The notes beneath the pieces were generated by a model, which was not told the origin of the DNA, did no database searches, and saw nothing but the letters and a program-made list of their open reading frames with translations. From Klebsiella phage phiKp_32, in sequence record LC768500.1: DNA of 64,000 bases; one strand, written 5' to 3'. Positions within the stretch are counted from its first letter, which is position 1. Every line of letters begins with the position of its first letter. Positions 1-64,000 of this stretch are shown here, in pieces. The position numbers were made by a program, and so were the translations under genes.

Positions 1-387
1 GAAGGTGCTATTCTCAGCGGGGCTGTTTTTATTAAAGGTCGGGGATCCTTCATTCTTAAGAAAGGATATAACGCGGCCGAATTTGACGCCATGCTAGATT
101 GGTTAGATTTCGATTATGACCAAGAAGCATTAGAAGACGGATTCATGATGATCCAGGGCTTCTTCGAACTTCAAGACAACTATCAAATCCAGCGTTATTG
201 GGATGGGGAAGTTGGAGAATGTTGGGTGGTATTTAAGTACCATGATTTAAGTACCATAACCGATCCGTTAACCTTATCGGCTGCGTTATTAACCGATAAT
301 GAATTCGTAGAAGAATTCGAAGAATATCTTAAACAGCATCCAGAAGAAATAGGATTAGAAAATGAAACCGATCGAACCGGGCTGTAA
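1..387 (+). CDS. hypothetical protein, 5'-truncated at the window edge (ORF 91..387 stays open in-frame back to nt 1)
   Basis: Frame 1 has no stop between nt 1 and 387; acidic small protein. Confidence 0.45.
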   Translation, partial: EGAILSGAVFIKGRGSFILKKGYNAAEFDAMLDWLDFDYDQEALEDGFMMIQGFFELQDNYQIQRYWDGEVGECWVVFKYHDLSTITDPLTLSAALLTDNEFVEEFEEYLKQHPEEIGLENETDRTGL

Positions 388-787
388 ATGTGTTATTGTA
401 GCTGACAAATATACTCCTGAGAATGTCGGTAAGGTCGTTACGGTTATAAATCGTTACGGTCAGGGAAGTTTCTTCATATTTAAATACCCCGACGGAATTA
501 CCGCGGGCGGATCGATCGACTCTCCCGCTTGGAGTGTTGTCGAGCAAATTGCTATGAGACTCATACCGCACGGGTCCTCACCTCTGGTGGTTCGTCGCAT
601 CGTCGATCTTTGCGGATCCAATGGGAAAATAAATGGGTTGGTGGGGGAACACAGACTTATGCGTATCGATGGGGAAGACTTCGACGATAATCCTTATCAG
701 GAGAAGAAACCCGTCTCCGACACACTAACTGAATTACAAACAAAATGGTTGGAGTCCCCTCAGGTCTGGGACCAATTCTCTTCTTAA
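362..787 (+). CDS. hypothetical protein
   Basis: 141-aa ORF; overlaps the upstream gene by a few codons, consistent with the compact phage layout. Confidence 0.45.
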   Translation: MKPIEPGCKCVIVADKYTPENVGKVVTVINRYGQGSFFIFKYPDGITAGGSIDSPAWSVVEQIAMRLIPHGSSPLVVRRIVDLCGSNGKINGLVGEHRLMRIDGEDFDDNPYQEKKPVSDTLTELQTKWLESPQVWDQFSS

Positions 788-809
788 TCACTTATTCTTT
801 GGAGTCGCT

Positions 810-1067
810 ATGAATTTCTTATGGGCCTTTCTTGGGTTTTTACTTATTTCCATTGTTGTTACAGTGGTTCTGGAAGTTAAGCGAGCGGGCGGTAAACCTA
901 TTCCTAAGTTATCGTGGAAGAAGGGATCCTTCCCAGCAATGCCTTTCATCTCCTTTATCTTTGGGTGTTTGTTGGGTCAATACCAGAATATCTGGGTCTG
1001 TTTAATTGGACTCGCTCTAGTCGTGGTGTTACTAAAAACTGACTTCTTCTTCGAAGAAAAAGACTGA
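810..1067 (+). CDS. small membrane protein (2 predicted TM helices)
   Basis: Hydrophobic stretches FLGFLLISIVVTVVL and LIGLALVVVLL; followed by the hairpin at 1069-1098. Confidence 0.5.
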   Translation: MNFLWAFLGFLLISIVVTVVLEVKRAGGKPIPKLSWKKGSFPAMPFISFIFGCLLGQYQNIWVCLIGLALVVVLLKTDFFFEEKD

Positions 1068-1093
1068 CTCTATAGGGCTAGCAAAAGCTAGCC

Positions 1094-1119
1094 CTATATT
1101 ACTTTTATGAATACCCAAC
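1094..1119 (+). promoter_or_regulatory. copy 1 of the recurrent AT-rich promoter-like motif (CTATATTACTTTTATGAATACCCAAC)
   Basis: Matches the other copies at 5387, 14508 and 20686; lies about 17 nt upstream of ORF 1136; its 5' end overlaps the 3' arm of the terminator hairpin at 1069-1098. Confidence 0.5.
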
Positions 1120-1135
1120 TTTAGGAATCAAAATC

Positions 1136-1717
1136 ATGATGAATCAATTAAAGGATTGGATCGATTACTCTTCTTACTGGAATACGTATAACCGTGTCCT
1201 TCTTCGTAAGGGAGGGATGTACACCGAACAGATCGAACTGGAGCTCACCCCAATTAACGACGAGTGGGACGAAGTTAAACTCTGTAAAATCCGTAAGCAT
1301 CGTACGAGCATGGGACCGGGGGATAAAATTAGTCATCATCTCCATCCTGACATCTTTGCATTGATGGAAGAGAAGCTAGGGTATTATTTAGCCCATTTCA
1401 TCTTTCACTACGATATCTACACTAAGCTAACCAATTACGATGCGAGAAGATACTGGTACTTGCTCGATCGCTATGTCTTTAATGGTGGAGGTGGGATACC
1501 TCTGGTGCTGATAGACCCAAACTTTGATTTGCTGAGAGAGGATTGGGCTAAAGGCACTTCCTCGGCGTACACTGATGCAAAACAACGCATTATGGATAAA
1601 TTGAACATAGGTTTAGATCAGGTCAACGATCTGAAATTTCACGACATTTTAAGGCGTTTAGACGCCAACGATCATACGCCGTTTAGAACGGGTGTCATGA
1701 GTTGGGCGGGGGTTTAA
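1136..1717 (+). CDS. hypothetical protein
   Basis: 193-aa ORF preceded by ttaggaatcaaaatcATG. Confidence 0.55.
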   Translation: MMNQLKDWIDYSSYWNTYNRVLLRKGGMYTEQIELELTPINDEWDEVKLCKIRKHRTSMGPGDKISHHLHPDIFALMEEKLGYYLAHFIFHYDIYTKLTNYDARRYWYLLDRYVFNGGGGIPLVLIDPNFDLLREDWAKGTSSAYTDAKQRIMDKLNIGLDQVNDLKFHDILRRLDANDHTPFRTGVMSWAGV

Positions 1718-1720
1718 TAA

Positions 1721-1963
1721 ATGAATCTTTATTTAGTAGAAGATCGAGCTATAGATTATAACGATTACGACGCCTATGTCAGTGCGGTGGTCGCGGCAAG
1801 CTCCGAAGAAGAAGCGAGAGAAACCCGTCACGGCCATCCGGTTTTTAACCCAAATGTAAAAATCCACTGGGTGAGTGATAAAGAACAATTAGCCGTTCGT
1901 TTAATCGGAACCTGTATAGATGAACAGACCGGCGTTATCGACGCTGATTTTAATGCAGGTTGA
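1721..1963 (+). CDS. hypothetical protein
   Basis: 80-aa ORF tightly packed after the previous gene. Confidence 0.4.
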   Translation: MNLYLVEDRAIDYNDYDAYVSAVVAASSEEEARETRHGHPVFNPNVKIHWVSDKEQLAVRLIGTCIDEQTGVIDADFNAG

Positions 1964-2002
1964 TGTATTCACAGAAAATAAAATGTCGAATAGGAGTTGG
2001 TT

Positions 2003-2272
2003 ATGTCTAAAGTATCAGCCAGCCCAACAAAGAGTTTGGGGTTATTGGTTGAAATCAAATCATTAATCAATGATGAACCATGTGCATCCGCCGAAGTCAT
2101 TGAGACTGACCTGGGGTGGATTGTTGAGTTTAAAACCAAAGCCGGTGTGAAGGTACTTGCTTCTACAAGAAATCCGTATCACCCCAAACTTTACAATTCC
2201 CCCAATGCAGCTTTGAATACGATCAAGTCTCTGGGCCTAGCCGAGACTAAAGTATTTTTTCTTAAGTCTTAG
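2003..2272 (+). CDS. small protein, tandem paralog A
   Basis: aggag-N7-ATG start; shares an E..GW.VEFKT..G...S.N.Y.PK....+.FLK pattern with ORF 2303..2578. Confidence 0.55.
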   Translation: MSKVSASPTKSLGLLVEIKSLINDEPCASAEVIETDLGWIVEFKTKAGVKVLASTRNPYHPKLYNSPNAALNTIKSLGLAETKVFFLKS

Positions 2273-2302
2273 GATCCAGGCTAGGTTTATTAAGGAAAGC
2301 AA

Positions 2303-2578
2303 ATGGCAGATACGTCAGAAATCATTATCACCAGAACGTTCGCTCAGTTAAAAGAACTTCGGATAATGATCAGCCGTAAATTGGTTAAGTCGGCTTCTTT
2401 GGTTGAAACTACAGAGGGATGGTCAGTAGAGTTCAAAACTGAATACGGAGATAGGATATTCTCTTCGTCAAAGAATGCGTACTATCCAAAGACCTTTAAA
2501 GGATTTACAGCGCCCATCAAAATGCTGAGAAAGATGGGATTTGACGAAGTAAAGCTGGTATTTCTAAAAGCCAAATGA
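2303..2578 (+). CDS. small protein, tandem paralog B
   Basis: Same length (91 aa) and conserved block as 2003..2272. Confidence 0.55.
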   Translation: MADTSEIIITRTFAQLKELRIMISRKLVKSASLVETTEGWSVEFKTEYGDRIFSSSKNAYYPKTFKGFTAPIKMLRKMGFDEVKLVFLKAK

Positions 2579-2599
2579 TATTAATTTAGGAGAAATGAA

Positions 2600-2926
2600 A
2601 TGAAAGTAACAATCCAAGTGCTGGAAGACAGAGAAGTCGATATTATCGAGGCCTTAGAAAAAAGTTTGTTCGTCCCCCATTTCTATTTCGTGCATCGGGG
2701 GCGGGATAAAGGAGAATTCTTAGGGGAGGATGACGATTCTATTTTGATCATCTCACAGGAGTTGGTTGATTGTTGTCCTGAACTGGTCGTATTGGAATGC
2801 GGGGATTTGGAAAAACTATGTTTCTCCCAACGACGCACCAAAACCGAAAAAGAGGTTATTATCGAATACCTCAAAGCCAATCGAGAAAAGATTATCAAAG
2901 TCACTGACTTGCCGGGGTACTATTAA
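2600..2926 (+). CDS. hypothetical protein, first member of a second paralog pair
   Basis: Shares LGE(D/P)DD..L.IS and EE..+.Y+K...+KII.+ blocks with 2926..3300. Confidence 0.5.
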   Translation: MKVTIQVLEDREVDIIEALEKSLFVPHFYFVHRGRDKGEFLGEDDDSILIISQELVDCCPELVVLECGDLEKLCFSQRRTKTEKEVIIEYLKANREKIIKVTDLPGYY

Positions 2927-3300
2927 TGTTAAAAAATCGTCCTGGGGTAATCGTTACTCATACCGACGCATCTTCTGCTCACGGTTGGATCGATCTGCTG
3001 ATTCGTGATCTCGACGATAAGAACGTTGAGACGCGATTCTGTATCTGCACCCCAACAAACCACAAGTTGGTTCATTTACTGGGCGAACCAGATGACTGCG
3101 TGCTGGAAATCTCCCAATGGAAACGAGACTCCCCGTATAACGTGGGTTATTTAGGAGCGCCGGAAATAAAGGGGTGTGAGCTTTCCGACGAAGAACTTCG
3201 TTCGTATGTGAAAGAGCACTCGGATAAAATTATTGATATCAATCTCGCGCTGGTTTTAACAAATGGGGGTGATTATGACGGCTCGTTATTTTGCCGGTGA
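2926..3300 (+). CDS. hypothetical protein, second member of the second paralog pair
   Basis: ATGA overlap with the upstream gene; similar to 2600..2926. Confidence 0.5.
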   Translation: MLKNRPGVIVTHTDASSAHGWIDLLIRDLDDKNVETRFCICTPTNHKLVHLLGEPDDCVLEISQWKRDSPYNVGYLGAPEIKGCELSDEELRSYVKEHSDKIIDINLALVLTNGGDYDGSLFCR

Positions 3301-3808
3301 TCTGCACTTAGGTGATCCTTCGATCATCAAATACCGTAAGCAGTTTAAAACGGTAAAGGAGCACGATGAATTTATCGCCGATACGATTTTGGTTAAACCT
3401 CGTGATCACGACGTGCTAACCATCGTGGGTGACGGATTCATTAAACCCGAATCGCTGTTCATCCTGAAGAAATTCCCGTATAAGAAACATCTTATCCCAG
3501 GGAATCACTGTATGGAGAAAGGCGTTAAAGTTACTGATCTCGCTGCTTTCTTCGACGTTGTTACCGGATCGTTTAAATGGAAGAGTGGGTTCTTCGTATC
3601 CCATGAACCTCAGCATCCTAATCATCTCCGAGGCCGCATCAATATTCACGCTCATTTGCATGATAAAGTAATCGAAGACGAACGTTATATCGGAGTGTCA
3701 TTAGAACAAACCGGTTATCGTTTAATCCATCACGATGAGATCTTATCTGGTTCTTATCGTACTTATCGCAAACCAACTCTTGAAGACCATTTACATTTAG
3801 GAGAATAG
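3275..3808 (+). CDS. calcineurin-like metallophosphoesterase (Ser/Thr phosphatase fold)
   Basis: Motifs GDLHLGD (GDxHG), VGDGF, PGNHC (GNH[DE]-like) and HAHLH (GHxH) appear in the canonical order. Confidence 0.55.
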   Translation: MTARYFAGDLHLGDPSIIKYRKQFKTVKEHDEFIADTILVKPRDHDVLTIVGDGFIKPESLFILKKFPYKKHLIPGNHCMEKGVKVTDLAAFFDVVTGSFKWKSGFFVSHEPQHPNHLRGRINIHAHLHDKVIEDERYIGVSLEQTGYRLIHHDEILSGSYRTYRKPTLEDHLHLGE

Positions 3809-3810
3809 CC

Positions 3811-4101
3811 ATGGCTCGTAAACCTTCTACCGTAGGCGAGATTATTAAGAAAGAGTATCTCGAACCGATGAACATGAGTATGATGGAACTCTGCCGTCGG
3901 ACTCATTCAAGTAAGGGCGCTATTTTCCATCTGCTTAGCGGGAGCAATCGTCTGAGTATTGAGATGGCGTTTAAACTCGCTAAACTCTTCAACACAACTG
4001 AAGAGTTTTGGCTGAACCTTCAGCGGCAAGTAGATCTTTACGAAGCCAAACGGAATAAAGAACTTAAAGCGACCTTAAAGAAAATTACCCCCGTTGAGTA
4101 G
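3811..4101 (+). CDS. higA: HigA-like Xre-family HTH antitoxin
   Basis: GEIIKKEYLEPMNMS..ELCRRT..SKGAIFHLLSGSNRLSIEMAFKLAKLF..TEEFWLNLQ..VDLYEA aligns along its full length with E. coli HigA. Its start lies 2 nt after the stop of the phosphoesterase gene. Confidence 0.75.
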   Translation: MARKPSTVGEIIKKEYLEPMNMSMMELCRRTHSSKGAIFHLLSGSNRLSIEMAFKLAKLFNTTEEFWLNLQRQVDLYEAKRNKELKATLKKITPVE

Positions 4102-4128
4102 ACCGGGTAATAATTTATTTTTAGGAGA

Positions 4129-4671
4129 ATGATGATGATCAATTGTTTAGAACCCAACGAGTTCGCTCAGTTTAAAGCACAGTGGGATAAATATTTCGAG
4201 GAGGGTCTTCCCGGACTCGATGAAAGAATGAAGGGTCCGATGCTGATCCTGAACGCAATACCCGGGGTAGCGACCCGCTTTTGTTGTTCCGGTCATACCT
4301 TTGAAGAAAGGTTATCGTCCCACCCGACCAAAGCGTATTCTCGCGTACAGAAAAGGAACTTCATTTTTGTCGTTGAAGAAGGTCATGCTGATATTTTCTT
4401 TGCGTTTGAGATACTCTTCAAATTATTGAACAAAGACGAGTTTAGTTTTTGCCGGCCTTCTTTAGAAACCACTCTGCTCAAGAAAAACTTCGGTGAGTCG
4501 GAAACCTATCCGGTTTGGGTATTCGAAATGAATTGGGTTTACGAACTCACCGAGGAAGAAAAAATAAAGGGAAGGGATAAGACCCAGAACGAACTCTGGG
4601 AGAAACTCCTCAGAGGACTGTTCCTGATCACCGATCCTGAGACCCGTCATAAGCATCAGGAGTTACTCTAG
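4129..4671 (+). CDS. hypothetical protein
   Basis: 180-aa ORF preceded by tttttaggagaATG. Confidence 0.5.
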   Translation: MMMINCLEPNEFAQFKAQWDKYFEEGLPGLDERMKGPMLILNAIPGVATRFCCSGHTFEERLSSHPTKAYSRVQKRNFIFVVEEGHADIFFAFEILFKLLNKDEFSFCRPSLETTLLKKNFGESETYPVWVFEMNWVYELTEEEKIKGRDKTQNELWEKLLRGLFLITDPETRHKHQELL

Positions 4672-4806
4672 TCTCTTCGATATTTAGCAAAGCAACAGTT
4701 CTCTTGTTAAGATAAATAAATGATGTAATGGTATGGCCTGTCGGCCTAGGTGGGGGTAGCCTTGTGGATTACTCTCATTCCTCTCGTAAATGTTGGAGAA
4801 ATAAAA

Positions 4807-5322
4807 ATGGCTAAAGAAAACGTTGTTCGTATTCCACTGTATAATTTAGGTAATCTTTCCTGCGTAGGGTATCGAGAAGGGTGTGGGTATAACGTTAAGG
4901 TTTATTGGGGTGATTATCTGCTGGCCTCTAAACCTAATCTCACTCAAGCGCTCGACTTCGCTTATATCGGAGTTCGACTCTTCTCCCCGACCCACAGTGA
5001 ATGGTTAACCAACGATCTGCGCTTAACTATTTGTGAATCGTTGATAAAAGCCCGTTTATTAATTGACGGTAATCATAGCGTAGAGCGTTCTTCTGTTCTT
5101 TCGGAGGGTTTCCTTAAGCATTGGAAAACAGACGAATCCGGAGTAGACTATTATCTGGAAGTACGTCTTGCTAGAGATCCAGGTAAAATAGAAGACGACA
5201 TCGTTCAAGTCACCTTAAAGTACGACAACGACGGGTGTAGTCTCACTCATAGCTTCAAGAAATACGCTTCCGTTTTCAACTATAAAAAGCATTTAGGTCT
5301 TTTCAAACAAGTTACCTATTGA
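4807..5322 (+). CDS. hypothetical protein
   Basis: An internal ATG with ggagaaataaaaATG is a more plausible start than the annotated 4750; followed by the hairpin terminator. Confidence 0.5.
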   Translation: MAKENVVRIPLYNLGNLSCVGYREGCGYNVKVYWGDYLLASKPNLTQALDFAYIGVRLFSPTHSEWLTNDLRLTICESLIKARLLIDGNHSVERSSVLSEGFLKHWKTDESGVDYYLEVRLARDPGKIEDDIVQVTLKYDNDGCSLTHSFKKYASVFNYKKHLGLFKQVTY

Positions 5323-5331
5323 GCCAATCTA

Positions 5332-5360
5332 ACTCCTACTCCCTTATCGGGAGTAGGAGT
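5332..5360 (+). terminator. hairpin terminator ACTCCTACTCCCTTATCGGGAGTAGGAGT
   Basis: Perfect 12-bp stem; its exact reverse complement occurs at 30669-30697. Confidence 0.6.
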
Positions 5361-5386
5361 TATTGCACATGTAAATAAAAACAGAC

Positions 5387-5413
5387 CTGTATTATCTTTA
5401 TGTAGAACAATCC
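5387..5413 (+). promoter_or_regulatory. copy 2 of the promoter-like motif (CTGTATTATCTTTATGTAGAACAATCC)
   Basis: About 25 nt upstream of ORF 5438; aligns with the other three copies. Confidence 0.45.
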
Positions 5414-5437
5414 ATAACCTTTTTAGGAGCAAATAAC

Positions 5438-5740
5438 ATGAACGTCTATTTAGTTAAACCGATGGAATTTACTGGCGATGAAGATATCAACGGCATGGTG
5501 GTAGTGGCAGAAAACAGTGTTGCCGCGCTCCTCACCCATCCTCATGTGGACGAGGACGGGAATTCATTTGAATGGGTACGGGATACGGATTCAGAAAACG
5601 GGGCGTGGGTTGATGAAGAAGGTCGAACAGATATCTTCCATGGTTGTGGGTGGCCAGCACCACATCGGTTACACTGTGTTCTGTTGGGCGTAGCCGCTGA
5701 CGGGATGGAAGAAGGCATCGTGTTGGTCGATCGCGATTAA
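5438..5740 (+). CDS. hypothetical acidic protein
   Basis: 100-aa ORF preceded by tttttaggagcaaataacATG. Confidence 0.5.
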   Translation: MNVYLVKPMEFTGDEDINGMVVVAENSVAALLTHPHVDEDGNSFEWVRDTDSENGAWVDEEGRTDIFHGCGWPAPHRLHCVLLGVAADGMEEGIVLVDRD

Positions 5741-5750
5741 GGGGTAGAAT

Positions 5751-6272
5751 ATGAAAGTTGTTAGATTTGGTAATGTAACCGTCAATAAAGATAATAAACT
5801 GGAGATCGCCCGATTTAATTTCTCCAGTGCGTATGACGGCGAACCAGTCACCCCGGCAGGGATGATTAAAGCTATCGTAAACTGTCTTAATGATTACGTT
5901 GGTAAGACGGATGGGATGTTCAGCCCCGTTAAGGATCTAAGTGGCTCGCCACTTCTAATGGGGTCAAACATTCCAAAAGATCAGTCGGTGTTAATGATTC
6001 CCGACGGCACCCTGGCTTTAGCCGAACTGGATCCTCCTGTCTTTAGCACCAACGAATACACGTTCTTAGAAGTAGAAGAACGCGTTTATCAGCTCATAGC
6101 GATGCAAATAGGTATAACACTCACTACCGAAATGGGCGTCATTCCTGGGTCGGTTGAACTGATTGATGTGGATGACTCTCGTCCACATCCCGACAATGTC
6201 GTAGGTTACTGCCTGACATTAGAAAATCCACCGCGGTATTTCTTGAAAGTTAAGAATAAAGGAGTTCGGTAA
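5751..6272 (+). CDS. hypothetical protein
   Basis: 173-aa ORF. Confidence 0.5.
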   Translation: MKVVRFGNVTVNKDNKLEIARFNFSSAYDGEPVTPAGMIKAIVNCLNDYVGKTDGMFSPVKDLSGSPLLMGSNIPKDQSVLMIPDGTLALAELDPPVFSTNEYTFLEVEERVYQLIAMQIGITLTTEMGVIPGSVELIDVDDSRPHPDNVVGYCLTLENPPRYFLKVKNKGVR

Positions 6273-7057
6273 TGTTAGAGACCCAGCTTAAAGATCGCCT
6301 GACCATCCTGAACACTTTCGAATGGTTTACCTACTTCTGGAATAAATTCCAGGAAGGCATGTATGATGTAAGGCGAACCATGCATAGCGCGTCGGTTGCG
6401 ATTAATAACGGCGATTGTGCGGTAGCCGCTTTAGCGGTAAGTTCCGTTTTGAATCGTCGACTGGATGTTAACGTTGGAATGGCTCGCAATACTCTTCACG
6501 CCTGGGTCACTATCGGCAACGATATCTTTGATACCGAATTTCCAACGGGACACGATATAGCGAGTTTTAAATCTCGTTGGGGCGATCGTATCAGTGAGGT
6601 GGTTTTAACGCCTGAGACTCTCGTAGAAGAGTTTATGCCGTGCGATTTGGTAGGCGCCTATCTTGTAAAAGAATTTTGCGGGACAATGGGCGAGGTGCAT
6701 CCTAAAGAAATCGATTTTCTTCTGACCAACCCTACCGAATATGAATCTCAGGAAGGGATTAGTAAAATCGGAAAGGCTCTCGCATTTGCAGTAGAAGAAA
6801 CCCTGAAAGCCCGCAGGACAGTAACGACTATCAAACACGAGTCTTACTTCACTGCCAAAGAAGCCACGATGGATCATGAGCTCAAAGATCATGTCAGGGA
6901 TATCTATTCCGGTATTCTGATCTGCGTACTGGTGGATAAGAACGATCACAAAGTGATCGGAGAGTCTTATCACAAAGGACCAGAAACAGAACGCACGCTA
7001 CTGGCGAGATCCAGAGCTAAGTTTATTGCTCTGGATAAACTTAGAGACGTGGTGTGA
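6272..7057 (+). CDS. transglutaminase-like cysteine protease superfamily protein
   Basis: Cys/His/Asp triad context GDCAVAALAVSSVL ... HAWVTIGNDIFDTEF. Confidence 0.45.
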   Translation: MLETQLKDRLTILNTFEWFTYFWNKFQEGMYDVRRTMHSASVAINNGDCAVAALAVSSVLNRRLDVNVGMARNTLHAWVTIGNDIFDTEFPTGHDIASFKSRWGDRISEVVLTPETLVEEFMPCDLVGAYLVKEFCGTMGEVHPKEIDFLLTNPTEYESQEGISKIGKALAFAVEETLKARRTVTTIKHESYFTAKEATMDHELKDHVRDIYSGILICVLVDKNDHKVIGESYHKGPETERTLLARSRAKFIALDKLRDVV

Positions 7058-7082
7058 TCATTCAATTTTAGGAAACAAAATC

Positions 7083-8783
7083 ATGAACGAAGAAAGTAAA
7101 ATCGCGATCGTTTCTCATGGGGAGGTTGTTGAGTTTGATCCTAACAGTGCTGACCATCGAAAGATTCTTGAGTCGGCAAATAGGAAACTTATAACGAACG
7201 AACTCTACCAGCGAGATTTAAAACGCTTTAAAGAGCTGGTTTTGTTTTATCAAAGTGCGGTTAGCAAAGAAACCGTCGATGATAAAATTGAGGAGTTCTT
7301 AAGGGCTACCGGGATAAGGTTGGACTATTCTGATCTGGCCATTTTTAACTACGGGTACCCGGACATAGATGGATACTTCGAAGCCCTCTATAACCGCGCA
7401 ATGGGTATTGAGTCAGCTGATGAGAATCCGATTGTTGGACTGAAGGAGAAGAGCTTGGACCCTCAACATTCATCAACCAACGCTGGCGGTGGGTTATTAT
7501 ACGACATTCTGCTCCGTAAATTTAACCGTTTTATGCAGAACGTAACAGCTGACCTTTTATTATTAGTGGACGTAAAATCGTTAACAAGGCAATGCCGGAT
7601 TGAGACAAACATCCTCAGAAAAATAGAGGGGTTTAATAAAGAAACAAATCTGGAACTGGATCGCGTCGGCATAGGTCGCTCAATCGATGAAAATTCTCAA
7701 ACCGAGTATTTTAATGTTCTTTTCGTAGACCTAATTAAACGATCAGAAGAATTCAGAATACAGACGATCCCTCTTTCGGAGAAAATTCGGTTTTATCAAT
7801 CAGACTGTGGTGAAATCAGGATTGGTGGAAGTGATAAACCTTCAACCATAATCTTATCGTTACTGGTTACCGATAAGGAAGGACGAGTGTGTTCGCGGAA
7901 TACCGGGGAGTTATTGCCTGGTGACAAACCACTGTCATGTTTTATCTGTAACGACTCGGCGGATAAAAAGGAATCAAGAAATGAGCAACCTACTGGAAGA
8001 TTAAGAACGCCCTCGCGTTATTGGTACGATCGTTTCGGCCACCCTCATCTTTTAGAGTCTGGTAAGCCAATGCACGTAAACTTTATTAAATGCGAACCGG
8101 GGTACGGTAAATATTTGGATCTGTCAGTCAATAAGGGTCCGATACCCTCCCCCGATCCTCGCGATGAAAGCGTAAGGGGTAAAGATACCGTTATTCAAAA
8201 CGGCATTTCAATTACCACTGGGAAAGTCAACATGCATGCGCTTGAGGCGGCATGTCGGACAATGGCTGAAAATATGAAAGCCATGCACCGCAAGCCCGTC
8301 TCTGATGAATTTCGCGATAAACTTTACGAGGCGCTGGCCGCCTTTTATCATCGACATCACTCTCTAGGAAATGCTTCAAGAGAGTTCCTGTACGGGGATG
8401 TTATTTGCATCGAACGGTTTAAGCGCGAGTTTGGAATTGTTTTCTCCGATAAGGACGTGGACGCGTTTCTTAACGGAGTTATGCCTATTCCTGAGTTACT
8501 CAGCAAATACGTTAGAGAACTCCGTCCCGGTGAAAAGAAAATCACAACTTACTCACAATACGCTTTAGCTCTAAACACAATAACCTCGTTATTGTGTTTG
8601 TTTCCTTCAAACGTAAGGACGAGAGAAGATATTGAACGTGCTAAAGCATTACACGTTCAATTCAATATTCGTTTTGACATTGATATGTCCGAAGAGGATT
8701 TCTTAGCGATTATCTATCGTCATGGCGCCCCCCGCCATTTTCTCAAAAAACACGCTACCACTGAAGCCACTAAAGGTGAATAA
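7083..8783 (+). CDS. hypothetical large protein (566 aa)
   Basis: Start chosen at ttttaggaaacaaaatcATG; no motif recognised. Confidence 0.5.
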   Translation: MNEESKIAIVSHGEVVEFDPNSADHRKILESANRKLITNELYQRDLKRFKELVLFYQSAVSKETVDDKIEEFLRATGIRLDYSDLAIFNYGYPDIDGYFEALYNRAMGIESADENPIVGLKEKSLDPQHSSTNAGGGLLYDILLRKFNRFMQNVTADLLLLVDVKSLTRQCRIETNILRKIEGFNKETNLELDRVGIGRSIDENSQTEYFNVLFVDLIKRSEEFRIQTIPLSEKIRFYQSDCGEIRIGGSDKPSTIILSLLVTDKEGRVCSRNTGELLPGDKPLSCFICNDSADKKESRNEQPTGRLRTPSRYWYDRFGHPHLLESGKPMHVNFIKCEPGYGKYLDLSVNKGPIPSPDPRDESVRGKDTVIQNGISITTGKVNMHALEAACRTMAENMKAMHRKPVSDEFRDKLYEALAAFYHRHHSLGNASREFLYGDVICIERFKREFGIVFSDKDVDAFLNGVMPIPELLSKYVRELRPGEKKITTYSQYALALNTITSLLCLFPSNVRTREDIERAKALHVQFNIRFDIDMSEEDFLAIIYRHGAPRHFLKKHATTEATKGE

Positions 8784-8960
8784 ATGCAACCACTGATCAG
8801 TCTTAAAGAGTTAGCCAAACTTCTGGGTATTTCCGTTAAAACCCTGAAAATTCGTATTAGCAAAGGTACTGTTCCCCAGCCTTTCGTTAGCGAGGGGAAA
8901 AATATGCGTTGGATGCGTTCTGACGTTGAACATCTCTTCTCTAAAGAAGAAGTCGTTTAA
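8784..8960 (+). CDS. AlpA/Xis-like small HTH DNA-binding protein (58 aa), not in the ORF track
   Basis: MQPLISLKELAKLLGISVKTLKIRISKGTVPQPF...RWMRSDVEHLF matches the AlpA family pattern (L..E.A..LG+S..T+...I..G.FP.P......RW...D+..W). Confidence 0.5.
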   Translation: MQPLISLKELAKLLGISVKTLKIRISKGTVPQPFVSEGKNMRWMRSDVEHLFSKEEVV

Positions 8961-9033
8961 GTTGTAAATATTTACAGCCCTGTACTATTGTAATGGTCAA
9001 CCGACCGTAAACTTTAATTAAAGGAAAGAAATT

Positions 9034-9315
9034 ATGTCTAAAATCAAACTGACCGAAGAACAACTGGCCGCCCTGAATGGTTCGAAATCCTTCGTCGTTT
9101 CCGGCCTGGCTGCCGGCAAAGTCTCCCTCGCAACCGACGTGTCGGTCATCACCCTCGATCTCGATCCGGGTCAGCTGACCATCGGCCAAACCCTGAAGAT
9201 CAAATACGGCGCCCTCGTCACGGACAAAGCCCAGGAACAAAAGGCCGAAAAAGCCAAAGGTAAAAACAACCCGTCTCCGGAAATGGCGGCCAAACTTGCC
9301 GGCAGCGCCTGCTAA
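9034..9315 (+). CDS. hypothetical small protein with atypical GC-rich codon usage
   Basis: Strong bias toward ctg/gcc/ggc/acc codons compared with neighbouring genes; followed by the hairpin at 9326-9351. Confidence 0.5.
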   Translation: MSKIKLTEEQLAALNGSKSFVVSGLAAGKVSLATDVSVITLDLDPGQLTIGQTLKIKYGALVTDKAQEQKAEKAKGKNNPSPEMAAKLAGSAC

Positions 9316-9383
9316 GTTAAGGTAAAGTAGGAGGGGGTTTCCTCCTCCTACTCCCTCGTGTTTATTTTTTGGGAATTTAGTCG

Positions 9384-9947
9384 ATGACCATAAAGACTCT
9401 TTCCGGGAGATTATTTCTTAACCGAGACACATCTAATCTCAACAGTGTAAGCTGGTCGGTCAAGACCACCATAATTGACTACGAAACTAAAAAGAAAGAA
9501 AAGATTCACAACGAAATCTTTGATGCCAATATCAACATACGAAAGGGGAATACGTTATTAGTCATTCATACTAATAACGAGGGGATAGATAAAAATTTCG
9601 AATCCTTTTTAGCCAAACTCAGGCTGATGGATACCCACATCAGAGATTTCATTGAGAAGTGCGCGGTTAAACGCAGTAAAAAAGATACTGTAAAAACAGA
9701 GCGTTATTGGTTAAACGACATCGAAGGAATCGATAAAGTGTTTACAGGGTCGCTGGTAAAAACCTATGACCATTATAGTAATACGTTAGAGATCAGTTCG
9801 TGTGAACGCTCAGCGCGATGGTACGTTAATCGTTTTGGTAGTCAAGGCAAAGGTGAGATAGGCGAGCTCGTTATCTTACAGCGCGCTATAGACCGCCTAA
9901 TTAGAGATATCGGTATTGTTTTAAAAGAGGTTAAAAATGGGGCGTAA
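9384..9947 (+). CDS. hypothetical protein
   Basis: 187-aa ORF. Confidence 0.45.
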   Translation: MTIKTLSGRLFLNRDTSNLNSVSWSVKTTIIDYETKKKEKIHNEIFDANINIRKGNTLLVIHTNNEGIDKNFESFLAKLRLMDTHIRDFIEKCAVKRSKKDTVKTERYWLNDIEGIDKVFTGSLVKTYDHYSNTLEISSCERSARWYVNRFGSQGKGEIGELVILQRAIDRLIRDIGIVLKEVKNGA

Positions 9948-10356
9948 GAGTCACGGGGAAGATTATACCGACGCAGAGCTTGATTTTATCGCAAGCGTAG
10001 CACACAGCGTGCAGTGCGGGATAGACTATGCCTTCGGTCTGCCGGAATTACATCAATGGGGGTTGATGGGGGATGGTTATAAAACCCAAATGAAAGCATC
10101 CGTCAGAGCCGTTCTGGTTCATGACAAATCACCAAAATCTCTCCATGGTAGTTGGCTTAGTCGGCTAACCCAAGAAGGTTGGGTTCATGGAGAAGTAAAG
10201 GATGCGGAAAAGAAAACCCATCCGTTATTAGTTCCATTCGACGAACTTCCTATCGAATGGAAACTTCGTCTTCGTCAATTCAGAGCCGCAGTCATTCCTT
10301 TTAGAAAAACCAAAAATACAGTGAGATCTAATCTCATTACCTTTTCAACAAAATAA
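9937..10356 (+). CDS. RyR-domain protein
   Basis: W...L+QEGWVHGEVKDAEKKTHPLLVPFDELP.EWK..R matches the phage RyR (PF02026) pattern. Confidence 0.6.
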   Translation: MGRKSHGEDYTDAELDFIASVAHSVQCGIDYAFGLPELHQWGLMGDGYKTQMKASVRAVLVHDKSPKSLHGSWLSRLTQEGWVHGEVKDAEKKTHPLLVPFDELPIEWKLRLRQFRAAVIPFRKTKNTVRSNLITFSTK

Positions 10357-10380
10357 CCTCACTAATTTAGGGCTACGATT

Positions 10381-11124
10381 ATGAGCGAGAACATTCCTTA
10401 CGTTTACCTTCCTTCCGACATCAAACACGATTCCGGCGTTGTTTTGAATCGCGATAAGATCAACCGTTCGAAAACGATCATTAAAACGTTGGGGGTCAAA
10501 ATAAAAGACCACAACAACACCGTAAAGATGTTTGACAAAGCGATGTCCGGCGAGCTTTATCAAACCAAGGAGGGGAGAAAATACCGTTCGGTAACCTTCA
10601 AGTTACACGCCAAGCGAAAGAAGGAACTTCTGGAAGCGCTTAAAGCGGAAGAAAAGGTATTGCGTGCGATGAAAGAATTCGGCGTGATTCTTCAACAGAA
10701 TATTTACGATGCTCAGTCGATGAGTTTCTCTCCTTTCTCTTTAAAAGATTTTCTCGACTCTAAAGCACTCGGCAGTATTCCGGGTAAATCTGAATTACGG
10801 GATCTTCGTCAGTCGTTAACCAAATTAATTGAAGCGGATCCTGATGCGGTTATCTGGATTGCAAAAAGAAATCTGGACGGGGTTCCGGTCGCTTTTATCG
10901 CCGGCCGAGATCAAGGCGATAATGTGTTCGACATGCTTGTTTTCTATTCGCACACTGAGGATAAAGACCGGCATAATGAGGTAATGAAATACCTCATTAA
11001 ACGTCTAAAATCGATAGGCGTCGCTCCTATCAGTCTGATCTCTATTTCTCCTGAATTTAGTGCGGTGGGTCACGCAATGGAGAAAATGGGTGGGCGCATG
11101 GCTTCGGCACAATTTGACTTTTAA
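10381..11124 (+). CDS. hypothetical protein
   Basis: 247-aa ORF. Confidence 0.5.
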   Translation: MSENIPYVYLPSDIKHDSGVVLNRDKINRSKTIIKTLGVKIKDHNNTVKMFDKAMSGELYQTKEGRKYRSVTFKLHAKRKKELLEALKAEEKVLRAMKEFGVILQQNIYDAQSMSFSPFSLKDFLDSKALGSIPGKSELRDLRQSLTKLIEADPDAVIWIAKRNLDGVPVAFIAGRDQGDNVFDMLVFYSHTEDKDRHNEVMKYLIKRLKSIGVAPISLISISPEFSAVGHAMEKMGGRMASAQFDF

Positions 11125-11136
11125 GGGTGATTAAAC

Positions 11137-11811
11137 ATGGGTGTAAATTCTAGAACGATGTCGCTTTCTTACTACAAGACCAAAACGACAGATGAAAAAG
11201 ACGAGTTTCCTATTGACTCCGATATCAATACTGTCATCTTTGATTTCGAAACCGCTTCGCTTGGCATTAATCCAGCGATCCTCAGTATGGGCGCGTTTGC
11301 TTTCGATCGGTTTAGTTTAGAAACCACACAACGTCGAATGAAGAATCCTCAGGATAAGGATACGTTTTATCGTAATCTTAATCTAAAGGAATCGTTCTTC
11401 TTGGGTTTCGACATCTCCAAAGAAACCGGAGAATGGCATTACAAAAAGAACGGAACTAACCTCGGTAAGATGTTAGAAAATGAGGTTTCTCCCTACGCGG
11501 CCTTACGGGAATTCAAACGCTTCATCATGTCTTATCGCCGTAAGACCGAGGACATGGTTATTCTGATTCGTCGCACTCACGCAGATTACATTTGGTTAGA
11601 GAATCTGTGTAAGCGATTGGATACAGAGATGTTCCTCAGGCACAACGACGTGATTGACATCCCAAGCATCGTGTTTGCTAAAACAGGTGACGTCAAAGGG
11701 CATTACACCCTAGAGGAAAGTTTGTTTGAGGACCTTGTAAGTCATCATGCGCTGACCGATTGTTATTTAGACGCGCTTCGCATTTGTTCGCTGTACCAAG
11801 AAACGAAGTAA
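11137..11811 (+). CDS. DnaQ-like DEDDh 3'-5' exonuclease
   Basis: Exo I-like VIFDFETASL motif and Exo III-like HHALTDCYLDALRI (H-x4-D) motif. Confidence 0.55.
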   Translation: MGVNSRTMSLSYYKTKTTDEKDEFPIDSDINTVIFDFETASLGINPAILSMGAFAFDRFSLETTQRRMKNPQDKDTFYRNLNLKESFFLGFDISKETGEWHYKKNGTNLGKMLENEVSPYAALREFKRFIMSYRRKTEDMVILIRRTHADYIWLENLCKRLDTEMFLRHNDVIDIPSIVFAKTGDVKGHYTLEESLFEDLVSHHALTDCYLDALRICSLYQETK

Positions 11812-11928
11812 AAACGTAGAGGGGTTAACGCCCCTCTCTTATTTTGTCTTTTTAGGAATTAACATCATGAGCGATAGGTACGAATGGAGTGACGTCTATA
11901 ACAAACTTCAGAAACTGGGGAAAGTATA

Positions 11929-12366
11929 ATGAGCTTACGCGCTTTGTATTGTGGTGGTGTTATTAAAAACGGGATAGTTGCTTGGGGTAATCACATTCCG
12001 GTTACGCATCGAGAAACTTTCCTTAAATTCAAATTTCAACTGAAAGGATGTAAATCGGCTGGGTTCTTAGGGGACGAAGAAGGGTATTTGAAGATCTACG
12101 GTAAGAGCATCAGTCTCAACATAGAGGCTAACGATTTTACCAATAAGCGGATCAGAGCCGGACAAGATAATTACCGGTTCTTCCGTTGCATGGTAACCGT
12201 TGGCAACTACGAGTTCCCGTTATTATTTTGCGGGACTTACGAACCTGAGTTCTTTGAGTTGCGTAAGGAGATCACCAGAGACGAGCTTGGTTACGCGTTA
12301 AGTCAGCTCGAACAATTGGGCTGCAATTATGTCAGCAACGGGCGTCGTACCGTTGACTGGCTCTAA
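11929..12366 (+). CDS. hypothetical protein
   Basis: 145-aa ORF. Confidence 0.45.
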   Translation: MSLRALYCGGVIKNGIVAWGNHIPVTHRETFLKFKFQLKGCKSAGFLGDEEGYLKIYGKSISLNIEANDFTNKRIRAGQDNYRFFRCMVTVGNYEFPLLFCGTYEPEFFELRKEITRDELGYALSQLEQLGCNYVSNGRRTVDWL

Positions 12367-12390
12367 TAACCATTTGTTTTAGGATATTCC

Positions 12391-13458
12391 ATGAATAATA
12401 AAAATCAGTTAGATCAAGCCATTGAGTACGTCGCCAATCATACTGCCGGAAGTGCGAACGGATTTCCGGAAAATTATTTTTGTGCTTTGTTAAATAAATC
12501 GGTGTCGGATATCAACCGCAGTACTCTCACCGTTAAAACAAAGACCGAATACGGGTATAAGGAGAATTATTTCGAAATCGTTTCTGTTATCGCCCACCAT
12601 CTTCCGTCAGAAATTTGTCTGCATCCTTTAGGGTTCGATTATGGTGTATTAGCATGTAAAGACTCTTTGGCGGTGGGGTACTTTAATTTTGATTACGGCA
12701 CCGGGTCATCTAAAATTTATTTGTTAGGTGATTCTAATTTTATCTCAAGTATTTCGGAAGTCATCAATCGTGTTTGTGATACCACTAAAGCTAGTGTGGT
12801 GACTGTGTTTGAAAACAGTTATAATGATGATATTATTCCGGCTATTAAACCTCTTTACTTGTCGGAAGGTCCGGACTACGATATTTTCTATCCCTACTTC
12901 GCTAAGACTATAAAAGAAACCTATGACGAGTTCATGGGCTCCAGTGCTAACGTTATGTTACTAATAGGACCTCCTGGTACCGGGAAATCGAATTACCTGG
13001 AGAAAACTATCAGACATACTAATTTTGAAAATAGAGTAGTCAAAATTGATGAGGCGGGAATTCTCCAGAACAAAAATCTGATTAAACGATTGCGCGATCT
13101 TCCAAGGGGATCTAAGGTTTTTGTCGAGGACGCCGATCTCTTTATTTCTAAACGTACCGACGGTAATCAGCAAATGTCAGGACTACTTAATGCGGTGAAC
13201 GGGATAGGTCGGTCAGATCTAAAAATATGGATCAGCACCAATCTGCCTGATGTTCGCAGTGTGGACAGAGCGCTCATTAGACCAGGACGACTGTTTGATA
13301 TCAGGGAGTTCAGATTGCTTACCATACCAGAAATCACAGAAATCAGAAAAAGTATGGGTCTTCCAGAGATTGACTTCGGATCAGAGGAGGCATTAACCTT
13401 AGCAGAAGCTATTAACGGAAAGATTCAATCTAGAGTTAACGACTCTTGGCTCAATTAA
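12391..13458 (+). CDS. AAA+ ATPase
   Basis: Walker A LLIGPPGTGKSN; Walker B VFVEDADLF; arginine-finger-like RPGRLFD. Confidence 0.7.
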   Translation: MNNKNQLDQAIEYVANHTAGSANGFPENYFCALLNKSVSDINRSTLTVKTKTEYGYKENYFEIVSVIAHHLPSEICLHPLGFDYGVLACKDSLAVGYFNFDYGTGSSKIYLLGDSNFISSISEVINRVCDTTKASVVTVFENSYNDDIIPAIKPLYLSEGPDYDIFYPYFAKTIKETYDEFMGSSANVMLLIGPPGTGKSNYLEKTIRHTNFENRVVKIDEAGILQNKNLIKRLRDLPRGSKVFVEDADLFISKRTDGNQQMSGLLNAVNGIGRSDLKIWISTNLPDVRSVDRALIRPGRLFDIREFRLLTIPEITEIRKSMGLPEIDFGSEEALTLAEAINGKIQSRVNDSWLN

Positions 13459-13485
13459 CCCCAATTGATTTTAGGAACAGCATCC

Positions 13486-14040
13486 ATGATTTTACAATCA
13501 GTCACCGTCGGTGGGAAGAGAACCTCGATAGAAATAGAAGAAGGTCTAGTCAACGTTTGGTTATTAGCTAAACACGACGTCTTCTTACAAAACCTGGAGC
13601 CTAAGGTTTGCCATGCGTTGATTAAAGAACATATCGAACGCAATATTACCCGTCGACCCGACATTCCTTTAACAGCCCAAGTACGCGAGCTGATGTACCG
13701 TGATATTACCATTAAGCTCAACGGTAAACCAAACTCGGTCATTCCCGTAATTAAAGTAAGACCGAGTAAAACCAGAAACCAGCTGAACCGAATCGTCAAA
13801 GAGTACTTCACGGTAAACAGCATGGAGTTCGATAAGAAACTCACTGTTGGGGAAATGCGTAAATTGGAGAAATACCTCCTTTCATTTTACAAAGAACCCG
13901 TGCAGATTCACAAGAAAGAATTCCCTAATGGGGTTTATAAACTCATCGGCGTGGAATACGAAAATGAGCGGTTTGAAATAACCTTCTCTGACGATTTCTT
14001 CTTCGCTTTATATAAGGGTCCAGAATACCATGTTCAATAA
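13486..14040 (+). CDS. hypothetical protein
   Basis: Start at aggaacagcatccATG. Confidence 0.45.
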   Translation: MILQSVTVGGKRTSIEIEEGLVNVWLLAKHDVFLQNLEPKVCHALIKEHIERNITRRPDIPLTAQVRELMYRDITIKLNGKPNSVIPVIKVRPSKTRNQLNRIVKEYFTVNSMEFDKKLTVGEMRKLEKYLLSFYKEPVQIHKKEFPNGVYKLIGVEYENERFEITFSDDFFFALYKGPEYHVQ

Positions 14041-14449
14041 TGTCATTTTATTTGTCTATGACGACAGTGAGCTCGCTACCCAGTACACCGTGGCTAATAA
14101 AGCTGGAACAAGAAGATTAACAACCCCGGGTCACAGTGTTCTCTTATCTGACGTCAAAGACAGGGTGGGGAAAAGCAGTTTCCATAACAGCATTGTGGTA
14201 TTTGTACGAGGAGGGGCTTTCTTTGTTTTCATGTGCGGGTCCGTTCTATACGGATTGGTGGGTGATCTCGATCACCTTCTGGATCACTTGTTGAAGATCA
14301 GGGACGAACTCAATACTCGGGCAGACATACGCAATCGGACAATACTGCATATCTCCGAGGCAGGATTCGGGCGGTACGACATCATTCCGACCATCGATCC
14401 CGTCGCGCACAAGGCATTGGCTGATTACCAAAATAATAAATTATTCTAA
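14030..14449 (+). CDS. hypothetical protein
   Basis: 139-aa ORF followed by a strong hairpin and T-run. Confidence 0.45.
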   Translation: MFNNVILFVYDDSELATQYTVANKAGTRRLTTPGHSVLLSDVKDRVGKSSFHNSIVVFVRGGAFFVFMCGSVLYGLVGDLDHLLDHLLKIRDELNTRADIRNRTILHISEAGFGRYDIIPTIDPVAHKALADYQNNKLF

Positions 14450-14451
14450 CC

Positions 14452-14479
14452 GTTACTGGAGTGGGGGATCCCCCACTCC
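14452..14479 (+). terminator. rho-independent terminator (ACTGGAGTGGGGGATCCCCCACTCCAGT followed by T8)
   Basis: Perfect stem followed by a poly-T tract. Confidence 0.7.
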
Positions 14480-14507
14480 AGTAAGTTTTTTTTATATTAT
14501 TTTAAAA

Positions 14508-14533
14508 CTATATTACCTAAACGTATAGACAAC
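14508..14533 (+). promoter_or_regulatory. copy 3 of the promoter-like motif (CTATATTACCTAAACGTATAGACAAC)
   Basis: About 27 nt upstream of ORF 14560, immediately after the terminator. Confidence 0.5.
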
Positions 14534-14559
14534 TTCTTTTATTTAACTGGAGTAGTAAA

Positions 14560-14808
14560 ATGATTTATTTCGATTTAGATTTTTTACTCGGGTCAAAAAT
14601 CACGAAAGAAGAATTTAAGGAGCTATTTCCGGATGCAGATCCGGACCATCTATCCTGTTCCTCTACCGAGGAGGAAATTGATTTCGAAAATGCTTTTTGT
14701 GCGGAAGATCCTTATGATTCGGAAATCCTTCACCGATCCGTACCCATAATCGAAGGATCAAAATCAGATTTAATTTCGTCATACAAATTAGCGGAGGATG
14801 AGATATGA
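14560..14808 (+). CDS. small acidic protein (82 aa)
   Basis: ATGA overlap with the downstream nucleotidyltransferase gene. Confidence 0.45.
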   Translation: MIYFDLDFLLGSKITKEEFKELFPDADPDHLSCSSTEEEIDFENAFCAEDPYDSEILHRSVPIIEGSKSDLISSYKLAEDEI

Positions 14809-15797
14809 TTATTGCTTTAAAAACGTTTGTTGGCAGTAAACTGTTTGGATTAGAAACAGAGAATTCGGATACGGATATAAAGGGAATTTATATTCCTTCT
14901 GCTAAGGATATTCTTCTGCATCGTTATTACCCTGTGATCGATAAATCTTCTAATAAGGGGACTTATCGAGCCAACAAGCCGGAAGATACAGATGAAGTCT
15001 ATTTCTCTTTGGACAAATTTATCGATCTTCTCATAAAAGCCGATACAACGGCTTTCGATATGCTGCACGCACCAGAAAGCAAAATCCTCATCTCCACTGA
15101 CATTCATCACGAGCTTTGGAGAAACCGGTCCAAATTTTACACCAGCCGATTGGATGGTCTGTTCGGCCAGGTTATTACCGAAGCGAATACTTACGGTGTT
15201 CGGAGTATGCGAGCTGCCGTTTTAAAAGAGGTCGTTGAAATCGTTTCTTCGTGGGATGATTTTAAATTGTCGGGCTGCAGATTGGGTGGACTAATTTCTC
15301 AGCTCCCAGTAGATAACGTGTACACGCGTATAACGCGGGATGAGACACAGAGGGCCGGCTGTCAGGATTTCTATGAAATTCTAGATCGTAAATTTCAGTA
15401 CACCATCTCGGCTTTGAAATTCAAAACCGCTATTCTGGAATTATGGTCTTCCTACGGAGAAAGGGTTAAGAAGGTGGAGTTATCTGGGGGTAATGATTGG
15501 AAGGCGTTAAGCCATGCTTTCAGAATCGGATATCAGCTGTTAGATATCTATCGAGAGGGCGATTACACCTTCCCTTTAAAGCAAAGCTCTACGATTATGA
15601 AAATTAAACTCGGGGAGGTTTCAGAAGAAGAATCAAGAGAAATGCTGAATCAACTCATTTCCGATGTTAAAACTGCAGCAGGTAAATCCGGACTTCCTAC
15701 TGAAATCGATCCAGAGCCATGGTACGATTGGGTTGCGGACGTTTACGCCGGAGTGGTAAAGAAAGCTTATTTACCTAAAGGATTCAGACTATCCTGA
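14805..15797 (+). CDS. Pol-beta superfamily nucleotidyltransferase, substrate unknown
   Basis: N-terminal GS-x9-D-x-D signature FVGSKLFGLETENSDTDIKGIY, with a third acidic cluster DTDEVYFSLD about 55 aa downstream. Confidence 0.55.
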   Translation: MIIALKTFVGSKLFGLETENSDTDIKGIYIPSAKDILLHRYYPVIDKSSNKGTYRANKPEDTDEVYFSLDKFIDLLIKADTTAFDMLHAPESKILISTDIHHELWRNRSKFYTSRLDGLFGQVITEANTYGVRSMRAAVLKEVVEIVSSWDDFKLSGCRLGGLISQLPVDNVYTRITRDETQRAGCQDFYEILDRKFQYTISALKFKTAILELWSSYGERVKKVELSGGNDWKALSHAFRIGYQLLDIYREGDYTFPLKQSSTIMKIKLGEVSEEESREMLNQLISDVKTAAGKSGLPTEIDPEPWYDWVADVYAGVVKKAYLPKGFRLS

Positions 15798-15872
15798 CAT
15801 CAGCGATGTTTTTAGGAAACTGTTTTTCTGTAGGTGATTTATTCCCTCTTCCTCTTAATCAGGATCTTTAAA

Positions 15873-16139
15873 ATGAAATATTTCTTAGGGTTGTTAGTTT
15901 TGTGTTGCGGTTTGTCTTATGCAAAAAACACTACGGTAAACGGGAGTTGTGTTGCGATGGATCATTACGAAAAGACGGTCTATCAGTGCAGCGATGGAAC
16001 GGTAACCGTCATGGACCACGACAACGCGACCATTTGTCGTCCCAATGATTCTGCTGTAACTGGTGGCGCACAACGCTGCTACCGGGTGGATTTAAAAACT
16101 GGGGAAGCGCATGAAATAGAAAAAGGGGTTAAGAAATGA
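15873..16139 (+). CDS. secreted Cys-rich small protein
   Basis: N-terminal signal peptide MKYFLGLLVLCCGLSYA; 6 Cys in the mature part. Confidence 0.45.
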   Translation: MKYFLGLLVLCCGLSYAKNTTVNGSCVAMDHYEKTVYQCSDGTVTVMDHDNATICRPNDSAVTGGAQRCYRVDLKTGEAHEIEKGVKK

Positions 16140-16348
16140 CCGATTTCTTTTTCGCTCCGGTTTCTAAGGGATGGTTTATCGTTCAGGTCATGTGCACGGT
16201 TTACGTTTTGCTAAAATGCGTAACGTCCTATATCGAATACTGCAAGAACCCGAATAAAACTGATCTGATCATTTATTGGATTCAGGCGGGACTCGGGATA
16301 ATTGTGACAACAAAAACGATTTGTTTCTTGGCGGCTGGGAGTTTCTAA
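16136..16348 (+). CDS. small membrane protein
   Basis: Two hydrophobic helices. Confidence 0.4.
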   Translation: MTDFFFAPVSKGWFIVQVMCTVYVLLKCVTSYIEYCKNPNKTDLIIYWIQAGLGIIVTTKTICFLAAGSF

Positions 16349-16424
16349 ATGAAAAGCGTTCCCAATCGACCAGGGATAAACTCAGACGCTTGAAAATCCA
16401 CAGTGCCCTGGAGGTTCCTTTGGT

Positions 16425-16763
16425 ATGGAACATGAATTAAAAATAGCTTTAGCAAGTTACGGAAGATTAACTATATTAAACCCACTCAGGGGGATCATAG
16501 GCCATTTTGTCCCAAGATTAATAGTAGAGTGGTCAGTAGAAGAAAGAACGCTCAGATTCCGTCCTAGCGGCACTGAGGGGAATAAGTATTATAAAGGGTT
16601 TATTAAGTTAAGTCCTACCGCATGTGTCCATTTAATAGCGCCTATTCTTAGAAAAGCAGAATACGGTAAAAAGATGGATAATCCAGATATCGTTGAAGTT
16701 CTTGGACATACTGTTACCATCAAAGTCAAAGAACAAGACGGCTGGTATTGCGCACAATTTTAA
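16425..16763 (+). CDS. hypothetical protein
   Basis: 112-aa ORF. Confidence 0.4.
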   Translation: MEHELKIALASYGRLTILNPLRGIIGHFVPRLIVEWSVEERTLRFRPSGTEGNKYYKGFIKLSPTACVHLIAPILRKAEYGKKMDNPDIVEVLGHTVTIKVKEQDGWYCAQF

Positions 16764-16791
16764 CTCGAGTATCAATTTAGGAAAAAATATC

Positions 16792-17241
16792 ATGCAATTA
16801 GATAACATTTGGTTTTTCGGTATAGACGCAGAAGATCTAGAAAATTTTAAAGCGATCTTTACCGTAGAAGGGTTAAAGGAACCCTTTGATTTTAATTTCA
16901 TTCCCTTCACCATTTCGCCTCAGTCGATGGTCGCTCACACTAAAGAACTGACGATCACGCTTTACCCCGTTAAAGAGAAAATTTTATTAAACGGTAAAGT
17001 AGAACAAACGATCTTTAAAGGTTCCGACGGAAGGTTGTATTTTAACCTGGGTTCGATTATCCAGGTGATGAATAGCCAAATAGCCGCCTTTGTAGCCAAA
17101 TCCTTTTCTGGGTTTAATAAACTAGGCTGGTTTATTAAAGAGATCGACGGAAGTTTTATCCTATTCAACGTCCAGAGCTTCAGTGACGAGGGGTTGATTA
17201 AACTGTATCGATCCTCTAGCGTAACCGATAGCTCTAATTAA
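16792..17241 (+). CDS. hypothetical protein
   Basis: Start at ttaggaaaaaatatcATG (internal to the annotated 16693 ORF). Confidence 0.45.
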   Translation: MQLDNIWFFGIDAEDLENFKAIFTVEGLKEPFDFNFIPFTISPQSMVAHTKELTITLYPVKEKILLNGKVEQTIFKGSDGRLYFNLGSIIQVMNSQIAAFVAKSFSGFNKLGWFIKEIDGSFILFNVQSFSDEGLIKLYRSSSVTDSSN

Positions 17242-17250
17242 GGAAACCCT

Positions 17251-17442
17251 ATGGTAATCTCAAACGCTGTTATCGTGTTGGTGGTTTGGCTCACCGTTAT
17301 CCCTCTCCTAATCTGGGAGACGCGTAACGACGGTTACAAGCCGTTGAAGCGCTATATCTTCATCGTCATATGGCCTATCTCTGCGGTAGGGATATTTTTA
17401 CATATCGTCTGGCAACTCCTGAAATATAAAGGATGGAAATAA
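17251..17442 (+). CDS. small membrane protein
   Basis: Two TM helices. Confidence 0.4.
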   Translation: MVISNAVIVLVVWLTVIPLLIWETRNDGYKPLKRYIFIVIWPISAVGIFLHIVWQLLKYKGWK

Positions 17443-17789
17443 TGGGAATATTCTACACCGGATTAATCCTTATTGCCGGCCTTTTATTCGGGGTGGGATA
17501 CTTGCTCTTTAAAAAGAGAAAAGACCCGCAGCTGGTATACTGGGACGACTGGATAAAACTTCATTGGAAGAAGTTTTTAATTGTCTTAATGATCTCGCTG
17601 GGTGCTTATACTCTAATTTGTATCAAGCCCCTTTACCACACAACCAAATGTTATTTCTACGGTAAAACGTATAAGACATACACCGAATACAGTTGGATTA
17701 TTGGTGAGTGTTTGTATAAAGGTAAGACTGGGGCAATGTTGCCTTTGCAGATCACTCGGGATAATCCAGACGGAGACGTCGAGGAGTAG
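17433..17789 (+). CDS. membrane protein
   Basis: Two TM helices plus a Cys/Tyr-rich tail. Confidence 0.4.
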   Translation: MEIMGIFYTGLILIAGLLFGVGYLLFKKRKDPQLVYWDDWIKLHWKKFLIVLMISLGAYTLICIKPLYHTTKCYFYGKTYKTYTEYSWIIGECLYKGKTGAMLPLQITRDNPDGDVEE

Positions 17790-17792
17790 AAC

Positions 17793-18230
17793 ATGATTTG
17801 GGTAAAACAAGCCTGTTCGTTATGGTACGAAAAAAGAACATTGAAAGACTGGGGTGAGATCCTCACTTTTATTAGTATGTTCTGTCTGATTGTAACACTA
17901 TGTGCAAGTTTTGCAACTAGTTCTGTTCTTTGGCTAACATTGTGCGCGATCAATATAGTGCTGATGATTTCTTTAGGGCCTTTGTTCGACTGGTTACACA
18001 AAAACAAATCCACGATCGTAATGAGGGTAGAGCGCGAAAGGATGTTAAAAGATCCTTTCGATAGCATGATCCACGCTTATCTGGAAACAGACGGCTCTGA
18101 TATTGAAGAACTGTTGGACGTACTGCGAATGGACTCGTTTACGTTACACAATCAAATTAAAAACACGGAGCTTAAAAGTAGGGTGTCTGACGCTATCGCC
18201 AAGATGCAGCGAAAACAAAGCTCAAATTAA
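17793..18230 (+). CDS. membrane protein
   Basis: Two to three TM helices. Confidence 0.4.
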   Translation: MIWVKQACSLWYEKRTLKDWGEILTFISMFCLIVTLCASFATSSVLWLTLCAINIVLMISLGPLFDWLHKNKSTIVMRVERERMLKDPFDSMIHAYLETDGSDIEELLDVLRMDSFTLHNQIKNTELKSRVSDAIAKMQRKQSSN

Positions 18231-18242
18231 TTAGGAAAACAA

Positions 18243-19106
18243 ATGAAAACAGCAGAACAACAGTATTTGGATTTAGGGTCTCGCATTGTCGAAGAAGGTG
18301 TGTGGGTAGAAAACAAACGAACCGGCGTTCGTTGCCTAACTGTGGCCAATGAAACTCTTCATTACGACGTGGAAAATGGTTCAACTCCTGTTCTCTCCAC
18401 TCGCCCCGTCCCTTATAAAGGAGGGTTAGGGGAATTCATCGCTTACCTGCAAGGGAAAGGGAACGCTGCTGAATTCCGCGAACTGGGCTCCAACACCTGG
18501 AACTCCAATGCCAACGAGAACGAAACCTGGTTGAAAAATCCTAACCGTAAAGGCGAGGATGACATGGGTCGAGTCTATGGCGTTCAAGGTCGAGATTGGA
18601 CTAACCAATTCGGTGCTAAGTTAGACCAGCTGAAGAAAATCATCGACAATCTTAATCGAGGTATTGATGATCGCGGAGAGATTCTGACTTTCTGGAATCC
18701 CGGGGAATTTGAATATGGGTGTTTGCGTCCTTGTATGCACACGCACCAGTTTACCTTACTCGGTAATAAACTCCACCTCACCTCGGTGCAAAGAAGCTTC
18801 GATTGGGCGTTAGGCGGACCGGCAAATATGCTTCAATGTTATTTCTTCTTACAGCTGATGGCTCAGGTCACGGGACATATCGCCGGTCAGGTCACTCATC
18901 ACGTGGTCAACGCGCATATCTACGAGAACCAGCTGGAGTTGGCTAAAGAGCAACTCAAAAGAACTCCTCACCGAACAGATACTCAGTTCTGGGTTAATCC
19001 AAATATCCGCACCCTGGAAGATATCGATAAGATGACTAAGCACGACGTCAAACTTATCGGTTACTTCAGCGACTACGACCCGATCAAATATCCGTTTACG
19101 GTGTAA
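18243..19106 (+). CDS. thyA: thymidylate synthase
   Basis: Active-site region LRPCMHTHQFTLLGNKLHLTSVQRSFDWALGGPANMLQCYFFLQLMAQ aligns with ThyA [40 protein letters not shown]. Confidence 0.9.
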   Translation: MKTAEQQYLDLGSRIVEEGVWVENKRTGVRCLTVANETLHYDVENGSTPVLSTRPVPYKGGLGEFIAYLQGKGNAAEFRELGSNTWNSNANENETWLKNPNRKGEDDMGRVYGVQGRDWTNQFGAKLDQLKKIIDNLNRGIDDRGEILTFWNPGEFEYGCLRPCMHTHQFTLLGNKLHLTSVQRSFDWALGGPANMLQCYFFLQLMAQVTGHIAGQVTHHVVNAHIYENQLELAKEQLKRTPHRTDTQFWVNPNIRTLEDIDKMTKHDVKLIGYFSDYDPIKYPFTV

Positions 19107-19128
19107 CTCGCAATAAAACAAAAACTTT

Positions 19129-19158
19129 ATCCTACCTGGGAATCCCAGGTAGGATAAA
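19129..19158 (+). terminator. hairpin terminator TTATCCTACCTGGGAATCCCAGGTAGGATAA followed by a T-run
   Basis: Member of the CCTAC...GTAGG hairpin family. Confidence 0.6.
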
Positions 19159-19247
19159 TAAAGTTTATCTTTTTTGGATGACGTTGCCCTCGGCTTTACG
19201 TTTGGTAAAATGAGAGGATCCGCAGAGTCGGACGAAAGGAAATCACT

Positions 19248-20243
19248 ATGAATAGTGTGGAAACGATTTTTAACCATTTAGAATTAAAAACATACCGATC
19301 GTTGTCTTATAACGATAGTGTTAAAATGCTTTACGAAAGATTAAAAGAAAAGGTAAAGGAAGACCCTACATTTGAACTATGGGTTCCCCTTAAATTAAGA
19401 AGTCACAGGTGGTCCCAACAAGAATACGCCAAGTCCGAGTTCATCCAAACCGATTTTGTTCTAGTGAGCAACTTAGGTGGGATCTATCGAAAAGAAGGCC
19501 CCCATAAAGGAATTCGACCCCTTAATCATCAGTTACGGGGGTATAGTTCAAGATCTTTTAAAATTGAAAATATAGTGGTCCATAGTGTCTTACACAGGAT
19601 AGTCGCATCGTGCTTCGTCCCGGTTCCGGATGAATTGTTACATGTGGACTCTGACGATCTACAAGTTAATCATAAAAATGGAATTAAATCACAGAGTGAT
19701 TTTTTAAATTTGGAATGGTGTACGCATTCACAAAACATCAAACACGCCGCCGATACCGGACTTAGACATTATAGGCGAGGTTTTGAAAATAAAAACTGCA
19801 AACCTGTTCTGGGAACTGTGGTCATAGAAGGAAAATATAAAGGCTTTAAATTTATAGTCGCCGGATCTTCTGAAATGAAAGAGATGTTGGGTTCTCAAGA
19901 TTCAACAACTCACATTTATGCGGTGCTTAAAGGCACCAGGAAAGAATGTAAAGGGTGTAGTTGGAGATATGCGACATTAGAAGATATCCAAGAATTATCC
20001 GGAGTCGTCCCCCCAAGTGAACTAATCGAATTAATAAAGGAGTACAATCCGATTAAAAAGGGGATCTTTATAGGTTCAAAGGAGGGACACCCCGACTTAA
20101 TATTTAAAACTTATAAAGAAGCGGAAGAACAGGGGTTTTCACCAAAGACTATAAATAAGTGTATCGGCGGTAAACTTAAAACCTATCGTGGGTACGCCTT
20201 CCGCATTAGATCTCTCGACGATTCAAAAACACTCACTTCATGA
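19248..20243 (+). CDS. HNH homing endonuclease (free-standing)
   Basis: HRIVASCFVP...LQVNHKNGIKSQSDFLNLEWCTHSQNIKHA HNH motif; paralogous to 26260, 30733, 47006 and 62360. Confidence 0.8.
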   Translation: MNSVETIFNHLELKTYRSLSYNDSVKMLYERLKEKVKEDPTFELWVPLKLRSHRWSQQEYAKSEFIQTDFVLVSNLGGIYRKEGPHKGIRPLNHQLRGYSSRSFKIENIVVHSVLHRIVASCFVPVPDELLHVDSDDLQVNHKNGIKSQSDFLNLEWCTHSQNIKHAADTGLRHYRRGFENKNCKPVLGTVVIEGKYKGFKFIVAGSSEMKEMLGSQDSTTHIYAVLKGTRKECKGCSWRYATLEDIQELSGVVPPSELIELIKEYNPIKKGIFIGSKEGHPDLIFKTYKEAEEQGFSPKTINKCIGGKLKTYRGYAFRIRSLDDSKTLTS

Positions 20244-20610
20244 TCACATTCCCGACCGCTCTTTTTCTTGTAAAATGAGGTTCGCCAAATAGGCGAACCG
20301 CCCAATAAATTACAAGCCAGTAGCGCCAGCTGAGTTTTAAACGATAACGCATATTGTCTCGGAAGAGATTGTCACACTCTTTCCTTTCGTATAACCCCGA
20401 ACCATACATGTAATCGTGCACAGCTGCAGCCGGGAAATATTTATAGTAAGCTGGGTATAAACCCTGTAGCCAACGAGGAACACTCGCCCCGTCCGTTACC
20501 AAGCCTTTAGGGACAGTGACTTCTGGGGTCGGGTAATCTTCTCTGAACCGAAATTTATCTTCAGCTATAACGTAGTCAAGCGGGATGTCGGTAAAACTAA
20601 ATTCTTCCAT
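20233..20610 (-). CDS. DUF1353-family protein
   Basis: PKGLVTDGASVPRWLQGLY...AAAVHDYMY is typical of DUF1353. Confidence 0.55.
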   Translation of the reverse strand: MEEFSFTDIPLDYVIAEDKFRFREDYPTPEVTVPKGLVTDGASVPRWLQGLYPAYYKYFPAAAVHDYMYGSGLYERKECDNLFRDNMRYRLKLSWRYWLVIYWAVRLFGEPHFTRKRAVGNVIMK

Positions 20611-20685
20611 TTCGCTATTCTCTGAATTAGTTAGTAATAAACGATCATAGCATTTTAGACTTTCGACACATAGAAGTTTTCAGTT

Positions 20686-20712
20686 CTATATTACCTTTAT
20701 GTAAACACAACC
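20686..20712 (+). promoter_or_regulatory. copy 4 of the promoter-like motif (CTATATTACCTTTATGTAAACACAACC)
   Basis: In a divergent intergenic region, about 20 nt upstream of ORF 20733. Confidence 0.5.
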
Positions 20713-20732
20713 TATCATTAAGGAAAGGCATC

Positions 20733-21278
20733 GTGAAACTCGTTAATCAAAAAGTTTATATTGTTAAGCCAGGCGATACGCTGTCAGAGATAGCAAACCA
20801 TTTTTGCGGAACTCCTGCTATCGGATACGACATAGCCGAGGACAACGGCATTATCAACGCTGGACTTATCTACTCCGGACAAAGGATTTGGATAAGAGAG
20901 GAATTCCTAAAGGAGGAATTTCGTCATGGGGTTAAAGATGAAATTTCCATAACGCCCATTCGCAGCGGTGGATTAATAAAAATAACCGAAGACCTCGTTG
21001 TTAAAAGTTTTGCTGGGATTAACATCACAGAAGCTGATTTCTGCGGTCCAAAAACTCGCGAGCTTGGGATCTTCGAGGGTTTCTTTTACGTGGTGTCCTC
21101 AAAAGAGGAGCTGAACCGCGTCCCGGGAATCATTGCGGTTAACAACAAAGGATCTTATTTCTTTCTGGCATTGGATGACGCCGGCCGCGTAGCGTCGTTT
21201 TATCCAGCTGAACGATTTGACATGGGGTTTATGGTTAGTGTAAAGGGCGCTTTACAATTATTGAAGACATTACCCTAA
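20733..21278 (+). CDS. LysM domain protein
   Basis: YIVKPGDTLSEIANHF....IAEDNGI.NAGLIYSGQRIWI LysM signature; GTG start. Confidence 0.65.
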   Translation: MKLVNQKVYIVKPGDTLSEIANHFCGTPAIGYDIAEDNGIINAGLIYSGQRIWIREEFLKEEFRHGVKDEISITPIRSGGLIKITEDLVVKSFAGINITEADFCGPKTRELGIFEGFFYVVSSKEELNRVPGIIAVNNKGSYFFLALDDAGRVASFYPAERFDMGFMVSVKGALQLLKTLP

Positions 21279-21324
21279 TTAACCATAAGAAATAACATCA
21301 AGATAAAATCCAACTGAGGACTGC

Positions 21325-21735
21325 ATGAAAAAGATTGTTTTATATTTATTCCCTCGATCTTCGCTCATCCCACCCATGAGCGTTCCGCATGTTCGTAAGG
21401 CCGACCTCCTAAAAGAGTTGGAAGATGTTGACGGATGGATCTCGGATATACAAGAGATCGCGGAGCTCGGTATCGAGGTTCGACAGCACGAATTCCTGAT
21501 TACCGATGACGGATTTAACGTTATCGCCAAAGAGTGGGAAGTTCACTTTAACGATCCCGACATTTATAGCATGCTCGAAGTATACGGGCTTCCAAAGAAT
21601 GTACGGGATAAAATTATCATCGGACTGAAAGAAATTAAGGAATTATTTACGTCGAGGGTTTGTTCGTTCCTCTCGGTGATTCCTGAAGAAACGATGGTTT
21701 TAATCGAAGCTCAACCCGTCGAAGAAGACGAATAA
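21325..21735 (+). CDS. hypothetical acidic protein
   Basis: 136-aa ORF. Confidence 0.45.
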   Translation: MKKIVLYLFPRSSLIPPMSVPHVRKADLLKELEDVDGWISDIQEIAELGIEVRQHEFLITDDGFNVIAKEWEVHFNDPDIYSMLEVYGLPKNVRDKIIIGLKEIKELFTSRVCSFLSVIPEETMVLIEAQPVEEDE

Positions 21736-21752
21736 CTTTAGGATTTAACATC

Positions 21753-22130
21753 ATGTATGAGGTTACTGTTTACCATTGCTCCAGACAAGAACTGGAAAAG
21801 AAAGATCAGGATTTCTTCGAAGACCTGACCAAGAACGAAGGTTGGGTAGAAGACATTGAAGATATTGAAATGGCGCTGGGTTCCAGGGAGGATTGCATTG
21901 AAGGTCAAGAATTCAGATTACCCGTCTCTGCTTTAGATATCCTGGAAATGAAATGGGAGGGGCGTTTTGACTCTGGCATTTGCATGTGTTCCGCCATTTA
22001 CTATTTCTCGCCTGAATGCATTGAATCCGTATGTCGCGATCTTTCCGATCATGGTACTCGGGAGGCCGCTCTCTTAGCAGAGTACCTGCAGGGCATCCCC
22101 GATACCGAAATTGTCGTTATCGAAATCTAA
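21753..22130 (+). CDS. hypothetical acidic protein
   Basis: Preceded by tttaggatttaacatcATG. Confidence 0.5.
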   Translation: MYEVTVYHCSRQELEKKDQDFFEDLTKNEGWVEDIEDIEMALGSREDCIEGQEFRLPVSALDILEMKWEGRFDSGICMCSAIYYFSPECIESVCRDLSDHGTREAALLAEYLQGIPDTEIVVIEI

Positions 22131-22194
22131 TTGCTGTGTAGTTGTGGTAGTTCTTTTGGGGGCCTTCGGGCCCTCCTTTTTTAAGGAAAGTGAA

Positions 22195-22635
22195 ATGCGG
22201 GAAGACAGAAATATTTATCGTAACACAGCTTATATCAACGATCGATATGAGAGGATAGACGACGCAATAGAAGTAACACTATTTTCTTTTTCGACGTTTG
22301 AAATAGAGCAGGAAATCGTGTTTGAGTGGGTCAAGAAGAATCCTGCTATCAAGCTCGAACTTTATCGAGGTCTGAGTGATAAAGATTCACCAGTAAATAT
22401 CTGCGGGTCCGTTACTAATATAAGGATCAACCCCCTAGATTTCAAAGTCACCGGTACGCTTCGACCCGAAGGAAGAATGCGCAAAATACTGGCGGATACC
22501 ATCGATCGGTATCAGCCCGTTACCATTAACATGCGAGGGATATTTGATTTTAGACATTCCGTTTATCGTTGTACTGAAATCAAAGGCCTGGTGTTAATGT
22601 CTGACTTTAGCGCCTATCGTAAAAGGAGTATTTAA
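22195..22635 (+). CDS. hypothetical protein
   Basis: Internal start at aaggaaagtgaaATG. Confidence 0.45.
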   Translation: MREDRNIYRNTAYINDRYERIDDAIEVTLFSFSTFEIEQEIVFEWVKKNPAIKLELYRGLSDKDSPVNICGSVTNIRINPLDFKVTGTLRPEGRMRKILADTIDRYQPVTINMRGIFDFRHSVYRCTEIKGLVLMSDFSAYRKRSI

Positions 22636-22723
22636 CTTCCATAATTTTTTAAATCGATATTATTTAAGTGTCTCAAACAAAAACTTTTTAGGTTGTTTTA
22701 ACATCACTTAGGAGTACGCCCGT

Positions 22724-23098
22724 ATGCGTTATCAACATTTTTCTATCGCCTCTTCCAAAGAAGCATTTTCCATTCGTCTTTCTTACATCCTGCAACATCT
22801 GAACAAAACAGAAACTCAGCGCTCCATCGCGGAGTATTGTGGGGTGAGTACGAGCACCATCTCCGCCATCTGCAACGAGCACGTCCAGTACGTATCCCTC
22901 AATACGCTGATGAAAATCGCGGATAAACTGAAACTTAACTACGAGGTTGTCTTTAAAGGCAATCGCGGTAAAGTGAGTAACTTTGTTACCGTTGAATCCG
23001 CCGTGGATTACATGAAGCTCGGCAAGTTGAACCCCGTTCGTAAAAATGTGATGAAGGGTAACTCCCCCGCATTTAAAGGACGGGTGGCGACGCATTAA
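22724..23098 (+). CDS. HTH (Xre/CI-like) DNA-binding protein
   Basis: QRSIAEYCGVSTSTISAICNE helix-turn-helix; ttaggagtacgcccgtATG; the antisense ORF 22688..23095 was rejected. Confidence 0.5.
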   Translation: MRYQHFSIASSKEAFSIRLSYILQHLNKTETQRSIAEYCGVSTSTISAICNEHVQYVSLNTLMKIADKLKLNYEVVFKGNRGKVSNFVTVESAVDYMKLGKLNPVRKNVMKGNSPAFKGRVATH

Positions 23099-23159
23099 TC
23101 ATGGTGGGAGTCCGCAAGGGCTCCCACGCTATTTATTAATTTATTTTTTAGGATAAAAC

Positions 23160-23717
23160 ATGACCATTATCGTAGGGGTTGTAAAAGAAAAATCGTTAAG
23201 TGCGGACCGTTATATACTGGATTACAAGCAGATCAACAAAACAGTATCTTCGGTTTCACGCTACACCGAGAGTAAACTAAAAATATCTCCGGACAATCAT
23301 TTTTGTTATGTCTTCTGTGGCGAACAAAAAGAAGAGATTGTTCCATTGGTTCTTAACTATTTACTCAGATTCGAAAAAGGTCTGGTAAAGGAAGACGAAT
23401 TTATTCATTGCGGACTTAAATCCTGCGACTCCCTCATTGTGATGTCCGCGAGACATTTTTACTCAATTCAGTTAAATGAAAAACAGGGTGTTTTAGAAGT
23501 TCAAATTCGTTTAGATGGCGCAGTCACCTATCCTTTTTTAAACAACCATATGGTCGCCGGTCTCGATCTCCCAGGGGAAGTAATTCGTCAAGCACTGATG
23601 GAAGCCAATTTCATTCTCCACACCGATGAAAATGAAGTTGACGTGGTCCATCAAAAAGACCTCACTCTTATTAAGAAAGCCACCAAAAAGGAAATTAAAA
23701 ATGCTCTTTTATCTTAA
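23160..23717 (+). CDS. hypothetical protein
   Basis: Preceded by ttttttaggataaaacATG. Confidence 0.5.
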   Translation: MTIIVGVVKEKSLSADRYILDYKQINKTVSSVSRYTESKLKISPDNHFCYVFCGEQKEEIVPLVLNYLLRFEKGLVKEDEFIHCGLKSCDSLIVMSARHFYSIQLNEKQGVLEVQIRLDGAVTYPFLNNHMVAGLDLPGEVIRQALMEANFILHTDENEVDVVHQKDLTLIKKATKKEIKNALLS

Positions 23718-24159
23718 CAAGCGGGTTATCGTTGACAGCGTAGCAAACGTCTTTATGTTAGCGGACGATACTCCTCACGTCGAGTTCTTATTGGATGGTG
23801 ACAAACGATGGGCTTTCATTCCCTATCATGAAAATAACGACAATACGTTATCCGCAGCCATCTCGGTGAATGAACACGGTGTTTGTTATAATGCGTATTT
23901 CAACTATAAAACGTTAAGTCTCGATCGTCGTATTCCGTTACCCTCTAATTTGTTAAAAGCCTTTCAAACAGGGGGAGACTCCGACTACTGTAACAACATG
24001 CACGTCGCTAAGGCCGCTTTCTATTACCATAACTGCACCTTTGACGAATTCCAAGCGCTGCTAAACAAATCAGGTCGGGGGTACAAAATGTTTGATTTAT
24101 TAACAGTCTCTAAAAGACTTAAGGCGATGCAACCGGAACAATTTAACTGGGTTATTTAA
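23701..24159 (+). CDS. hypothetical protein
   Basis: An in-frame ATG overlapping the end of the upstream gene is more likely than the annotated 23626. Confidence 0.45.
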   Translation: MLFYLNKRVIVDSVANVFMLADDTPHVEFLLDGDKRWAFIPYHENNDNTLSAAISVNEHGVCYNAYFNYKTLSLDRRIPLPSNLLKAFQTGGDSDYCNNMHVAKAAFYYHNCTFDEFQALLNKSGRGYKMFDLLTVSKRLKAMQPEQFNWVI

Positions 24160-24249
24160 AACCAAGATTCCTATTATACGTTAAAGAATTTTGGATCTAT
24201 ATCACCGTCTTGATGCACTAACCATAATCTTTTTAGGAGTATTAACATC

Positions 24250-25827
24250 GTGAACGTTCGTGGCGTAAAAGTAAAAGCAGAAACCCGTCAAATTATTGAT
24301 AACACCGTAGAGCTCGTTGCAACCGCGGTAACCTCGACCATGGGCCCTAACGGCAAGCTGGTTGTTATTGACGAAACGGGTAATCCTAAAATGACCAAGG
24401 ATGGGGTGACGGTAGCGCGCTCTATCCGTTTGGATGATCGCGCAATGGACATCATCGCCAAGATGATCACCGAAGCCTCAATCAAAACGGATGCCGAATG
24501 TGGCGATGGGACCACCACCACCGTATTCTTAACAAGAGCGTTTTATAACGCCTTTAAAGATAAACTGGATTTCATGACCAAACGCCGGGTGGAAGAGTTA
24601 ACGAAAGAAACGATCGAAATGCTCAAAGGAATGACGAAGGTTATTTCTCTTGATAGCCCAGTCCTTCACAATCTGGCGTTAACAACCAGTAATAACGATC
24701 TGGATATCGTGAATAAGCTCTACGATATCTTTAAGACCATACCCGATCCCATGATTGATTATCGTCGGGGCGTAACAGGTATTGACGAGATCGAATACAG
24801 TAAGGGCAAGGAATTCACAGGCGGGTACGCGCACCCTACTTTCACTAAAGATGGAAGTGGAAGCCCGATTACGATCGAATCGGGTTATGCGTGCATCTTT
24901 GAAGGGAAGTTCAGTATTCCAGATGACGAGTCGGAATTCCTGAGGCTCTTCGATGAGATCACTAAAAGGGGATATCGTCAGACTATCGTTATCGCACGTG
25001 AATTCGACGAACACACCCTGATGGTGATGAACAAAATGAATCACGTTATGCTGAAGCAGAAACTGGTGGAGGAACCCGTTTTCATTCCTGTGCGGGTTCA
25101 GGCTATCGGAACAGCGGGAGTGGGGATCATTGGAGATATTGCAACCGTACTGGGGTTAAGTCCTGATGTGGACTATTTAGGTTGGAAGTCTCGTGACTAT
25201 GAGGTACACTGTATTGAAAACATTACGGTAAAGGGCGCGGCATTCTTCGTGGGTAGTGTATCTGATGAAGTCTCGGAACGCACAGTAAAGCGCATCGGGC
25301 AAATTAAAGATCAAATCGATAACTTGCCAGCTGCTCAGAAACACACGCCTTTGGCGAAGATCCTGAGACACCGTATCTCTACTCTGATGGGTAACCGAGT
25401 GACTGTAACCGTTGGAGGAGAAACCGCTTCCGACATCAAAGAACGACTGGATCGATTTGAAGACGTCGGTCGGGCTATCGCATCAGCGTTAACTAACGGC
25501 GTCCTTCCGGGCATTGGTTATTCATTGGCTTATGTTGGTAGTGAGCTGGTGAAGAAATATCCTGACGATTCTATAGTGAAACTGTACGCCGATGTATTGG
25601 GCGAGCAGCTTCACATGTTGATGGGTCGGGAATTCAATGATCCTGAATTAGTCTATGTCAATCTGGCTACTGGGGAAACCGGTAAGCATCCTCAAGACAT
25701 CAACGTCTGGGATGCGCAGTTAGCCACAGTCACTGCGTTAAGGGCCGGTGTCAGCACTGCTATCTCTTTGGCGAGCACCGATACGTTAATTATCGGTAGT
25801 CGTGCGGGTGGTGCAGATATTCCCTGA
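24250..25827 (+). CDS. groEL: phage-encoded chaperonin GroEL homolog
   Basis: AVTSTMGPNGKLVVIDETGNPKMTKDGVTVARSI and AECGDGTTTTVFL match the GroEL N-terminus (A.DGTTTATVLA); GTG start; 525 aa. Confidence 0.85.
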   Translation: MNVRGVKVKAETRQIIDNTVELVATAVTSTMGPNGKLVVIDETGNPKMTKDGVTVARSIRLDDRAMDIIAKMITEASIKTDAECGDGTTTTVFLTRAFYNAFKDKLDFMTKRRVEELTKETIEMLKGMTKVISLDSPVLHNLALTTSNNDLDIVNKLYDIFKTIPDPMIDYRRGVTGIDEIEYSKGKEFTGGYAHPTFTKDGSGSPITIESGYACIFEGKFSIPDDESEFLRLFDEITKRGYRQTIVIAREFDEHTLMVMNKMNHVMLKQKLVEEPVFIPVRVQAIGTAGVGIIGDIATVLGLSPDVDYLGWKSRDYEVHCIENITVKGAAFFVGSVSDEVSERTVKRIGQIKDQIDNLPAAQKHTPLAKILRHRISTLMGNRVTVTVGGETASDIKERLDRFEDVGRAIASALTNGVLPGIGYSLAYVGSELVKKYPDDSIVKLYADVLGEQLHMLMGREFNDPELVYVNLATGETGKHPQDINVWDAQLATVTALRAGVSTAISLASTDTLIIGSRAGGADIP

Positions 25828-25869
25828 TACATTTTAGGGGAAGGAAACTTCCCCATTGGGAGAATTTTT

Positions 25870-26127
25870 ATGGACGTTAGCACTTCGTCAATTAAAAATT
25901 CTAATAATAGACAACATAATAATTACAGCGATTCATCCTCCGCTCCGATTCAATTGGATCGTTCGGGGGAAATTATCGACACCAGAACTAAGCTAACGGT
26001 TACTGGTGAAATTCCTCTTCGAAAGTTACCTACTTTCTCAAACCCACCGCAAAGAACAATAAGAGACGATAAAAAACCTTCATCACTCTGGGGGATGGTT
26101 AGAGCTCTGTTCTTTGTATTCATGTGA
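25870..26127 (+). CDS. hypothetical protein
   Basis: 85-aa ORF followed by the hairpin at 26131-26160. Confidence 0.35.
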   Translation: MDVSTSSIKNSNNRQHNNYSDSSSAPIQLDRSGEIIDTRTKLTVTGEIPLRKLPTFSNPPQRTIRDDKKPSSLWGMVRALFFVFM

Positions 26128-26259
26128 TACTATTCCTCTACCCACGTGGGTAGAGGAATAATAACGCTTTTTTATTTTTTAAGGTTATCTCACTCATGGC
26201 TAAAATTTATTTCACTTACTCTTCTATTGTATAGTAGAAACGCTTATGGGGAAATAGAA

Positions 26260-27228
26260 ATGCCGAAAATTAGTGGCTACAAAGAACATCCGGTAATAAA
26301 AAACCTTTTCATCCATCCTACGGAAGATAATCACGTCCTGTATGTTAGGAAGAAAAAAGTATCTCGGATAAAGACCCATGTCGGTAAACGCGGATATGTG
26401 ATTTTTACTATGTGGTTAAATGGGAAATCCAAGGGTTTTCGCTTCCACAAATTGAAAGCTGAAACGTATCTCAAGAAACCCAGTTCAGACCACACCCTAG
26501 TTGTCAATCATAAGGACCATGTTAAGATCAATAACGATCTCGATAACCTAGAATGGGGGACTCAGAAAGAGGATGTCGATCATTCATTAAATATCCGTCA
26601 AAAACTTTTTCCCCTCTATCGGATAATGGATTTGACTACGGGGAGATGGTGTACGGCCGGCAGTCGTAAAGGGGTGATAGAAATGCTAGCTTGCACCCAC
26701 CGACAACTCTCTAACCATATTAAAGACCCTCGCTATCCATTGCTCTTCAAGTGGGAGGTAACAAGGAGTTCCACTTGGAATCTTTCAAAAGATGACGTGG
26801 GTAGATATAACCCACGAGAGCTTCTTCCTTATGTGGTAGAAAAGAATGGTGTCGTTTTTTACCTGGCGACATTAGCTGAAGTTGGTGAATTGACAAAGAT
26901 TACTAAATACACGATTACAGTTGGTTTAAAAAATCAGCCGGTTCTGCATGCCAAGGGATTCAGTGTTCGGTTCATTAATTCCTATGAAGAATGGATGAAA
27001 ACTGTTATTGAGAAATCTTATATTGATACCATGTTGAATAGAAGTAAAGGAAATAAAAAACAGATTGAGGTAATAAACACTCTTACGAAGGAAAAAACCA
27101 TGCTGAACGGAATTATAGAGTTAATGGAGTTGACTAATTATTCACGATCTACCATCGACCGGGCAATGAAAAGTATGCGTGAAGACGGATGGGTGACTTT
27201 CAAAAATCTAAAGATAAGGTTTATATAA
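26260..27228 (+). CDS. HNH homing endonuclease (free-standing)
   Basis: HTLVVNHKDHVKINNDLDNLEWGTQKEDVDHS HNH motif; an upstream alternative GTG at 26146 is also possible. Confidence 0.75.
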   Translation: MPKISGYKEHPVIKNLFIHPTEDNHVLYVRKKKVSRIKTHVGKRGYVIFTMWLNGKSKGFRFHKLKAETYLKKPSSDHTLVVNHKDHVKINNDLDNLEWGTQKEDVDHSLNIRQKLFPLYRIMDLTTGRWCTAGSRKGVIEMLACTHRQLSNHIKDPRYPLLFKWEVTRSSTWNLSKDDVGRYNPRELLPYVVEKNGVVFYLATLAEVGELTKITKYTITVGLKNQPVLHAKGFSVRFINSYEEWMKTVIEKSYIDTMLNRSKGNKKQIEVINTLTKEKTMLNGIIELMELTNYSRSTIDRAMKSMREDGWVTFKNLKIRFI

Positions 27229-27815
27229 TGGCTAAGGTATTTTTCACTTTCTCTTCGATGAATTCTGGGAAGACCACTGGATTGTTGCAATCGGCTTACA
27301 ATTACGTTGAAAGAGGAATGTCCGTCTTACTTCTTAAACCGAAACTCGATAATAGAGAAGGGGACGATCCGATAATTAAATCAAGAATAGGATTAGAAAG
27401 CGAGTGTGTTTTTATTCCTGATGACGGGGATGAATTAGTCGACCTCATTCATAATAATAAAGGTGTTTCGGCGATATTCATCGACGAGGTTCAGTTCGTT
27501 CCAGTGCGAGTGCTTAGCGCGATCATGGTAATGTGTGACACCATGGATATTCCTCTTCTCTGCTACGGTCTCCGTAACGCTTATGATGGTAAGGGATTCC
27601 CGGGATCTGATTTCTTATTACGTCACGCTGATAAACTGGTTGAATGCAAATCGATTTGTTGGTGTGGTAAAAAGGCGACCCACAACATGATGGTTGTCGA
27701 TGGGAAAGTGGTAAGGGAAACCACGTCAGGGGGAAATATGGTTGTCGGCGGTAATGAACTGTATCACGCCGTTTGCAGGTATCATTTCTTCGAAGGCAAA
27801 TACAAAGAAGATTAA
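27228..27815 (+). CDS. tdk: thymidine kinase
   Basis: FFTFSSMNSGKTTGLLQ P-loop, FIDEVQF, and a C-terminal CxxC...C zinc ribbon typical of type II TK. Confidence 0.85.
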   Translation: MAKVFFTFSSMNSGKTTGLLQSAYNYVERGMSVLLLKPKLDNREGDDPIIKSRIGLESECVFIPDDGDELVDLIHNNKGVSAIFIDEVQFVPVRVLSAIMVMCDTMDIPLLCYGLRNAYDGKGFPGSDFLLRHADKLVECKSICWCGKKATHNMMVVDGKVVRETTSGGNMVVGGNELYHAVCRYHFFEGKYKED

Positions 27816-27893
27816 CTTATATTTATTTTGAGATCTACATTATCATGGTGTAAGCATAGTACGTTTTTATTTTCCTTTTTAGGAGTTAACATC

Positions 27894-28388
27894 ATGATGA
27901 GCCAACTTGTAAATATTCTGAGTGAACACAGATCGGCGTTTATTTGGCCTTCCAACATCCTTCAGTTAGAAGATGAATACTTCTATCTCTCGGTCAAGAT
28001 TACGGAGAGTGGTGTGGTCAAATGTATCTTCCGGAACAAGCTCACCAAAGACGTCCGTAAGTTCGACTTCTCTGATAGCATTTTTGATAAAGAGGGGTTA
28101 TGGGATTACTTCAATGCGATCGGCAAAGAAGTCTACGCCATTGGGATTGACTACGGTAAAGGGTTCCAGCTGAAGATGTTGTTTGAGCCGATTAAGGCGA
28201 TGATCACCGATAAGGCACATAAGCCTTATAATGGACATCTTCCAAGAGACGTAAGAGCACCACTATTTTCCCCGGTTAACGCCCACAGCATTTATCTCGA
28301 CGAAAACGGCGAAGTCACACTCGATGGCTTCGAATGGGCTTCTCGTGGATTGCAATTAAAAATCATCGAAGAGCTCTTAATTAACTAA
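27894..28388 (+). CDS. hypothetical protein
   Basis: Preceded by ttttaggagttaacatcATG. Confidence 0.5.
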   Translation: MMSQLVNILSEHRSAFIWPSNILQLEDEYFYLSVKITESGVVKCIFRNKLTKDVRKFDFSDSIFDKEGLWDYFNAIGKEVYAIGIDYGKGFQLKMLFEPIKAMITDKAHKPYNGHLPRDVRAPLFSPVNAHSIYLDENGEVTLDGFEWASRGLQLKIIEELLIN

Positions 28389-28431
28389 TTAATGTTATGC
28401 TAATTAGCTCATCACTGTAAAGAGGATTAAG

Positions 28432-28908
28432 ATGAAAAACCTGCTCGATTTAGTGCTCAAATTTTTCATTGGGCTTAACCCAGGCCTGGCCGTACTGATG
28501 GAAGGTGGTTCGATCGTCAATGTGGTTGAAAAACCAGAAATCGATCGTTACGCCGGTGATATCATGCGTCCGGACGGCACAACCAAGCTTCTGTCGGTAA
28601 CCTGGAAACCGGGTACATTTAAAGGCGTGTTCGGCCTCGATCCAGCCTTTGCTCCCGTCACGCAGGATGAAGCAGGCACCACTGAAGGTATCTTCCTGAA
28701 GACCGACGGCACGCCTTACTTTGCGTTGACGGCTGAAAATGCTACCGAAGCCAAAATCGAAGAAATCCTCGGATATGCTTTCGAAGAAGGTACGGTCGCA
28801 GTAGACACCGAAACCAAAAAGGTCAGCTTCGCAACGTCTACCATCGTTGCTGAAATCGATCTGGTCGTTATCGAAGCGGCTCCGGTGGCCGACGGCCAAC
28901 TGCCGTAA
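28432..28908 (+). CDS. hypothetical protein with atypical GC-rich codon usage
   Basis: Codon bias resembles 9034..9315 and 34199..35476; followed by the hairpin at 28918-28951. Confidence 0.5.
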   Translation: MKNLLDLVLKFFIGLNPGLAVLMEGGSIVNVVEKPEIDRYAGDIMRPDGTTKLLSVTWKPGTFKGVFGLDPAFAPVTQDEAGTTEGIFLKTDGTPYFALTAENATEAKIEEILGYAFEEGTVAVDTETKKVSFATSTIVAEIDLVVIEAAPVADGQLP

Positions 28909-29013
28909 TAAGTAACCTACTCCTACGTCCTTAACGGGGCGTAGGAGTAGTTCGTTAATTATAACTGACTTTTTTAATATATAACCACCAACGTTCATTT
29001 AGGACATAACACC

Positions 29014-29220
29014 ATGTTGTATGACGCAATTGAAGTTTGTTTTATCGTAATCTCCATTCTTTCCTTTATCTGGGTAATGAAGAAGAAAGGAACTGGGGCG
29101 ATGTTAATTATTGCGTTTTCTATTGTTGTCGTGGCAGGATGTCGTTATCAAGATAACGCCGATACCGAACAAGCTTTAGAGCATCCAAAATATACCAAAT
29201 CTAACTGCGGCTGTTTATAA
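29014..29220 (+). CDS. small lipoprotein
   Basis: Lipobox-like VVAGC after a hydrophobic helix. Confidence 0.4.
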   Translation: MLYDAIEVCFIVISILSFIWVMKKKGTGAMLIIAFSIVVVAGCRYQDNADTEQALEHPKYTKSNCGCL

Positions 29221-29232
29221 GAGGAACTGATT

Positions 29233-29526
29233 ATGTTTTATGATTTAGTCAAGGTTTGCAAGGAACTCGTATTTTCTCATACCTTCAACGAAAGCAATCC
29301 TGACAAGGGTTACTTCGATACCTGGAAGTGGCGTAAGTTACTCATTAACGTGGTAAGCGTAACGTATCACACCCCTAAGCTTGCCGCGCTCAGTCCGCTC
29401 TTAAAGGCTATTTCCAGTAAGCAAGACGGGCTGACAATTTCCCCACAAACCGACAGCCAAGGACGGGTCACGCGAATTACGGTGACACACAATAATAAAT
29501 CAGTGGGTTTCAGATTCAAACGTTAA
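29233..29526 (+). CDS. hypothetical protein
   Basis: 97-aa ORF. Confidence 0.4.
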   Translation: MFYDLVKVCKELVFSHTFNESNPDKGYFDTWKWRKLLINVVSVTYHTPKLAALSPLLKAISSKQDGLTISPQTDSQGRVTRITVTHNNKSVGFRFKR

Positions 29527-29539
29527 AGGAATAATCGTC

Positions 29540-30112
29540 ATGGGATACATCGAGCTTAAACACGGAACTGATAAAGACTACGTTCCCTACCGCACCAATG
29601 ACATCTACGAATTAGATGAAGATATCACCGTCTTAACCGACGATACTCGGGTTATCGACGAAAATAAAGAAACCTACTTTTTTGTGCCAGGGGTGGACGC
29701 AGAAAACATCAAGGTTAAGGTCGGTGACGTGAACCAGTTTTTACTTTTCTGGCCCGTGAAGGAAGGGGTTGAAATCAGACTTGTTTCGTTTGGGACTGGT
29801 AGAAAAACCACAAAAGTGGTTGGGTTCCTCATGACCGAGTTTCATCACCATTCCATTTACGCCAGCGTGTTCTCGTCCCTGCTGCATCGAGAATCGAAAA
29901 TGAATTTCCGCAGTAATAAACTGGCTACAGGGATCATGTGTAAATTACTTCACCGGTGCCTCAAAAGCTTTAAGCTCAAGCATCCTTCGCTCGGACGTAT
30001 CTATCTCGATATCGTATCTGATAACGGTGTTATTAAGTACGTTAACCAACACGGTAATTTTAGTGGATTGTATTATCGATTCAATCCAGGATTTAAACCA
30101 GAATTACGCTAG
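29540..30112 (+). CDS. hypothetical protein
   Basis: 190-aa ORF. Confidence 0.5.
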   Translation: MGYIELKHGTDKDYVPYRTNDIYELDEDITVLTDDTRVIDENKETYFFVPGVDAENIKVKVGDVNQFLLFWPVKEGVEIRLVSFGTGRKTTKVVGFLMTEFHHHSIYASVFSSLLHRESKMNFRSNKLATGIMCKLLHRCLKSFKLKHPSLGRIYLDIVSDNGVIKYVNQHGNFSGLYYRFNPGFKPELR

Positions 30113-30120
30113 GAAAAAAT

Positions 30121-30663
30121 ATGTCAGATATTATCGCTTACAATAAAGCGCGGCTGGTTAATGGGTTTGAACTCGTTTGCCATCATCGCACTATTCACCT
30201 GTTCGAAGATGTTTTCGAGAAGGGCAGGTACAATAAAGAGTTCGTTGCTAAATTTGACGAACTGGAAGTATTTTTGGATGTTCGTTACGCGATCATCTTA
30301 GGGAGAAAAGATAAAGATCTCACACTGCATCTAATTCGCAGTAATGCAGCTCGTGAGATCGTCAGCTGGGATTATCATTACAAGTCCAATGATAACCGAT
30401 CTGACAATTGGAAGATGGAGGCCATCGGGCAGTTTATCATCAGTGACATGGAGCAGGGGTATTTCTCCCTCTCCCCTGGTTATCGAAGTGATATCAACGA
30501 CCTACTGACTTATATCGGTGGTCAAGAGAAAGAGGTCAATATTCGCAATACAGAAATCAGCGTCAGTGAGGGTAAATTTAACTTCGTAGGCCGTAACGGA
30601 CAGATCGGCCCGGGTTTGTTATCAGAGACCAAACCCGTTAACCTCATTAAGTTGTGGGCATAA
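30121..30663 (+). CDS. hypothetical protein
   Basis: 180-aa ORF. Confidence 0.5.
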   Translation: MSDIIAYNKARLVNGFELVCHHRTIHLFEDVFEKGRYNKEFVAKFDELEVFLDVRYAIILGRKDKDLTLHLIRSNAAREIVSWDYHYKSNDNRSDNWKMEAIGQFIISDMEQGYFSLSPGYRSDINDLLTYIGGQEKEVNIRNTEISVSEGKFNFVGRNGQIGPGLLSETKPVNLIKLWA

Positions 30664-30668
30664 TAATA

Positions 30669-30697
30669 ACTCCTACTCCCGATAAGGGAGTAGGAGT
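30669..30697 (+). terminator. hairpin ACTCCTACTCCCGATAAGGGAGTAGGAGT (exact reverse complement of 5332-5360)
   Basis: Perfect inverted duplicate of the element at 5332. Confidence 0.6.
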
Positions 30698-30732
30698 TAT
30701 TAACTTTTTTGTTTTTAGAATAGGAGGGTGTA

Positions 30733-31986
30733 GTGCACGATGATTTTTATGACCGCCATGACCACGTTTTCGTTTTCGTGCAAAAATTTGATTTAGCTCA
30801 TCCTGAACTAATAGACCGAACCGTAGAGGAGAAATTCGAAATTTATACTAAGGACTATCCCGATTATGATTGTTGGGCTCAACTGGTTTATTATTTCAAG
30901 GACGGCGGGGTGTTTTCACCAGAAGGGGTGAGACTTTCAATGAGGGGGATGGTGGTTTCTCCGTTGAAAAGACTCAACCGACCCATCCACGAAAGAATAA
31001 ACGAAATGGTGTTCAGGGAAGGGGCGAAAAAACAGTCAGGTTATCCTAGGATAATGATCGGCGATTTAGGACTTTCAATGCACAGACTGATCGCATCTAC
31101 TTTCATAAAAAGACCCGATCATTTAAAGCTTATCCCATTTATGCTTTTACACGTCAATCATAAAAATGGGATTAAGAACGATTACAGACCTAATAACTTA
31201 GAATGGACTACTCCTAAGGAAAACGCGATCCATAGCGCCATGACGGGACTCACGCCACAGGGACTAGCCCACACAAAAACAATATCGGTACTCGGGTTCT
31301 TCTCTTTACCAGGAAAGTGGTTCGGGAAAACCATTTCATTTAGTGGAAATAAAGAGATTAATTCCGCAGAACTGTTTTCTCAAACAATGATACACGAAAA
31401 GGTTAGGGAAGGTGGGTTGTACAAGGGTTTTAAGTGGATTAGCGTATCTGAAGAAGAGTATAACAACCATCCACACGGTTTAGAAGATCCAGAATTTAAG
31501 AGATTTATCGACGAAGGGGGAAACACTTACCTTGATGAAAGAACTAATTTTCTTATAGGGACAGTGATTCACGAATGCGCTTATAAAGGGCTGCAATTTA
31601 TTATTTTCGGTGAAACAATGATCGAGCGTAACGGATTCCCGGCTAATCGTTTAATGGAGTTTTATAAATCCAAAGAATCGGATTCTTATTTATCAAAGGG
31701 ATGTCTTTTTGTGAGGGGGGATCTGTCCGACCTTGAAAAATTTCCGCGTGGAATACCCGATGAGCTGGTAACCATTTTATCTAGGGAGAGGGGAGATAAG
31801 TTCTATCCCGTGATCGCCAATAAAGATGGAGAGGATAAGTTATTTGCATCTAAAGAAGAGTTATCCGCGAACGGGTTTATTTATAAAGAGGTTAAGAAAA
31901 ATATACGGGGAGAGACGGGAAGTCATAGGGGTCACGCATTCAGATGGGCGGAACGATTATCGGGGTCGTTCCAACCGTCAGACTAG
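30733..31986 (+). CDS. HNH homing endonuclease (free-standing)
   Basis: HRLIASTFIKRPDHL...LHVNHKNGIKNDYRPNNLEWTTPKENAIHS. Confidence 0.8.
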   Translation: MHDDFYDRHDHVFVFVQKFDLAHPELIDRTVEEKFEIYTKDYPDYDCWAQLVYYFKDGGVFSPEGVRLSMRGMVVSPLKRLNRPIHERINEMVFREGAKKQSGYPRIMIGDLGLSMHRLIASTFIKRPDHLKLIPFMLLHVNHKNGIKNDYRPNNLEWTTPKENAIHSAMTGLTPQGLAHTKTISVLGFFSLPGKWFGKTISFSGNKEINSAELFSQTMIHEKVREGGLYKGFKWISVSEEEYNNHPHGLEDPEFKRFIDEGGNTYLDERTNFLIGTVIHECAYKGLQFIIFGETMIERNGFPANRLMEFYKSKESDSYLSKGCLFVRGDLSDLEKFPRGIPDELVTILSRERGDKFYPVIANKDGEDKLFASKEELSANGFIYKEVKKNIRGETGSHRGHAFRWAERLSGSFQPSD

Positions 31987-32119
31987 GACGTATCATGTGG
32001 TCCGCTGGCACGGGTAACCTCAAAGACACCATTGGACAAAGTAAACCCATCCCCGCCTCTCCAGAAATCACTGGTTAAACTTTATAATAACTACCGGGAG
32101 ATTTCCCGGTAGTTATCAG

Positions 32120-34174
32120 TCAAAATAAATCCATGACGTTAGAGAGATATTTATTTAACGGTAATGTTTCTGATTCATTATTCATGATATCAAATGACTC
32201 ATTGCCGTCTATAACACGTAATGCTGGGTTATTAAGAGAACTCTGAGCTAATAATTGCTCGACGTTCTCTTTAGACCACTGCATGATATCTACGCTTCTG
32301 GTCATGATGTTTATTTCATTTCCAGTATCGAGTTCAATTAACCAGAAGAAACAAGGGGCGTCCTGCCCCTGTCTAAAGATCCTCGCCTTGGTTTGTTTCA
32401 TTTCGTAATCGCGCCAAGGGGCGTCCATCATAATCTCCTGATTTGCAACGACCATGTGCGCCCCTTCCTTTAGGGTCTTAAAGGTCGTAACCCCAGGATT
32501 ATACGTCGGATCATCAGTGAATATACTAATGAGTTTCTCTTTACTTAATTCTGCGTCCCCGTAAACGAGTAAGGGTTTTAATCCCTCTTCCTTAAGATAA
32601 GTGTTAACTTCATTAAGGACGTCGACATAAGAAGTAAAGATTAATGTTTTCTTTTCTACCTGATTAATAAGCCCTGGAAGATTAGCATGCCTTACTACTG
32701 ATCTGACCGCATCAATCCTCGCTTTACCCAAGACATTCCCTAACGCCTCACCTTTGATCTTTAATCCCACATATTTTACTGCTGATTTAATATTTCTGAA
32801 TTGTTTCAGTTTATCTCCTCGTAAGCGGGCTTCAATATCGATCTCGACGTTCTTAGCATATTGAGAGTCTTCGGAGTCGGTGAAGTTATTATATCCTTGT
32901 GTTCTGAACTTATTAACGATCTGACGATAACGAACCAATCTTCCTAATTGGGATGGATCGTCTTTTACATAATGTTCGTAATCTTCCAGAACGTGATTAA
33001 AGAAATTGAGGAACGTTGGCATGTTTGTTTCGTAAAACTTAACACGCTGTTGTATGTAAGCTAACATGTCAAGTCGTATTGCTTTTAGAGTGAATCTTTC
33101 TCCGCCGGGTACGACGACTGGAAGCATGACTACGTCAGGTTCTTCATCTAGCCCCACAACGCTGTCTATGACGTATCTCGTCTTTCCTAAGCGATGGGCG
33201 AGCAATTCATTGAGTTTATCTCTGGACAAGCCATAGGACTTCAGGAAGCGTTCTCGGGCATTGCCTTTAAAGAATGGATCGATCGCACAGAACATCGGAT
33301 ATGTTTCTTTCCCGGAATTTTTTAACAAGGTTCCGCTCATAGGCAGAGCGTCTTTAAAGTCGAAGTGGTCTACAACGGAAATCAAGTTTTGCGTTTGTTT
33401 AGAGGAAAGTTCGTTAAAGTTATGGCTTTCATCGATAACAAGGTCGACCCCACCGTTGCCAGCAAACTCAAAAATGCGTTCCACCGCTTTAAAGAAATCC
33501 GGTGATCGGGTGGCTTCGATATGGAATACGTAATATTCGGCGTCTCTATCCAACGGTCTATTTTGTCGAGTGGTCCAGTATTTGGGGGGAGTGACGAATA
33601 CCTTTTCTTCAATGTGAAATTTCCAAACTGTATTTAGCACAACGTCAGGAGCAATAATGATATGTTTCTTATTCCCCGTCAGACGCGTCCACATTAAGGC
33701 CGTAGGCGTTTTTCCTGAACCAGGTTTAGCGTCTAATAGCAATCCCTTTAGGTGATAAGATGACTTAATTCCTTTATACATTTCTAAGAACCCCATCTGA
33801 GTAGGATGTGGTTTTATTTTAAACTGCTTTAAAAAAGAAGCTTTGTCTATCGGATAAGCTGTAGGGGTAACGGTATCCTTTATCCAAGTATCCGTTCTGA
33901 GTTTAATTTGGAGTTCGTTAAGGTTCTTGCGACTACTCCAGGTATTTCTTGACTGGAGTATCTTTGTTATTAGATGATCCAACTCCAATAAGAAAAAGTT
34001 ATCCGTAACGAACTTATTGGACCCAACACGTCTGAACATATAACGACCTGGCGTGCTTGTACCATACGCGGTCTGTATGTCGTCATTAAAGTTACGGAAG
34101 TTAACATGATTGATTTCCGTAATAGTCGGTCCTTGTTTAACATCAGGCCCAAAGATATAGTTTAACATCACCAA
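32120..34174 (-). CDS. SF2 (SNF2/DEAD-like) helicase
   Basis: Walker A PGSGKT, DExH VIDESHNF, motif VI QTKARIFRQGQ. Confidence 0.7.
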   Translation of the reverse strand: MVMLNYIFGPDVKQGPTITEINHVNFRNFNDDIQTAYGTSTPGRYMFRRVGSNKFVTDNFFLLELDHLITKILQSRNTWSSRKNLNELQIKLRTDTWIKDTVTPTAYPIDKASFLKQFKIKPHPTQMGFLEMYKGIKSSYHLKGLLLDAKPGSGKTPTALMWTRLTGNKKHIIIAPDVVLNTVWKFHIEEKVFVTPPKYWTTRQNRPLDRDAEYYVFHIEATRSPDFFKAVERIFEFAGNGGVDLVIDESHNFNELSSKQTQNLISVVDHFDFKDALPMSGTLLKNSGKETYPMFCAIDPFFKGNARERFLKSYGLSRDKLNELLAHRLGKTRYVIDSVVGLDEEPDVVMLPVVVPGGERFTLKAIRLDMLAYIQQRVKFYETNMPTFLNFFNHVLEDYEHYVKDDPSQLGRLVRYRQIVNKFRTQGYNNFTDSEDSQYAKNVEIDIEARLRGDKLKQFRNIKSAVKYVGLKIKGEALGNVLGKARIDAVRSVVRHANLPGLINQVEKKTLIFTSYVDVLNEVNTYLKEEGLKPLLVYGDAELSKEKLISIFTDDPTYNPGVTTFKTLKEGAHMVVANQEIMMDAPWRDYEMKQTKARIFRQGQDAPCFFWLIELDTGNEINIMTRSVDIMQWSKENVEQLLAQSSLNNPALRVIDGNESFDIMNNESETLPLNKYLSNVMDLF

Positions 34175-34198
34175 TCACCCGTTATTAGGAGTAGTAAA

Positions 34199-35476
34199 AT
34201 GAATTCTGTCGACATCAACACCTATAAGAAATTCTTCTCTGCTGTTGCCGCTGAACTGTTCAGTAATCTGGAAGATCTCAAAATCGTTTCCCATCGTCAC
34301 GCGCTGTTAAATATTCTGTTTATCGACGGGATCAAAATCAGTACGGGTGAACGTCGCCGTTATGCCTTCCACGAAAAGCATCTGAAGGCGGTCAAAGAAC
34401 GCATTAACCTGGGCGACTTCTCTTTCCTCGATGAGCAGGTTCGGGATAAAGATTTCCAGCCGCGACAGTATAAAGGCGTCGAAATCGATCACGCTTACGG
34501 CTATGTGGTCAGCGCGGTCCCGGTCTTCACTTCCATGGAACAGCGCGGCACCGGCGATAAGGAATTCGACAACATGACCACCGGCCAGCTGGCACGCGTT
34601 GATCAGTGGTTCACCGACTACGCTAAGAAAGAAACCGACCAGCTGAAAACCATCGCCGATCTTACCGAAGCCTGGGGTAAATTCACCACGACGGTCAAGG
34701 ATCACGATCTCTACTTCGGATTCGACATCGAAGATCATAAAATCAGTCTGACGCTGGATAAAGCACCTCCTATCGCTGATGAGATCAAGATCCTTCGTCA
34801 GCCGGTTACTCTGGAGCAAATCGCCGAGTTCTCTGAAGATGACCAGAAACACATCGCCGGTGTTCAGGCTGCCATTGACAAGATGAACGAACTCACTTCT
34901 GAGTTCTTCGGTATCGAGCTGGGTAACAAATACCTCACCCAATTCCGTGAGCGTATTTGGGAACAGAACTTCTCCATGCCGCTTCAGTACCAGACCAACA
35001 TCGTCTATGAGTTCACCGATAACACGCCTGAAACTCGTGCCCTCGTAGAGGAACAAGTCGAAAAGGCCATCAGTCTGCTGAAAGATAAAGAAGCTGAGCT
35101 GGGTAATCGCGTCTACCTCGACACTAACTCGCTGGCGACCTTCGTTATTAACGAAGAAGGCGCTAACGAATACTACGATTACCCAGTTGTCCGTGAGATG
35201 TGGTCGAAGTTCGTTCGTTCGTTCGGTAAAGCCATCCTCAACCTGATGAACCAGACCGAATCGGTTTACTTCAAACCCTACATCTCTAAGGTAACCAAAG
35301 TGGAAACCGAAGATACTGTAGCGGCGCCGGCTCGTGGCGAAACCCCACATCTGGTTGCAGTGGATGAACCGGCTTTTGTAGATGGTGATGCAGAAGTGGC
35401 GGTTGAGGGCGATTCTGCCCAGGATGAAACCTATGCGCTCGAAGGCAACGCTCAGGCTCCTAGTCAAACCGTTTAA
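34199..35476 (+). CDS. acidic hypothetical protein (425 aa), possibly abundant
   Basis: ttaggagtagtaaaATG start; coherent codon usage; the antisense 34307..35560 ORF was rejected. Confidence 0.55.
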   Translation: MNSVDINTYKKFFSAVAAELFSNLEDLKIVSHRHALLNILFIDGIKISTGERRRYAFHEKHLKAVKERINLGDFSFLDEQVRDKDFQPRQYKGVEIDHAYGYVVSAVPVFTSMEQRGTGDKEFDNMTTGQLARVDQWFTDYAKKETDQLKTIADLTEAWGKFTTTVKDHDLYFGFDIEDHKISLTLDKAPPIADEIKILRQPVTLEQIAEFSEDDQKHIAGVQAAIDKMNELTSEFFGIELGNKYLTQFRERIWEQNFSMPLQYQTNIVYEFTDNTPETRALVEEQVEKAISLLKDKEAELGNRVYLDTNSLATFVINEEGANEYYDYPVVREMWSKFVRSFGKAILNLMNQTESVYFKPYISKVTKVETEDTVAAPARGETPHLVAVDEPAFVDGDAEVAVEGDSAQDETYALEGNAQAPSQTV

Positions 35477-35495
35477 TCGATAACGCAAAGAAACT

Positions 35496-35525
35496 ATTCC
35501 TCCTACCCTTACGGGTAGGAGGAAT
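35496..35525 (+). terminator. bidirectional hairpin ATTCCTCCTACCCTTACGGGTAGGAGGAAT
   Basis: Lies between convergent genes; member of the CCTAC/GTAGG family. Confidence 0.6.
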
Positions 35526-35543
35526 ATATTTCTGTTATTTTTT

Positions 35544-36203
35544 TTACGGCGTTTGTTCATTCTTAGCGGCTATTAATGCAGCCTCTAATTCCTGAATGTA
35601 CAATTGTTGTTTGGTTATGGTTTCGGCTTGCTTAGCAAGTTTGATTTGATCCGTCTCTGCATTAGCGATAGCGTTAAGCCGAGTAGATTCAAATATTTCC
35701 GCGTCTTCTTTCGACACATAAGCCCTGGTAGGAATACTACCAATGTAGCTCTTCGCGTTGACAAGTCCGAAGTTAGTTTTCGCGTAATCTTGGAAGTGAT
35801 CGATCAACGTGTTAATTTTATCCGCCATCTGAGGAGGGCATGCCCCCAGGTCGGTGTAAACAACAAATCTTTCAAAGATCACCCCGTCAATTAGGGGAAA
35901 TGATTTGATATAGGTGCTGGGAATATAAACCGGAGATCCGTTTTTAGAGGTCAGGGTAATGATTGCCCCGTTATTCTCTTCTACGAGATCTAAGATACTT
36001 TCATAAGCATCTTCCGAAATCCCTACTGGTTCGAACATCAATCCCCAAACATCAATATTCCTGTTTCGGAACTGTGCCGCCGTACAGACGTCTTCCACTT
36101 TATAAAAGATGGACTCGTCGACCACTGTTGTAAAGGGTGTGATCGCGGTAAATTGTCCCGCGGCATAGAGTGAAGGAATGACGTTTTTATCAGTGTCTGC
36201 CAT
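35544..36203 (-). CDS. hypothetical protein (putative virion protein)
   Basis: 219-aa ORF within the structural block. Confidence 0.5.
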   Translation of the reverse strand: MADTDKNVIPSLYAAGQFTAITPFTTVVDESIFYKVEDVCTAAQFRNRNIDVWGLMFEPVGISEDAYESILDLVEENNGAIITLTSKNGSPVYIPSTYIKSFPLIDGVIFERFVVYTDLGACPPQMADKINTLIDHFQDYAKTNFGLVNAKSYIGSIPTRAYVSKEDAEIFESTRLNAIANAETDQIKLAKQAETITKQQLYIQELEAALIAAKNEQTP

Positions 36204-36213
36204 GGACTAACCT

Positions 36214-37551
36214 CTATTCGGTAATAATCCCGTCTTTAATAAACTGGGCCTTGGTCACCATTTGGAATCGGGTGGACCCCACTTGAATGGTTGCGAAGAG
36301 AATATTGTCCTTGACCAGACGTTTGATCCCTGCCGGCACCAGACCGTCTTCAGTTAACACTTCTGCTCCGCTGATCAGTGTTTGCATGGCGGTGATGAAG
36401 TCGGTTGTGGCCGTAGACATCCATGCGAACTGGGAATCGGTAGAAGGGATGAGCTGATAATCAGGGTAGAGTTCTTTGATTTTAGTCACGCCGTTAAAGT
36501 TCGTCGGTTTACCGGCGAAACAGACTTTAGCGGATTTATAAAGGAAAGGAACAACCTGCGCTGATTTTATGATGTTATCTGACGTAAAACCTATGAGGTA
36601 TTTCGTCGGATTTGTTAAAAGTGTTTCGTAGCTGGCAATCGGAGAGTACAGCGAACTTCCATCTGTTTTATTCTCCAGGCCTAATTCATCCCAATAAGGG
36701 ATCGCAACAAACTGCGTCGGGTTAAAAAGATCAGGGATGGCGTTCTCCCAATCCTCTTCACTTTCAGACGTTAATGCCAAAATGGCATTTGCTATCTCGG
36801 TGTAGATCTGATCTTCCTGATCGTCGGCGTTACCGTAAACCAACACAGTGAAATAAACGGTGTTGTAATTCGCGGTGTTTACCAAGTCATAGACTTTGAA
36901 CGGATAGACGAAACGAGAGCTGTATCGGTATTCGCCGTCATTGGTTGCTGCTAAGACGCGTTGCTCGATCACGCTAGGGGTTTCTTGAGCAAGTCTGGTA
37001 GCGAGCTGCTGATAATTCAGTGTGACGAGTTTATCAATTTCGTCATCTGGAAGTACCAGGATGGGGACGATTTCACAATAAGGATATTCCGCTTCAAAGT
37101 AAGCATTAGCGAACCAGATTTTAAAATAAACGGTATCCCCGTTAGTCAGCGTCTGGGTACCCTCAATATGAGAAGGAAGATAAATGACACTATTCGTGAC
37201 CATCGTTCCTACACCGCTAAATACCACGCCAGCGGTAAATTGCGCTTGCACTAACTGCAAACATGCTGTACTATCGTTAGTTAATACTCCGGCCACCGCC
37301 TGTTGATATAGCCACTGAGCGATGTCCAGCTGTTTGTTTTTTGTTTCGTCCGGCATGATTTCGGCAACATCATCCTTCACGCCATAAAAATTAATTAAGG
37401 TGGGGATGCGATCATCGCTGCGATAGAAACCCGGATCTTTCGAATACGCTCTCGTTTTGCTAGACAGCTCCCCTAACGGGGAAACCACTTTCTCGTGGTT
37501 ATCACTTAGCGCCGCAATAGCACTAAATGAAAGGTATGAATATTTGCTCAT
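36214..37551 (-). CDS. hypothetical protein (putative virion structural protein)
   Basis: 445-aa ORF. Confidence 0.5.
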   Translation of the reverse strand: MSKYSYLSFSAIAALSDNHEKVVSPLGELSSKTRAYSKDPGFYRSDDRIPTLINFYGVKDDVAEIMPDETKNKQLDIAQWLYQQAVAGVLTNDSTACLQLVQAQFTAGVVFSGVGTMVTNSVIYLPSHIEGTQTLTNGDTVYFKIWFANAYFEAEYPYCEIVPILVLPDDEIDKLVTLNYQQLATRLAQETPSVIEQRVLAATNDGEYRYSSRFVYPFKVYDLVNTANYNTVYFTVLVYGNADDQEDQIYTEIANAILALTSESEEDWENAIPDLFNPTQFVAIPYWDELGLENKTDGSSLYSPIASYETLLTNPTKYLIGFTSDNIIKSAQVVPFLYKSAKVCFAGKPTNFNGVTKIKELYPDYQLIPSTDSQFAWMSTATTDFITAMQTLISGAEVLTEDGLVPAGIKRLVKDNILFATIQVGSTRFQMVTKAQFIKDGIITE

Positions 37552-37571
37552 AATGTCGTCCGTTAAGGAAA

Positions 37572-37985
37572 GTGAAAATGTTTCCCATAGCCAAAGAACT
37601 GGTAGATAGGTTCATAGAATGGCTCCTCAGGCGCGCGTCTGGAGAGACTTTAGAAGAAAAACAGAACTCGGCTATTCGGTATATTTCCTACGTCGCCGGG
37701 GGATTATTGTGGGCGGTTTTGACCCTCGTCGTCATCGATATTAATTTATCTTTACGTATACACACGACTGAAGGTGCTGCTGCGGCGGTTAACAAAATGT
37801 TCTCTACGGATAGAAACCCTATAGATGAACTGATTAAAATCAACCGCACGTTAAGCGACAGGGTAGAATCGCTCAGGGAAGAAAACATTCTTTTAATTAA
37901 GGATAACTTGCGTCTATTGGATCAAGCTAAGATCATGGAAGATGTTGTAAAAACCTGCAAAAGACCATCAACCAAAAAACAGTAA
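37572..37985 (+). CDS. hypothetical protein with a C-terminal coiled coil
   Basis: 137 aa; followed by the hairpin TAGGGATCCCAAATATGGGATCCCTA. Confidence 0.45.
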   Translation: MKMFPIAKELVDRFIEWLLRRASGETLEEKQNSAIRYISYVAGGLLWAVLTLVVIDINLSLRIHTTEGAAAAVNKMFSTDRNPIDELIKINRTLSDRVESLREENILLIKDNLRLLDQAKIMEDVVKTCKRPSTKKQ

Positions 37986-38051
37986 TATTTTTATACTAGG
38001 GATCCCAAATATGGGATCCCTAGTATTACACAATGACAAAGGCCTTGAACT

Positions 38052-39542
38052 ATGTCTGAGATTAATCTCGTTTATTATTTAGTGAGTCGAAAAGTAGAAG
38101 GTAAGAAAACAGAAAGGGCTTGCGCAGGCGCTTTCGGTTATTCTTACGACGTATCCGTGGTGGGTAAGAAGAAGTTACAGAAAGACGTTCCGACTACGGT
38201 AGGGTATTATGTCGGGAATACAACGAGCAACGGAACTGTAGTAGAACCTATCGATTCCCTTTCTGTGGTTGTTTCTGATAGGGCTTTGGAGATAGAGGCT
38301 CAGCTGGACTTACTCAAAGTTATTCTGGAGGACGCTGTAGAACATGAGGATGTTAAGAACATCGGGTTAATTGGGAAATACCCATTGCTCGAAAAGCTTC
38401 TTACAGTGGACCCTTCCAAAATCGTAGAAAAGGAATATAAGTTAGGTAAAACGGAATTTAATAAAGAGGCGGTTAAATCTCTTACAGATATCCAAGCTCT
38501 TATGGATAAACTAAAGGGAAGAAGTAAACTCGTCTTTAACTTCACACTAAGTGTCGAAGGTGGGATGGGTCCTAAGATGGCGTGGCAGTCGGCTGGTATC
38601 GCCGAGGTTGAAACGGTTTGGGGAATGGAACCCATTGCGGCTTTATACCGTCAGCCGATGAAAACTTTCCTTAATCCGGAGAGTGACTTTAACCGTATCA
38701 TTTGCGGTAGTCGGTGGTATTTTAACACTGGCGAAGGTAACGACTTCTACGAGCTAAAAGAAGGATACCGCCGGTATGGTTTCGGTAAAGTCGAGAAAGA
38801 TAAGAAGTATTACGGTAAGCTCACTCCAGATGTGACTTATTCCTCTTTCTACACACAGACACCGATAGCACTGTTGGATAAGCTTTACGACTATACCGAG
38901 AAAAGGACACATAACCCTAAAGGGTTGATGCTCGCCGGGAACATGCAGTTCGTCAGATCTAAGGAAATAGCCAGGCTTATCGATAACTGCCCTGGGGTGG
39001 TGAGAGAAAAGGACTTGATCGTTCCGTTTAGAATGGGTTCTCAGGACGAGCCTACTTTAGTAGAGCTGATTGACCCGCCTGGACTCACTTACCGCATCTC
39101 CGACGTCATGGAAGAACATGACATTATCTTACACAGTTTCTTAAATAAAGACGAGTTCAATAAATTCGGTCAATATCAAAAGTTCTACGATATAACAAAT
39201 ATCATTTTTGAGAAACTCCCAAATAAAAAAGGGGAGATCAAGTTAAAGCTTCAGCCAGACTTCACTCAAAACACCCAAACGTTTAAAGTCAACGTAGAAC
39301 ACCGCAAAGCGGTTAAAGCAGTACCTATAACGTTGAGCGTCGGATACGATTTACCAGAGCGAAATGCATTTAACTCAGTAAAGGATCCCGATGTTCAAGT
39401 TTGGGTTAACATTGACGAAGCCAACGACGGATGTTTGATCTACCGCATCATTGTTAAAGCGGAAGACTGGATTTACATACATGCGTCTGGATGCGCTAAT
39501 GTAAGGGTCTTGAATAAAGCCGAGCTAGGTAGAAAAGATTAA
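38052..39542 (+). CDS. hypothetical protein (putative virion structural protein)
   Basis: 496-aa ORF. Confidence 0.5.
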   Translation: MSEINLVYYLVSRKVEGKKTERACAGAFGYSYDVSVVGKKKLQKDVPTTVGYYVGNTTSNGTVVEPIDSLSVVVSDRALEIEAQLDLLKVILEDAVEHEDVKNIGLIGKYPLLEKLLTVDPSKIVEKEYKLGKTEFNKEAVKSLTDIQALMDKLKGRSKLVFNFTLSVEGGMGPKMAWQSAGIAEVETVWGMEPIAALYRQPMKTFLNPESDFNRIICGSRWYFNTGEGNDFYELKEGYRRYGFGKVEKDKKYYGKLTPDVTYSSFYTQTPIALLDKLYDYTEKRTHNPKGLMLAGNMQFVRSKEIARLIDNCPGVVREKDLIVPFRMGSQDEPTLVELIDPPGLTYRISDVMEEHDIILHSFLNKDEFNKFGQYQKFYDITNIIFEKLPNKKGEIKLKLQPDFTQNTQTFKVNVEHRKAVKAVPITLSVGYDLPERNAFNSVKDPDVQVWVNIDEANDGCLIYRIIVKAEDWIYIHASGCANVRVLNKAELGRKD

Positions 39543-39592
39543 CTTGGTTGAATATAACAGTTAGGGTCGTGAGACCCTAACTGTTATACTGT

Positions 39593-40390
39593 TTACTTTA
39601 ATTTACCCAGTTCTGCTGTTTGAGATTCAAAAACAGCGGTCAGTTCATTTAAGAGAACCAGCCCAGCACCAGTAACATTAATCAACGTATTATACGTATT
39701 AATGGTATCCTGGAGCGTTTTTAAACTATCCTTGTCGAAGACCAACTGGGACGTTTTGATCTTGTCAACGATAATATTTCCCAGATGATAGACTTCGTCA
39801 ATGCGATCAGCGAGGGAACGAATGTCAGAGGACTTAATACCAGATACCGCTCCATTGAAATGCTCGACAGTATCGTAGAAGGATTTGAATGAATCGTAAT
39901 ACTGGTTAAGCCGATGATGAGTATTACGAGAAGACTGGATCCCTTCCATAAAGGACTGCAGATCGTTGGCCAGTGTATCCGTCTTACTCACACTGAACCA
40001 GAACGAAGAACCGACTGTCCCCGTCTTAGCAACGTCTTTCAGCCACTTGTAAATGCGACCGGATTCTGTTAACGCGGTAGAAAGCAGCAGCGCGGTGGAA
40101 GAAACCATTTTAACATAATAGCTCCATTCGGTTTTCTCCGGATCAAAATAAGCTGGGCCGGTCAAAGGAACCATTGTATGTTTAAAGTAATTTACTGTGG
40201 CGAGGTGTTTGGCTGTCTTGCCGTAATCGATGGTGTGGGCCGATGATTTAAGTTGACGAAACGCCTCTTTAAATCCACGTGATATTTCGGTCATTTTAAG
40301 TGAAAGAGACTCACCGACAGAAAGTTTTTCAGAACCGTCTATACCGAAAATAACAGGTTGCTTAACCTGTTCGATAAAACTGTTATTCAT
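39593..40390 (-). CDS. hypothetical protein
   Basis: 265-aa ORF convergent with the previous gene across the hairpin at 39562-39581. Confidence 0.5.
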   Translation of the reverse strand: MNNSFIEQVKQPVIFGIDGSEKLSVGESLSLKMTEISRGFKEAFRQLKSSAHTIDYGKTAKHLATVNYFKHTMVPLTGPAYFDPEKTEWSYYVKMVSSTALLLSTALTESGRIYKWLKDVAKTGTVGSSFWFSVSKTDTLANDLQSFMEGIQSSRNTHHRLNQYYDSFKSFYDTVEHFNGAVSGIKSSDIRSLADRIDEVYHLGNIIVDKIKTSQLVFDKDSLKTLQDTINTYNTLINVTGAGLVLLNELTAVFESQTAELGKLK

Positions 40391-40449
40391 TACTGGCGCT
40401 CCGTATTATTAGGTCAATAGCGTTTTTCATAGAATCCAAGAGGTAAACG

Positions 40450-41904
40450 ATGAGTACCCCTTTTCAATTTTTACAAAATGTAAAAAGCAGCCCGATGGTT
40501 CACATCGGTTTTAACTATAGTCCGCTTTTTGATATGATCAATGGCCGGTTCTTTAAGGGATACGATGAACAGTATTACCTGAACGGTGGGATCATGGACA
40601 ACAACGCCACAGTAGGAGGAAGCAACACGCAGAAAACCGGACAGTTGGTATTTGCCTGCCGTCGTTTCCTGCAACGTTTCCCTATGGGGGTAATCATCTA
40701 TGTTGACAGCGAGTCCACGTTAGACATTGGACGATTGGCTGATGCTGTCGATGCTGATTTCGGTATCCCTGGGTACTTCTACGATGAGATCTTCGACAAA
40801 CGGTTCATCTATAAAACGAGTAAAGATGAATTCGATGGCACCGCTTTCCACAACCTCATCAAAGACGCTTACAACAACTTCAAGGACAACAAAGATAACC
40901 CGGACATGTATGTCCAAACTCCGTTCCTGGATAAAGAAAATAAACGGATCAAATGTATTGCGCCGATCATGGTTATCTGTGATTCTTTAAGCGACCTTCG
41001 TTTCACCGAGGCTTCCGCCAAATTCACAGAAGGTGATGTGGACGAGGGTGGTAAGAAACGCACTCGTGATATGGAGTTCGGTAACCTCAAACGCGTTGTC
41101 TTTGAAGACTCCAGCAACCTGGGTGGCATCGCCGGCCTCAGACTGTGGTGGGTGGGTCAGATCGCCGACATGATTAACATGGACGGTAAGCCGATGGAGA
41201 AACAATCCACCTTCATCCGCCCAGGTAAGAAGATCGCCAAGTGTCCTAAAGCGATTCTCCAGCTCCCGAGCATCGGTTATGAGATCATTAAAGGCAGTGG
41301 GTTGAAAGTCGATCAAGAATGGATGTACCCGAATCCATTCGGTCGCGATGTTGTTATCGACGCCGACGCCAGAGAAAACCCGGATTTATTACTTTACAGC
41401 TTTACAATGTATCGTAATAAAGGCGGGAGTTCCGGACTACAATGTTCTTTCATCGGTTCTCAGTCAGACGGGATCCAGGAAGGGCTGAGCATGTATCACA
41501 CCATTAAAACCGACGGTTATTTCGGTTTAAGTGTGGGCAGCAAGGTCAGTCACGCTTGTGACCTCATGCCGGACCTTAAAGTTGGCCGAACCACCATTCG
41601 TAAAATCGTCAATGAGAACCACCAATTCTACAGGGCGATCACTATCTGTTACCAGATGTGGTTCATGCAGAACTATTGGATGCGTTTGGATCACAAATAC
41701 CGCATGACGCCAGCCGAATTATATGCGAAGGTGGCTGAAGCCGGTTACGACTGGACAGAATTATTGGAAAACTCCGTCGATTACTGGCACCTCAACCCGG
41801 ACATCAAGAAACATACTCTGACCACCATGCAGCTGTTGGCTGTTGCGTGTGGAGAAGGTTCTATTCCGTGGGCTTCTAATCGTTTATTAAAGCAAGCGGC
41901 ATAA
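40450..41904 (+). CDS. hypothetical protein (putative virion structural protein)
   Basis: 484-aa ORF. Confidence 0.5.
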   Translation: MSTPFQFLQNVKSSPMVHIGFNYSPLFDMINGRFFKGYDEQYYLNGGIMDNNATVGGSNTQKTGQLVFACRRFLQRFPMGVIIYVDSESTLDIGRLADAVDADFGIPGYFYDEIFDKRFIYKTSKDEFDGTAFHNLIKDAYNNFKDNKDNPDMYVQTPFLDKENKRIKCIAPIMVICDSLSDLRFTEASAKFTEGDVDEGGKKRTRDMEFGNLKRVVFEDSSNLGGIAGLRLWWVGQIADMINMDGKPMEKQSTFIRPGKKIAKCPKAILQLPSIGYEIIKGSGLKVDQEWMYPNPFGRDVVIDADARENPDLLLYSFTMYRNKGGSSGLQCSFIGSQSDGIQEGLSMYHTIKTDGYFGLSVGSKVSHACDLMPDLKVGRTTIRKIVNENHQFYRAITICYQMWFMQNYWMRLDHKYRMTPAELYAKVAEAGYDWTELLENSVDYWHLNPDIKKHTLTTMQLLAVACGEGSIPWASNRLLKQAA

Positions 41905-41959
41905 TTTGAAGGGGAGGGAGACCTCCCCCTACTTTTATTATTTAAGGATTATTAGGGTT

Positions 41960-42328
41960 ATGATTAAACCAGAACTAACCATTTTGATTGTCTCGGATTC
42001 TAACTTTAAGAATCTTTGTGATGACCCGACGAGTTATGTCGAAAAGCTCTACGGGATCTTAAACAATCGGTATAAGGTTCCTATCAAGATCATTACGGTC
42101 AGTGGTCGTTACGGACTCAGCGCAATCGATAGTAACATTGAGACGCTCGATGTTGAGGATCGGAATAAGACGCTGTTCACCCAAACTATCGAGAACCACG
42201 CAGCGGTATTTGACGAACTGCAGATCATTTCTTTAAGTAACATCGTGGATCCCTTTATCGAAGGTGTAGCAGATACCATGAGTGCGTTACAAAAGAACAT
42301 TACTCGTTATTCGTACAAACGTAAGTAG
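41960..42328 (+). CDS. hypothetical protein
   Basis: The annotated 41906 start lies inside the terminator hairpin; an internal ATG after ggattattagggttATG is preferred. Confidence 0.45.
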   Translation: MIKPELTILIVSDSNFKNLCDDPTSYVEKLYGILNNRYKVPIKIITVSGRYGLSAIDSNIETLDVEDRNKTLFTQTIENHAAVFDELQIISLSNIVDPFIEGVADTMSALQKNITRYSYKRK

Positions 42329-42334
42329 GTTAAC

Positions 42335-43009
42335 ATGGGTAACAGAAAAGCTGCCGAAGACGTTATTTTGGATTTCGTGGGCAAACTCACTAAAGGTGGG
42401 TTTAACCTGAAGGTCTATACCGACCTTTTTAAAAACATGAACGACGCTCAGTTTGAACAGTTTATCGATAAGATCGATAAACAAGGTGGTATGCCGCTAT
42501 GGACATCCAACTGGGATAAGAACGAGCATATCGAATACGACACTGTCCTCGGACTAGCCAAAGAATACGGGGTAGAACTCGAGACCCAACTCATTATCAC
42601 CGATGAGGACACTGGGGTAGAACTCATCACACCAGAAACTTATTTGGTTGGGATAGCCGAGATCCGTAAACAGCGTCAGATGCTCGTTAAAAAGTTTGGT
42701 GCTGCTAAAGACGATACCAGCACCGACGACTTAACGGGTCAGGTTGTTGGGGATAGCCGAGGGACGGGCATTTCCTCTCCGGAGATTAAGATCCTTATGG
42801 CGCTCGGGCTCAACACCGTGGCAAAAGAGATCTACGATGTCAAAGGCGGTGATGAAAAGGCATTGGAAGTTTATAGAACAGAGCTCATGGAGACTGGATC
42901 GACTAACGTTAACAATGCCTTGAAGCGCGGCAGTGGTGTCAAATCCCTTCAGACCACCCATTATCTGTTTAACGCCAGACACATCGAAAACAATATCGAT
43001 AAGAGGTAA
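42335..43009 (+). CDS. hypothetical protein
   Basis: 224-aa ORF. Confidence 0.5.
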   Translation: MGNRKAAEDVILDFVGKLTKGGFNLKVYTDLFKNMNDAQFEQFIDKIDKQGGMPLWTSNWDKNEHIEYDTVLGLAKEYGVELETQLIITDEDTGVELITPETYLVGIAEIRKQRQMLVKKFGAAKDDTSTDDLTGQVVGDSRGTGISSPEIKILMALGLNTVAKEIYDVKGGDEKALEVYRTELMETGSTNVNNALKRGSGVKSLQTTHYLFNARHIENNIDKR

Positions 43010-43011
43010 CG

Positions 43012-43440
43012 ATGGAACACATCAATCGAGCTGTAGAAGTCTGGGCTCAAGAATTTGCAACGCTGGCAGAAATCGACGAGCTCAAAGTTCTGCAAGATGC
43101 GATCAGTAATGCGATCATTACGAAGAGCATCCTTTCTTTTGACGAAGGCGTTTCTGAGCTCGAGCAAAGTTTATCCGCCCAGCCGGAGTACTACGATCAG
43201 ATCCATGGTGTGATCTTCCGGCTATTGGCTGAGGTTCCTTTGGATAAGCTTAAAGCTGAACTTAACGAGATCGTTACGGAAATGAATGAAACCGGGTATT
43301 TCAAACACTTACGCCCCACTCTGGATACTCCGATGGATGTTTTCTGTTTCGTTTTAAAGATCTACTACAAACAGATCATTGCAGAGCTGGGCCGGCACAT
43401 TCAAATCCCTACGAAGAAAACTCGCCCAACCAACGTGTAA
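43012..43440 (+). CDS. hypothetical protein
   Basis: 142-aa ORF. Confidence 0.45.
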   Translation: MEHINRAVEVWAQEFATLAEIDELKVLQDAISNAIITKSILSFDEGVSELEQSLSAQPEYYDQIHGVIFRLLAEVPLDKLKAELNEIVTEMNETGYFKHLRPTLDTPMDVFCFVLKIYYKQIIAELGRHIQIPTKKTRPTNV

Positions 43441-43449
43441 AGGATTCTC

Positions 43450-44148
43450 ATGAACACGCTTAACGTTTACACCGAACTCGATTCACTTTTTGATTCCCGG
43501 CGTGCGACTTTGGAATCACTCCTCCCTAGTAATGAAACCTGGGAAGGTGTTTACGCCAAGCAGTATAAAGAACGTAAGCTGGATCTATTCGAACGAAAAG
43601 AACTCGGGATAACCCAATCCATTTACGAACAGGCTTATGACAAAAGAGACCTGTCTTTATTCACCAACATCAAACCGACTCAAGTACTGAGCAAGCTCCT
43701 GCTGTTAGTACTGGATAGCGAACAACTGGTCGGTAAACCAATCGCTTTAAACGTCGTCAACATCACCATTAATCTTTATCCCTACGATCTTGACGAAGAT
43801 TTGGTTAACGAGTTAGAAAAGAATATCAAACAAGCTTTGGTTTTCAAAAATGAACTCACTTTTGTTTCCAAACCTCCTACCGAACTCGATGCGAAATATT
43901 TTAAAAACTTTGATAACGTTTTTAAATACGACATCCTGATCGGTAAAGATTCTAAAACGTTCATGGAATCCTTAGCGAAAACTCCTATTAAAGACACGAA
44001 GTTCTTCGTACCGGATCTTTATGTTAAACAACCGGATAACGGGATCGTTTGCTCCCCTGAAGAACTTGTTGAAAGTTTTAGTTTAGTGCTTGCGCCAGCG
44101 CTTACATTACTTTGCGTCCGACATAGCGTTTATGATTACATGGAATAA
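43450..44148 (+). CDS. hypothetical protein
   Basis: 232-aa ORF. Confidence 0.5.
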   Translation: MNTLNVYTELDSLFDSRRATLESLLPSNETWEGVYAKQYKERKLDLFERKELGITQSIYEQAYDKRDLSLFTNIKPTQVLSKLLLLVLDSEQLVGKPIALNVVNITINLYPYDLDEDLVNELEKNIKQALVFKNELTFVSKPPTELDAKYFKNFDNVFKYDILIGKDSKTFMESLAKTPIKDTKFFVPDLYVKQPDNGIVCSPEELVESFSLVLAPALTLLCVRHSVYDYME

Positions 44149-44179
44149 CAGGAGAGAGGGCATTGCCCTCTCTCCCATT

Positions 44180-44674
44180 TTATACTGATGGCTTAACAAT
44201 TTCACCTTCAAAGTCAACTGATATGGCGCCCATATCAAGTTCTTTGTCTTTGATCCTGCCGATATCGGCGAGTTGTGAAAGTGGAACATTAGGATCCAGG
44301 AAGGTAGGCTGACCTGGCGCGAAACTAGGAAGTTTTAATTCACCGGTGCTTAATGACTGAAGTGCGTCGACCATTTGTTTGAATGAAACTTTGTTGTCTT
44401 CATTCTCTTTTTTCTTCGCGCGTTCTTTTCTGTCATCTCGAACTGATTTTTCCAACTGAGTTAACAAAGAAGAAATCGCTTCCAGTAATTTAGGGTCACC
44501 GGGTTTATTGGAGTAAGCCATAGAGGCGATATCCAGTATCATACTACGGTGTGACTGCACCGCCTGAATGAGCTGAGTCTGTTCAATATCTTCGTCAGTC
44601 GGATGGAGAGCAGCATTGATTGCAGACATCACCTTTTCTATCCGTATCTGAACGGGTGCTTTTTCGTCCATCAT
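44180..44674 (-). CDS. hypothetical protein
   Basis: 164-aa ORF convergent across the hairpin at 44153-44175. Confidence 0.45.
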   Translation of the reverse strand: MMDEKAPVQIRIEKVMSAINAALHPTDEDIEQTQLIQAVQSHRSMILDIASMAYSNKPGDPKLLEAISSLLTQLEKSVRDDRKERAKKKENEDNKVSFKQMVDALQSLSTGELKLPSFAPGQPTFLDPNVPLSQLADIGRIKDKELDMGAISVDFEGEIVKPSV

Positions 44675-44744
44675 AATTTTTTAAACCTACATTATAGAAG
44701 TAGTGGAATAAATAAAATGTTTTTAGCCCTTAGGGAACGTTAAC

Positions 44745-45338
44745 ATGCTTAAGAAATTTTTCAACTGGCTGGGGTTTAAAAGCAAATCGATAGGTAAGGC
44801 AGATACCCCGTTAGACGTCATAGAACGCATCAGGGAAGGCTTTCTTCCTAAGAACATGCGAAGCTTAGATAAACCGTTGTCTCTTCTATACGATTTAATT
44901 AAGACGCTTCCTGAGCTGGAATACAATGATTATAAAAAGTTACAGCGTAACACAGTTAAGGTTAGATCGCTGAGTTCGTTAGACATGTTCCATCTTTTAA
45001 AATCATCGGTTTTATCCAGCCAAGCGGAATATATGGATGCGGTGCAACGTTTAAATAGCGTCGCTACCGAAAGGCCCTTTCTTCATTGGTACTCTGGAGA
45101 GGAAAGCGCTATCGCACTTAACGAATTGTTTTTAAAACTTCTACCTAAAATAATCCTTTTCCACCAACTTAACAACCAGAGTACATTTCAACAGAATGAA
45201 GATATAACCGGATTTACGAATATCGAGATCCGGTTCTTTAGTTCTGTTCAGCTAAGGTATATGGTCGAAGACTATATCAGCATGTTGGAAGTGCTACTCT
45301 CACATCATTTTGGAGGCTCGGTTGAAGAAGCCCACTAA
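44745..45338 (+). CDS. hypothetical protein
   Basis: Preceded by ttagggaacgttaacATG. Confidence 0.45.
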   Translation: MLKKFFNWLGFKSKSIGKADTPLDVIERIREGFLPKNMRSLDKPLSLLYDLIKTLPELEYNDYKKLQRNTVKVRSLSSLDMFHLLKSSVLSSQAEYMDAVQRLNSVATERPFLHWYSGEESAIALNELFLKLLPKIILFHQLNNQSTFQQNEDITGFTNIEIRFFSSVQLRYMVEDYISMLEVLLSHHFGGSVEEAH

Positions 45339-45738
45339 ACATCCCGTAGAACTTGAAATCTCTAAGTTATCCAATAACTCATGCGCTGACAGTGATTTAG
45401 CTGACGAGCCCGCAAGGTTATTCCGTAAGCTTTTACGTAAGCTTAACATGAATGTCGACAAACTCTGTTTGCTTATGAACGAGTATGTTAAGTGGACCGT
45501 GACGGGAGAGGACGAGGCTGAAATCAGAAAAAGACGTTCTTACACAATGGGGAACATTAAAGACACTTACTTTAAGAACCCCACACTGACTTTCAGCAAA
45601 CTTATCGAGGGATTAAGTATCCTGAGAATGAGCAAAGTCGAGGTCATTCTCAGAGTCTATGATAAGAAAGGCAATATGACCGAGGTCTCAGAAACTGTGA
45701 GAATCATCAGCAGCCCCGACGATAAAAAAGACGACTAA
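45310..45738 (+). CDS. hypothetical protein (start uncertain)
   Basis: Overlaps the upstream ORF; followed by the hairpin at 45751-45779. Confidence 0.35.
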   Translation: MEARLKKPTKHPVELEISKLSNNSCADSDLADEPARLFRKLLRKLNMNVDKLCLLMNEYVKWTVTGEDEAEIRKRRSYTMGNIKDTYFKNPTLTFSKLIEGLSILRMSKVEVILRVYDKKGNMTEVSETVRIISSPDDKKDD

Positions 45739-45810
45739 TCTTATAGCCCGAATACTCCTACCTTAGGGTAGGAGTATTTAACCCTATTATTTATTTTTTA
45801 GGATATCGTC

Positions 45811-46929
45811 ATGGATTTAAATCCCAGTAGTATTTTTGACAACATCGATTTTAATTCTCCCGTATCCGACATTAAAAAAGAGGCGGATACTAAACTCGCC
45901 GATTTAAAAGGTAGCGTCCTTAACCCTATCAGCTCTAGTACCGCAAGGATTAAAGACGGCATCGCCCTGTTAAACAACATGGACACTAAGTTTAACCAAG
46001 CGGTAACAGGATTTAAATCTGACGTCATGGGTGTCGCTAACAGTATTATCGGCACCCTTCAAGATGGATACTTCACCATTAATGAATTAGTGAGTATGGT
46101 CATAGGGGCTTACACCAGCCTGACTAATCTCGCTAACATTGGTGATGATCTCAAATCCATACTGGGGACTAACGTCAGTAATATCGACGGGTTCTTAGAT
46201 CGGTTCAGCAACATCTTCGTCAGTAGCATCAACTCGAAGGTAAGAGCGAGCGGGTACAAATCCAATACGGTTAGTAGCGGTGGCGAATTCCTCACCATCA
46301 CTCAGAGTAATAATAATCCGTCTTCCCAAGCCATCATCGCAGCGTTGGGCAAGCTGTCAGTAGGCGATCTTCAGGATTCTTACGATAGTTCAGTTTCCAC
46401 CGCGGTATACAGCACCCTCTTAGCACAAGCCGTTTCCAGTGGATTGACTTCTTCCTACGCCGATCTTTATAACAAGATCACGGATAAAACCGAAGCCGAT
46501 AAGGCAGTTGTCTCGGCAATAGGTAACGCCCTTGCTAACGGCGATCTGACTTCAATTGAAAATCTCTTAGCGTTGATTACTAACAGCGGAGCGAAACTCA
46601 CTATTGGTTCCACCTATCCCAATGCTGCCGAAACCCTGTTAAGTAAATATAAACCTCTGGATTCTCAAGATGTTTCAGATTACCCGGCTATCTCCGAACA
46701 GCTGAAAACTATTTTGGTTCTCTTCGGGGGAGTGAATTGGTGGAAGGTTTACACCGCATTAGGTTGGGTTCCTAATTTACTTATCGCTTCTAAGCTCTCA
46801 AGTAGTGTCAGAGATATTTGGATGGAAGACGCCGAGCTCTTTGCATTAGTGGCTTGCAAAGGTTTCTTTAAAGAGATGACCGCACGTAAAGCCTTCTTAA
46901 CCAACTTTCCACAAACCCCGATAAGTTAA
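45811..46929 (+). CDS. hypothetical protein (putative virion protein)
   Basis: 372 aa, Ser/Thr-rich. Confidence 0.5.
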   Translation: MDLNPSSIFDNIDFNSPVSDIKKEADTKLADLKGSVLNPISSSTARIKDGIALLNNMDTKFNQAVTGFKSDVMGVANSIIGTLQDGYFTINELVSMVIGAYTSLTNLANIGDDLKSILGTNVSNIDGFLDRFSNIFVSSINSKVRASGYKSNTVSSGGEFLTITQSNNNPSSQAIIAALGKLSVGDLQDSYDSSVSTAVYSTLLAQAVSSGLTSSYADLYNKITDKTEADKAVVSAIGNALANGDLTSIENLLALITNSGAKLTIGSTYPNAAETLLSKYKPLDSQDVSDYPAISEQLKTILVLFGGVNWWKVYTALGWVPNLLIASKLSSSVRDIWMEDAELFALVACKGFFKEMTARKAFLTNFPQTPIS

Positions 46930-47005
46930 ATAACTACCGTCTCCCTTTGGGAGACGGTAGTTATAATTAGATCATTTTTTTTATCTTGGGAACTGCTGAT
47001 GGAAA

Positions 47006-48091
47006 TCACTCTCGCTCAATTCTTTTAATAAAATAATTCTTATACATTCCATTGTTCCGATAAGACCGATTCAGGTTAGCCGAGTTGGTTCCGAAATTGG
47101 TTAACTCTATTGTTCCGGTTAGTCTGGTGACGCACTTAGTGCGTTTATGAGTCAATTCCCATATCACTCTGTCAGACCTATTCGACTTCCTCCCGGTTCT
47201 ATCGTAATTATAATCTCTTATTGCATTTATCAAATTCTGCTCGGGATCTTTATAGTGTTTGGTGTACTCTTCCTTGGTTACCTCTTCCCATTTACATCCC
47301 TTATAGGTTTTAGCTTTACCTGTCCTAATGGCGTGAAGATTACGATTATCCAATCCAAATTTAGCGCATTGTTCCTTGCCGCAAACGTATATCACTCTTT
47401 TCTTGAATCCTGGGATATCAATCACAGTACCTTTCATGGGAATGACGAAAGGATGCGACAAGTGCTTATGGGATACAAGGAGGTTATTCTCTTTGGCATG
47501 TTGCTTGTTCTGTTGTGGCGTGGTCCATTCTAATGAATTTACGTCGTTATCATCCTTTCCCTTTAAGTGGTTAACTTCAAGTTCAGAATAATCGTAAAGA
47601 TTGAGCTCATCAGGTTTTGGAATCCAGGACGACGCAACGATCCTGTGCACCATCATTACGTATCCTGATTTCATATATACTTTATAACCAAAATGGCTAA
47701 ACGTTCCTTTAACCATTTTGTACGTTCTTAAATTAAAAATTCTACCTCTGTTACTCACCCAAATATAAGTAAAAGATGTTGATGTTTTCTTATTAATATT
47801 GAGGTTCTTCGGGCTGTACGGAAAATAACTTGCCGGAACCCAATACTCTGATCTGGGATCTTCTTTTAATAATTTTGTTAACTTGGCATAATAAGCTTTC
47901 TTACGTTCTTCGTGCGATAAAAGATTCAATAAAGCGTTAGCCTTTTTTCCCATCGCATCAATAATAGATTTATATTCTTTAACAAATAACGGGAGATTTC
48001 CTCTAGCTATTTCATCCCATTCTTCTTCAGTTCTTATTCGCGGCGGTCTGATTTTCATGGTTACACTGCTCCAGATTACATTATTTATCAT
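47006..48091 (-). CDS. HNH homing endonuclease (free-standing)
   Basis: MVHRIVASSWIPKPDE...LEVNHLKGKDDNDVNSLEWTTPQQNKQHA. Confidence 0.8.
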   Translation of the reverse strand: MINNVIWSSVTMKIRPPRIRTEEEWDEIARGNLPLFVKEYKSIIDAMGKKANALLNLLSHEERKKAYYAKLTKLLKEDPRSEYWVPASYFPYSPKNLNINKKTSTSFTYIWVSNRGRIFNLRTYKMVKGTFSHFGYKVYMKSGYVMMVHRIVASSWIPKPDELNLYDYSELEVNHLKGKDDNDVNSLEWTTPQQNKQHAKENNLLVSHKHLSHPFVIPMKGTVIDIPGFKKRVIYVCGKEQCAKFGLDNRNLHAIRTGKAKTYKGCKWEEVTKEEYTKHYKDPEQNLINAIRDYNYDRTGRKSNRSDRVIWELTHKRTKCVTRLTGTIELTNFGTNSANLNRSYRNNGMYKNYFIKRIERE

Positions 48092-48145
48092 ATAATAAGA
48101 AGCAGTGGTTTTCCATTAACAATACAAACCCTTGATATTAAAGGG

Positions 48146-50296
48146 TTACCTCGGAAATTGTTGGTGCCAGACGCGTCCAATATCTCCGATAATCGAGTCG
48201 TTCACAATACCCGCGATATTACCCGCAGAAACAGACTGACTTATCGAGTTCTTAGCCGTGGTTAATCTCCTTGATAATTTGTTCCATCTTAAAACGGTAT
48301 CAAGGTAATCCGACCCGGATAATCTCGTAATGTAGTCGGTATATTTCCCGGTATCGATCAACATCCTGTTAACCGCTTCAGCAGGGTTCGTCATATCGAG
48401 TAAGGAGACCGCCCTGGAGATAGGAAGCGAGACATGTTTTTCTAAATCGACAAAGGAGATATCAACAGTACAGTTCAACGGTTTACGGTCTTTCTTCCAA
48501 CCACCAACACCTTGTCCAAAGGAGATCGTTGCGGAATCGACCATACACGTTCTCATGATGGCACGACTCTTAGAAAAGATCTTACACAGGAAGGGTGATG
48601 TGTGAGCTGAAGGACCTGCGCTTAACGGCAGAATGATCGGCATCAATAATGATAGCGGAACCCAGATATTCATCAGTTGCGAATAAGGGTGTGCGTAAGT
48701 CGCCTCAAAATAGAAACGATAAGTTTCTTTATGTAGGTTTGCTGACGATTCGGCCCAGTGATCAGGAATGTTGATATAAGAGTTGTTCATTAACGCCATG
48801 GGAATGTTAGCGATCCCTATGGAGTTAATACCACCCATAGCAACTTCTTTCAAACCACTAATAACGCCGTCAACAACACCAACGCCTGTCATTCCTCCGG
48901 CTAAATCAAAACGAAGATCGTTAGCCGCTTTTGACATACTGTTGAATTTATCCGCTACGGCTGACTGGGTGGCAGAGTTAGAGAAGTTATCCGTTACCTC
49001 ACCTAAATGTTCTACTCGCCAAGTAATAGCATCTAGACCGCCGTACCAAGATGTTTTAACGAGATCAGCAACTTGTCCCGCCCACGAAGAGTCAGTGACG
49101 TTATCCGTAGCCGCAGTTAATCTCGCTGTAACGGATTCCAGACTCTCCGAAGCAGAGGAGAACTCACCTTGCCCGGAAGAGGCCGTGGTGGTCGTTCCAC
49201 TTCCGTCAGTATTCATTGACGAAGCATCCGATGGTGCGGCAGTCGCCGTCCCTGTCCCGGTCGTATCCGTGGTAATTGCTTGCGGGAGTATGCTCGTGTA
49301 AGCATCTTGATCGGTAAATGCCGAGGCTTTCTCCGGGTAATACCCTTCTTCTTTAGCACGATATTTACCGGTGGTGTTCAATTCCTTTTGCATCAACTCA
49401 TTGACACCATACTGTTTCCCAGAGAGAGTTTCGGCATTGAACTGGATGTTTTTGGCAATATCTGCCATCGCATCGTATTTTTCCTGAGCGGAGTTAATGA
49501 TGCGTTCGTTGAGCTTCTCAATTTCGGATAAGAACTTCCGATATTTTCTCGTCCCTAGTGAGACCAGTCGAATAACGTCTATTGTTCCGTCGTCGTTAAT
49601 ACAGTCCGGAAATAATGCGTTTAATCGCGCTATTTCATTATAGTAATTCCCGGCTTCTTCTGGGTCAACACCATTGATAGGCGCTCCTGGCGGTTTCTTA
49701 ATAGCAAGAACGGGTTTTATAAATCCTTGAGCTGTAGCAACGTCGTTTAAGAAGTTATTAGCTGCAGTCAGGTACATCCCCATGCTAGGCTTCACGTAAT
49801 AATACTGATTACGCGGAGTATCCATGAGGAAGTCTAAGAACGTCATCCCGATGCTGATCAGCTGGATGGGCCAGAATGCCAAAGTCCCTAACCCCTGACC
49901 GAAATAAAACGCCAGGCTGGGGCTACGGCCTTTATTAGCCTGAATAGCTGCTACTGGGTCGAACATGCGTTCTAAGAAAGTCAGTATCCCTGTGAATTCT
50001 GGAACACCAACAGTGATGGTAAGAAGAGACGCATTATCGTCATAGATCTTCTTATACTGTGTTCCCATCCCGCCGTATGAGGAAGACAAAAATTGGGAAT
50101 AACGGGGGTCTGTCGCCGGCCCAAATTGAGGGACTGGGTTGATGTACCGGTTATCCCCAATCGCACTACTGAAAAAGTTGTAATAAAGGTCTTTGTTAAG
50201 GTGATCTCGGATAGTGACGTTATCTATCCCAGTGCACATTAATTTGAAAGACTTAGCGATGAGATTTCTATCTCGTAAAGATATGCTGTTAGCCAC
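48146..50296 (-). CDS. putative virion structural protein (716 aa)
   Basis: Thr/Gly/Ser-rich central region; lies upstream of the giant lysozyme-domain protein. Confidence 0.5.
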   Translation of the reverse strand: MANSISLRDRNLIAKSFKLMCTGIDNVTIRDHLNKDLYYNFFSSAIGDNRYINPVPQFGPATDPRYSQFLSSSYGGMGTQYKKIYDDNASLLTITVGVPEFTGILTFLERMFDPVAAIQANKGRSPSLAFYFGQGLGTLAFWPIQLISIGMTFLDFLMDTPRNQYYYVKPSMGMYLTAANNFLNDVATAQGFIKPVLAIKKPPGAPINGVDPEEAGNYYNEIARLNALFPDCINDDGTIDVIRLVSLGTRKYRKFLSEIEKLNERIINSAQEKYDAMADIAKNIQFNAETLSGKQYGVNELMQKELNTTGKYRAKEEGYYPEKASAFTDQDAYTSILPQAITTDTTGTGTATAAPSDASSMNTDGSGTTTTASSGQGEFSSASESLESVTARLTAATDNVTDSSWAGQVADLVKTSWYGGLDAITWRVEHLGEVTDNFSNSATQSAVADKFNSMSKAANDLRFDLAGGMTGVGVVDGVISGLKEVAMGGINSIGIANIPMALMNNSYINIPDHWAESSANLHKETYRFYFEATYAHPYSQLMNIWVPLSLLMPIILPLSAGPSAHTSPFLCKIFSKSRAIMRTCMVDSATISFGQGVGGWKKDRKPLNCTVDISFVDLEKHVSLPISRAVSLLDMTNPAEAVNRMLIDTGKYTDYITRLSGSDYLDTVLRWNKLSRRLTTAKNSISQSVSAGNIAGIVNDSIIGDIGRVWHQQFPR

Positions 50297-50338
50297 GCCG
50301 TGTCTCCTGATTGGTGGGGCTTTCGCCCCACCGTATGG

Positions 50339-53300
50339 TTATTTGCTCGTATACCCCATCCTAGGATCTGGAGCTTTCTGGTTCTGGATTTCTTTAAGCA
50401 ATTGAGCGAGTAAATCGTTAGTTCTTCCTTGGGCTTGAACTTGAGCCGTTGCGACCGGATCGGGTTGCTGAACCGGTTTAGCCAACGGAGTTGGCGGCGC
50501 AGAAGTACTTTGCTCGGTCGGGACCTTAACACGATTAAGTGGGTTAGCCGGATCGGATTTGTACGCGACCGATCCCTCACTCACCGGGGTAGAAGGCACA
50601 GCTCCGATAGGTTTAGGTCCTTGATTAACCGACGGAGTAGTAATCGCTGAAACTGCCGCGACACTGTTAGCTGTTCCTACGTTTTCCGATTTCATCGTAG
50701 GCGGTTTGGCGTCAGGGCTGACAGAGGAAACCGAACTCGGAGGAGTTTCCCCAGAAGAGGAAGGCGTCGCTCCAGCATTAGGATCCACCGTCAACTCATT
50801 GGAAGTCAAACGTTTCATATACTGCTGATAAAGTCTTGTCCTCGCCGGCATATCAGGCAAGCCGTTGGGGTTAAGTCCTTGAGCTGCATATTCAAACGAG
50901 TTGTTCTTCACAATGGACTGAAGTCGTTTACCAGTCGAGCCGTTGGAGAGATACCAGATCAAGGTTTTCGCCATGACTTCTGGATCAGTAGAAACTAACT
51001 CTGGATTCTTAACGAGGTCTTTCCCCACATACTGAGAGGCAGCTCTGAAGTTATCCTTACCCGTAAGCTGAATGAACCCACGGCCTCTGTAAAGCCATCC
51101 GTCGTTAGGACCACTGTTACCCAACCTACCGCCATAAACCGCGTTAGCGATGGCCTGAGGGCCACCAGCCACGATCTGCTGGGCCTGCCCCATCGACTTC
51201 ACTCTACCTGGGAAAATTTCCAACAGCCGACCTGGCTTGTAGTTCATGTTTTCCGCGGTATTCTTAAATCCTCCGCTTTCAAAGTTAGCCAGAGCTAACA
51301 TTTCAGCAATAAGACGAGGATCCGTGAAGCCGGCCTTAATCATCTCCTTCATGATTAATTGCTCTGCGGCTTTCTGGGGAACGCTAACACCTTTGTCTCC
51401 ACCTCCCGACCCGCCTACCGGAGTGACACCAGAAAGATCAACTGTCGACGTATCGGTATTACCCGTAATAGGTTTATAGTTGATGACTGGCTGACCGCCC
51501 GCGATGACGTTATCGCCCATTGCAGCGGTCGCAACAGCCTGATTTAATCCACCCTCACCCATTGAGTGAGCCGAGGTATACGGAACGACTTCTTTAGCTC
51601 CAGAAGCTTTAACTTCTTTGTCACCAAAATTCAATTTCGCATTCTTCGCGGCGGTATCGAGGTTATTAACGATTGCTTTAACCTGAGGTGTGATCGACCC
51701 AGAAGTTGTATTAGGGAACGGCGACCATTTAACCTCCCAAACGGAAGTTGGGGTTTTACCGATATTCACTTTGAGCCCTAAAAGCTCTTTTGCGAAATCA
51801 AAAGCGTTAGTGGCAGTCATGGACTTCCAACCCGCGCTTGGTTTCACCCCCCTCATGATCCTCACGTATTTCACCCACGCCATACAGACTGGGAGGAAAC
51901 GATCCCGGAACCACGTACACCATTGGTTAGCTTGGTCGTCAGTTATTCTGAATGAGTTCTTAAAGAGGTTATACACCGCACCTGTGGTAGAAGTGAATCT
52001 AGCGTCGTTACCGATTACACTGATGTAATCCTCACAATACCGTTCTAACTTCAACACAGCTTCAACACGCCATGGGATGTGTTCCGTGTCACCGTAGGCT
52101 GCTAATCTTAATGCGGTTATCCCGGCCAGAGGTTTATCGCCCCCTGGTAAAAGATCGGTGATGTTAATTTCCATAACCGATTTTGTTACCGGATAACGTT
52201 TATTGATCTCTTCAATATCAGAACGATCCTCGTACGTCCCACCCACTCTCATTTTAAGACTAGACCACCAACCTGCCTTCTCAGATTTTTCAACCTGTTC
52301 GGCGGAGGTCTTCATGGTCACAATGCCTTCTTTCTCTATCCCCTCAGCTGTTCTTCCGTGTCTTTCGTTAAAGCTTTTCAGTTCGTCCAAATACAACCTA
52401 ACCTGATTAATGGTTTGGTCTTTACCCATTATAGGTGTGGCTTCATCGAACTGAGCGGCTATCTGATAAGGATAAGGATTGATGGTACCGATCCTGTCGT
52501 TGATGGTGGAAACAGTAGAGTACAATTTAGCGTCGGTCGATTTATCGAACGTCTCAAAATCCCTGTACCCCGCGGTATCGATCGCAGAAGCGTAAGTCAG
52601 GAAAATAGGTTTGAAACGAAGATTAAACCAAGTGAAGTAAGCCTGCTGCTGGCCCTTGTCATTGGCTTGAGGTATGAAGCTTTGGAATATCTGTTCGAGA
52701 GGAGCTGATTTAGCTATTGAAGCCACCCCAGCGGTTACGACGACATATTCACGTAATGCTTCTTCGGCAGATCTGATCTTAGCGGCTAAATCTGACTCGA
52801 CGTCCTTGATACCATATTGAGCCATACGAAGTTTGAACTGCGACCCTTTGCCTTTGGCGTAATACTTATAGATCAAATACCCGGCAACTGCAACTGCCCC
52901 AATCCCCAACGTTACTGGATTAAATAACAGAGGAGCGACGGCAGTAGCCAAAGCACCTGTACCCGATACAATAGCCGACCCGGCAGCACTCGCACCAGAA
53001 GCAATAGCTGATCCGATCCCGAGGTTAATCCCCATAGCCGACATGGCGCTAGAACCCAAAGATACCGCCGAAGCCGCAGTAAGCGTATTGCTCGCCACAT
53101 CCTTCCAGTTAGTCCCTTCGTGTTCTTCATTGGTGGCGTCGAGGTACATTCCTAATCCAGCGGTAGCCAAACCCGCTAAGCCGAATTTAAATGCCCTTCC
53201 TCTACCTACCCTACCGCCTCTAGTTCTTCTTCCTCTACGTCGGCCTGAAGCCCCTCCTGCAGCATCAACAATATCGTCAACACCATCAGATGCCCGGCGA

Positions 53301-56300
53301 CCTAACAGACCAACAGTAAGGATCTTAGCTAACGACGTTAATCCACTTACAATAGCGGGTAGAGTGGTGATACCGAGGGTTAAGAATTTGGAGAGTTTAA
53401 CACCAAGTCCGGCGACCCCACCCAAAATAGTTCCCATGGGGTTCTTAACGAAACCCAAGAGACCATTAAGGAATCCGCCACCTTTCTTCTCTTCATCGGG
53501 AGAACCGGAACCTCTCTCTCCTTCTCTATGACCGGCGAGATCGATAATAGCGTCCTGATAACGAGATTCACGTTCAGCTTTCGCTTTACGTTCCTTATCT
53601 TCTAAAGAGTTTAAGCGAACATCATCCGTGTTTCCCATTCGGCTTGTTTCATTAACAATATCAGCCTTGATATCCGGCATGTCGTTAATGTCATAACCAA
53701 ACTTACGGCAAAGCAGAGCGTAAATACGATCGACCGAATTGGTAATAGGCGTATAGTCCGCGGTTACAAGATCGTTGATCTTATCTCCAGCTCGCTTACC
53801 GTAACCTTTAGCTCGATCACCCAGTTTCCTGCCCAGGTCAAGAAGTTTACCACCCATTACTCCCGTCATACGTTTGAGGGATTCTATTTTCATCCCCCCT
53901 GATGTAATGAGCCCATCCTCGTATTCGGCTTGGGTAATAATGACGTCGCCGTTCTCATCATACACCGGTCCGTCGATATCTCTCCAACCCTTTACAGGAA
54001 CAACGCTACCATTCAAACGTTTGAAGTATTTACCGTTCTCAAAACCCTTCCTTGTCAGAACAGGGGAATCCTCTCCGACTCGATAAACATCCATTTGGGT
54101 TATTCGATTGGTAATACCCTGACCTATGCCTTTCAATCGGTTAAGAGGATCTAACCAGTTAAAGAGTTTTAATCCGGCTGATTTCACCGCGTTTAAGCCA
54201 CGAAGCACGACGGCCTTGCCTTCGGCACTGAACAGTTTACCCGAAAGACGTTTAGCGGAGATCACGACCTTGGTTCCGAGATCAACGATCGATCCTTTGA
54301 TCTCTTTCCAGCTGGTGATAATTTTCTTTAAAACTTTGTCGTAATACTGACGAGCTCTGAGTTTACGCGCTTCGAGTATTGGATCTTCACTCTCCCCATC
54401 GTAAATGTCTTCATCGTCACTGACGTCTCTGGCGTCCGCCATACTACGAACTTTGGTATATAACGCCCAGGCTGCAGCACCACCACCGATCAACGCCGCT
54501 GTTTTAGGATCGTGAATCGCCAATCCCGCTAACCCACCTAACATCCCACCCAGCATCAGTGGTTCGTGAGCCAGCAGTTTATCCATGCCAGCACTGAAAA
54601 TATCCTTAATCCCACCAAGACTTTTAATGCGGTCGAGGATGGTTTTCTTCTGTGCGGTATCAGCGGCATCTTCAGCATCAGTTTTGGGCTTATTCACTTC
54701 GGCTGGCTGACGAGAAAGGATTTGTTTCAGGACTTCCAATTGTTCCTGATTAATATCCCTTATTCCCATTACAGAATCCGTTAAAGATTTAACTTGCTCT
54801 GGGCTTAATGCATTTCCATCTTGTCTGCCGGGAATCCCGAGTTTAAGCTGCTCGGTGAGTTCCGATAGGGCGGTAACTAATTTACCGGAATCCTTCCCGG
54901 ACAACCCACGACGGTTATTGATAATGGTTTTCGAATTACCCCCACCCATTCCACCACGAGTAGGGAGAGGGCCTACGTCATCCTCTTCGATAAGGCCTTC
55001 GTTACCATTAAGCTCTGATTTTAACCGGTCCCATATCGCATCGGTGTTAAAGAAATCTGACCCGTTTTCACTATTAATCAAATTCATTTCTCTTAATAGT
55101 GGATCGTAACCAGCGTTTCGTAACAAATCGATTTGCTGAGAAATATTAGGGAGATAGCCTTTGAGGTTTTTGGCTCGCAGACTAAGATCGGCCGCCAAAC
55201 GTTTACTTTTAGCGGTCGGCATGTTCAACTGAGCTTTAATACCAGCCAGCCCAGATTTTTTAGCCGCTTCAATATGCTGGTCGGTTAACCTGAACGACCC
55301 CCGCATCACTTGTTCAATTTCTTTACGAATCGATGGAGTTAGCCCGTCTTCGTCTTCCATCCCGAAATAGTTGAACGGGTTGAATCCTTTATCTTGGTCA
55401 ACGTCTCTCGCCAAACGATAAGATAAGAAACGTTTAGCTTCTGGTGACAACGTCCCATTTTTGTCAATGACAGAAACCATGTCGGACGTACCTGAGGCCA
55501 ACCCACTAAATTCTCTCCCATTCAACAAATTACGTTTAACCGCATTTTGGGTTTGTTTATGGCTTAAGAACTTCCCACTGCGATAATCGAAGCGCTCTTC
55601 TTTCAGGTTATCATTACCCGTGCGTATCTTTTCCAAGCTCAGATGAAGCTTAGCGAACCACCCAGGAATGATTTCATTTAACGTACGATCGGATTGACTG
55701 CTCCAGTAGCTTGGCTGAGTCAAATCCATCAAGTTACGTTTCTTGAGTTCGTACTGTTTACCGCGGGAATCGTTGATATTAAAAGAAAGATCGTTTAACC
55801 TATTTCCCAGGAAATTTTTACCTGTTTGTTTTAAACGCCACGCTCTTTCACTTAACCGTTTTTCACCGGGAGCAAGTGAGTCAAGGTAATCGTCGTAGGT
55901 AGAAAAGTCTTCTTCGTAGTTAGCGTTATTGCGGAGAATGGTTCCTGCTAAACCAGCCGCGTTAGTTCCAGCGTATGACAGAACGCTACCCAACTGTTCC
56001 AACTTGCGATATTGCCGGCGGATGTTTTTGGCTTCTTTTGGATAGAGGGTCGCAAGTTTATTAATAAGCTTAGCACCCTGCCCAGATTTAAAGAAAGCTG
56101 GTCCTCTCTCAATGACCTCGTTAGCTAGCATCTGCCCGATAATGGTTCCCATATTGAGACCCATTCCTTCGGACATCTCCATCCCCATTCTACCCGCGCC
56201 AACCATTCCGCTTAAACCAGAAAGCATTCCTTCTCTGGCTTCTTTACCGAACGTCTCGGACAGATAACCCATCACCCCACCGGACCTACGTCCGATTGTG

Positions 56301-57145
56301 GAGAAGATGGAATCACGCAATCTACCTTTAGCTGCCATAGCCAGGGAAGTTTTCTCGTAATCACTCTTACCCGAATTAAGAGTGATCTTTTTAAGCTCGT
56401 CAATCTGACGATGCATCGAGGCTTCCATGAACTTGTAGTATTTAGCGTTGGTTAAATGCATCCGAGCCAATAAGTTGATTTTAACCGCATCGTTCTTAGC
56501 CTGGATTTTATTCTGGTAACGCAAAATACCTTGAAGGGTGGTCGAGATCCCGCCTAACAGCGAATTGGTTGCTTGTTGCTGAGCTAATTGACGACCGCCA
56601 ACTACCGCGGTCATGTTGTTGATAGCCCGCCCAATACCCACCATTGTTCCTGTCTGCTGGGCCGTAACTCCGCTTATAAAACCGGCTAAGCCATCTTCAT
56701 CGACTTCTCCCATACTTGGATCAGAAGGCGTGTATCCTCCTTGATCCCAATGGCTAAAGTCCTTATTGCTGAAGGTCTCCAACCCCTGGGCAATTTTATT
56801 AGGAGCCTTGTCGCCGTGGCGGTCTAAGGTCATCTGAGCAATTGCCTGGAGATCTTCCACCATATCTTTTGATCCGGCTTTGACCTCACTTAGGATCTCC
56901 TGCTTCTTCCAATCAAACTCTCTTTTTAAATCAAAGACAGTCCCAAATGATTTTGGGAGGAGCATTTTAGCCGTTCTCAACCTACCTTCTGAACTTCCTA
57001 TCGTACCGCTGTGGAGCTCACTGAGAAAACCGCTCCCCATGCTCGCAAAGAAACCTTTTTTAGGTGCGTTATCGAAGTCGAAGTCGAAATCTATATCGCC
57101 GGCGAATGGGTCGTCTCCCCAATCGTCGAAATCATCTTTAGCCAT
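50339..57145 (-). CDS. giant virion-associated protein (2268 aa) with a C-terminal lysozyme/GH19-like peptidoglycan hydrolase domain
   Basis: Near the C-terminus: ...LANFESGGF...YRGRGFIQLTGKDNFRAASQYVG... (lysozyme-like/chitinase class I signature GRG.IQLTG..NY). Gly-rich TM-like segments and size are comparable to phiKZ gp181. Confidence 0.75.
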   Translation of the reverse strand: MAKDDFDDWGDDPFAGDIDFDFDFDNAPKKGFFASMGSGFLSELHSGTIGSSEGRLRTAKMLLPKSFGTVFDLKREFDWKKQEILSEVKAGSKDMVEDLQAIAQMTLDRHGDKAPNKIAQGLETFSNKDFSHWDQGGYTPSDPSMGEVDEDGLAGFISGVTAQQTGTMVGIGRAINNMTAVVGGRQLAQQQATNSLLGGISTTLQGILRYQNKIQAKNDAVKINLLARMHLTNAKYYKFMEASMHRQIDELKKITLNSGKSDYEKTSLAMAAKGRLRDSIFSTIGRRSGGVMGYLSETFGKEAREGMLSGLSGMVGAGRMGMEMSEGMGLNMGTIIGQMLANEVIERGPAFFKSGQGAKLINKLATLYPKEAKNIRRQYRKLEQLGSVLSYAGTNAAGLAGTILRNNANYEEDFSTYDDYLDSLAPGEKRLSERAWRLKQTGKNFLGNRLNDLSFNINDSRGKQYELKKRNLMDLTQPSYWSSQSDRTLNEIIPGWFAKLHLSLEKIRTGNDNLKEERFDYRSGKFLSHKQTQNAVKRNLLNGREFSGLASGTSDMVSVIDKNGTLSPEAKRFLSYRLARDVDQDKGFNPFNYFGMEDEDGLTPSIRKEIEQVMRGSFRLTDQHIEAAKKSGLAGIKAQLNMPTAKSKRLAADLSLRAKNLKGYLPNISQQIDLLRNAGYDPLLREMNLINSENGSDFFNTDAIWDRLKSELNGNEGLIEEDDVGPLPTRGGMGGGNSKTIINNRRGLSGKDSGKLVTALSELTEQLKLGIPGRQDGNALSPEQVKSLTDSVMGIRDINQEQLEVLKQILSRQPAEVNKPKTDAEDAADTAQKKTILDRIKSLGGIKDIFSAGMDKLLAHEPLMLGGMLGGLAGLAIHDPKTAALIGGGAAAWALYTKVRSMADARDVSDDEDIYDGESEDPILEARKLRARQYYDKVLKKIITSWKEIKGSIVDLGTKVVISAKRLSGKLFSAEGKAVVLRGLNAVKSAGLKLFNWLDPLNRLKGIGQGITNRITQMDVYRVGEDSPVLTRKGFENGKYFKRLNGSVVPVKGWRDIDGPVYDENGDVIITQAEYEDGLITSGGMKIESLKRMTGVMGGKLLDLGRKLGDRAKGYGKRAGDKINDLVTADYTPITNSVDRIYALLCRKFGYDINDMPDIKADIVNETSRMGNTDDVRLNSLEDKERKAKAERESRYQDAIIDLAGHREGERGSGSPDEEKKGGGFLNGLLGFVKNPMGTILGGVAGLGVKLSKFLTLGITTLPAIVSGLTSLAKILTVGLLGRRASDGVDDIVDAAGGASGRRRGRRTRGGRVGRGRAFKFGLAGLATAGLGMYLDATNEEHEGTNWKDVASNTLTAASAVSLGSSAMSAMGINLGIGSAIASGASAAGSAIVSGTGALATAVAPLLFNPVTLGIGAVAVAGYLIYKYYAKGKGSQFKLRMAQYGIKDVESDLAAKIRSAEEALREYVVVTAGVASIAKSAPLEQIFQSFIPQANDKGQQQAYFTWFNLRFKPIFLTYASAIDTAGYRDFETFDKSTDAKLYSTVSTINDRIGTINPYPYQIAAQFDEATPIMGKDQTINQVRLYLDELKSFNERHGRTAEGIEKEGIVTMKTSAEQVEKSEKAGWWSSLKMRVGGTYEDRSDIEEINKRYPVTKSVMEINITDLLPGGDKPLAGITALRLAAYGDTEHIPWRVEAVLKLERYCEDYISVIGNDARFTSTTGAVYNLFKNSFRITDDQANQWCTWFRDRFLPVCMAWVKYVRIMRGVKPSAGWKSMTATNAFDFAKELLGLKVNIGKTPTSVWEVKWSPFPNTTSGSITPQVKAIVNNLDTAAKNAKLNFGDKEVKASGAKEVVPYTSAHSMGEGGLNQAVATAAMGDNVIAGGQPVINYKPITGNTDTSTVDLSGVTPVGGSGGGDKGVSVPQKAAEQLIMKEMIKAGFTDPRLIAEMLALANFESGGFKNTAENMNYKPGRLLEIFPGRVKSMGQAQQIVAGGPQAIANAVYGGRLGNSGPNDGWLYRGRGFIQLTGKDNFRAASQYVGKDLVKNPELVSTDPEVMAKTLIWYLSNGSTGKRLQSIVKNNSFEYAAQGLNPNGLPDMPARTRLYQQYMKRLTSNELTVDPNAGATPSSSGETPPSSVSSVSPDAKPPTMKSENVGTANSVAAVSAITTPSVNQGPKPIGAVPSTPVSEGSVAYKSDPANPLNRVKVPTEQSTSAPPTPLAKPVQQPDPVATAQVQAQGRTNDLLAQLLKEIQNQKAPDPRMGYTSK

Positions 57146-57165
57146 TTTAACCTCGTGGTGCGAAT

Positions 57166-58605
57166 ATGCAACCTACTAATATTACGTTATTGAACCCAAA
57201 CAAAGTGGCTTGGGCTCTCATGAAAGCCGTGACGTCAACAGACGTCCATGAGGGGATGACCAACAACCTTCATGAAGATGGTTTATACTCTCCAACAATC
57301 TTCGGTCGTGTCGGTACCGACCAACGAGATAAAACTCAATCTTACATCAATGTTAAGATTCCTGTCTTCAACCCGACTTATTTTAAGGCTTTGATTGGGT
57401 TAAAGGGTTTGTATCTCGGAATAATCAAAGGGACGGAATACGCCCTTTGGGACGCATCAGAACGCGACTTCATAAAATCAAACCTCCTGGAAGGAGAAAC
57501 CGGCTACAGTTTCTTTATGCGTCACTTTTACGACTTAGAGCCTAAGTTAAACGAAAGTTATAAACGCAAACAGCGCGTAGAACTCTTTAATAAATTTAAA
57601 GACATCGCGTTGACTAAAAACATCATTGTCCTGCCGGCTGGTATTCGCGATATTCAAATAGAACCTAACGGACAAATCGTCGAGCCTGAAATAAATGATT
57701 TCTATCGTAAACTGATCTTCCGTAGTCGCAGCGTGGTTATCCAGGAAGGTGAAGAAGATAATCCGATTTACGATAACATCCGTTGGGCGATTCAAAGCGT
57801 GTTTAACGATATCGATGATTATATCTTCCGACTGATGGAAGGTAAGCGTGGATTCTTACAGCGCCGAGTCTCAACTCGTGGTGTCGTCGGGGGTACTCGT
57901 AACGTTATTACCGCTCGTAAAGTTTCTGTTGCTGATGCGGATGATGATAATGGGGTTGACGTTAACACCACAGATATCGGGATGTATCAAGCGCTGTTGG
58001 GTTTCCAATACGTTGCACGATATGCGTTACTTAAAGGTTTCTTAAGCCGCGTGTTTACGGTAGGGTCAAGTACGGCTAAACTCGTCGACCCCAGAACCTT
58101 TGAATATCAATACGTTGAAGTTGAGAGCAACATTGTTGACAAATGGTTGTCAGCCGATGGACTCACCGCTTTGTTCAACGGATTCGGCACCAGGCACTTG
58201 CGTCATAAACCGATCAAAATCAACGGTTATTACATGGGCCTGACCTATGATGACGGTAAATATGTCAAGTTACTCGGTGACGTAACCGAACTTCCTCCTG
58301 GGTTTGATAAGAAGTTCTGCAAACCATTGACTTACATGGAACTCTTCTATTTAAGTTGTGTCGAAGAAATAGAAAAGAGGATGCTTCAGGTTACCCGTTA
58401 TCCGATTACTGGGATGGGGTCCATCTATCCTAGCTTCATCAAAATCAAAACAACGACTAACGCCCAAAAAAGAATTATTTTAGATGATTACTGGGAAGAA
58501 GGTTATCGTTGCACATACTACCCAGTCAGAGAAACTAAACCAGATTATTTCGACGCCATGAGTGTCGATGGTAGTCGGTTAGGATTACTCGGCGGGGACT
58601 TCGAT
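57166..58605 (+). CDS. RNA polymerase beta' subunit N-terminal fragment, exon 1 (ends ...GGDFD)
   Basis: Aligns with bacterial beta': IIVLPAGIRDIQIEPNG vs [33 protein letters not shown] vs DLYRRVINRNNRL; GKRGFLQRRVSTRGVVGGTRNVITARKVSV vs [26 protein letters not shown]; terminal DGSRLGLLGGDFD vs NADFDGD. Confidence 0.85.
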
Positions 58606-58985
58606 TGATTGCAAATCACATTTGCACAGTCCCACTAGACGCGAAAGCTCTAGTGCGTATCTCCTTGAATTGTCTGGGAAGCTCACAAAAGTCTGATGCC
58701 TGCTTAGCAGGAGCCGATAAGGCAGAAATAAGTTCAGACCTGACCTATGCTAAACAATAAGGCTAAGGGTTATTAACAAGGGGCCATCAGCAGCGAACCC
58801 TACTTCGGTAGGAGACGTTCAACGACTAGAGCGGAAGCGCTCGTACTCTTTACAGGGAGTAAAGAGGAAGTGGGGAGAGGGCTAAGTTCGGCACTAGCCG
58901 AATACGTCTAAGATATAGTCTCGACGTCCAAGGTAAGACTTGGAGTACGCTAAAGCGTAGGGGTGTGGAAACACCTTAAGAACCG
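58606..58985 (+). mobile_element. group I intron (ORF-less, 380 nt) in the beta' gene
   Basis: R element GTTCAACGACTAGA (58817-58830) and S element CTAAGATATAGTC (58908-58920) form a P7 pairing. A P-like element TGAATTGTCTGGGAAG lies near 58676. The 5' exon ends in U and the intron ends in G (58985). Joining the exons restores DFD|GDQ. Confidence 0.8.
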
Positions 58986-59159
58986 GGCGACCAGTTGAAT
59001 TCTAATTCAATCAACGGAGAGGATGCTATTGCTGAAGCTAAAGCTTTAATGGGCAGACGCGATTACTATATCACCGGCACGGGGCAGTTCCTTTACAGTC
59101 CAACGGTGGAACCTCACGAATTCTTATTCCGAAATCTCAGTAACGGACTCAACCTATGA
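58986..59159 (+). CDS. RNA polymerase beta' N-terminal fragment, exon 2 (GDQLNSNSINGEDAIAEAKALMGRR...*)
   Basis: Begins GDQ, completing the DFDGDQ motif. The 22-aa span to EAKALM matches E. coli [22 protein letters not shown] in length. The stop overlaps the beta-gene ATG (ATGA). Confidence 0.75.
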   Translation, partial: GDQLNSNSINGEDAIAEAKALMGRRDYYITGTGQFLYSPTVEPHEFLFRNLSNGLNL

Positions 59160-62100
59160 GCGTATTATACCAACAGTTCTTCCGTAATTTTGTTCTTAGG
59201 AAAAAACAAGAAATTACAAATCCTAAGTTTCACCATCTGACGGATATGGTGTTGCCGAGAGAATCGGTAATGATGTATCTACCGAAGACGCAAGAAGATA
59301 TCGGCCCAAGTACCGAGGAGCCCTTAATAGGGACTTACCCTGATGGGGTTAACATTTATTTCAACAGTCTTTATATAACCCCCATCGGAAGAACTCGACC
59401 CGTTCCCTTTAACGAAAAGCAATCTATACAGCTTTATCGTAAAAGCCATTTCAAATACAACTGGGCGAGGACGCTGTCCAACTACCTGAGCCGTCGTCAG
59501 GAACTGTTGGTAAACAACATAGCGATGGGACCCCATCGTCACCGTTATGTCTTTACTCGCTTTGTTCAGTTCGAACGAGCTTACAACCAACTGGCTTCTG
59601 GGATTGAAGCCGTTAAGCAAATGAGTAAGGAAACGACCCGCAATCAATACTGGCGAATAGAACTTCCTCCAAGCATCCCCGATTATCGTCAACTGCTGGT
59701 AGCCGTCGATCATTATAAGAAGGCGTTCAAAGACGGTGTTTATACCACCACTGACAATCAGGCTGTACTCCCGTTTAAGGGCTACGGTTCTTATTGGATC
59801 ATGGATTGGTACCTCTTCTTGATAGGCGAAAAGAACTACAGTCTGTTTAATCGCTTAGATAAAGAAGAAATGGATAAACTCCACATCATCTTTAGTCATA
59901 ATGGACTCAGCTGGGTAGTTAACCTTGGTATCGTCTCTCAATGGATGGAAGAACTTAACGACAAGCACGGCAATCCCACCAGTATGCGTGTTAACGCGGC
60001 TAAACGGTTCCTGCTTGGATTTAGGGCTCTGATAGCGGGCGGCACGCTAAGCGAAACCATAGAGGAGAAATCTCATGCCGCTGAGAATGTCGGATTGGGT
60101 ACTGGAACGCCAGAAGAGGAAAGAAGAAGCCAGGAAGCTAATAAGGAATCAGAAGAAGAACCGCTGGATCTCGATGAGTCTGAAGAGATTACTGATCAGT
60201 CTGTTACTATGCTTGATCTTTTCATGGGCAGCAAAAAGGCTGATACAGAATCTGATGATGACCAAGGAGGAGAGGATTCAGGAGGAGCTGATGAGAATCA
60301 CGGAGAAGAGTGGGCTGCAGCGGTCGACGATGAATTACTTTATAACGCCGAAACAGAAGGATTAGGGGAAACCAAGAAAGTTATTTTCAGTACCCCAGAA
60401 TCTGGTATCCTGAGAGCCTTAGAGCAAAGAGCCAAGGCCGGGACATTAACTGTTGCGGAACAACGTTATTACACTAATCTCGCGCAATCATACAAAACGA
60501 TCAAAATGCCTAACGGTGAAAGTCTTGAAAGTTTTGTTAAGATCGATCAGGCCAAACTCCGCCACCTTCCTGCTAAAATTGCTCCTGAGATGAGAGGGAT
60601 CATCGACCCTTCTCAGCTACAAAGTAGAGCGACCAATCTTAAAACGAAATACTCTGAAGAATTCCTTAATCGGGATATAGCCGGGATGATACTGAACATT
60701 CAGAACGCCGGTATCGTTTTAACCGACCTGAAACGTGAACGTATCGTCAATGCGGAATCGGCTTACGACGTTTATACCATGAACGTCCATCCTGTTGGCG
60801 GATCGCCTAAGACCGCAATGTTCCGCATCCCCAAAATTGACAAAGACGGAACCTTCACTGTCGATGGGGTAAAACAACATCTTCAACTTCAGCGTATGGA
60901 AATACCAATTCGTAAGATAAACTCTGAGCAGGTTGCTTTGACGAGTTATTATGACCGCAAGATCATGATGTCTCGTTCGACAAAGGTTGCAGATGATTAC
61001 GGATTGTGGCTGAACAAACAACTTATTCTGTTGGGTGAGGCCGGTAAAGTATCTGGGGTGTTGGGCGATGTCTATAATCGTAGTTACGCTGTTCCTCGTA
61101 CTTATTCTGCGTTAGCCAAGCGGTACCGAACATTAAAGGCTGGTGGGATTGAATTCAACTTCGATCTTTCTAGTCTTGTTGGCTCAGAGAAAGAAATCAA
61201 GAAACTGATTTCTCCTAACTGGGTTCCGGTGGCTAAAGAAGGTGACGGCTTCATCTTTATGGATGATGGCGGTAACCTTTACAAAGATAAGACACACATT
61301 GGTTCTTTCGAAAGCCGCTGTGGAATTGACACGACGAAGGCCCCAGTCGATATCGTTACGGTGAATGTAAACGGATACGCTTTCCCTATCGGTGTAGTGC
61401 TCGCTTACTACTTCGGATTCGACGAACTTCTTAAAGCACTCAATGCTGACTATCGGACCGTTCCGGCCGGTGAGAAAGTTCGGATGGGTCAGGACGAATA
61501 CGCGATAACCTTTAACGACGAAACGCTTATTTTCAACAGACGGGATAGTTTAACCGCACTTATCATGGGCGGATTCCGGAAGTTAGCGAATCTCAGTAAC
61601 TTCTCTCGCTATGACCTAAACACAAAAGGTGTATGGGTGCCGGCTATCGGGGATAAGAAAGTCAAACCTGGTCATTTTGATGAAATGCGTTTGATGTTCG
61701 AAATGTTCATCGATCCGATCACCAAATCTGAACTGGTTAAAAGGGGCTATCCGACTGAGCTTCATTATCTCATGATCGAAGGCGTGAAAATGCTGAACAC
61801 CGATCGAACTGCTCACGAGATAGAATTAACTGAGCAACGTTTCGTTGGGTATGAACGTTTTGCTGGCCGAGTCTATAATGAGATTGTTAAGTCAACGCGT
61901 CAATTCAGGAATAAAGGTAACGACAAACGTTTCACCTTCGATATGAACCCTGAAGCGGTTATCATGAGTATCATCACCGATACAAGTGTAAACCTAGTCG
62001 AAGAGGTTAACCCCATCCACGAAATCAAAGAACAGGAAGTTGTTACCTTTGGTGGTACTGGTGGGCGAAGTGAAACGACAATGGTCAGACGTACACGTGG

Positions 62101-62308
62101 TCAGCAAGAGAACTATGCTGGGGTTATCTCCGAGGCTGGTAAAGACTCCGGTAAAGTTGGGTTCGTGAGTTACTTAACGAGCAACCCTAAGATCGCCGAT
62201 TTCCGTGGTAACGTCGACCTAAGCATGCCTGACACTCTGAGCGGCAGACTGTCGGTAACATCCAACCTTTTAGCTCACTCGACCTCCGATGACCCAAAAC
62301 GGTTAACT
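59156..62308 (+). CDS. RNA polymerase beta subunit (or N-terminal fragment), exon 1
   Basis: NPIHEIKEQEVVTFGGTGG vs NPLSEITHKRRISALGPGG; GKVGFVSYLTSNPKIADFRG vs [38 protein letters not shown] vs [19 protein letters not shown]. Acidic low-complexity insert near the N-terminus. Confidence 0.8.
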
Positions 62309-63742
62309 GTAATATTTTCCTGAGTACAATATTATGTTGAGACTCAGGAGCAAATTAAGATGAAACCAATTGAGTGTAAAGATTTTCCAGGGTATTACGA
62401 GATACCCAATTTTTCCAAGTACTGCATTAATAAAAAATCAGATATTATTCATAAACGCAAAAACAAAAAAATCAGACAGTACGACGTTAAATCTTCTGTG
62501 ACGTCCAGGCCAGAAACCGGGTGTTATAAAAGAGTGACGATGTATTCTGATGATAAAAAACTCCACGCCTTTTCGGTCCATCGGTTAATGGGCTTGGTGT
62601 TTAAACATCCTGGTGCCGGGTTTCACTCTCTACAGGTCCACCACGGAGATGGGATAAAATTTCATAACGACATCGATAACTTAGAATGGGTTACACCCAA
62701 GACCAATATTGTTTTAGCAAACGATTATTACATGGGTAAAGCTAAAATACCTGTCCAAGCTAGGTCTAAAAACGGTGAAGTTCTAAATTTTTCTAATCTA
62801 AGTGATTGTGCTAAATTACTCGGGATCCATAGGACAACCCTTATCTCCAGATTAAGTACGTTTGGAGAAAAGTTTGTTCACCCAGAGGGCTATCAACTGA
62901 GGTACGGAAATTCCGATAAGCCATGGGTTGCACCAGACGAAGAATCAGCTAAGGACTTAGATGAGTTTTACTCGTCACCCATTTTGGTAAAAAATCTCAA
63001 CACTGGCGAAGTGAGGGAATTTAAAACAGCCAAAGGCGTGATGGAATTAATAGTAAGATCTCCGTCAAGCATAAGTACTTTGAGTAATGATTCGACTCAA
63101 CCCATTGTGATGGGTAAAGATAACGTACCGTACATTCTCATAAAAAAATATTCTGGGGTCGATTTCAGGAGAGTTGACGATCCAATGAATGATTTTGTCG
63201 AACAACAGACCAATACCAGAACGGTAGTTGCGACGAATGTTACGACTAATGAAAAGAGAGTTTATACGACCGCGCAGGCGTGCGCATCTGATTTTGGAAT
63301 AGGAAAAACTACACTTAATTGGCGTCTTAAGAAACCCATCCCTGGTGTTTTCGACGGATGGATTTTTAGATATTACGAGGCCCGTATGGGAGGAAACACC
63401 CATACGCAATAATCTTTAATTGTTCTGGGACGATCTCGAAGACTCTCATACCAAAGCGGAATACGAAAGTATAGACGTCATGGTTTTAAAAGTTGAGAAG
63501 AGAGACGATCTAGCAGCGAAGCACCTACGTATCTTCGAGAGAAGAGATAGGGTGAACGTTCAACGACTATGGGTGAAACTCCCAGTAGATTTTACATGAA
63601 GTAATTTCGAAACAGGATTCCCTTCGAGTGAGCTGAAGAAGCTCGATACTCATGGGTGAAATATAGTCTGCTCCCTACGGCGACGTAGCGGCGGGTGTCA
63701 TAGCACACCGGGTTGAAGGAAGCAACCGGACATAAGGCTCTG
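62309..63742 (+). mobile_element. group I intron carrying an HNH homing endonuclease gene, inserted in the beta gene (boundaries +/-6 nt)
   Basis: R element GTTCAACGACTAT (63558-63570) and S element GAAATATAGTC (63658-63669). The downstream frame encodes HKALFSGVQQSQGVSA, which continues the E. coli beta [15 protein letters not shown] alignment. The track ORF 59156..62323 runs into the intron and terminates at 62323. Confidence 0.75.
62360..63412 (+). CDS. intron-encoded HNH homing endonuclease
   Basis: LQVHHGDGIKFHNDIDNLEWVTPKTN HNH motif; RBS ctcaggagcaaattaagATG; located between the 5' splice site and the intron catalytic core. Confidence 0.8.
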   Translation: MKPIECKDFPGYYEIPNFSKYCINKKSDIIHKRKNKKIRQYDVKSSVTSRPETGCYKRVTMYSDDKKLHAFSVHRLMGLVFKHPGAGFHSLQVHHGDGIKFHNDIDNLEWVTPKTNIVLANDYYMGKAKIPVQARSKNGEVLNFSNLSDCAKLLGIHRTTLISRLSTFGEKFVHPEGYQLRYGNSDKPWVAPDEESAKDLDEFYSSPILVKNLNTGEVREFKTAKGVMELIVRSPSSISTLSNDSTQPIVMGKDNVPYILIKKYSGVDFRRVDDPMNDFVEQQTNTRTVVATNVTTNEKRVYTTAQACASDFGIGKTTLNWRLKKPIPGVFDGWIFRYYEARMGGNTHTQ

Positions 63743-64000
63743 TTCTCCGGGGTTCAGCAAAGCCAGGGGGTGTCTGCGACTAACTATCAGACCAACTGGT
63801 TACGTACCGGGGATGAATTGGTTATCGCACACCGGACATCCGAGCTTTATTCTAAACCAGCTAAACTCGACGGTAAAGTAATAAAGCTTACCAAAGAAGG
63901 CTTGGTGGTCGAATACAAGGATGGAACGACGGACAGTTATCCGTTAGGCTTAACCATCGGCAGTGCGTCTGGTGAATTCCACAGACACACAAGAGTCACT
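63743..64000 (+). CDS. RNA polymerase beta, exon 2 (3'-truncated at the window edge)
   Basis: FSGVQQSQGVSATNYQTNWLRTGDELVIAHRTSELYSKPAKLDGKVIKL... parallels E. coli [42 protein letters not shown]; open to the end of the window. Confidence 0.7.

Follow-up and report, generated by a model that had tools for sequence, protein, structure and literature searches.

The window, a 64,000 nt stretch of the genome of Klebsiella phage phiKp_32 (LC768500.1), belongs to a nucleus-forming, Miamivirus-like jumbo phage within Chimalliviridae, the family in which the genus is placed. It includes two genes for virion-type multisubunit RNA polymerase (RNAP) subunits (Table 1). The product of the first (57166-58608) aligns over its full length with phiKZ gp180 (34% identity, E 2e-91), and the gene adjoins that of a 2268-aa, gp181-like protein (lysin), preserving the synteny of phiKZ; the gp178-like gene starts at 59156 (phrog_3148). 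Neither subunit has a relative of solved structure at E 1e-3; assignment to the virion RNAP set rests on the identity to gp180 and on the synteny.

A 26 nt AT-rich, promoter-like motif had been described at 1094, 5387, 14508 and 20686, and all four copies are found there, on the + strand and between genes. The degenerate 16-mer CTRTATTAYYTWWAYG matches the window four times against 0.09 expected, a count reached in none of 100 shuffles, while the 8-mer TATATTAC alone has three matches against 2.35 expected in the window, which is not significant. The exact 26-mer, with up to three mismatches allowed, matches only itself, and the loose pattern RTATTAY-N4-RYG returns two intragenic chance matches, at 40572 (+) and 9784 (-). 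A matrix built from the four 26-mers found no further convincing site, the best being 37741 (15.4), which is without support from the family matrix described below, with 8980 and 24197 reaching only 8-9. Since the four copies share idiosyncratic 3' bases, a genome-wide matrix took the place of this one.

The complete genome of a related phage, KPN8, carries approximately 26 sites, and two matrices were derived from these: a family matrix, from the counts of 26 sites, and an independent matrix comprised of only the 17 that lie outside the region homologous to the window. The latter finds exactly nine window sites scoring above 14 (Table 1), all on the + strand, compared with 0.11 per window, both strands together, under a Markov null; beyond these nine, the highest scores drop to 6.3 (+) and 6.2 (-). 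Three of the nine, those with cores at 1096, 24199 and 44689, score 14-15, within the extreme tail of the null (maximum over 100 nulls, 18.7), and individually depend on position and conservation.

The preliminary description was correct as to its four copies but overlooked four further members, at 8982, 24199, 27837 and 44689, and what it termed a weaker fifth candidate near 22655 is a strong member of the family (family-matrix score 36.4). Its gap of 20-30 nt to the gene was roughly right, as the 26-mers end 16, 25, 26 and 21 nt before the start codons, and hairpins do precede three of its copies (1071-1098, 5330-5362 and 14453-14484). Its boundaries were misplaced: the 3' half of the 26-mer (..ACACAAC) is weakly conserved, and approximately 22 nt upstream of the core belong to the motif, which in full spans about 42 nt and reads acaYgtAaAtttTTTnAGayCT-ATATTAY-C-N4-TG-taaa. 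A G lies at +13 from the start of the core, six nucleotides after its end, in 23 of the 26 KPN8 sites and eight of the nine in the window.

Table 1. Predicted promoters, hairpins and RNAP genes in the window, with scores from the family and 17-site matrices and the 26-mer copies described earlier
Feature	Position	Strand	Core	Predicted start	Leader	Family	17-site	Remarks
Predicted promoter 1	1074..1115	+	ATATTAC 1096-1102	G 1109	27 nt to ATG 1136	14.5	15.3	copy 1094 (+), CTATATTACTTTTATGAATACCCAAC
Predicted promoter 2	5367..5408	+	GTATTAT 5389-5395	G 5402	36 nt to ATG 5438	35.4	32.9	copy 5387 (+), CTGTATTATCTTTATGTAGAACAATC
Predicted promoter 3	8960..9001	+	GTACTAT 8982-8988	G 8995	39 nt to ATG 9034	26.7	19.4	
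Predicted promoter 4	14488..14529	+	ATATTAC 14510-14516	G 14523	37 nt to ATG 14560	34.8	30.2	copy 14508 (+), CTATATTACCTAAACGTATAGACAAC
Predicted promoter 5	20666..20707	+	ATATTAC 20688-20694	G 20701	32 nt to GTG 20733	39.2	37.5	copy 20686 (+), CTATATTACCTTTATGTAAACACAAC; before LysM/transglycosylase-like gene
Predicted promoter 6	22635..22676	+	ATATTAT 22657-22663	G 22670	54 nt to ATG 22724	36.4	33.9	before gene for HTH DNA-binding protein (22724-23098)
Predicted promoter 7	24177..24218	+	ATATCAC 24199-24205	G 24212	38 nt to GTG 24250	24.7	14.2	weaker match; before GroEL-like chaperonin gene
Predicted promoter 8	27815..27856	+	ACATTAT 27837-27843	G 27850	44 nt to ATG 27894	39.4	35.3	
Predicted promoter 9	44667..44708	+	ACATTAT 44689-44695	A, not G, 44702	43 nt to ATG 44745	23.1	15.2	weaker match
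Hairpin	5330..5362	+						perfect 14-bp stem TAACTCCTACTCCC-ttatc-GGGAGTAGGAGTTA; ends preceding transcription unit
Intrinsic-terminator-like hairpin	14453..14484	+						14 pairs plus T-run; just upstream of promoter 4
Two virion-type multisubunit RNAP subunit genes	57166..64000	+						homologues of phiKZ gp180 and gp178

A phylogenetic footprint was drawn from five genomes, the window together with Miami, KPN8, ZK_P1 and BUCTxx100. A-29, C-15 and T-14 (numbered from the predicted start), together with core positions 3-6, are the same throughout, and the spacer varies in 36% of site-columns compared with 6% in the core. For instance, at promoter 6 the spacer (+7..+11) is different in each relative, with the core and the TG fixed. 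Promoter 3 is kept in four of four relatives; promoter 4 is present in Miami and KPN8 and absent in ZK_P1 and BUCTxx100, whose upstream region differs. At the promoter 5 locus, ZK_P1 has unrelated upstream sequence with the motif nonetheless in place (score 24.2). The exact 18-base block also occurs in 66 stretches in IMG/VR, 38 of them on contigs >200 kb, and an A 16 nt before the core, on which the search placed no constraint, is found in 60 of the 66.

The hairpins stand in differing relations to the motif. That at 1071-1098, a terminator, occupies the upstream half of promoter 1 and overlaps the copy at 1094; its arms differ among relatives, with changes in both, and the ATATTAC of the site is invariant in four relatives. 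The hairpin at 5330-5362 lies a few nucleotides upstream of promoter 2, 26 nt before its core, and has a weak T-run; it was not called by the terminator scan. Its stem recurs at 30664-30702, and its loop is inverted in some relatives.

Across the KPN8 genome all sites are on the + strand, the single - strand match being the palindromic shadow of site 224316, and they are mostly intergenic, 30-100 nt 5' of a same-strand start codon; the coding density of Miami is 94%. The motif shows a bias of strand and of position. For some matches the predicted leader is very short (7-10 nt) or no ORF is obvious (99937 and 118004), hence the list includes some false positives or meets annotation errors. Among the genes preceded by the motif are three hallmarks of the early class: the PhuZ gene KPN8_256; KPN8_280, a match to gp71 of phiKZ, a subunit of the non-virion RNAP (PDB 7OGP_C, E 1e-47); and the nuclear shell protein gene KPN8_265 (phrog_4795, E 2e-100), which was identified through a profile search because BLASTP against phiKZ gp54 was nearly blank (E 0.015). 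The virion RNAP, lysin and neighbouring structural genes at 45-64 kb have no motif, with a best score of no more than 6.3 from both matrices. With gene timing taken from phiKZ orthology, such a distribution would be that expected of early promoters.

The motif is of one family with the promoters of phiKZ, OBP and N1M2. The core that had been likened, with some uncertainty, to the phiKZ early-promoter consensus is indeed the phiKZ promoter TATATTAC (PMC7058600, Table 2), and it can be read immediately 5' of genes in phiKZ, that of the nuclear shell (gp54) among them. The phiKZ sites with this published core read aaaaTTTnAGATcTATATTACnnnnnTG; when the KPN8 matrix is run on phiKZ, four promoter-like sites come top, two of which carry TATATTAC, including one before gp54. 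The motif is thus very likely to represent the early promoters of a Miamivirus-like jumbo phage, read by its virion RNAP. The phiKZ core, the gp180 and gp178 homologues and the distribution of sites all support, by homology, the virion-RNAP reading offered in the preliminary description, and it is from that homology that we infer when the sites are used, where exactly transcription begins and that the virion RNAP carries it out. The two homologues are presumed to belong to the trans-acting reader of the motif, and their packaging in the virion is putative.

Under this model, a multisubunit, sigma-less virion RNAP packaged in the capsid would enter the cell with the DNA and initiate at these sites at once, needing neither host RNAP (rifampicin resistance) nor new protein synthesis, an independence shown for phiKZ and AR9. 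The recognised element of approximately 42 nt would consist of an upstream YGTA whose A at -29 is invariant, a T-tract from -26 to -21, AG at -19/-18, a C at -15 that never changes, the -10-like ATATTAY at -13 to -7, a free spacer, and T-1 and G+1. The predicted transcripts would have leaders of 27-54 nt and continue through short operons made up of small early genes; hairpins bound several of these operons.

An alternative is a T4-style strategy for early transcription, in which these are strong host sigma-70 promoters, TATTAT is the -10 element and the AT-rich tract acts in the manner of an UP element. TATTAT does match five-sixths of the TATAAT hexamer, the A/T tract upstream of the core resembles an UP element, and a sigma-70-like pair, TCGACA-18-TATATT, falls on site 20688. 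However, a TTGACA-like -35 is lacking, what is conserved upstream being YGTA and AGAYCT, and it is an invariant C-T, rather than the TG of an extended -10, that directly precedes the core. Site 20688 is a lone coincidence, as a sigma-70-like match falls at only one of eight sites in the 1-40 kb scanned, and such matches are fewer than shuffles would give (32 vs 38.9; 31 vs 38.8), which agrees with the earlier remark that the motif does not resemble a sigma-70 -35/-10 pair. Furthermore, the same block stands before early genes of phiKZ, at sites with the published core, and infection by that phage is independent of host RNAP. Recognition by the host enzyme is accordingly considered distinctly improbable.

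It is similarly a poor prospect that the sites are middle promoters of the non-virion RNAP, or are used by both phage polymerases, as might be suggested by the 'continuously expressed' genes of AR9 and phiR1-37. The middle promoters of phiKZ (TACT at about -22, after an A-rich repeat) and its late promoters (TATG at the start) are unlike the present motif, as is the late motif of AR9, AACA-N6-TA/G (PMC5312081). The motif instead fits the early class and precedes a gene for a subunit of the non-virion RNAP, an enzyme that must be made before it can transcribe that gene. There is very little to recommend an operator for a phage DNA-binding protein such as the HTH protein, or a leader RNA signal: the motif is long (~42 nt) and just upstream of genes, one of which encodes the HTH protein, but it lacks dyad symmetry, its most conserved part is upstream of the predicted start and hence outside the RNA, its architecture is that of the start-site-mapped AR9 promoters and its core that of the published phiKZ early consensus.

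In all relatives the 3' arm of the promoter 1 hairpin supplies the AG..CT bases, and ATATTAC is invariant. It might be, although it seems unlikely, that the promoter is modular, with the downstream half (AG..CT-ATATTAY-N6-G) sufficient for the sigma-less virion RNAP. Were this so, site 1096 would be a fused terminator-promoter unit, and natural variants could define the recognition code of the virion RNAP or indicate a packaged specificity factor; the series available consists of nine window sites in five genomes plus the 66 metagenomic sites (A at -29 in 60).

Promoters go unmentioned in the announcement of the Miami genome. The motif offers a model of early promoters that can be used for Miamivirus-like jumbo phages of Klebsiella and Raoultella, which are candidates for therapy. 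It predicts nine transcription units and their start sites in the window, corrects several start codons (for instance 27894 in the window and the starts of KPN8_63 and KPN8_194) and marks genes whose expression probably takes place within the early infection vesicle. It also adds a well-conserved, naturally varied set of promoters to the question of how sigma-less virion RNAPs find theirs.

Coliphage N4 likewise has a polymerase, injected with the DNA, that reads a small set of early promoters. The N4 virion RNAP, however, is a T7-like enzyme of a single subunit, and what it reads is a DNA hairpin, whereas no hairpin is part of the motif described here. The bacterial sigma-70 -10 element (TATAAT, -12 to -7) is AT-rich and similarly positioned, but the phage enzymes have no sigma homologue, and here there is no -35 hexamer and the invariant bases are others. 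The early promoters of AR9, transcribed without new protein synthesis, read AAATATATATTAT-(6N)-G+1 with a mapped start; phiKZ and phiR1-37 also start 6 nt downstream of the element, as stated in PMC5312081. Both AR9 and the present phage have an AT-rich, -10-like element ending in ATATTAT (here ATATTAY), six bases and a G, the last being the mapped start in AR9. By contrast, AR9 is a uracil-DNA Bacillus phage that forms no nucleus, and the upstream part of its promoter is a plain A/T run.

The consensus of Pseudomonas phage OBP and Klebsiella aerogenes phage N1M2, TBYAWWWWWTTTCARRYAKATATTATYWAAGTGWA, has the layout also seen in 201phi2-1, including the A 16 nt upstream of ATATTAT (PMC7058600); N1M2 has 31 copies of its predicted early promoter. 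Position for position this is the layout of the present motif, with A at -16 relative to the core, W5, TTTYARR, ATATTAT, a free stretch of four or five bases and GTG, and site 22657 (TTTTAAATCGATATTATTTAAGTG) fits that consensus almost perfectly. They differ in having A-K before the core where C-T is found here, and are likewise bioinformatic predictions only. With phiKZ, of which the literature gives about 28-32 early promoters per genome (against the ~26 of KPN8), the block TTTnAGAyCTATATTAC-N5-TG is common, as are an A/T-rich upstream tract, an intergenic position on the strand of the genes and a copy upstream of the nuclear shell gene. The core here, however, tolerates ATATTAT, ACATTAT and GTATTAT; YGTA, with its invariant A 16 nt before the core, and a T-tract stand where phiKZ has an A-tract; and the start sites are predicted ones. 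The current picture of phiKZ-like transcription is unchanged by these findings: the motif is most probably this phage's version of the well-known phiKZ-like early promoter.

The four 26 nt AT-rich copies first noticed are present on the + strand at 1094, 5387, 14508 and 20686, all in intergenic gaps near gene starts; the distance from the end of the 26-mer to the start codon is 16-26 nt, in rough agreement with the 20-30 nt given in the preliminary description, and hairpins precede three of them, as it had stated. Any two of the copies differ at more than three of their 26 positions. The 8-mer TATATTAC alone is not over-represented in the window (three matches against 2.35 expected), and the degenerate 16-mer CTRTATTAYYTWWAYG occurs four times against 0.09 expected, a count reached in none of 100 shuffles. 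Given these positions, the 16-mer counts relative to shuffles and the hairpins, the four-copy observation is real and non-random. One hairpin stem of 13-14 bp (AACTCCTACTCCC / GGGAGTAGGAGTT) marks a transcription unit boundary at two places; its loop is inverted among relatives (ttatc versus gataa), and a 35 nt stretch of this hairpin has 100% identity to Vibrio phage phiKT1019.

The motif is both larger and more frequent than originally described. An iterative matrix search of the complete genome of the related phage KPN8 started from five loose matches and settled at 26 + strand sites, a few of them doubtful, plus one - strand palindromic shadow. The consensus is acaYgtAaAtttTTTnAGayCT-ATATTAY-C-N4-TG-taaa (0 being the first base of ATATTAY), with A(-16), C(-2), A(+2) and A(+5) invariant in the KPN8 sites and G(+13) found in 23 of 26. 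Scanning the window with this matrix identified nine sites, the next score being 4.0. These comprise the four initial copies, which are those having CTATATTAC in common, four that had been overlooked, and the one near 22655, which had been considered weak and is in fact strong by the family matrix. Circularity was avoided by rebuilding the matrix from 17 KPN8 sites outside the window-homologous region: the same nine sites were recovered at scores of 14-37, with the next best at 6.3 (+) and 6.2 (-), and a first-order Markov null gave 0.11 hits above 14 per window. Three of the nine are individually marginal.

Coordinates of features in the window; sites are named by the first base of the ATATTAY core
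Feature	Position	Strand	Remark
Site	1096	+	KPN8 matrix
Site	5389	+	KPN8 matrix
Site	8982	+	KPN8 matrix
Site	14510	+	KPN8 matrix
Site	20688	+	KPN8 matrix
Site	22657	+	KPN8 matrix
Site	24199	+	KPN8 matrix
Site	27837	+	KPN8 matrix
Site	44689	+	KPN8 matrix
Hairpin	1071-1098		ahead of a 26 nt copy
Hairpin	5330-5362		ahead of a 26 nt copy; perfect 14 bp stem; repeated hairpin
Hairpin	14453-14484		ahead of a 26 nt copy
Hairpin	30664-30702		repeated hairpin
HNH endonuclease ORF	26146-27228		Pfam HNH_3
gp181-like tail lysin	50339-57145	-	2268 aa
Insertion, gp180-like gene	58606-59002		~397 nt, without ORF
Insertion, gp178-like gene	62302-63736		1.4 kb
ORF in gp178-like gene insertion	62360-63412		350 aa, HNH/NUMOD1 homing-endonuclease-like

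In an alignment of orthologous sites of five genomes (that of the window, Miami, KPN8, VB_ZK_P1 and BUCTxx100), 36% of site-columns were variable in the spacer (+7 to +11) and 6% in the core; there was no variation at A(-16), C(-2), T(-1) or T(+12), nor at core positions +2 to +5. At 20688 and 22657, VB_ZK_P1 has different upstream sequence, with the motif still satisfied, and at 1096 ATATTAC is fixed between genomes and the hairpin arms differ, with both of them changed. The promoter at 14510 is absent from two relatives with a differing upstream region, so turnover occurs. More widely, the exact 18-base block was found in 66 stretches of IMG/VR, of which 38 belong to contigs above 200 kb, and the unconstrained A(-16) was present in 60 of the 66.

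Counted from the predicted start, the G six bases past the core, window leaders would be 27-54 nt long and most KPN8 leaders 32-65 nt; the typical phiKZ leader is 31-40 nt. They carry a recurrent translation-initiation region, cTTTTTAGGAg-N-tAACATC-ATG/GTG, in the window (for example at 5418-5440, 24229-24252 and 27872-27896) and in KPN8. Some longest-ORF or annotated starts overlap the promoter (27828-27893 in the window; 68098-68163 and 150012-150077 in KPN8); the true start is more likely a codon with a Shine-Dalgarno sequence that lies past the predicted transcription start, in the window the one at 27894. Some of the window sites are followed by small genes of unknown function, others by a LysM/transglycosylase-like gene, the gene for an HTH protein and that for a GroEL-like chaperonin. 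Between the post-GroEL gene and thymidine kinase is a free-standing HNH endonuclease ORF, annotated in KPN8 (KPN8_192) and not in Miami. KPN8 sites lie upstream of the nuclear shell protein and PhuZ genes, and another precedes KPN8_280, with matches to gp71, a non-virion RNAP subunit of phiKZ (7OGP_C, E 1e-47), and to the AR9 non-virion RNAP; in phiKZ, the virion enzyme transcribes the non-virion RNAP genes. Between 45 and 64 kb of the window, the matrix scan found no site ahead of the virion RNAP genes, the lysin gene or structural genes.

The first 19 kb of the window share 92-94% identity with Miami, KPN8 and YC1 (Klebsiella), VB_ZK_P1 (Raoultella) and BUCTxx100 ('Stenotrophomonas'). Miamivirus is a genus in the Chimalliviridae, the nucleus-forming phiKZ-like phages, and Miami has served as a relative of Erwinia phage RAY that encodes chimallin. 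BUCTxx100 (OR529409.1) was deposited as infecting Stenotrophomonas maltophilia, an unexpected host given ~92% DNA identity to Klebsiella and Raoultella Miami-like phages. Two RNAP subunit genes are divergent from the gp181-like tail lysin gene; the product of the first shares 34% identity with phiKZ gp180 along its entire length (E 2e-91), and the order gp181 / gp180 / gp178 is that of phiKZ, in whose annotation the RNAP subunits gp180 and gp178 are both head proteins. This identity and gene order indicate that the phage encodes a multisubunit RNAP of virion type. Both genes contain insertions relative to KPN8. Against the Rfam group I intron model, that in the gp178-like gene scores 51.9 bits, above the gathering score (core 63354-63690). 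The second, near the 3' end of the gp180-like gene, matches the model at full length (58613-58943) with 37.5 bits, below the gathering score, and in a local search with E 5e-8; the reading frame picks up again at about 59003-59159.

An operator or RNA signal, rather than a promoter, is unlikely: the motif has no dyad, and its conserved portion is located 5' of the predicted start. As regards sigma-70 promoters, only a single sigma-70-like pair coincides with one of the sites, such pairs are not enriched over the scanned 1-40 kb, and the upstream bases that are conserved do not form a -35 box. A middle or late promoter class fits poorly, since the window motif differs from those of phiKZ middle and late promoters and of AR9 late promoters. 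The reading as early promoters is supported by homology, from which we also infer the timing, polymerase and exact start of the window sites. In the literature searched, promoters of Miami-like phages were not described.

The phiKZ consensus named in the preliminary description was correct, being given as TATATTAC in PMC7058600 Table 2, which also holds extended consensi for 201phi2-1, OBP and N1M2 that align position by position with the window/KPN8 motif. In 100 kb of phiKZ there are about ten intergenic promoter-like copies of TATATTAC, all on the + strand, and chance-looking copies at 212568 (- strand, within gp203 coordinates), 226486 (inside a + strand gene) and 206349 (abutting a hairpin). 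The best copies read aaaaTTTnAGATcTATATTACnnnnnTG, one of them preceding the shell gene gp54. Applied to phiKZ, the KPN8 matrix places four promoter-like sites on top, with TATATTAC in two (before gp54 and gp36) and TATATCAT in the others. AR9 early promoters are AAATATATATTAT-(6N)-G+1, and phiKZ and phiR1-37 starts likewise fall 6 nt past the element (PMC5312081). According to a review, each jumbo phage that encodes RNAPs has a findable motif of this type, which proved to be the early promoter in all cases tested (PMC7598289). The finding is correct, but belongs to a well-known kind.

Follow-up and report, generated by a model that had tools for sequence, protein, structure and literature searches.

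In Klebsiella phage phiKp_32, a metallophosphoesterase gene is followed after only two nucleotides by a gene for a HigA-type antitoxin, which raises the question of whether the two form an unconventional toxin–antitoxin pair or whether the phage carries a free HigA. The analyzed window comprised 64,000 nucleotides of sequence record LC768500.1; all positions refer to this window, and all features described lie on its plus strand. The source was phiKp_32, with whose HigA-like protein the encoded protein was 100% identical. This phage is a Miami-like Klebsiella jumbo phage of the nucleus-forming type. The region showed 96% nucleotide identity to phage Miami, and the relatives compared for gene order ranged from 85% to 96%. 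As set out below, we assign a probability of roughly 0.6 to the reading that the two are independent accessory genes adjoining by accident, with the HigA-like protein most likely being a DNA-binding regulator.

The first gene (3275–3808, 177 aa), whose start at 3275 was backed by orthologues, encodes a stand-alone metallophosphoesterase (MPE) belonging to the AQ1665-like family of small calcineurin-fold proteins (PHROG 547). The protein alone produced no direct match above the thresholds of Pfam and NCBIfam and none in the PDB using phmmer, and its family membership was based on PHROG, the family profile and a structure model. It matched PHROG 547 "phosphoesterase" with an E-value of 7e-40, and 28 of the 48 members of the family alignment matched Pfam Metallophos. 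The profile of the family retrieved PDB 1XM7 (E 7e-24), which was also the best match of the AF2 model (pLDDT 95.7, TM 0.70), followed by PptH, Mre11, LpxH, and Vps29. The family profile, the Pfam share and the model thus agreed on the MPE fold, in line with the preliminary description, which had placed a calcineurin-like phosphoesterase in front of the HigA-like ORF.

All five MPE metal-binding motifs (DxH, GD, GNH[D/E], H, and GHxH) were recovered, comprising D9-x-H11 within GDLHLG (codons 3299–3307), G52-D53 (3428–3433), G76-N77-H78-C (GNH at 3500–3508), H110 (3602–3604), and H125-A-H127-L-H129 (3647–3661). The residues D9, H11, G52, D53, G76, N77, H78, H110, H125, H127, and H129 were invariant or nearly so in the 48-sequence alignment. 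The metal-binding motifs initially read as GDxHG, GNH, and GHxH are therefore present, except that the last one is AHLH and not GHxH. A second copy of the gene was sought in the 64-kb window since the relatives gave two matches per genome, and none was found. The gene product is predicted to be a small stand-alone binuclear-metal phosphoesterase resembling AQ1665, a type that is common in virulent phages such as the T5-like phages. Aquifex aeolicus AQ1665 (PDB 1XM7) and the PHROG 547 phosphoesterases have the same small (~170–190 aa) single-domain calcineurin-like fold, the five metal-binding motifs and a stand-alone gene, whereas in the phiKp_32 protein motifs III and V take the variant forms GNHC and AHLH, and the protein falls under the Pfam Metallophos threshold. 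The T5-like members of PHROG 547 carry the database label "serine/threonine phosphatase."

The second gene (3811–4101, 96 aa) encodes an orphan XRE helix-turn-helix (HTH) protein of the HigA family (YbaQ-like). It scored 79.7 bits against NCBIfam TIGR02607 "HigA family addiction module antitoxin" (cut-off 47.7, E 1e-22), covering profile positions 2–80 of 81, and 33.7 bits against Pfam HTH_3 (cut-off 23, E 3.7e-8), while PHROG 1381 "plasmid antitoxin with HTH domain" was matched with an E-value of 3.5e-23. A full-length match was obtained with E. coli YbaQ (PDB 2EBY, E 1.8e-21), and weaker structure matches were VapI (3TRB), HigA of CFT073 (2ICP), GraA (6F8H), PaHigA (6JPI/7CSV), and PvHigA (4MCX). 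With a score above the curated threshold and full-length homology to solved HigA structures, the earlier assignment of this ORF as a HigA-type protein along its full length was confirmed.

YbaQ, the best solved match, aligned over residues 2–93 with 42% identity and shares the size class and the N-terminal HTH HigA architecture of the phage protein. The phage protein lacks the ~17-residue C-terminal tail of YbaQ and has KGAIFHLLSG instead of RNSVSALINN in the recognition helix. In most E. coli strains, including K-12, YbaQ is likewise a toxin-less solo DNA-binding regulator, but it is chromosomal, and its pairing with HigB persists in B2/F strains and the plasmid-prophage D6.

Both genes are under purifying selection, with dN/dS values of 0.02–0.09 among the phosphoesterase orthologues and 0.10–0.28 for the HigA-like gene, whose reading frame was intact in five orthologues. 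Residues 1–34 of the HigA-like protein were invariant among orthologues despite a dS of 0.14–0.45 (0.24–0.45 between alleles), and most amino-acid differences fell within residues 35–46 (codons 3913–3948), which form the recognition helix of the HTH and the next turn. This segment reads KGAIFHLLSGSN in the phiKp_32 allele and NAAISRLLSGNT in the Miami/YC1 allele, and it brackets the equivalents of the DNA-reading residues T40/D43/R49 of P. aeruginosa HigA. The phiKp_32 helix has F39/H40 where most relatives have S/R, which could reflect weaker constraint on DNA binding rather than altered specificity.

The preliminary description stated that no RelE/HigB-like toxin precedes the HigA-like gene, and this held for the entire 64-kb window. 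An HMM built from 61 cellular HigB partners, run over the window in all six frames, found no match (best E 0.24), while the HigB of phage D6, used as a control, scored 3e-38. Similarly, a Pfam scan of the 80 window ORFs revealed no toxin family. The position immediately upstream, which a cognate HigB/RelE-fold toxin would occupy, is taken by the metallophosphoesterase, whereas HigB precedes the gene in 61 of the 80 cellular relatives of the HigA-like protein. The cellular context was obtained from a genome-contig scan with alignment, as a word-indexed protein search gave only near-identical phage proteins for both genes. PADLOC returned no match for the phosphoesterase, the HigA-like protein or the genes replacing HigA in sister phages.

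The junction between the two genes (3799–3813) consists of an AGGAG Shine–Dalgarno sequence within the last phosphoesterase codons (3799–3803), the TAG stop codon (3806–3808), the spacer "cc," and the ATG of the HigA-like gene at 3811, so that the previously described 2-nt distance was read directly in the sequence. Such spacing is not unusual, as the gap measures at most 2 nt at 14 of the window's 50 same-strand gene junctions. This arrangement of Shine–Dalgarno sequence, stop codon, 2-nt spacer, and ATG stands before four genes unrelated to one another, namely HigA and three others in sister phages. The 2-nt gap and the embedded Shine–Dalgarno sequence thus belong to the 3' end of the phosphoesterase gene, and the HigA-like gene has its own Shine–Dalgarno sequence where it does not adjoin the phosphoesterase. 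The junction would provide efficient translation to whichever gene fills the next slot, and it offers no evidence of a functional pair. Translational coupling, formerly taken as a sign of a pair, consequently lost this meaning, the signal being common to unrelated downstream genes.

Both genes are internal to a co-directional unit of about 12 small genes at roughly 1099–5362. A strong intrinsic-terminator hairpin at 1071–1098, the counterpart of which carries a terminator annotation in phage Miami, marks the start of this ~4.2-kb transcription unit, and a perfect 14-bp stem-loop at 5330–5362, after the gene at 4750–5322, is its probable end. In Miami, a terminator is also annotated after the apparent counterpart of the latter gene, matched by gene order and size without alignment. 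The search for inverted repeats and operators within 1000–5500 gave just these two terminator-like hairpins and two intragenic palindromes attributable to chance, and sigma-70-like promoter matches in the region were at or below the shuffle expectation, that is, at chance level. Neither an intergenic space nor a palindrome was present upstream of the HigA-like gene. Since the preceding gene overlaps the phosphoesterase start and the only terminators are those at 1071–1098 and 5330–5362, there is no room for a private promoter or operator, and the two genes do not form an autonomous bicistronic operon of the kind expected of a toxin–antitoxin module.

The region is hyperplastic: entire ORFs have been inserted, exchanged or deleted precisely at the borders of genes. 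The gene preceding the phosphoesterase is a 124-aa ORF (2926–3300) private to phiKp_32. It shares 26 nt with the beginning of the phosphoesterase gene and shows weak paralogy to the 108-aa gene at 2600–2926. A 343-nt insert within it (2929–3271) was absent in all five loci compared (Miami, YC1, KPN8, ZK_P1, and the metagenome contig L013). Downstream of the HigA-like gene lies a 180-aa gene of PHROG 7413 (4129–4671), which directly follows HigA in phiKp_32, YC1, ZK_P1, and L013. A linkage of the HigA-like gene with this neighbor was also considered and was ruled out by Miami, where a membrane and SPFH gene pair stands between the two, and by KPN8, which retains the 180-aa gene without HigA. 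The known counter-defense genes in this region of the sister phages form a NadR/PnuC NARP3-type cassette.

The gene order in related phages showed that the pair is not inherited as a unit. The phosphoesterase and HigA genes adjoin in phiKp_32, Miami, and BUCTxx100, but are separated by a 121-aa and a 76-aa gene in YC1 and by a 147-aa gene in the metagenome contigs L013/L014. In ZK_P1, which also belongs to the separated arrangements, a destroyed phosphoesterase gene is followed by a 124-aa gene, a 76-aa gene and then HigA. A 1.3-kb TnpB element removed 214 nt of this phosphoesterase gene, and with them the GNH and H110 motifs, while the HigA gene remained intact with a dN/dS of 0.10–0.13. The reverse was observed in KPN8, where the phosphoesterase is intact and constrained (dN/dS 0.08–0.09) and is followed by an 86-aa gene and a mere 3' stump of HigA comprising its last ~72 nt; no other HigA homologue was present in the KPN8 genome. 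The adjacency was thus found in three cases, separation in three and loss of HigA in one. No HTH gene was found near the phosphoesterase of the contig L011, which is 58% identical.

The two families also differ in their distribution, with 1022 phage records and 1482 representative protein clusters for the phosphoesterase, and 106 phage records for the HigA-like protein. No phosphoesterase gene was present within 2 kb of HigA at the 80 cellular loci or at the other phage HigA loci examined, and no HTH gene adjoined the phosphoesterase in RisingSun, a T5-like phage or Eowyn. When the pairing was sought in other phage genomes, as the preliminary description had proposed, it was encountered solely within the Miami group among the loci examined. 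Toxin-less HigA copies were found in the virulent phages of the Miami group, the FBKp24 group, AH04, the Ea35-70/RAY group, PCH45, and ICP1. The best cellular and plasmid homologues of the phiKp_32 protein were ~42–46% identical, and a 42%-identical HigA is encoded in 111 Klebsiella plasmid records. At the sole Klebsiella plasmid locus inspected, on a 4.5-kb plasmid, a RelE/ParE-family toxin gene lies upstream of HigA.

The canonical HigB–HigA systems (Proteus vulgaris Rts1, P. aeruginosa HigBA, P. putida GraTA, and orf70/71 of phage D6) share the antitoxin fold and family (TIGR02607) with phiKp_32, and in both the antitoxin gene follows another gene after a very short spacer. However, this other gene encodes the RelE-fold HigB in the canonical systems and a metallophosphoesterase in phiKp_32, whose window contains no HigB. 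Unlike the canonical systems, the phiKp_32 genes lack an autonomous two-gene operon with a promoter and operator and are not conserved as a unit. T4 Dmd, which acts against RnlA/LsoA, and NADAR/DarG-like proteins, which act against DarTG, are likewise toxin-less antitoxin-type proteins of phages, and the phiKp_32 homologue lies in a region that carries counter-defense genes in its sisters. Anti-toxin activity was demonstrated for Dmd and the NADAR/DarG-like proteins, of which the phiKp_32 protein would be a candidate counterpart; Dmd and NADAR are also non-HTH proteins, unlike HigA.

Taken together, the two ORFs appear to be independent accessory genes that are neighbors only in this Miami-like sub-lineage. 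The second gene encodes a toxin-less HigA-family XRE HTH protein closest to E. coli YbaQ, most likely a dimeric transcription factor that recognizes specific sequences in phage or host DNA. Its closest characterized relative, YbaQ, is a DNA-binding protein that most E. coli strains retain as a solo regulator. Since YbaQ binds DNA, the phage protein retains the family-conserved HTH and core residues, and the recognition-helix motif T[IL]SRL is common to five diverged virulent-phage lineages, a DNA-binding role is indicated, and the protein is probably a solo DNA-binding regulator. Several observations count against regulation. No operator or target site for the protein was found, about three quarters of the cellular relatives in the subfamily are antitoxins, and the regulation of phage genes in a nucleus-forming phage would require import of the protein into the phage nucleus.

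The first of the two initial readings, in which the HigA-like protein is translationally coupled to a toxic or effector phosphoesterase and governs the activity or the expression of this partner, is barely credible. It draws on the 2-nt adjacency in three phages and on the fact that HigA-type antitoxins normally come after their toxin gene, but the comparative data already contradict it. One or two unrelated genes intervene in YC1, ZK_P1, and L013/L014, the phosphoesterase of KPN8 remains intact and selected after the loss of HigA, and the HigA of ZK_P1 outlasted the loss of the phosphoesterase. Furthermore, the coupling junction serves unrelated genes, the phosphoesterase is a stand-alone gene in more than 1000 phage genomes and lacked an HTH partner at the loci examined, none lies near the 80 cellular HigA loci, and PADLOC recognized neither protein. 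It is also hard to see what addiction logic would contribute to a strictly virulent phage. The second initial reading, a free HigA, is consistent with all findings, the protein being a true HigA-family member that is toxin-less in the virulent lineages examined and under purifying selection. It is very unlikely that this free HigA is a decaying, functionless remnant of a captured higBA cassette. While the absence of a partner toxin and the loss of the gene in KPN8 are in keeping with such a relic, the dN/dS of 0.10–0.28 with an intact frame in five orthologues, the retention of homologues in several distantly related virulent phage groups and the separate Shine–Dalgarno sequence where the gene stands apart from the phosphoesterase all argue against it.

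A free HigA could either regulate genes or counteract HigB, and both roles are consistent with all findings. As a decoy antitoxin, which we regard as possible but rather doubtful, the protein would be made during infection as a counter-defense factor binding the HigB-type RelE-fold ribosome-dependent mRNases of the host or its plasmids, which may otherwise be freed upon decay of the host HigA and abort the infection. Since Klebsiella plasmids commonly carry HigB–HigA pairs of the same subfamily, as suggested by the 111 records and the toxin gene at the inspected locus, an anti-toxin role is plausible. The genuine family membership, the position of 61 of the 80 closest cellular relatives directly downstream of a HigB gene and the role of YbaQ as the antitoxin of HigB-1 in E. 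coli B2/F strains point in the same direction, as do the recurrence of toxin-less HigA across several virulent phage groups, the invariant N-terminal 34 residues beside a variable recognition helix, the counter-defense genes in the neighborhood of sister phages and the precedents of Dmd and the NADAR/DarG-like proteins. On the other hand, neutralization in type II toxin–antitoxin systems is usually specific for the cognate partner, and the closest cellular and plasmid homologues are just ~42–46% identical. The recognition-helix features are kept across distant phage lineages, which implies that DNA binding is selected, KPN8 is a viable isolate despite the loss of the gene, PADLOC did not recognize the protein, and the literature searched contained no report of a phage HigA decoy, including in ICP1 or jumbo phages. 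It is unlikely, too, that the toxin-less HigA proteins of Miami-like, Agricanvirus, FBKp24-like, and PCH45 jumbo phages and of Vibrio phage ICP1 are all decoys against HigB-type mRNases, with HigBA being actively countered abortive-infection systems. If so, the phage nucleus would offer no escape from a cytoplasmic defense that targets translation, which would account for the recurrence in nucleus-forming phages.

The pairing arose as a side effect of cassettes being shuffled in a hyperplastic part of the phage genome, and it therefore has no importance as a toxin–antitoxin pair. The locus instead illustrates clearly that, in dense phage genomes, genes that adjoin and seem translationally coupled can mimic an operon-level module, with a slot after the phosphoesterase whose occupant changes while the ribosome-binding site and the 2-nt spacer stay. 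Orphan HigA homologues recur in virulent phages of hosts rich in higBA modules. If HigB toxins were neutralized by these homologues, a type II HTH-type antitoxin mimic would join the short list of phage anti-toxin–antitoxin factors, and direct evidence for HigBA systems in phage defense would be provided. KPN8 is a natural HigA-minus relative and thereby a ready-made comparison.

Closely packed plus-strand ORFs run in series from 2600 to 4700, and among them the metallophosphoesterase ORF (3275-3808, plus strand, 177 aa) is followed by the HigA-like ORF (3811-4101, plus strand, 96 aa). This confirmed the two-gene observation of the preliminary description, including the 2-nt gap, as the stop codon TAG (3806-3808) is followed by "cc" and by the ATG at 3811, with an AGGAG Shine-Dalgarno sequence (3799-3803, plus strand) lying within the final phosphoesterase codons. 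The window DNA is approximately 96% identical to that of the Klebsiella jumbo phage Miami (253 kb), which, according to the literature, is distantly related to RAY, a nucleus-forming Erwinia phage, and has 124 proteins in common with the Erwinia phages RisingSun and Joad.

The HigA-like protein was 100% identical to a phiKp_32 protein labelled "HigA family addiction module antitoxin", and it matched NCBIfam TIGR02607 with 79.7 bits (cut-off 47.7), as well as Pfam HTH_3 and PHROG 1381. E. coli YbaQ (2EBY) was aligned to residues 2-93 (E 1.8e-21), while VapI, CFT073 HigA, GraA, P. aeruginosa HigA, and P. vulgaris HigA were weaker structure matches. Judged by these sequence matches, it is a genuine HigA family member, as had been assigned before. 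YbaQ, its closest characterized relative, is essential in E. coli phylogroups B2 and F, in which it keeps the higB-1 toxin under control; K-12 and most other E. coli strains have lost the toxin and kept ybaQ as a solo DNA-binding regulator, whose DNA binding was the subject of a ChIP-exo study.

Among the best 80 cellular relatives from a scan of species-representative genomes, 61 had a HigB-like ORF directly upstream, and in the plasmid-prophage D6 the YbaQ-like gene comes after a toxin gene matched by Pfam as HigB-like (E 4e-35). An HMM built from the 61 cellular partner ORFs scored the D6 toxin, the control, at 3e-38 but detected no HigB when all frames of the 64-kb window were searched (best E 0.24), and the 22 Pfam families from a scan of 80 window ORFs included no toxin family. 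The phiKp_32 HigA-like gene is truly an orphan without a toxin partner, and the earlier remark that no RelE/HigB-like toxin precedes it held for the whole window. Toxin-less homologues were also found in FBKp24-like, AH04, Ea35-70/RAY-like, and PCH45 jumbo phages and in ICP1. The FBKp24 homologue (locus L005, 1575-2297) is annotated as a 240-aa protein whose C-terminal third is the HigA-like domain (HTH_3 at residues 154-207), reflecting either a fusion at the N-terminus or a start placed too far upstream.

The phosphoesterase itself had no match in Pfam, NCBIfam, or the PDB by direct search. Its assignment was nevertheless right because of the family-level evidence, comprising a match to PHROG 547 "phosphoesterase" (E 7e-40), a family alignment, a family profile matching Aquifex AQ1665 (1XM7; E 7e-24), and an AF2 model (pLDDT 95.7) with 1XM7 as the top match (TM 0.70) and other metallophosphoesterases next. 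An exhaustive HMMER search gave 1482 representative clusters of mostly stand-alone proteins of 160-190 aa, and Pfam Metallophos was matched by 28 of the 48 aligned members. The residues D9, H11, G52-D53, G76-N77-H78, H110, H125, H127, and H129 were invariant or nearly so in this alignment and correspond to the five calcineurin-like motifs, whose wording was corrected to GDLHLG, GNHC, and AHLH.

The proposal that the two genes form a toxin-antitoxin-like pair was not supported, since in close relatives the two are separated, or one of them is lost or destroyed. The two genes are adjacent with a 2-nt gap in phiKp_32, Miami, and BUCTxx100. In YC1 they are separated by 121-aa and 76-aa genes, and in the metagenome contigs L013 and L014 by a 147-aa gene. 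In the Raoultella phage VB_ZK_P1, 214 nt of the phosphoesterase gene, including the GNH and H110 motifs, are replaced by a 1.3-kb element (L004 3488-4782, equivalent to 3436-3649 of the window), and the destroyed gene is followed by 124-aa and 76-aa genes and an intact HigA gene. The element encodes a 379-aa TnpB (NCBIfam guided_TnpB, E 1.7e-92) of the IS200/IS605-type, RNA-guided endonuclease family, and seems to have entered the genome of this virulent (lytic) jumbo phage recently, by an insertion of the transposon type. In KPN8, the phosphoesterase is intact, and the HigA gene has lost its first ~225 nt to an unrelated 86-aa ORF. The stump (L003 5114-5197) keeps the last ~72 nt (~24 codons plus stop) with 90% nucleotide identity to Miami and encodes a product ending in LYEAKRDKELKATLKKIVPISKV before the stop codon; KPN8 is thus a relative that naturally lacks HigA, and its genome contains no other HigA homologue, as all ten Klebsiella records among the family matches belong to other phages. 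In L011, a 240-kb contig of a metagenome jumbo phage, a 58%-identical phosphoesterase is followed by a 178-aa protein, with no HTH gene nearby.

The selection analysis agrees with this gene-order comparison in arguing against a pair, as dN/dS was 0.02-0.09 for the phosphoesterase, KPN8 comparisons included, and 0.10-0.28 for the HigA-like gene, VB_ZK_P1 comparisons included. The junction is also generic: its layout (Shine-Dalgarno in the last codons, stop, 2 nt, ATG) is found in front of four unrelated genes in these phages, 14 of the 50 same-strand junctions in the window have gaps no longer than 2 nt, and HigA genes located away from the phosphoesterase have their own Shine-Dalgarno sequence. 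The wider, separate distribution of the families likewise speaks against a pair, with 1022 phage records for the phosphoesterase (e.g., T5-like, Staphylococcus, and Acinetobacter phages) and 106 for the HigA-like family. Neither the 80 cellular HigA loci nor the other phage HigA loci examined had a phosphoesterase within 2 kb, no HTH gene lies beside the phosphoesterase in RisingSun, a T5-like phage, or Eowyn, and PADLOC had no match for either protein.

The other alternative of the preliminary description, a free HigA acting as a regulator or against host HigB, is compatible with the data. We favor, with a probability of about 50-55%, a solo, dimeric, sequence-specific DNA-binding regulator. 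The protein keeps the family-conserved core and HTH residues, and the recognition-helix motif T[IL]SRL[LIV]xG (codons at 3913-3948 of the window, with homologues in Miami, FBKp24, and the further loci L006, L008, and L009) is shared by solo HigA-like proteins from five distant lineages of virulent phages, where it is more uniform than in the 61 HigB-paired cellular homologues. YbaQ, too, works as a regulator on its own in most E. coli strains. In the window allele, VB_ZK_P1, and L013, AIFHL replaces the motif. Between orthologues of the Miami group, amino acid differences are concentrated at residues 35-46, with two alleles, NAAISRLLSGNT and KGAIFHLLSGSN, and by the ungapped alignment offset this segment brackets the equivalents of the DNA-reading residues T40, D43, and R49 of P. 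aeruginosa HigA. This concentration of differences fits either a changed operator specificity or a relaxed DNA-binding constraint.

A decoy antitoxin directed against host HigB toxins is the main rival, and we consider it rather unlikely. A 42%-identical HigA homologue is common on Klebsiella plasmids (111 records), with a RelE/ParE-family toxin gene directly upstream on the one small plasmid inspected, but the phage protein has low identity to every host antitoxin, and KPN8 manages without the gene. T4 Dmd and NADAR/DarG-like proteins are precedents for orphan phage antitoxins, and in sister phages the genomic neighbourhood is enriched in counter-defence genes, whereas conservation of the DNA-reading motif across phage lineages points away from a decoy and toward the regulator. 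Both families have entries in existing catalogues and carry annotations in sister genomes, so the finding is ordinary; the role of orphan HigA homologues in virulent phages is a modestly interesting question.

About 12 ORFs with overlaps or short gaps lie between a strong terminator hairpin (1071-1098), whose counterpart is annotated as a terminator in Miami, and a perfect 14-bp stem-loop (5330-5362); Miami likewise has an annotated terminator behind the gene that, judged by its size and place in the gene order, seems to be the counterpart. The start of the phosphoesterase gene shares 26 nt with a 124-aa ORF (2926-3300), and because of this overlap and the dense ORF run there is no space for a dedicated two-gene promoter/operator. 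This ORF is weakly paralogous (E 0.004) to the adjoining 108-aa gene (2600-2926; PHROG 24465) and sits on a 343-nt insertion (2929-3271) private to phiKp_32, being absent from the five compared loci (Miami, YC1, KPN8, VB_ZK_P1, and L013). The locus is a hyperplastic accessory region, with gains, exchanges, and losses of whole ORFs at gene boundaries. Miami and KPN8 carry a membrane and SPFH gene pair one to three genes downstream of the HigA position, and just downstream of the locus in sister phages is a NadR-like and PnuC-like cassette (Miami, L001 7010-8815; YC1, L002 5383-7188; KPN8, L003 7049-8820; L013 3791-4909), which matches NARP3, an NAD+-reconstitution counter-defence described in 2026. 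Neither the pair nor the cassette is present in the window or in VB_ZK_P1. In L011, a gene with a Pfam Tad3 match (5152-6282) lies ~1.6 kb downstream from the phosphoesterase homologue, which again hints at an accumulation of anti-defence genes in regions of this kind. Across the whole window, 4 of the 80 scanned ORFs matched the HNH_3 endonuclease family, which together with I-HmuI/NUMOD-type matches suggests several homing-endonuclease genes. The window also encodes a thymidylate synthase, a thymidine kinase, a Cpn60-like chaperonin, RlaP, and an nSTAND NTPase, as well as a 2268-aa minus-strand ORF at 50339-57145.

Follow-up and report, generated by a model that had tools for sequence, protein, structure and literature searches.

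The window, that is the whole 64,000-nucleotide stretch of Klebsiella phage phiKp_32 DNA analysed here (LC768500.1), contains near its end an interrupted gene that lies between an opposite-strand gene for a lysin-bearing virion protein of 2268 aa and a beta-like RNA polymerase gene. The same gene order is found in phiKZ (gp181, gp180, gp179, gp178) and EL (gp183, gp184, gp185, gp186). The + strand ORF 57166-58608 encodes 480 aa with the C-terminus ...SRLGLLGGDFD and is closed by TGA at 58606-58608. From 58986 an in-frame segment on the + strand reads GDQLNSNSINGEDAIAEAK...SNGLNL (protein GDQLNSNS...GLNL, 57 aa and a stop), and its TGA (59157-59159) overlaps the ATG (59156-59158) of the next gene, a vRNAP beta-like subunit with an ORF of 1055 aa. 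An earlier note on this DNA had described the abrupt end after GGDFD, the GDQ segment of 57 aa and the overlap with the following start codon, and translation reproduced all three exactly. In the GenBank record of phiKp_32 (genome 251,460 bp) the 480-aa ORF is labelled "hypothetical protein" and the downstream segment is unrecognised, while most members of the 90% identity protein cluster to which the 480-aa ORF belongs have 537 aa. The features of the gene are as follows, a slash marking the junction here and below.

57166-58605, + strand: exon 1 of the vRNAP beta' N-terminal subunit gene, 480 codons, ending in GAC TTC GAT (D-F-D), from the ORF list.
58606-58985, + strand: predicted ORF-less group I intron of 380 nt, phase 0, between the Asp and Gly codons of DFD/GD.
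58606-58608, + strand: in-frame UGA, the first codon of the intron, from the sequence.
58986-59159, + strand: exon 2, beginning GGC GAC CAG, 57 codons and TGA, from translation.

The gene was characterized by comparing the protein encoded by 57166-58605 joined to 58986-59159. This protein has 537 aa, 533 of which are identical to the uninterrupted protein of phage Miami, and it matches PHROG 2986 ("RNA polymerase beta subunit") from end to end (profile positions 5-538 of 539); the full-length match is reached only once exon 1 and exon 2 are joined. Tblastn showed homologues in 288 phage records, among them some that are labelled "virion-associated RNA polymerase beta' subunit" (N1M2, OBP, SXP01) or "vRNAP beta' subunit 1" (RAY). 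Since Pfam matched neither of the two exon products nor the beta-like ORF that follows them, and since the single-sequence PDB search returned just a non-significant match at ADFDGDEMN of RPC1, a profile was built from the spliced proteins of phiKp_32, EL and phiKZ gp180. This three-protein profile matches the beta' chain of AR9 (7S00/7S01) with E = 3e-10, and its positions 464-506 align with E. coli beta' 446-488, the region of the catalytic loop; single bacterial matches are weak (E = 4e-4 to 0.04). In the aligned spliced proteins D478, D480, G481 and D482 are invariant. The motif in phiKp_32 is GGDFDGD, which has all three aspartates and is interrupted after the second of them, before the Gly, so that the Mg-binding aspartates of this beta' fragment are indeed distributed over both sides of DFD/GD, as the earlier note had proposed. 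Judged from these protein comparisons, the interrupted gene is the N-terminal beta' fragment of a virion-packaged multisubunit RNA polymerase.

The boundaries of the insertion were taken from close relatives. Megablast of positions 57100-60100 against the phage collection returned Miami, YC1, KPN8 (Klebsiella) and the "Stenotrophomonas" phage BUCTxx100, each with about 97% identity and in two pieces that together cover 87% of the query, exactly the 380 nt being absent. The insert is thus polymorphic for presence and absence among genomes of 93-97% identity. In Miami, CPT_Miami_232 is one uninterrupted ORF of 537 codons, reading ...GGGGACTTCGAT/GGCGACCAACTT... across the site; exon 1 is collinear with its codons 1-480, and the exon 2 protein equals its codons 481-537. 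The intron-less allele of Miami has ...GACTTCGAT/GGCGACCAA... at the junction, which fixes the boundaries unambiguously. Exon 1 ends in T at 58605 (U in the RNA) and the insert ends in G at 58985, both as the earlier note had it. Moving the insert by one base in either direction would change the joined sequence, since 58606 is T where 58986 is G, and 58605 is T where 58985 is G; its limits are therefore exactly 58606 and 58985. The predicted spliced junction of phiKp_32 is ...GACTTCGAT/GGCGACCAG..., and the tryptic peptide predicted across it is LGLLGGDFDGDQLNSNSINGEDAIAEAK. Exact-pattern scans of IMG/VR with the exon-intron junction and with the P7/P7.1 region gave no match, and the exact 480-aa ORF recurs in just one more contig, a Logan assembly whose sequence breaks off inside the intron after about 105 nt. 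The paper on the phage, in which it is named oKp_32, gives 95.9% identity to Miami and leaves introns unmentioned (PMC10581060).

The unspliced mRNA would yield a 480-aa product lacking the third catalytic Asp. Homologous introns begin in a similar manner, with UAG in EL, UAA in VP4B and phiKZ gp180, and UUU UGA in VB_ZK_P1; with a stop at or within two codons of the intron start, ribosomes on unspliced RNA would therefore halt at the junction.

The same arrangement could in principle reflect a naturally split gene, with 480 aa and about 54 aa translated separately and assembling without RNA splicing; beta and beta' of jumbo phages already consist of several polypeptides (PMC7598289), and an in-frame TTG is available at 58995. 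This TTG is the sole candidate start, with no start codon at or before the Gly-Asp codons (58986-58991). These two codons lie upstream of it and would be part of no fragment, and DFDGD therefore could not be rebuilt. In addition, the TTG is preceded by no Shine-Dalgarno-like sequence, the spacer forms a conserved ribozyme fold, and the closest relatives have one uninterrupted ORF. A split beta' in related phages, with an independently initiated second fragment, had been named in advance as the observation that would speak against an intron; the close relatives have one 537-aa ORF and no second gene. We therefore regard separate translation of two fragments as extremely improbable.

The insert itself was compared with the Rfam model Intron_gpI (RF00028), which it matches over the full model (positions 1-253) with 37.5 bits and an E-value of 6e-8 locally or 5.6e-6 for the whole 64-kb window. 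The check suggested by the earlier note thus gave a hit over the complete model at a score below the gathering score of 50, and a default Rfam scan therefore misses the beta' intron of phiKp_32; the single hit of such a scan in the window (63354-63690, 51.9 bits) is a second intron. With the intron alone as query, blastn matched 28 jumbo-phage records, and many of the matches lie in or beside annotated RNA polymerase subunit genes. Five of the homologues that were fetched exceed the gathering score, namely those of Salmonella phage SPLA3 (68.9 bits), Vibrio phage 2 TSL-2019 (66.5), Proteus phage 7 (51.9), VP4B (51.2) and EL (51.1).

For the analysis of the fold, nine ribozymes were aligned, a consensus was computed with RNAalifold, and P7 was then added as a pseudoknot. 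The RNAalifold consensus comprises P2, P3, P4, P5, P5a, P5b, P6, P6a, P7.1, P7.2, P8 and a P9 hairpin, with compensatory double changes in 44 of its 64 predicted pairs. With P7 included, the structure has 69 pairs in 14 helices and 93.2% of the cells hold standard pairs, against 36-47% in a slid control in which the 3' partners were moved by 1-3 columns; changes on both sides occur in 45 of the 69 pairs, and none of 500 shuffles reaches any observed measure. Nine sequences are few, and the slid control is biased towards the consensus structure because this was derived from the very alignment being tested; the conclusion on the fold is nonetheless robust because of the size of the effect and the compensatory changes helix by helix. 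The helices of the phiKp_32 copy are the following.

58603-58631, + strand: P1, exon GAU and intron U58606-G58607 paired with CAGUC 58627-58631.
58633-58655, + strand: P2 hairpin with a GAAA loop, compensatory changes in 5 of 7 pairs.
58660-58666, + strand: P3 5' strand UCUCCUU, paired with GGGGAGA 58872-58878, compensatory changes in 4 of 7 pairs.
58668-58792, + strand: P4-P5 domain, from the consensus fold and pair counts.
58671-58677 with 58787-58792, + strand: P4, from the consensus fold.
58682-58684 with 58781-58783, + strand: P5, from the consensus fold.
58691-58696 with 58734-58739, + strand: P5a, from the consensus fold.
58741-58772, + strand: P5b, from the consensus fold.
58793-58818, + strand: P6/P6a, a UUCG-capped hairpin, the P6a register CCUAC-UUCG-GUAGG being read directly from the sequence.
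58824-58828, + strand: P7 5' strand GACUA within the R element GUUCAACGACUAGA, paired with UAGUC 58916-58920 within the S element AAGAUAUAGUC.
58829-58866, + strand: P7.1 (58829-58842) and P7.2 (58846-58866), compensatory changes in 11 of 11 pairs.
58879-58909, + strand: P8, from the consensus fold and pair counts.
58927-58985, + strand: three 3'-terminal hairpins, P9 (58927-58944), P9.1 (58946-58959) and P9.2 (58962-58975), from the minimum-free-energy fold.

The conserved P, Q, R and S elements are present (AAUUGUCUGGGAAG, AUCAGCAGC, GUUCAACGACUAGA and AAGAUAUAGUC, respectively), and the cores of R and S are invariant across the nine-sequence alignment. The P4-like block and the two P7 strands that the earlier note had quoted from the letters are all present, with AATTGTCTGGGAAG at 58668-58681, GTTCAACGACTAGA at 58817-58830 and AAGATATAGTC at 58910-58920. 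The P7 columns are paired in all nine aligned homologues with three of the five pairs invariant, and by analogy with other group I introns P7 would be the guanosine-binding helix. Extra helices P7.1 and P7.2 between P7 and the 3' strand of P3 define subgroup IA in the classification of Michel and Westhof, and the intron is placed in this subgroup because it has both. The proposal of a group I intron therefore holds on the strength of the P, Q, R and S elements, helices P1-P9 with the P3/P7 pseudoknot, and covariation in nine homologues.

The alternative that the insert is a decayed remnant which has lost splicing, the beta' gene being a pseudogene or the source of the truncated 480-aa protein only, has to be weighed against this fold. 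Its Rfam score lies below the gathering score, its P1 is short and faces a competing pairing, and an element without an endonuclease ORF may have entered the degenerative phase of homing. The ribozyme core is nevertheless intact: 65 of the 69 consensus pairs are formed in phiKp_32, and the four that are missed are register shifts in P6a and P9.1 that pair perfectly in the register of the phiKp_32 copy. Furthermore, the exon 2 protein equals that of Miami despite 8 silent changes in its first 24 bases and is therefore under purifying selection, the truncated product would be without the third Mg-binding Asp, and phiKp_32 is a propagated isolate. Loss of splicing is accordingly judged very unlikely. 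We instead consider that positions 58606-58985 are very probably a self-splicing subgroup-IA intron without a homing-endonuclease gene in the vRNAP beta'N gene of the Miami-like jumbo phage phiKp_32, the splicing itself being predicted from sequence and structure.

The 5' splice site is defined by P1, in which GAUUG pairs with CAGUC and a U58605·G58629 wobble is placed at the site of cleavage. The fold of 58600-58634 has a free energy of -8.9 kcal/mol (z = -3.5). An extension of P1 at 58610-58626 forms a 7-bp hairpin with a CAC loop, in the same place that is occupied by the HNH ORF in relatives. The guide covaries with the exon across seven introns (phiKp_32 and six homologues): GAU before the junction pairs with GUC in phiKp_32, EL, VB_ZK_P1, VP4B and TSL-2019, and GGU pairs with GCC in SPLA3 and Proteus phage 7, with more compensatory changes in P1 at +1 and +2. 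The exon part of P1 is just 3 bp. With more upstream exon included, RNAfold prefers a pairing of GGGACU with AGUCCC. This pairing was rejected as the functional P1, since the splice site would then be unpaired and neither EL nor TSL-2019 conserves it. When the 3' exon GGCGAC was inspected by eye for P10 pairing with the guide region, no convincing candidate emerged. The intron tail ends in G58985, and a terminal G is present in every aligned homologue.

The mechanism proposed for the phiKp_32 intron is taken over from the group I family, and both its splicing chemistry and the acquisition route discussed below are what we infer. GAU at the end of exon 1 (58603-58605) would pair, together with the two opening bases of the intron, with the guide CAGUC (58627-58631), bringing U58605·G58629 to the cleavage site; a free guanosine bound in P7 would then attack after U58605, and the freed 3'-OH of the exon would attack after the terminal G58985. 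The ligated message, GAU/GGC at the junction, would encode the 537-aa protein with an intact DFDGD Mg-binding loop. As unspliced RNA would terminate at the first-codon UGA, splicing would be obligatory for an active enzyme.

One published observation counts against splicing, namely that, under the conditions used, a long-read transcriptome of phiKZ yielded no read from which any of the introns predicted at gp56, gp72 and gp179 had been removed (PMC10914365). The same observation, together with the very short exon-guide pairing of 3 bp and the lack of an evident P10, would fit a genuine group I intron whose splicing in vivo is not autonomous and needs a protein helper or the conditions of the phage nucleus. 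No maturase-like ORF is present in or adjoining the intron, however, and the fold is complete, including the stabilising peripheral helices P5a/b, P7.1/7.2 and P9.1/9.2; such dependence is therefore considered improbable, and autonomous self-splicing is the reading that we retain.

The predicted self-splicing intron is compact and, as had been noticed from the ORF list, carries no homing endonuclease gene: the only reading frame inside it, of 51 aa with a TTG start, overlaps the ribozyme. In EL (423 aa, annotated as HNH endonuclease), Proteus phage 7 (286 aa) and VB_ZK_P1 (424 aa) the P1 loop contains an ORF with a long closing stem on its flanks. The second intron of the window (about 62302-63736) contains an HNH ORF of its own (62360-63412, 350 aa). 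This ORF was considered as an endonuclease of the beta' intron and judged an improbable candidate: by its size (350 against 423-424 aa) it is not obviously of the EL gp185 type, and it lies 3.4 kb away in its own intron. The beta' intron would thus be unable to move by itself and is presumably immobile.

With regard to its origin, the spliced gene pair differs from that of Miami at 3.0% of 4756 positions, and 13 silent differences are gathered from -34 to +23 around the junction, with each of the six codons that follow GGC GAC affected; this stretch is one of the two densest 40-nt windows of differences in the region. Such a cluster fits co-conversion of the flanking exons by a diverged donor, or else selection against the recognition site of an endonuclease. 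The most likely source of the intron is a related phage that carried one, with transfer by recombination or homing and with the HNH gene either lost or never present.

The insertion site was compared with those of other introns around the catalytic motif. The junctions are as follows.

phiKZ gp180 (vRNAP): GAD/FDGDT.
phiKZ gp55 (nvRNAP): KAPN/ADFDGDQ.
EL gp184 (vRNAP): DHD/GDQ, the same as in phiKp_32.
VB_ZK_P1 and VP4B (vRNAP): DFDGD/Q and DYDGD/Q, respectively.
Vibrio phage 2 TSL-2019 (nvRNAP): NAD/FDGDQ.
SPLA3 and Proteus phage 7 (nvRNAP): ANG/DKQDFDGDQ.
Aeromonas phages PS1, CF8 and ZPAH34 (vRNAP): DFDG/DQ, with a 257-nt insert.

An Rfam scan of the Aeromonas 257-nt insert returned nothing, even at E <= 10, and this insert is apparently unrelated to the ribozyme lineage. 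In the seven introns in which P1 was checked, the site follows a G-N-U triplet that is matched by a covarying 3-nt guide G-N'-C. Relatedness of the ribozymes does not track the site: phiKp_32 is nearest to VB_ZK_P1 and EL is nearest to VP4B, the members of each pair being inserted 6 nt apart. Moreover, the VB_ZK_P1 ribozyme is just 65-71% identical, compared with 93% for the host genes. This pairwise pattern may point to repeated changes of site, although the identities are low. On this basis it may be, as a tentative proposal that we hold to be possible and no better than doubtful, that one ribozyme lineage colonised at least five phosphodiester positions within about 10 codons of the Mg-binding motif in both paralogous jumbo-phage polymerases, phiKZ gp180 and TSL-2019 sharing one of these positions. 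If true, so minimal a guide would allow the intron to move from one Asp (GAU) codon to another nearby, by reverse splicing or imprecise homing for instance, and the ORF-less copy of phiKp_32 would have arisen through one such move. No description of the multi-position pattern was found in the literature searched, and it is the only part of the present results that may be new.

Polymerase introns in jumbo phages are already established, and the phiKp_32 copy is an unannotated, ORF-less one at a site that is already occupied in EL. The earlier note was correct in placing it at the catalytic motif, but the surprise that it attached to this position was overstated for this group of phages, because phiKZ and EL carry introns in the same motif. 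The knowledge of group I introns or of RNA polymerases is unchanged by the finding. What phiKp_32 adds is an endonuclease-free member to the intron family that targets the catalytic aspartates of jumbo-phage RNA polymerases, and the adjacent insertion positions combined with a covarying 3-nt guide provide a testable lead on how introns change sites. The same mis-annotation occurs in many jumbo-phage genomes, among them EL, VP4B, VB_ZK_P1, SPN3US-like phages and Aeromonas phages, and correct gene models for an essential virion enzyme need intron-aware annotation.

With respect to known systems, the td, nrdB and sunY introns of T4 are subgroup-IA phage introns in essential genes; they have P7.1/P7.2, and their 5' splice site is followed shortly by an in-frame stop. 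They resemble the phiKp_32 intron by description, and they interrupt genes of nucleotide metabolism rather than a polymerase.

The EL arrangement of gp184, gp185 (HNH) and an unannotated exon 2 represents the orthologous vRNAP beta'N gene and likewise adjoins the giant tail/lysin gene. Its intron has the identical position (DHD/GDQ), a homologous ribozyme (51.1 bits) and the same GUC guide, but it is 1772 nt long with the 423-aa HNH ORF in the P1 loop, and the ribozymes share about 58% identity. The closest ribozyme found is that of Raoultella phage VB_ZK_P1 in the same gene (host gene 93% identical), with 71% identity in blastn and 65% in the alignment. Guide and fold are as in phiKp_32 and the flanking exons are otherwise Miami-like, whereas the intron is inserted 6 nt downstream (DFDGD/Q), measures 1737 nt and contains a 424-aa ORF resembling EL gp185. 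Homologues that are ORF-less, as in phiKp_32, are those of Vibrio phage 2 TSL-2019 (392 nt), Salmonella phage SPLA3 (347 nt) and Vibrio phage VP4B (497 nt). These are compact introns of the same ribozyme family, without an endonuclease and in or next to the same motif, but they occupy other positions or the paralogous polymerase, with identities of 55-60%.

In phiKZ, group I introns are present in the same beta'N catalytic motif of both polymerases, in the arrangements gp180, gp179 and exon 2 (vRNAP) and gp55, gp56 and gp56.1 (nvRNAP). They differ in position (GAD/FDGD and N/ADFDGD), each carries an ORF (gp56 is annotated as HNH, gp179 is unnamed in the record), and P2 is missing from the gp180 ribozyme as aligned. 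The PDB chain 7OGP_A is named "PHIKZ055 ... PHIKZ056.1" after the two ORFs that flank the gp55 intron, which suggests that it is the joined product encoded by the paralogous gene of phiKZ. The phiKZ intron predictions reportedly go back to Mesyanzhinov in 2002 and Ceyssens in 2014. According to two later papers, introns with endonucleases at gp56, gp72 and gp179, interrupting gp55 and gp180, had been predicted earlier (PMC10914365, PMC11512511), and introns are marked in the scheme of vRNAP subunits given by Thomas et al. 2016 (PMC5105663).

The best-studied example is the PhiPA3 gp210 intron in the vRNAP beta gene, which has been investigated experimentally (Birkholz et al. 2024, PMC11620839). 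As in phiKp_32, a group I intron is located at conserved aspartates of a jumbo-phage virion polymerase gene. The PhiPA3 intron differs in that the subunit is beta instead of beta' and in that it encodes an active nicking HNH enzyme which interferes with a competing phage; being without an ORF, the beta' intron of phiKp_32 cannot encode a nicking activity of this type. The second intron of the window lies 3 codons from the site equivalent to that of the PhiPA3 gp210 intron.

Around the window's intron, an ORF-less group I intron (58606-58985) in the gene for the N-terminal part of the virion RNA polymerase (vRNAP) beta' subunit, 13 synonymous differences from the intron-less Klebsiella phage Miami were counted between positions -34 and +23 relative to the intron site (window 58571-59008), against a background of 3%. 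The beta' gene contains a second cluster of the same density some 960 nt further upstream. The exact 480-aa ORF, the exon 1 product, was found in only one other assembly, the Logan contig DRR406566_183 (L013), which stops about 105 nt inside the intron; this end may represent an assembly break at repeated or polymorphic intron sequence.

Intervening sequences in related phages were located at or near the catalytic DFDGD motif, and the exact junctions of the two phiKZ introns, both of which had been predicted previously, were determined here:

L002 6013-7749, Raoultella phage VB_ZK_P1: intron related to that of the window, 6 nt downstream of the window's insertion site
L008 ~989-1245, Aeromonas phage PS1: intervening sequence of ~257 nt at DFDG|DQ in the orthologous beta' gene
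L012 10347-11789, minus strand, phiKZ: gp180/gp179 intron, exact junction GAD|FDGD
L014 ~1172-2540, phiKZ: gp55/gp56 intron, exact junction N|ADFDGD

The interrupted gene of VB_ZK_P1 is 93% identical to that of the window, and its intron carries an ORF of 424 aa, a homologue of EL gp185. Relative to Miami, the exon flanks differ only by GAC to GAT, a change that creates the U at the splice site. The insert of PS1 is also present in the Aeromonas phages CF8 and ZPAH34, with a conservation of more than 90% across the three phages; it is preceded by an exon base U and ends in G. An Rfam scan of this insert gave no match even with E <= 10. Folding by hand suggests a putative group-I-like topology, with the predicted pairings P3 GUGCGG/CCGCAC and P8 CAUCC/GGAUG.

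In the deposited genomes of Proteus phage 7, Vibrio phage 2 TSL-2019, SPLA3, VP4B and EL, the annotation of exon 1 runs on into the intron as a read-through tail, while exon 2 is either not annotated or given as a separate small protein from an internal start; one of these exon 1 genes is labelled "RNA polymerase alpha subunit". In the RefSeq record of phiKZ, the short exon 2 of gp180 is not annotated and that of gp55 is PHIKZ056.1, with its start placed on an internal Met.

A second group I intron was identified in the window, in the gene adjoining the beta' gene:

62302-63736: second group I intron, interrupting the vRNAP beta-like subunit gene
62360-63412: HNH/NUMOD1 endonuclease ORF of 350 aa, within this intron

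Its ribozyme was matched at 63354-63690 with an Rfam score of 51.9 bits, above the gathering score. The beta-like gene comprises 1055 aa in the window versus 1418 aa, without interruption, in Miami. The insertion site is DDPKR|A, but the junction is ambiguous, with the product reading KRALFS if exon 1 ends in G or KRSLFS if it ends in U. This site lies 3 codons downstream of the two aspartates at which the intron of PhiPA3 gp210 is located.

Follow-up and report, generated by a model that had tools for sequence, protein, structure and literature searches.

The virion RNA polymerase beta gene of Klebsiella phage phiKp_32 is interrupted at positions 62304-63737 by a 1434-nt group I intron, which was recognised by an Rfam match and by comparison with intron-minus alleles of sibling phages. 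Coordinates are those of the window, the whole 64,000-nt stretch of LC768500.1 that was analysed, and the parts of the beta gene and its intron described below lie on its + strand. We estimate a probability of about 90% that this insertion in the beta gene of a nucleus-forming, Miamivirus-like jumbo phage is an IA2-like group I intron, both mobile and self-splicing. The element adds a case to a kind already known and is related to the PhiPA3 gp210 intron, from whose insertion site its own lies 10 bases downstream, and we infer its splicing, and the nicking and homing activity of its HNH endonuclease, from sequence. A preliminary description of this DNA had already proposed a group I intron with an HNH gene at this place, and that proposal is upheld by an Intron_gpI score above the gathering score and by siblings that lack exactly 1434 nt.

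Beta exon 1 (59156-62303) was delimited from an open reading frame that is collinear with the Miami gene CPT_Miami_233 and orthologous to PhiPA3 gp211 and PhiKZ gp178. A Pfam search with the beta and beta' reading frames gave no match because the proteins are too diverged, and their identity was set by PDB sequence search and by pairwise comparison with PhiPA3 gp211 and gp212 (25% identity over the full length and E=3e-100 for exon 1 against gp211). As previously described, the beta frame breaks off and runs into a stop, the reading frame 59156-62323 ending ...STSDDPKRLTVIFS before the TGA at 62321-62323, and the homologous frame reopens downstream, past the TAG at 63701-63703, where it reads ..HKALFSGVQQSQGVSAT. 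Exon 1 ends ...GAT GAC CCA AAA CGG U, that is DDPKR and the first base of the next codon, and exon 2 (63738 to the last position, 64000, and beyond) starts CU CUG UUC UCC GGG ..., encoding (S)LFSGVQQSQGVSAT..., and on this side of the insertion collinearity with Miami begins at 63737. When 62303 is joined to 63738, the frame stays open, with zero stops, to the window end and is collinear with the intron-less Miami beta. The insertion motif DDPKR^(A/S)LFSGVQQSQ (^ marks a splice or insertion site) is the active-site motif and corresponds to a conserved region of the E. coli protein; its assignment to a conserved motif agrees with a PDB sequence search in which DDPKRALFSGVQQSQ aligned with the Thermus beta motif. 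The 62304-63737 insertion is not an intein, which would be translated in frame with its host protein: the exon-1 frame stops at 62321-62323 and is closed again up to 63703.

The intron-minus allele, whose definition from homologous phages had been suggested as a check, is represented by ..CCC AAA CGT GCT CTG TTC.. in Miami, KPN8 and BUCTxx100, and these three phages together with YC1 have a continuous beta gene (1418 aa, 4257-nt CDS) without exactly the 1434 nt, an agreement far outside what chance would give. The same intron occurs in Raoultella phage VB_ZK_P1, and the HNH intron was found in one of five distinct sibling phages at 97% identity (six GenBank records), a patchy distribution among close relatives. 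At exactly this position, Aeromonas phages CF8, PS1 and PS2 and the metagenome contigs L010-B, L013 and L103 have introns without an ORF. GenBank divides the VB_ZK_P1 locus into four hypothetical proteins with no relation to one another, one of them (VBZKP1_273) within the ribozyme, and CF8 and PS1 are each given as two beta fragments with the introns not annotated. The true product is predicted to be a single beta subunit of ~1418 aa, which corrects these annotations.

Jumbo-phage RNAP subunits are commonly split (PMC8287921), and separate CDSs are annotated for VB_ZK_P1, so that the locus could also be read as two beta polypeptides with a free-standing HNH nuclease between them and the ribozyme-like sequence as a dead relic; in-frame TTG (63713) and GTG (63770) codons offer possible starts for the second polypeptide. 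The ONT transcriptome of PhiKZ contained no spliced reads for the introns predicted around gp56, gp72 and gp179, nor splicing around its HNH genes (PMC10914365), so an HNH gene beside a jumbo-phage RNAP gene need not belong to a working intron. Such a split would, however, fall within the catalytic DDxxR(A/S)L motif, and whatever residues lie between the stop and a restart codon would be missing; the siblings, 97% identical, have a single uninterrupted 1418-aa gene, and the ribozyme is present with its core helices kept by compensatory changes. Among the relatives no beta gene was found to end here with an independently initiated downstream segment; contig L016, a candidate with a 20-nt gap between ORFs, proved to have a continuous gene with a frameshift upstream in the gene call. 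We regard two separate polypeptides as very unlikely.

The covariance model search with Infernal, likewise suggested beforehand, matched Rfam Intron_gpI (RF00028) to 63354-63690 over the full length of the model with 51.9 bits (E=2.7e-10). The gathering score of this model is 50, a threshold that the match clears by a margin of only 2 bits; the score of the near-identical copy in VB_ZK_P1 is 49.9. The P7 core elements reported earlier were recovered, with R (GTTCAACGACTA) at 63558-63569 and S (AATATAGTC) at 63660-63668. Based on RNAalifold and pairing counts, the core runs from P3 to P3' (63411-63619), P3 itself being formed by 63411-63416 with 63614-63619 and enclosing P4 and P5 (63421-63515), P6 (63516-63559), the P7 5' strand (63565-63569), P7.1 (63570-63584) and P7.2 (63591-63605). 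It is preceded by the P2 hairpin (63384-63405; GUAUGGG/CCCAUAC with loop AGGAAACA), in which 7/7 pairs have changed on both sides among relatives, and followed by P8 (63620-63656), the P7 3' strand (63664-63668), P9 with a GCGA loop (63669-63693), P9.1 (63694-63709) and P9.2 (63711-63727), the last being 100% paired with 4/5 pairs changed on both sides.

RNAalifold counted compensatory changes in 35/61 pairs. In the named structure 90.1% of cells were paired, compared with 37-43% when the partners were slid, and 42/83 pairs had changed on both sides, compared with 9-17 for slid partners; none of 500 shuffles reached the observed pairing values. Compensatory changes preserve the pairing of every core helix, also between the window and VB_ZK_P1 in P7.2, P8 and P9.2, a sign from sequence comparison that the RNA structure is still under selection. 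RNAalifold also returned a long-range pairing of GCCC in the guide with GGG past P9.1; its apparent covariation was inconsistent, and it was rejected as an artefact of the exon missing from the alignment.

A guide sequence was sought beside the 5' splice site in 62304-62360 and none was found, and the P1/P2 assignment of the Rfam alignment, which falls within the last part of the ORF, did not seem reliable. Only when the copies in CF8 and PS1, which lack the ORF, were compared was the guide located, as G-G-C-C at 63379-63382, adjoining P2 and covarying with the exon triplet. The P1 5' strand (62301-62304: G62301, G62302 and U62303, then U62304 past the splice site) pairs with it as C63382-G62301, C63381-G62302, G63380-U62303 and G63379-U62304, placing the 5' splice site after U62303, in the wobble U62303.G63380, with exon GGU opposite guide GCC. 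The exon part of P1 is short, at only 3 bp. Across nine aligned introns the helix is 100% paired and the U.G is present in 9/9; position -2 is G:C in five and A:U in four and covaries with the guide, exon GGU with guide GCC standing against exon GAU with guide GUC in 5 vs 4 of the nine aligned introns and in 5 vs 7 of 12 tabulated ones. A G(C/U)C guide lies directly 5' of P2 in all 12 introns compared.

The 3' terminal motif GGACAUAAGG occupies 63728-63737, and G63737 is taken as the terminal (omega) G because the exon is joined after position 10 of a GGACANNNNG^ end in each of five introns whose frame is unambiguous (L010-A, the VB_ZK_P1 beta' intron, L015 and both L044 introns). The predicted spliced product is DDPKR-S-LFSG, with Ala at that residue in the intron-less siblings. 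This Ala-to-Ser change adjoins a catalytic Arg and was counted against the intron explanation; Ser is natural at the junction residue in one intron-less relative (KRSLYAS).

Splicing one base earlier on each side, with exon 1 ending at G62302 and a terminal G at 63736, would restore the siblings' product DDPKR-A-LFSG. The DNA alignment with Miami breaks at 62301/63737, which this placement accommodates with one synonymous difference (CGG vs CGT), and all copies of this particular intron have a G at 63736. It would nevertheless put the 5' splice site after a G, against the near-universal U of the U.G wobble, and the covarying P1 puts the wobble at U62303. In the relatives of unambiguous frame the exon always begins after position 10, and position 9 is G even before exons starting CCN or AAA, while being C, A or T in other members of the intron family. 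The earlier cut thus appears improbable, and we retain the junctions at 62303 and 63738.

The preliminary description had placed the intron at 62309-63742, with a U before 62309, a G at 63742, the same length of 1434 nt and the frame kept, for a product DDPKRLT^FSG. These junctions lie 5 nt too far 3' of those at 62304-63737. GCTCTG at 63737-63742 is exon, since it matches the Miami exon and differs from the GCA CTT of VB_ZK_P1 only at third codon positions, and TAACT at 62304-62308 belongs to the intron, since conservation is lost there in CF8, PS1 and the L010 copy, all of which have GGU^; no guide complementary to UUAACU was found before P2. Boundaries at 62309-63742 are almost certainly wrong.

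If splicing takes the standard group I course, the exon end GGU62303 would pair with the guide G63380-C-C, and because this guide is ~1.08 kb downstream, before P2, the whole HNH gene would be looped out in L1. In the first step an external guanosine would attack after the wobble U62303, and in the second the freed exon would attack after the terminal G63737. Ligation would then yield ...CCA AAA CGG U^CU CUG UUC... (DDPKRSLFSG), a predicted junction ...CCAAAACGGU^CUCUGUUCUCC... with the peptide ...DDPKRSLFSGVQQSQ..., also given as SLFSGVQQSQGVSATNYQTNWLR after ...STSDDPKR.

The HNH gene in the P1 loop (62360-63412, 350 aa, I-HmuI/gp210 type), already recognised as an HNH ORF in the preliminary description, matches PHROG 59 (E=2.8e-26), Pfam NUMOD1 (25.1 bits, cut-off 22.8) and I-HmuI in the PDB (1U3E, E=1.5e-4), with Pfam HNH_3 at 23.7 bits, ~1 bit under its cut-off of 24.8, and weak HTH_30 and HTH_8 matches at residues 143-169. 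The protein has an N-terminal HNH and C-terminal NUMOD/HTH modules and is 100% identical in VB_ZK_P1. Its motif ...VHH95GDGIKFHNDIDNLEWVTPKTN... aligns with VDHKDG...NLRWVTQKIN of I-HmuI and contains both the general-base His and the metal-binding Asn of the catalytic motif, His95 being aligned to the catalytic H82 of gp210. Within its last ~35 nt the gene overlaps the guide, P2 and the first part of P3. The enzyme most likely nicks intron-less alleles in co-infection (Miami-type ...CCCAAACGTGCTCTGTTCTCC...; allele GATGACCCCAAACGTGCTCTGTTCTCCGGGG), and repair from the intron-bearing copy would spread the intron together with the flanking GT-for-TG change required by P1.

Folding places a P1-loop hairpin at 62317-62350, its 9-bp stem burying the HNH Shine-Dalgarno sequence AGGAG (62346-62350) and containing TGA 62321-62323 inside its 5' arm. 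The fold of 62304-62365 has -15 kcal/mol (z=-3.1; z=-3.9 for a longer stretch), and comparable hairpins with an SD sequence lie ahead of the HNH start of the PhiPA3 intron and of the VB_ZK_P1 beta' intron. By burying the ribosome-binding site the hairpin likely restrains HNH translation, and ribosomes reading through exon 1 to TGA 62321 would enter it; this regulatory role is suggested by the predicted fold.

The closest characterised system is the PhiPA3 gp210 intron, which lies in the orthologous host gene (gp211/209, PhiKZ gp178) at the same catalytic motif and shares the Rfam Intron_gpI match and the order of a short leader with an SD hairpin, the HNH ORF in the P1 loop, then guide, P2 and core. 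Homology between the two HNH proteins extends from end to end (29% identity, E=2e-36, catalytic His aligned). PhiPA3 splices after DD^ (GAU, guide GUC), whereas phiKp_32 would splice 10 nt downstream, at DDPKR+U (GGU, guide GCC), and the cores are only 52% identical, with different 3' domains. To our knowledge no intron nuclease other than gp210 has been shown to confer a competitive advantage on a virus. For gp210, nicking, homing and this advantage have been demonstrated by experiment (Birkholz et al., Science 2024; PMC11620839).

I-HmuI of SPO1 and I-BasI of Bastille are likewise HNH enzymes inside a phage group I intron at a conserved motif of an essential polymerase gene, and the HNH core of I-HmuI is similar in sequence (1U3E, E=1.5e-4). 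Their host gene encodes DNA polymerase, in contrast to RNA polymerase beta in phiKp_32, and the phiKp_32 protein is longer, with extra NUMOD/HTH modules. The ORF of the SPO1 intron is in P8, not in the P1 loop. With T4 introns of the IA2 type (td, nrdB, sunY) the phiKp_32 intron shares the core GUUCAACGACUA and AUAUAGUC and the extra P7.1/P7.2 between P7 and P3', an architecture that we take to be that of subgroup IA2 and on which the assignment is based. T4 intron endonucleases are GIY-YIG or HNH enzymes encoded in P6 or P9 loops, in host genes of nucleotide metabolism. The introns of CF8, PS1, PS2, L010-B, L013 and L103 share the insertion site (..RGG U^), the GCC guide and the GGACANNNGG^ end, and have 71-82% core identity to the phiKp_32 intron in the copies aligned; those of known full length (CF8, PS1 and L010-B, 384-403 nt) carry a small P1-loop hairpin without an endonuclease gene.

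With these findings the PhiPA3 gp210 case gains a counterpart, 10 nt from its own site, among the jumbo phages of enterobacteria, which are of therapeutic interest. Insertions lie no more than a few codons from active-site residues at five or more different points (beta' DFD^GD, beta' DFDGD^, beta DD^, beta DDPKR+1^ and beta GD^K). A tentative and rather doubtful extrapolation is that the virion RNAP catalytic motifs of this clade are an arms-race hot spot, in which introns might act as a weapon, nicking Miami-type competitors as gp210 does PhiKZ, and as a shield, since an insertion 10 bp downstream of the DD site may destroy a gp210-class recognition sequence and so protect the phage's own genome. 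The phages phiKp_32 or VB_ZK_P1 and Miami, KPN8 or YC1 form natural intron-plus/minus pairs at 97% identity that are usable for competition. The family rule of exon GGU/GAU, a GCC/GUC guide before P2 and a GGACANNNNG^ end allows exact splice-site calls in other jumbo phages.

Among the papers searched, none mentioned introns in Miami-like phages. A 26-nt core pattern had no match in IMG/VR, and a 17-mer matched four loci (L006, L007, L008 and L009); the three scanned with Rfam, L006, L007 and L009, had no intron match at E<=0.001 and were taken as chance. Exon 1 diverges little beside the intron, but a co-conversion tract was rejected as the cause, Miami being equally similar there. In some metagenomic relatives the DD-site and +10-site introns are both present with a 10-nt micro-exon between them. 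Contig L044 was rejected as a second such case, the DD-site intron there being followed by an ordinary exon (PKRVNFASVQ...) and the second intron lying ~900 nt further on, at GD^K. The other intron proposed for this window, in beta', was confirmed at 58613-58943 (Intron_gpI 37.5 bits, E=6e-7) and is absent from Miami; its reported likeness to the beta intron holds only for the R/S core, which is universally conserved and near-identical in the two, the cores overall being 48% identical and of different sub-families.

The beta gene of the virion RNA polymerase (RNAP) is interrupted in Klebsiella phage phiKp_32 by what we interpret as a group I intron carrying an HNH endonuclease gene. The 1055-aa exon-1 ORF (59156-62323, + strand) ends ...AHSTSDDPKRLTVIFS followed by a stop codon, and its continuation on the same strand and in the same phase, open from 63704 to the window end, reads HTGLKEATGHKALFSGVQQSQGVSATNYQ..., with a 350-aa ORF between the two parts (62360-63412, + strand). 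Infernal matched Intron_gpI, the sole Rfam family above threshold anywhere in the 64,000-nt window, to 63354-63690 on the + strand (51.9 bits, gathering score 50, E=2.7e-10). The R element GTTCAACGACTA at 63558 and the S element AATATAGTC at 63660 were found in agreement with the preliminary description. Its central observation is confirmed, and its intron interpretation is supported by both the ribozyme match and the intron-less genes of sibling phages, with the junctions corrected to 62304-63737.

A megablast search of 59156-64000 against GenBank phages returned six records at 97% identity, from five distinct phages. Raoultella phage VB_ZK_P1 matched end to end, whereas Klebsiella phages Miami, KPN8 and YC1 and Stenotrophomonas phage BUCTxx100 matched in two pieces (3411 nt versus 4845 nt); in these four siblings beta is a single uninterrupted 4257-nt CDS of 1418 aa, which favours an intron over a split at the protein level. 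The junction in Miami, KPN8 and BUCTxx100 reads ...GAT GAC CCC AAA CGT GCT CTG TTC TCC GGG... (DDPKRALFSG). Alignment of the window with Miami stops at 62301 and resumes at 63737, and the sole difference between intron-plus and intron-minus DNA at the junction is GT versus TG.

The splice sites were predicted by comparison across the intron family. Copies at the same site but lacking an ORF occur in Aeromonas phages CF8 (403 nt) and PS1 (391 nt) and in metagenome contig L010, and in all of them the 5' junction reads ...RGG U and GCCC lies directly 5' of the P2 hairpin. Introns following a GAU codon (PhiPA3, the beta' introns of the window and VB_ZK_P1, the first of two tandem introns in L010, and contigs L014, L015 and L017) have GUCC in place of GCCC. 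From this co-occurrence of GCCC or GUCC with RGG U or GAU exon ends we therefore deduce the P1 guide pairing, namely guide G.U at -1, C:G or U:A at -2 and C:G at -3. In an alignment of nine introns, pairing in the P1 helix is complete (100%): the wobble is U.G in 9/9, and position -2 is G:C in five and A:U in four. Group I ribozymes cleave 3' of the wobble U, which places the predicted 5' splice site after U62303. The 3' end common to the family is GGACANNNNG, and the exon starts after position 10 of this motif in all five members for which the reading frame fixes the junction: L010-A (the first L010 intron) and L015 (exon CCA.. = PKR), the VB_ZK_P1 beta' intron (CAA CTT = QL) and both introns of contig L044 (CCC AAA and AAA GGC). 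Position 9 is C, A or T in other family members, and position 10 in the window is G63737. Taken together, the wobble U62303 and the 3'-end rule predict an intron of 1434 nt at 62304-63737.

The preliminary description had placed the intron at 62309-63742. These junctions are ruled out, as the TAACT after 62303 is unconserved in other copies of the intron and 63737-63742 resembles exon: the six bases after 63736 equal the Miami exon and differ from those of VB_ZK_P1 at third positions alone (GCT CTG versus GCA CTT). A junction joining G62302 to G63737 would give the Ala of the siblings, but cleavage is expected after U62303, the wobble U of P1, and G63737 is position 10 of the 3' motif, after which the exon begins in the 5/5 frame-fixed introns. 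With the predicted ends (U62303 joined to C63738) the ligated message would read CCA AAA CGG UCU CUG UUC and stay open to the window end, giving Ser where the intron-less siblings have Ala. Ser is plausible here because the residue is Ser, Gly or Ala among intron-less relatives and Val in the inferred spliced products of PhiPA3 and L044.

RNAalifold on nine related introns recovered P2, P4-P6, P7, P7.1, P7.2, P9 and P9.1; compensatory changes supported 35 of the 61 pairs. A full structure model, comprising P1, P2, the P3 pseudoknot, P4-P9.2 and P8, was written out and counted on a second alignment, where 90.1% of cells were paired against 37-43% with partners slid by 1-3 columns, and 42 pairs showed both-sided changes against 9-17 when slid; none of 500 shuffles reached the observed values. 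P7.1 and P7.2 form hairpins between P7 and P3', an arrangement that we take to indicate the IA2 type, typical of phages. The HNH gene lies downstream of the 5' splice site and ahead of the guide, hence in the P1 loop, and its final codons extend through the guide and P2 into the beginning of P3.

The 350-aa protein is an HNH endonuclease, as proposed, matching PHROG 59 ('HNH endonuclease', E=2.8e-26), Pfam NUMOD1 above cut-off (HNH_3 falls one bit under), I-HmuI (PDB 1U3E, E=1.5e-4) and PhiPA3 gp210 (29% identity over 342 aligned positions, E=2e-36). Its His95 lies opposite gp210 H82, mutation of which abolishes nicking (PMC11620839). A 9-bp hairpin (62317-62325 with 62342-62350; z about -3 to -3.9) buries the AGGAG before the HNH ATG; the PhiPA3 intron and the VB_ZK_P1 beta' intron likewise have a Shine-Dalgarno-containing hairpin ahead of the HNH start. 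The exon-1 frame extends 18 nt into the intron to a stop (TGA 62321) within the hairpin, and read-through translation could possibly be linked to HNH expression.

Pfam did not detect the beta protein, and a PDB search with full-length Miami beta matched Thermus RNAP beta (E=4.5e-5), with LSVTSNLLAHSTSDDPKRALFSGVQQSQGV aligned to a Thermus stretch, in line with the earlier placement of the interruption in a conserved RNAP beta motif. Beta exon 1 is homologous over its whole length to PhiPA3 gp211 (25% identity, E=3e-100) and the upstream gene to gp212 (34% identity, E=2e-90); these are recorded in GenBank as homologs of PhiKZ gp178 and gp180, which are virion RNAP subunits (PMC8287921). These matches therefore identify the interrupted gene as that for virion RNAP beta in a jumbo phage of the chimallivirus type.

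Birkholz et al. (Science 2024; PMC11620839) showed that PhiPA3 gp210 is encoded in a putative group I intron of gp211/209, directly after the two conserved Asp, that it nicks both the site without the intron and that of PhiKZ gp178, and that it confers a co-infection advantage on PhiPA3. The window intron shares with it an orthologous host gene, a homologous nuclease and an equal internal layout, but is inserted 10 nt downstream (DDPKR+1 versus directly after DD), has the guide GCC rather than GUC, and shares only 52% identity in the ribozyme core. We thus regard it as a putative mobile intron of the PhiPA3 gp210 type at a neighbouring site. Predicted introns around PhiKZ gp56, gp72 and gp179 yielded no spliced reads in ONT transcriptome data (PMC10914365), and splicing of the window intron therefore stays a prediction. 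Introns in Miami-like phages were unmentioned in the papers searched. The analysis provides an annotation correction and a splice-site rule for the intron family, and the natural set of intron-plus and intron-minus phages suits tests of intron-mediated competition in Klebsiella jumbo phages.

Most matches of a protein search with the 230 residues around the beta junction were 'exon 2' ORFs of 340-390 aa, and some of the matching contigs were fetched. Among these, L014, L015 and L017 have ORF-less introns at the DD site (the PhiPA3 insertion point), L013 has one at the +10 site (that of the window), as does L103 from a metagenome scan, L010 and L011 have introns at both sites, separated by the 10-nt micro-exon CCAAAAAGGU, and L012 and L016 are without an intron at the motif. 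The tandem ORF-less introns of L010 (5249-6022) score 55.9 and 52.2 bits, both above the gathering score. Interruption of the motif is thus frequent in this clade and unevenly distributed among close relatives, the pattern expected of mobile introns. L044, a 287-kb metagenome contig of a jumbo phage, carries on its reverse strand an HNH-bearing DD-site intron in beta and, about 900 nt downstream in the same gene, a second intron between GD and K of the GDK..GNQMKG motif; this second intron again has a P1 of the GAU/GUC type and ends in GGACAAAAGG. Other introns with the same P9.1-P9.2-GGACANNNNG module occur in L036, L021, L049, L080, L090 and L134, some of which carry two; Rfam scores are 70-97 bits where listed (L090 and L134 are without a listed match).

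The intron and its VB_ZK_P1 counterpart encode identical HNH proteins and differ at three positions in the first 1286 nt; their last 148 nt contain 14 differences, several of which are compensatory (P7.2, P8, P9.2). This mosaic divergence suggests a recombination breakpoint within the ribozyme, between 63305 and 63589, for example by transfer of the HNH cassette between introns already present. The 59-aa CDS VBZKP1_273 corresponds to window 63420-63599, wholly within P4-P7.2 of the ribozyme core, and almost certainly does not represent a gene; the annotated start of VBZKP1_274 (window GTG 63770) is likewise an artefact of overlooking the intron.

The other intron of the preliminary description, in the beta' gene, was recovered by a permissive Rfam scan (58613-58943, 37.5 bits, E=6e-7); Miami, KPN8, BUCTxx100 and YC1 lack it. 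It is ORF-less, spans 380 nt (58606-58985) and splits DFD/GD (GAU/ ... G/GGC GAC), the catalytic Mg2+ motif of virion RNAP beta'; joining 58605 to 58986 gives a 537-aa protein resembling that of Miami. The P7 cores of the two introns had been described as nearly identical; over the whole ribozyme core the introns are 48% identical and hence not copies; in the guide-P2 region (ACAGUCCCACUAGA) the beta' intron resembles the PhiPA3 beta intron. Directly 3' of it, at 58992-59009, six successive codons differ synonymously from those of Miami and VB_ZK_P1 (CAG TTG AAT TCT AAT TCA versus CAA CTT AAC AGT AAC TCC), which may reflect a co-conversion tract of a divergent donor or a change destroying a nuclease target. 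VB_ZK_P1, 97% identical, has a different beta' intron 6 nt downstream, after DFDGD (L002 2100-3836, 1737 nt), with its own 424-aa HNH gene (2186-3460) and a 3' domain resembling that of the window beta intron; two near-identical phages thus carry different introns at adjacent sites of one motif. Divergent to the RNAP genes lies a 2268-aa ORF (50339-57145, - strand), whose homologs are annotated as tape measure protein in Miami and endolysin in BUCTxx100 and YC1, and in one relative contain a Glyco_hydro_19 domain; the protein is probably a virion-associated lysin or ejection protein.
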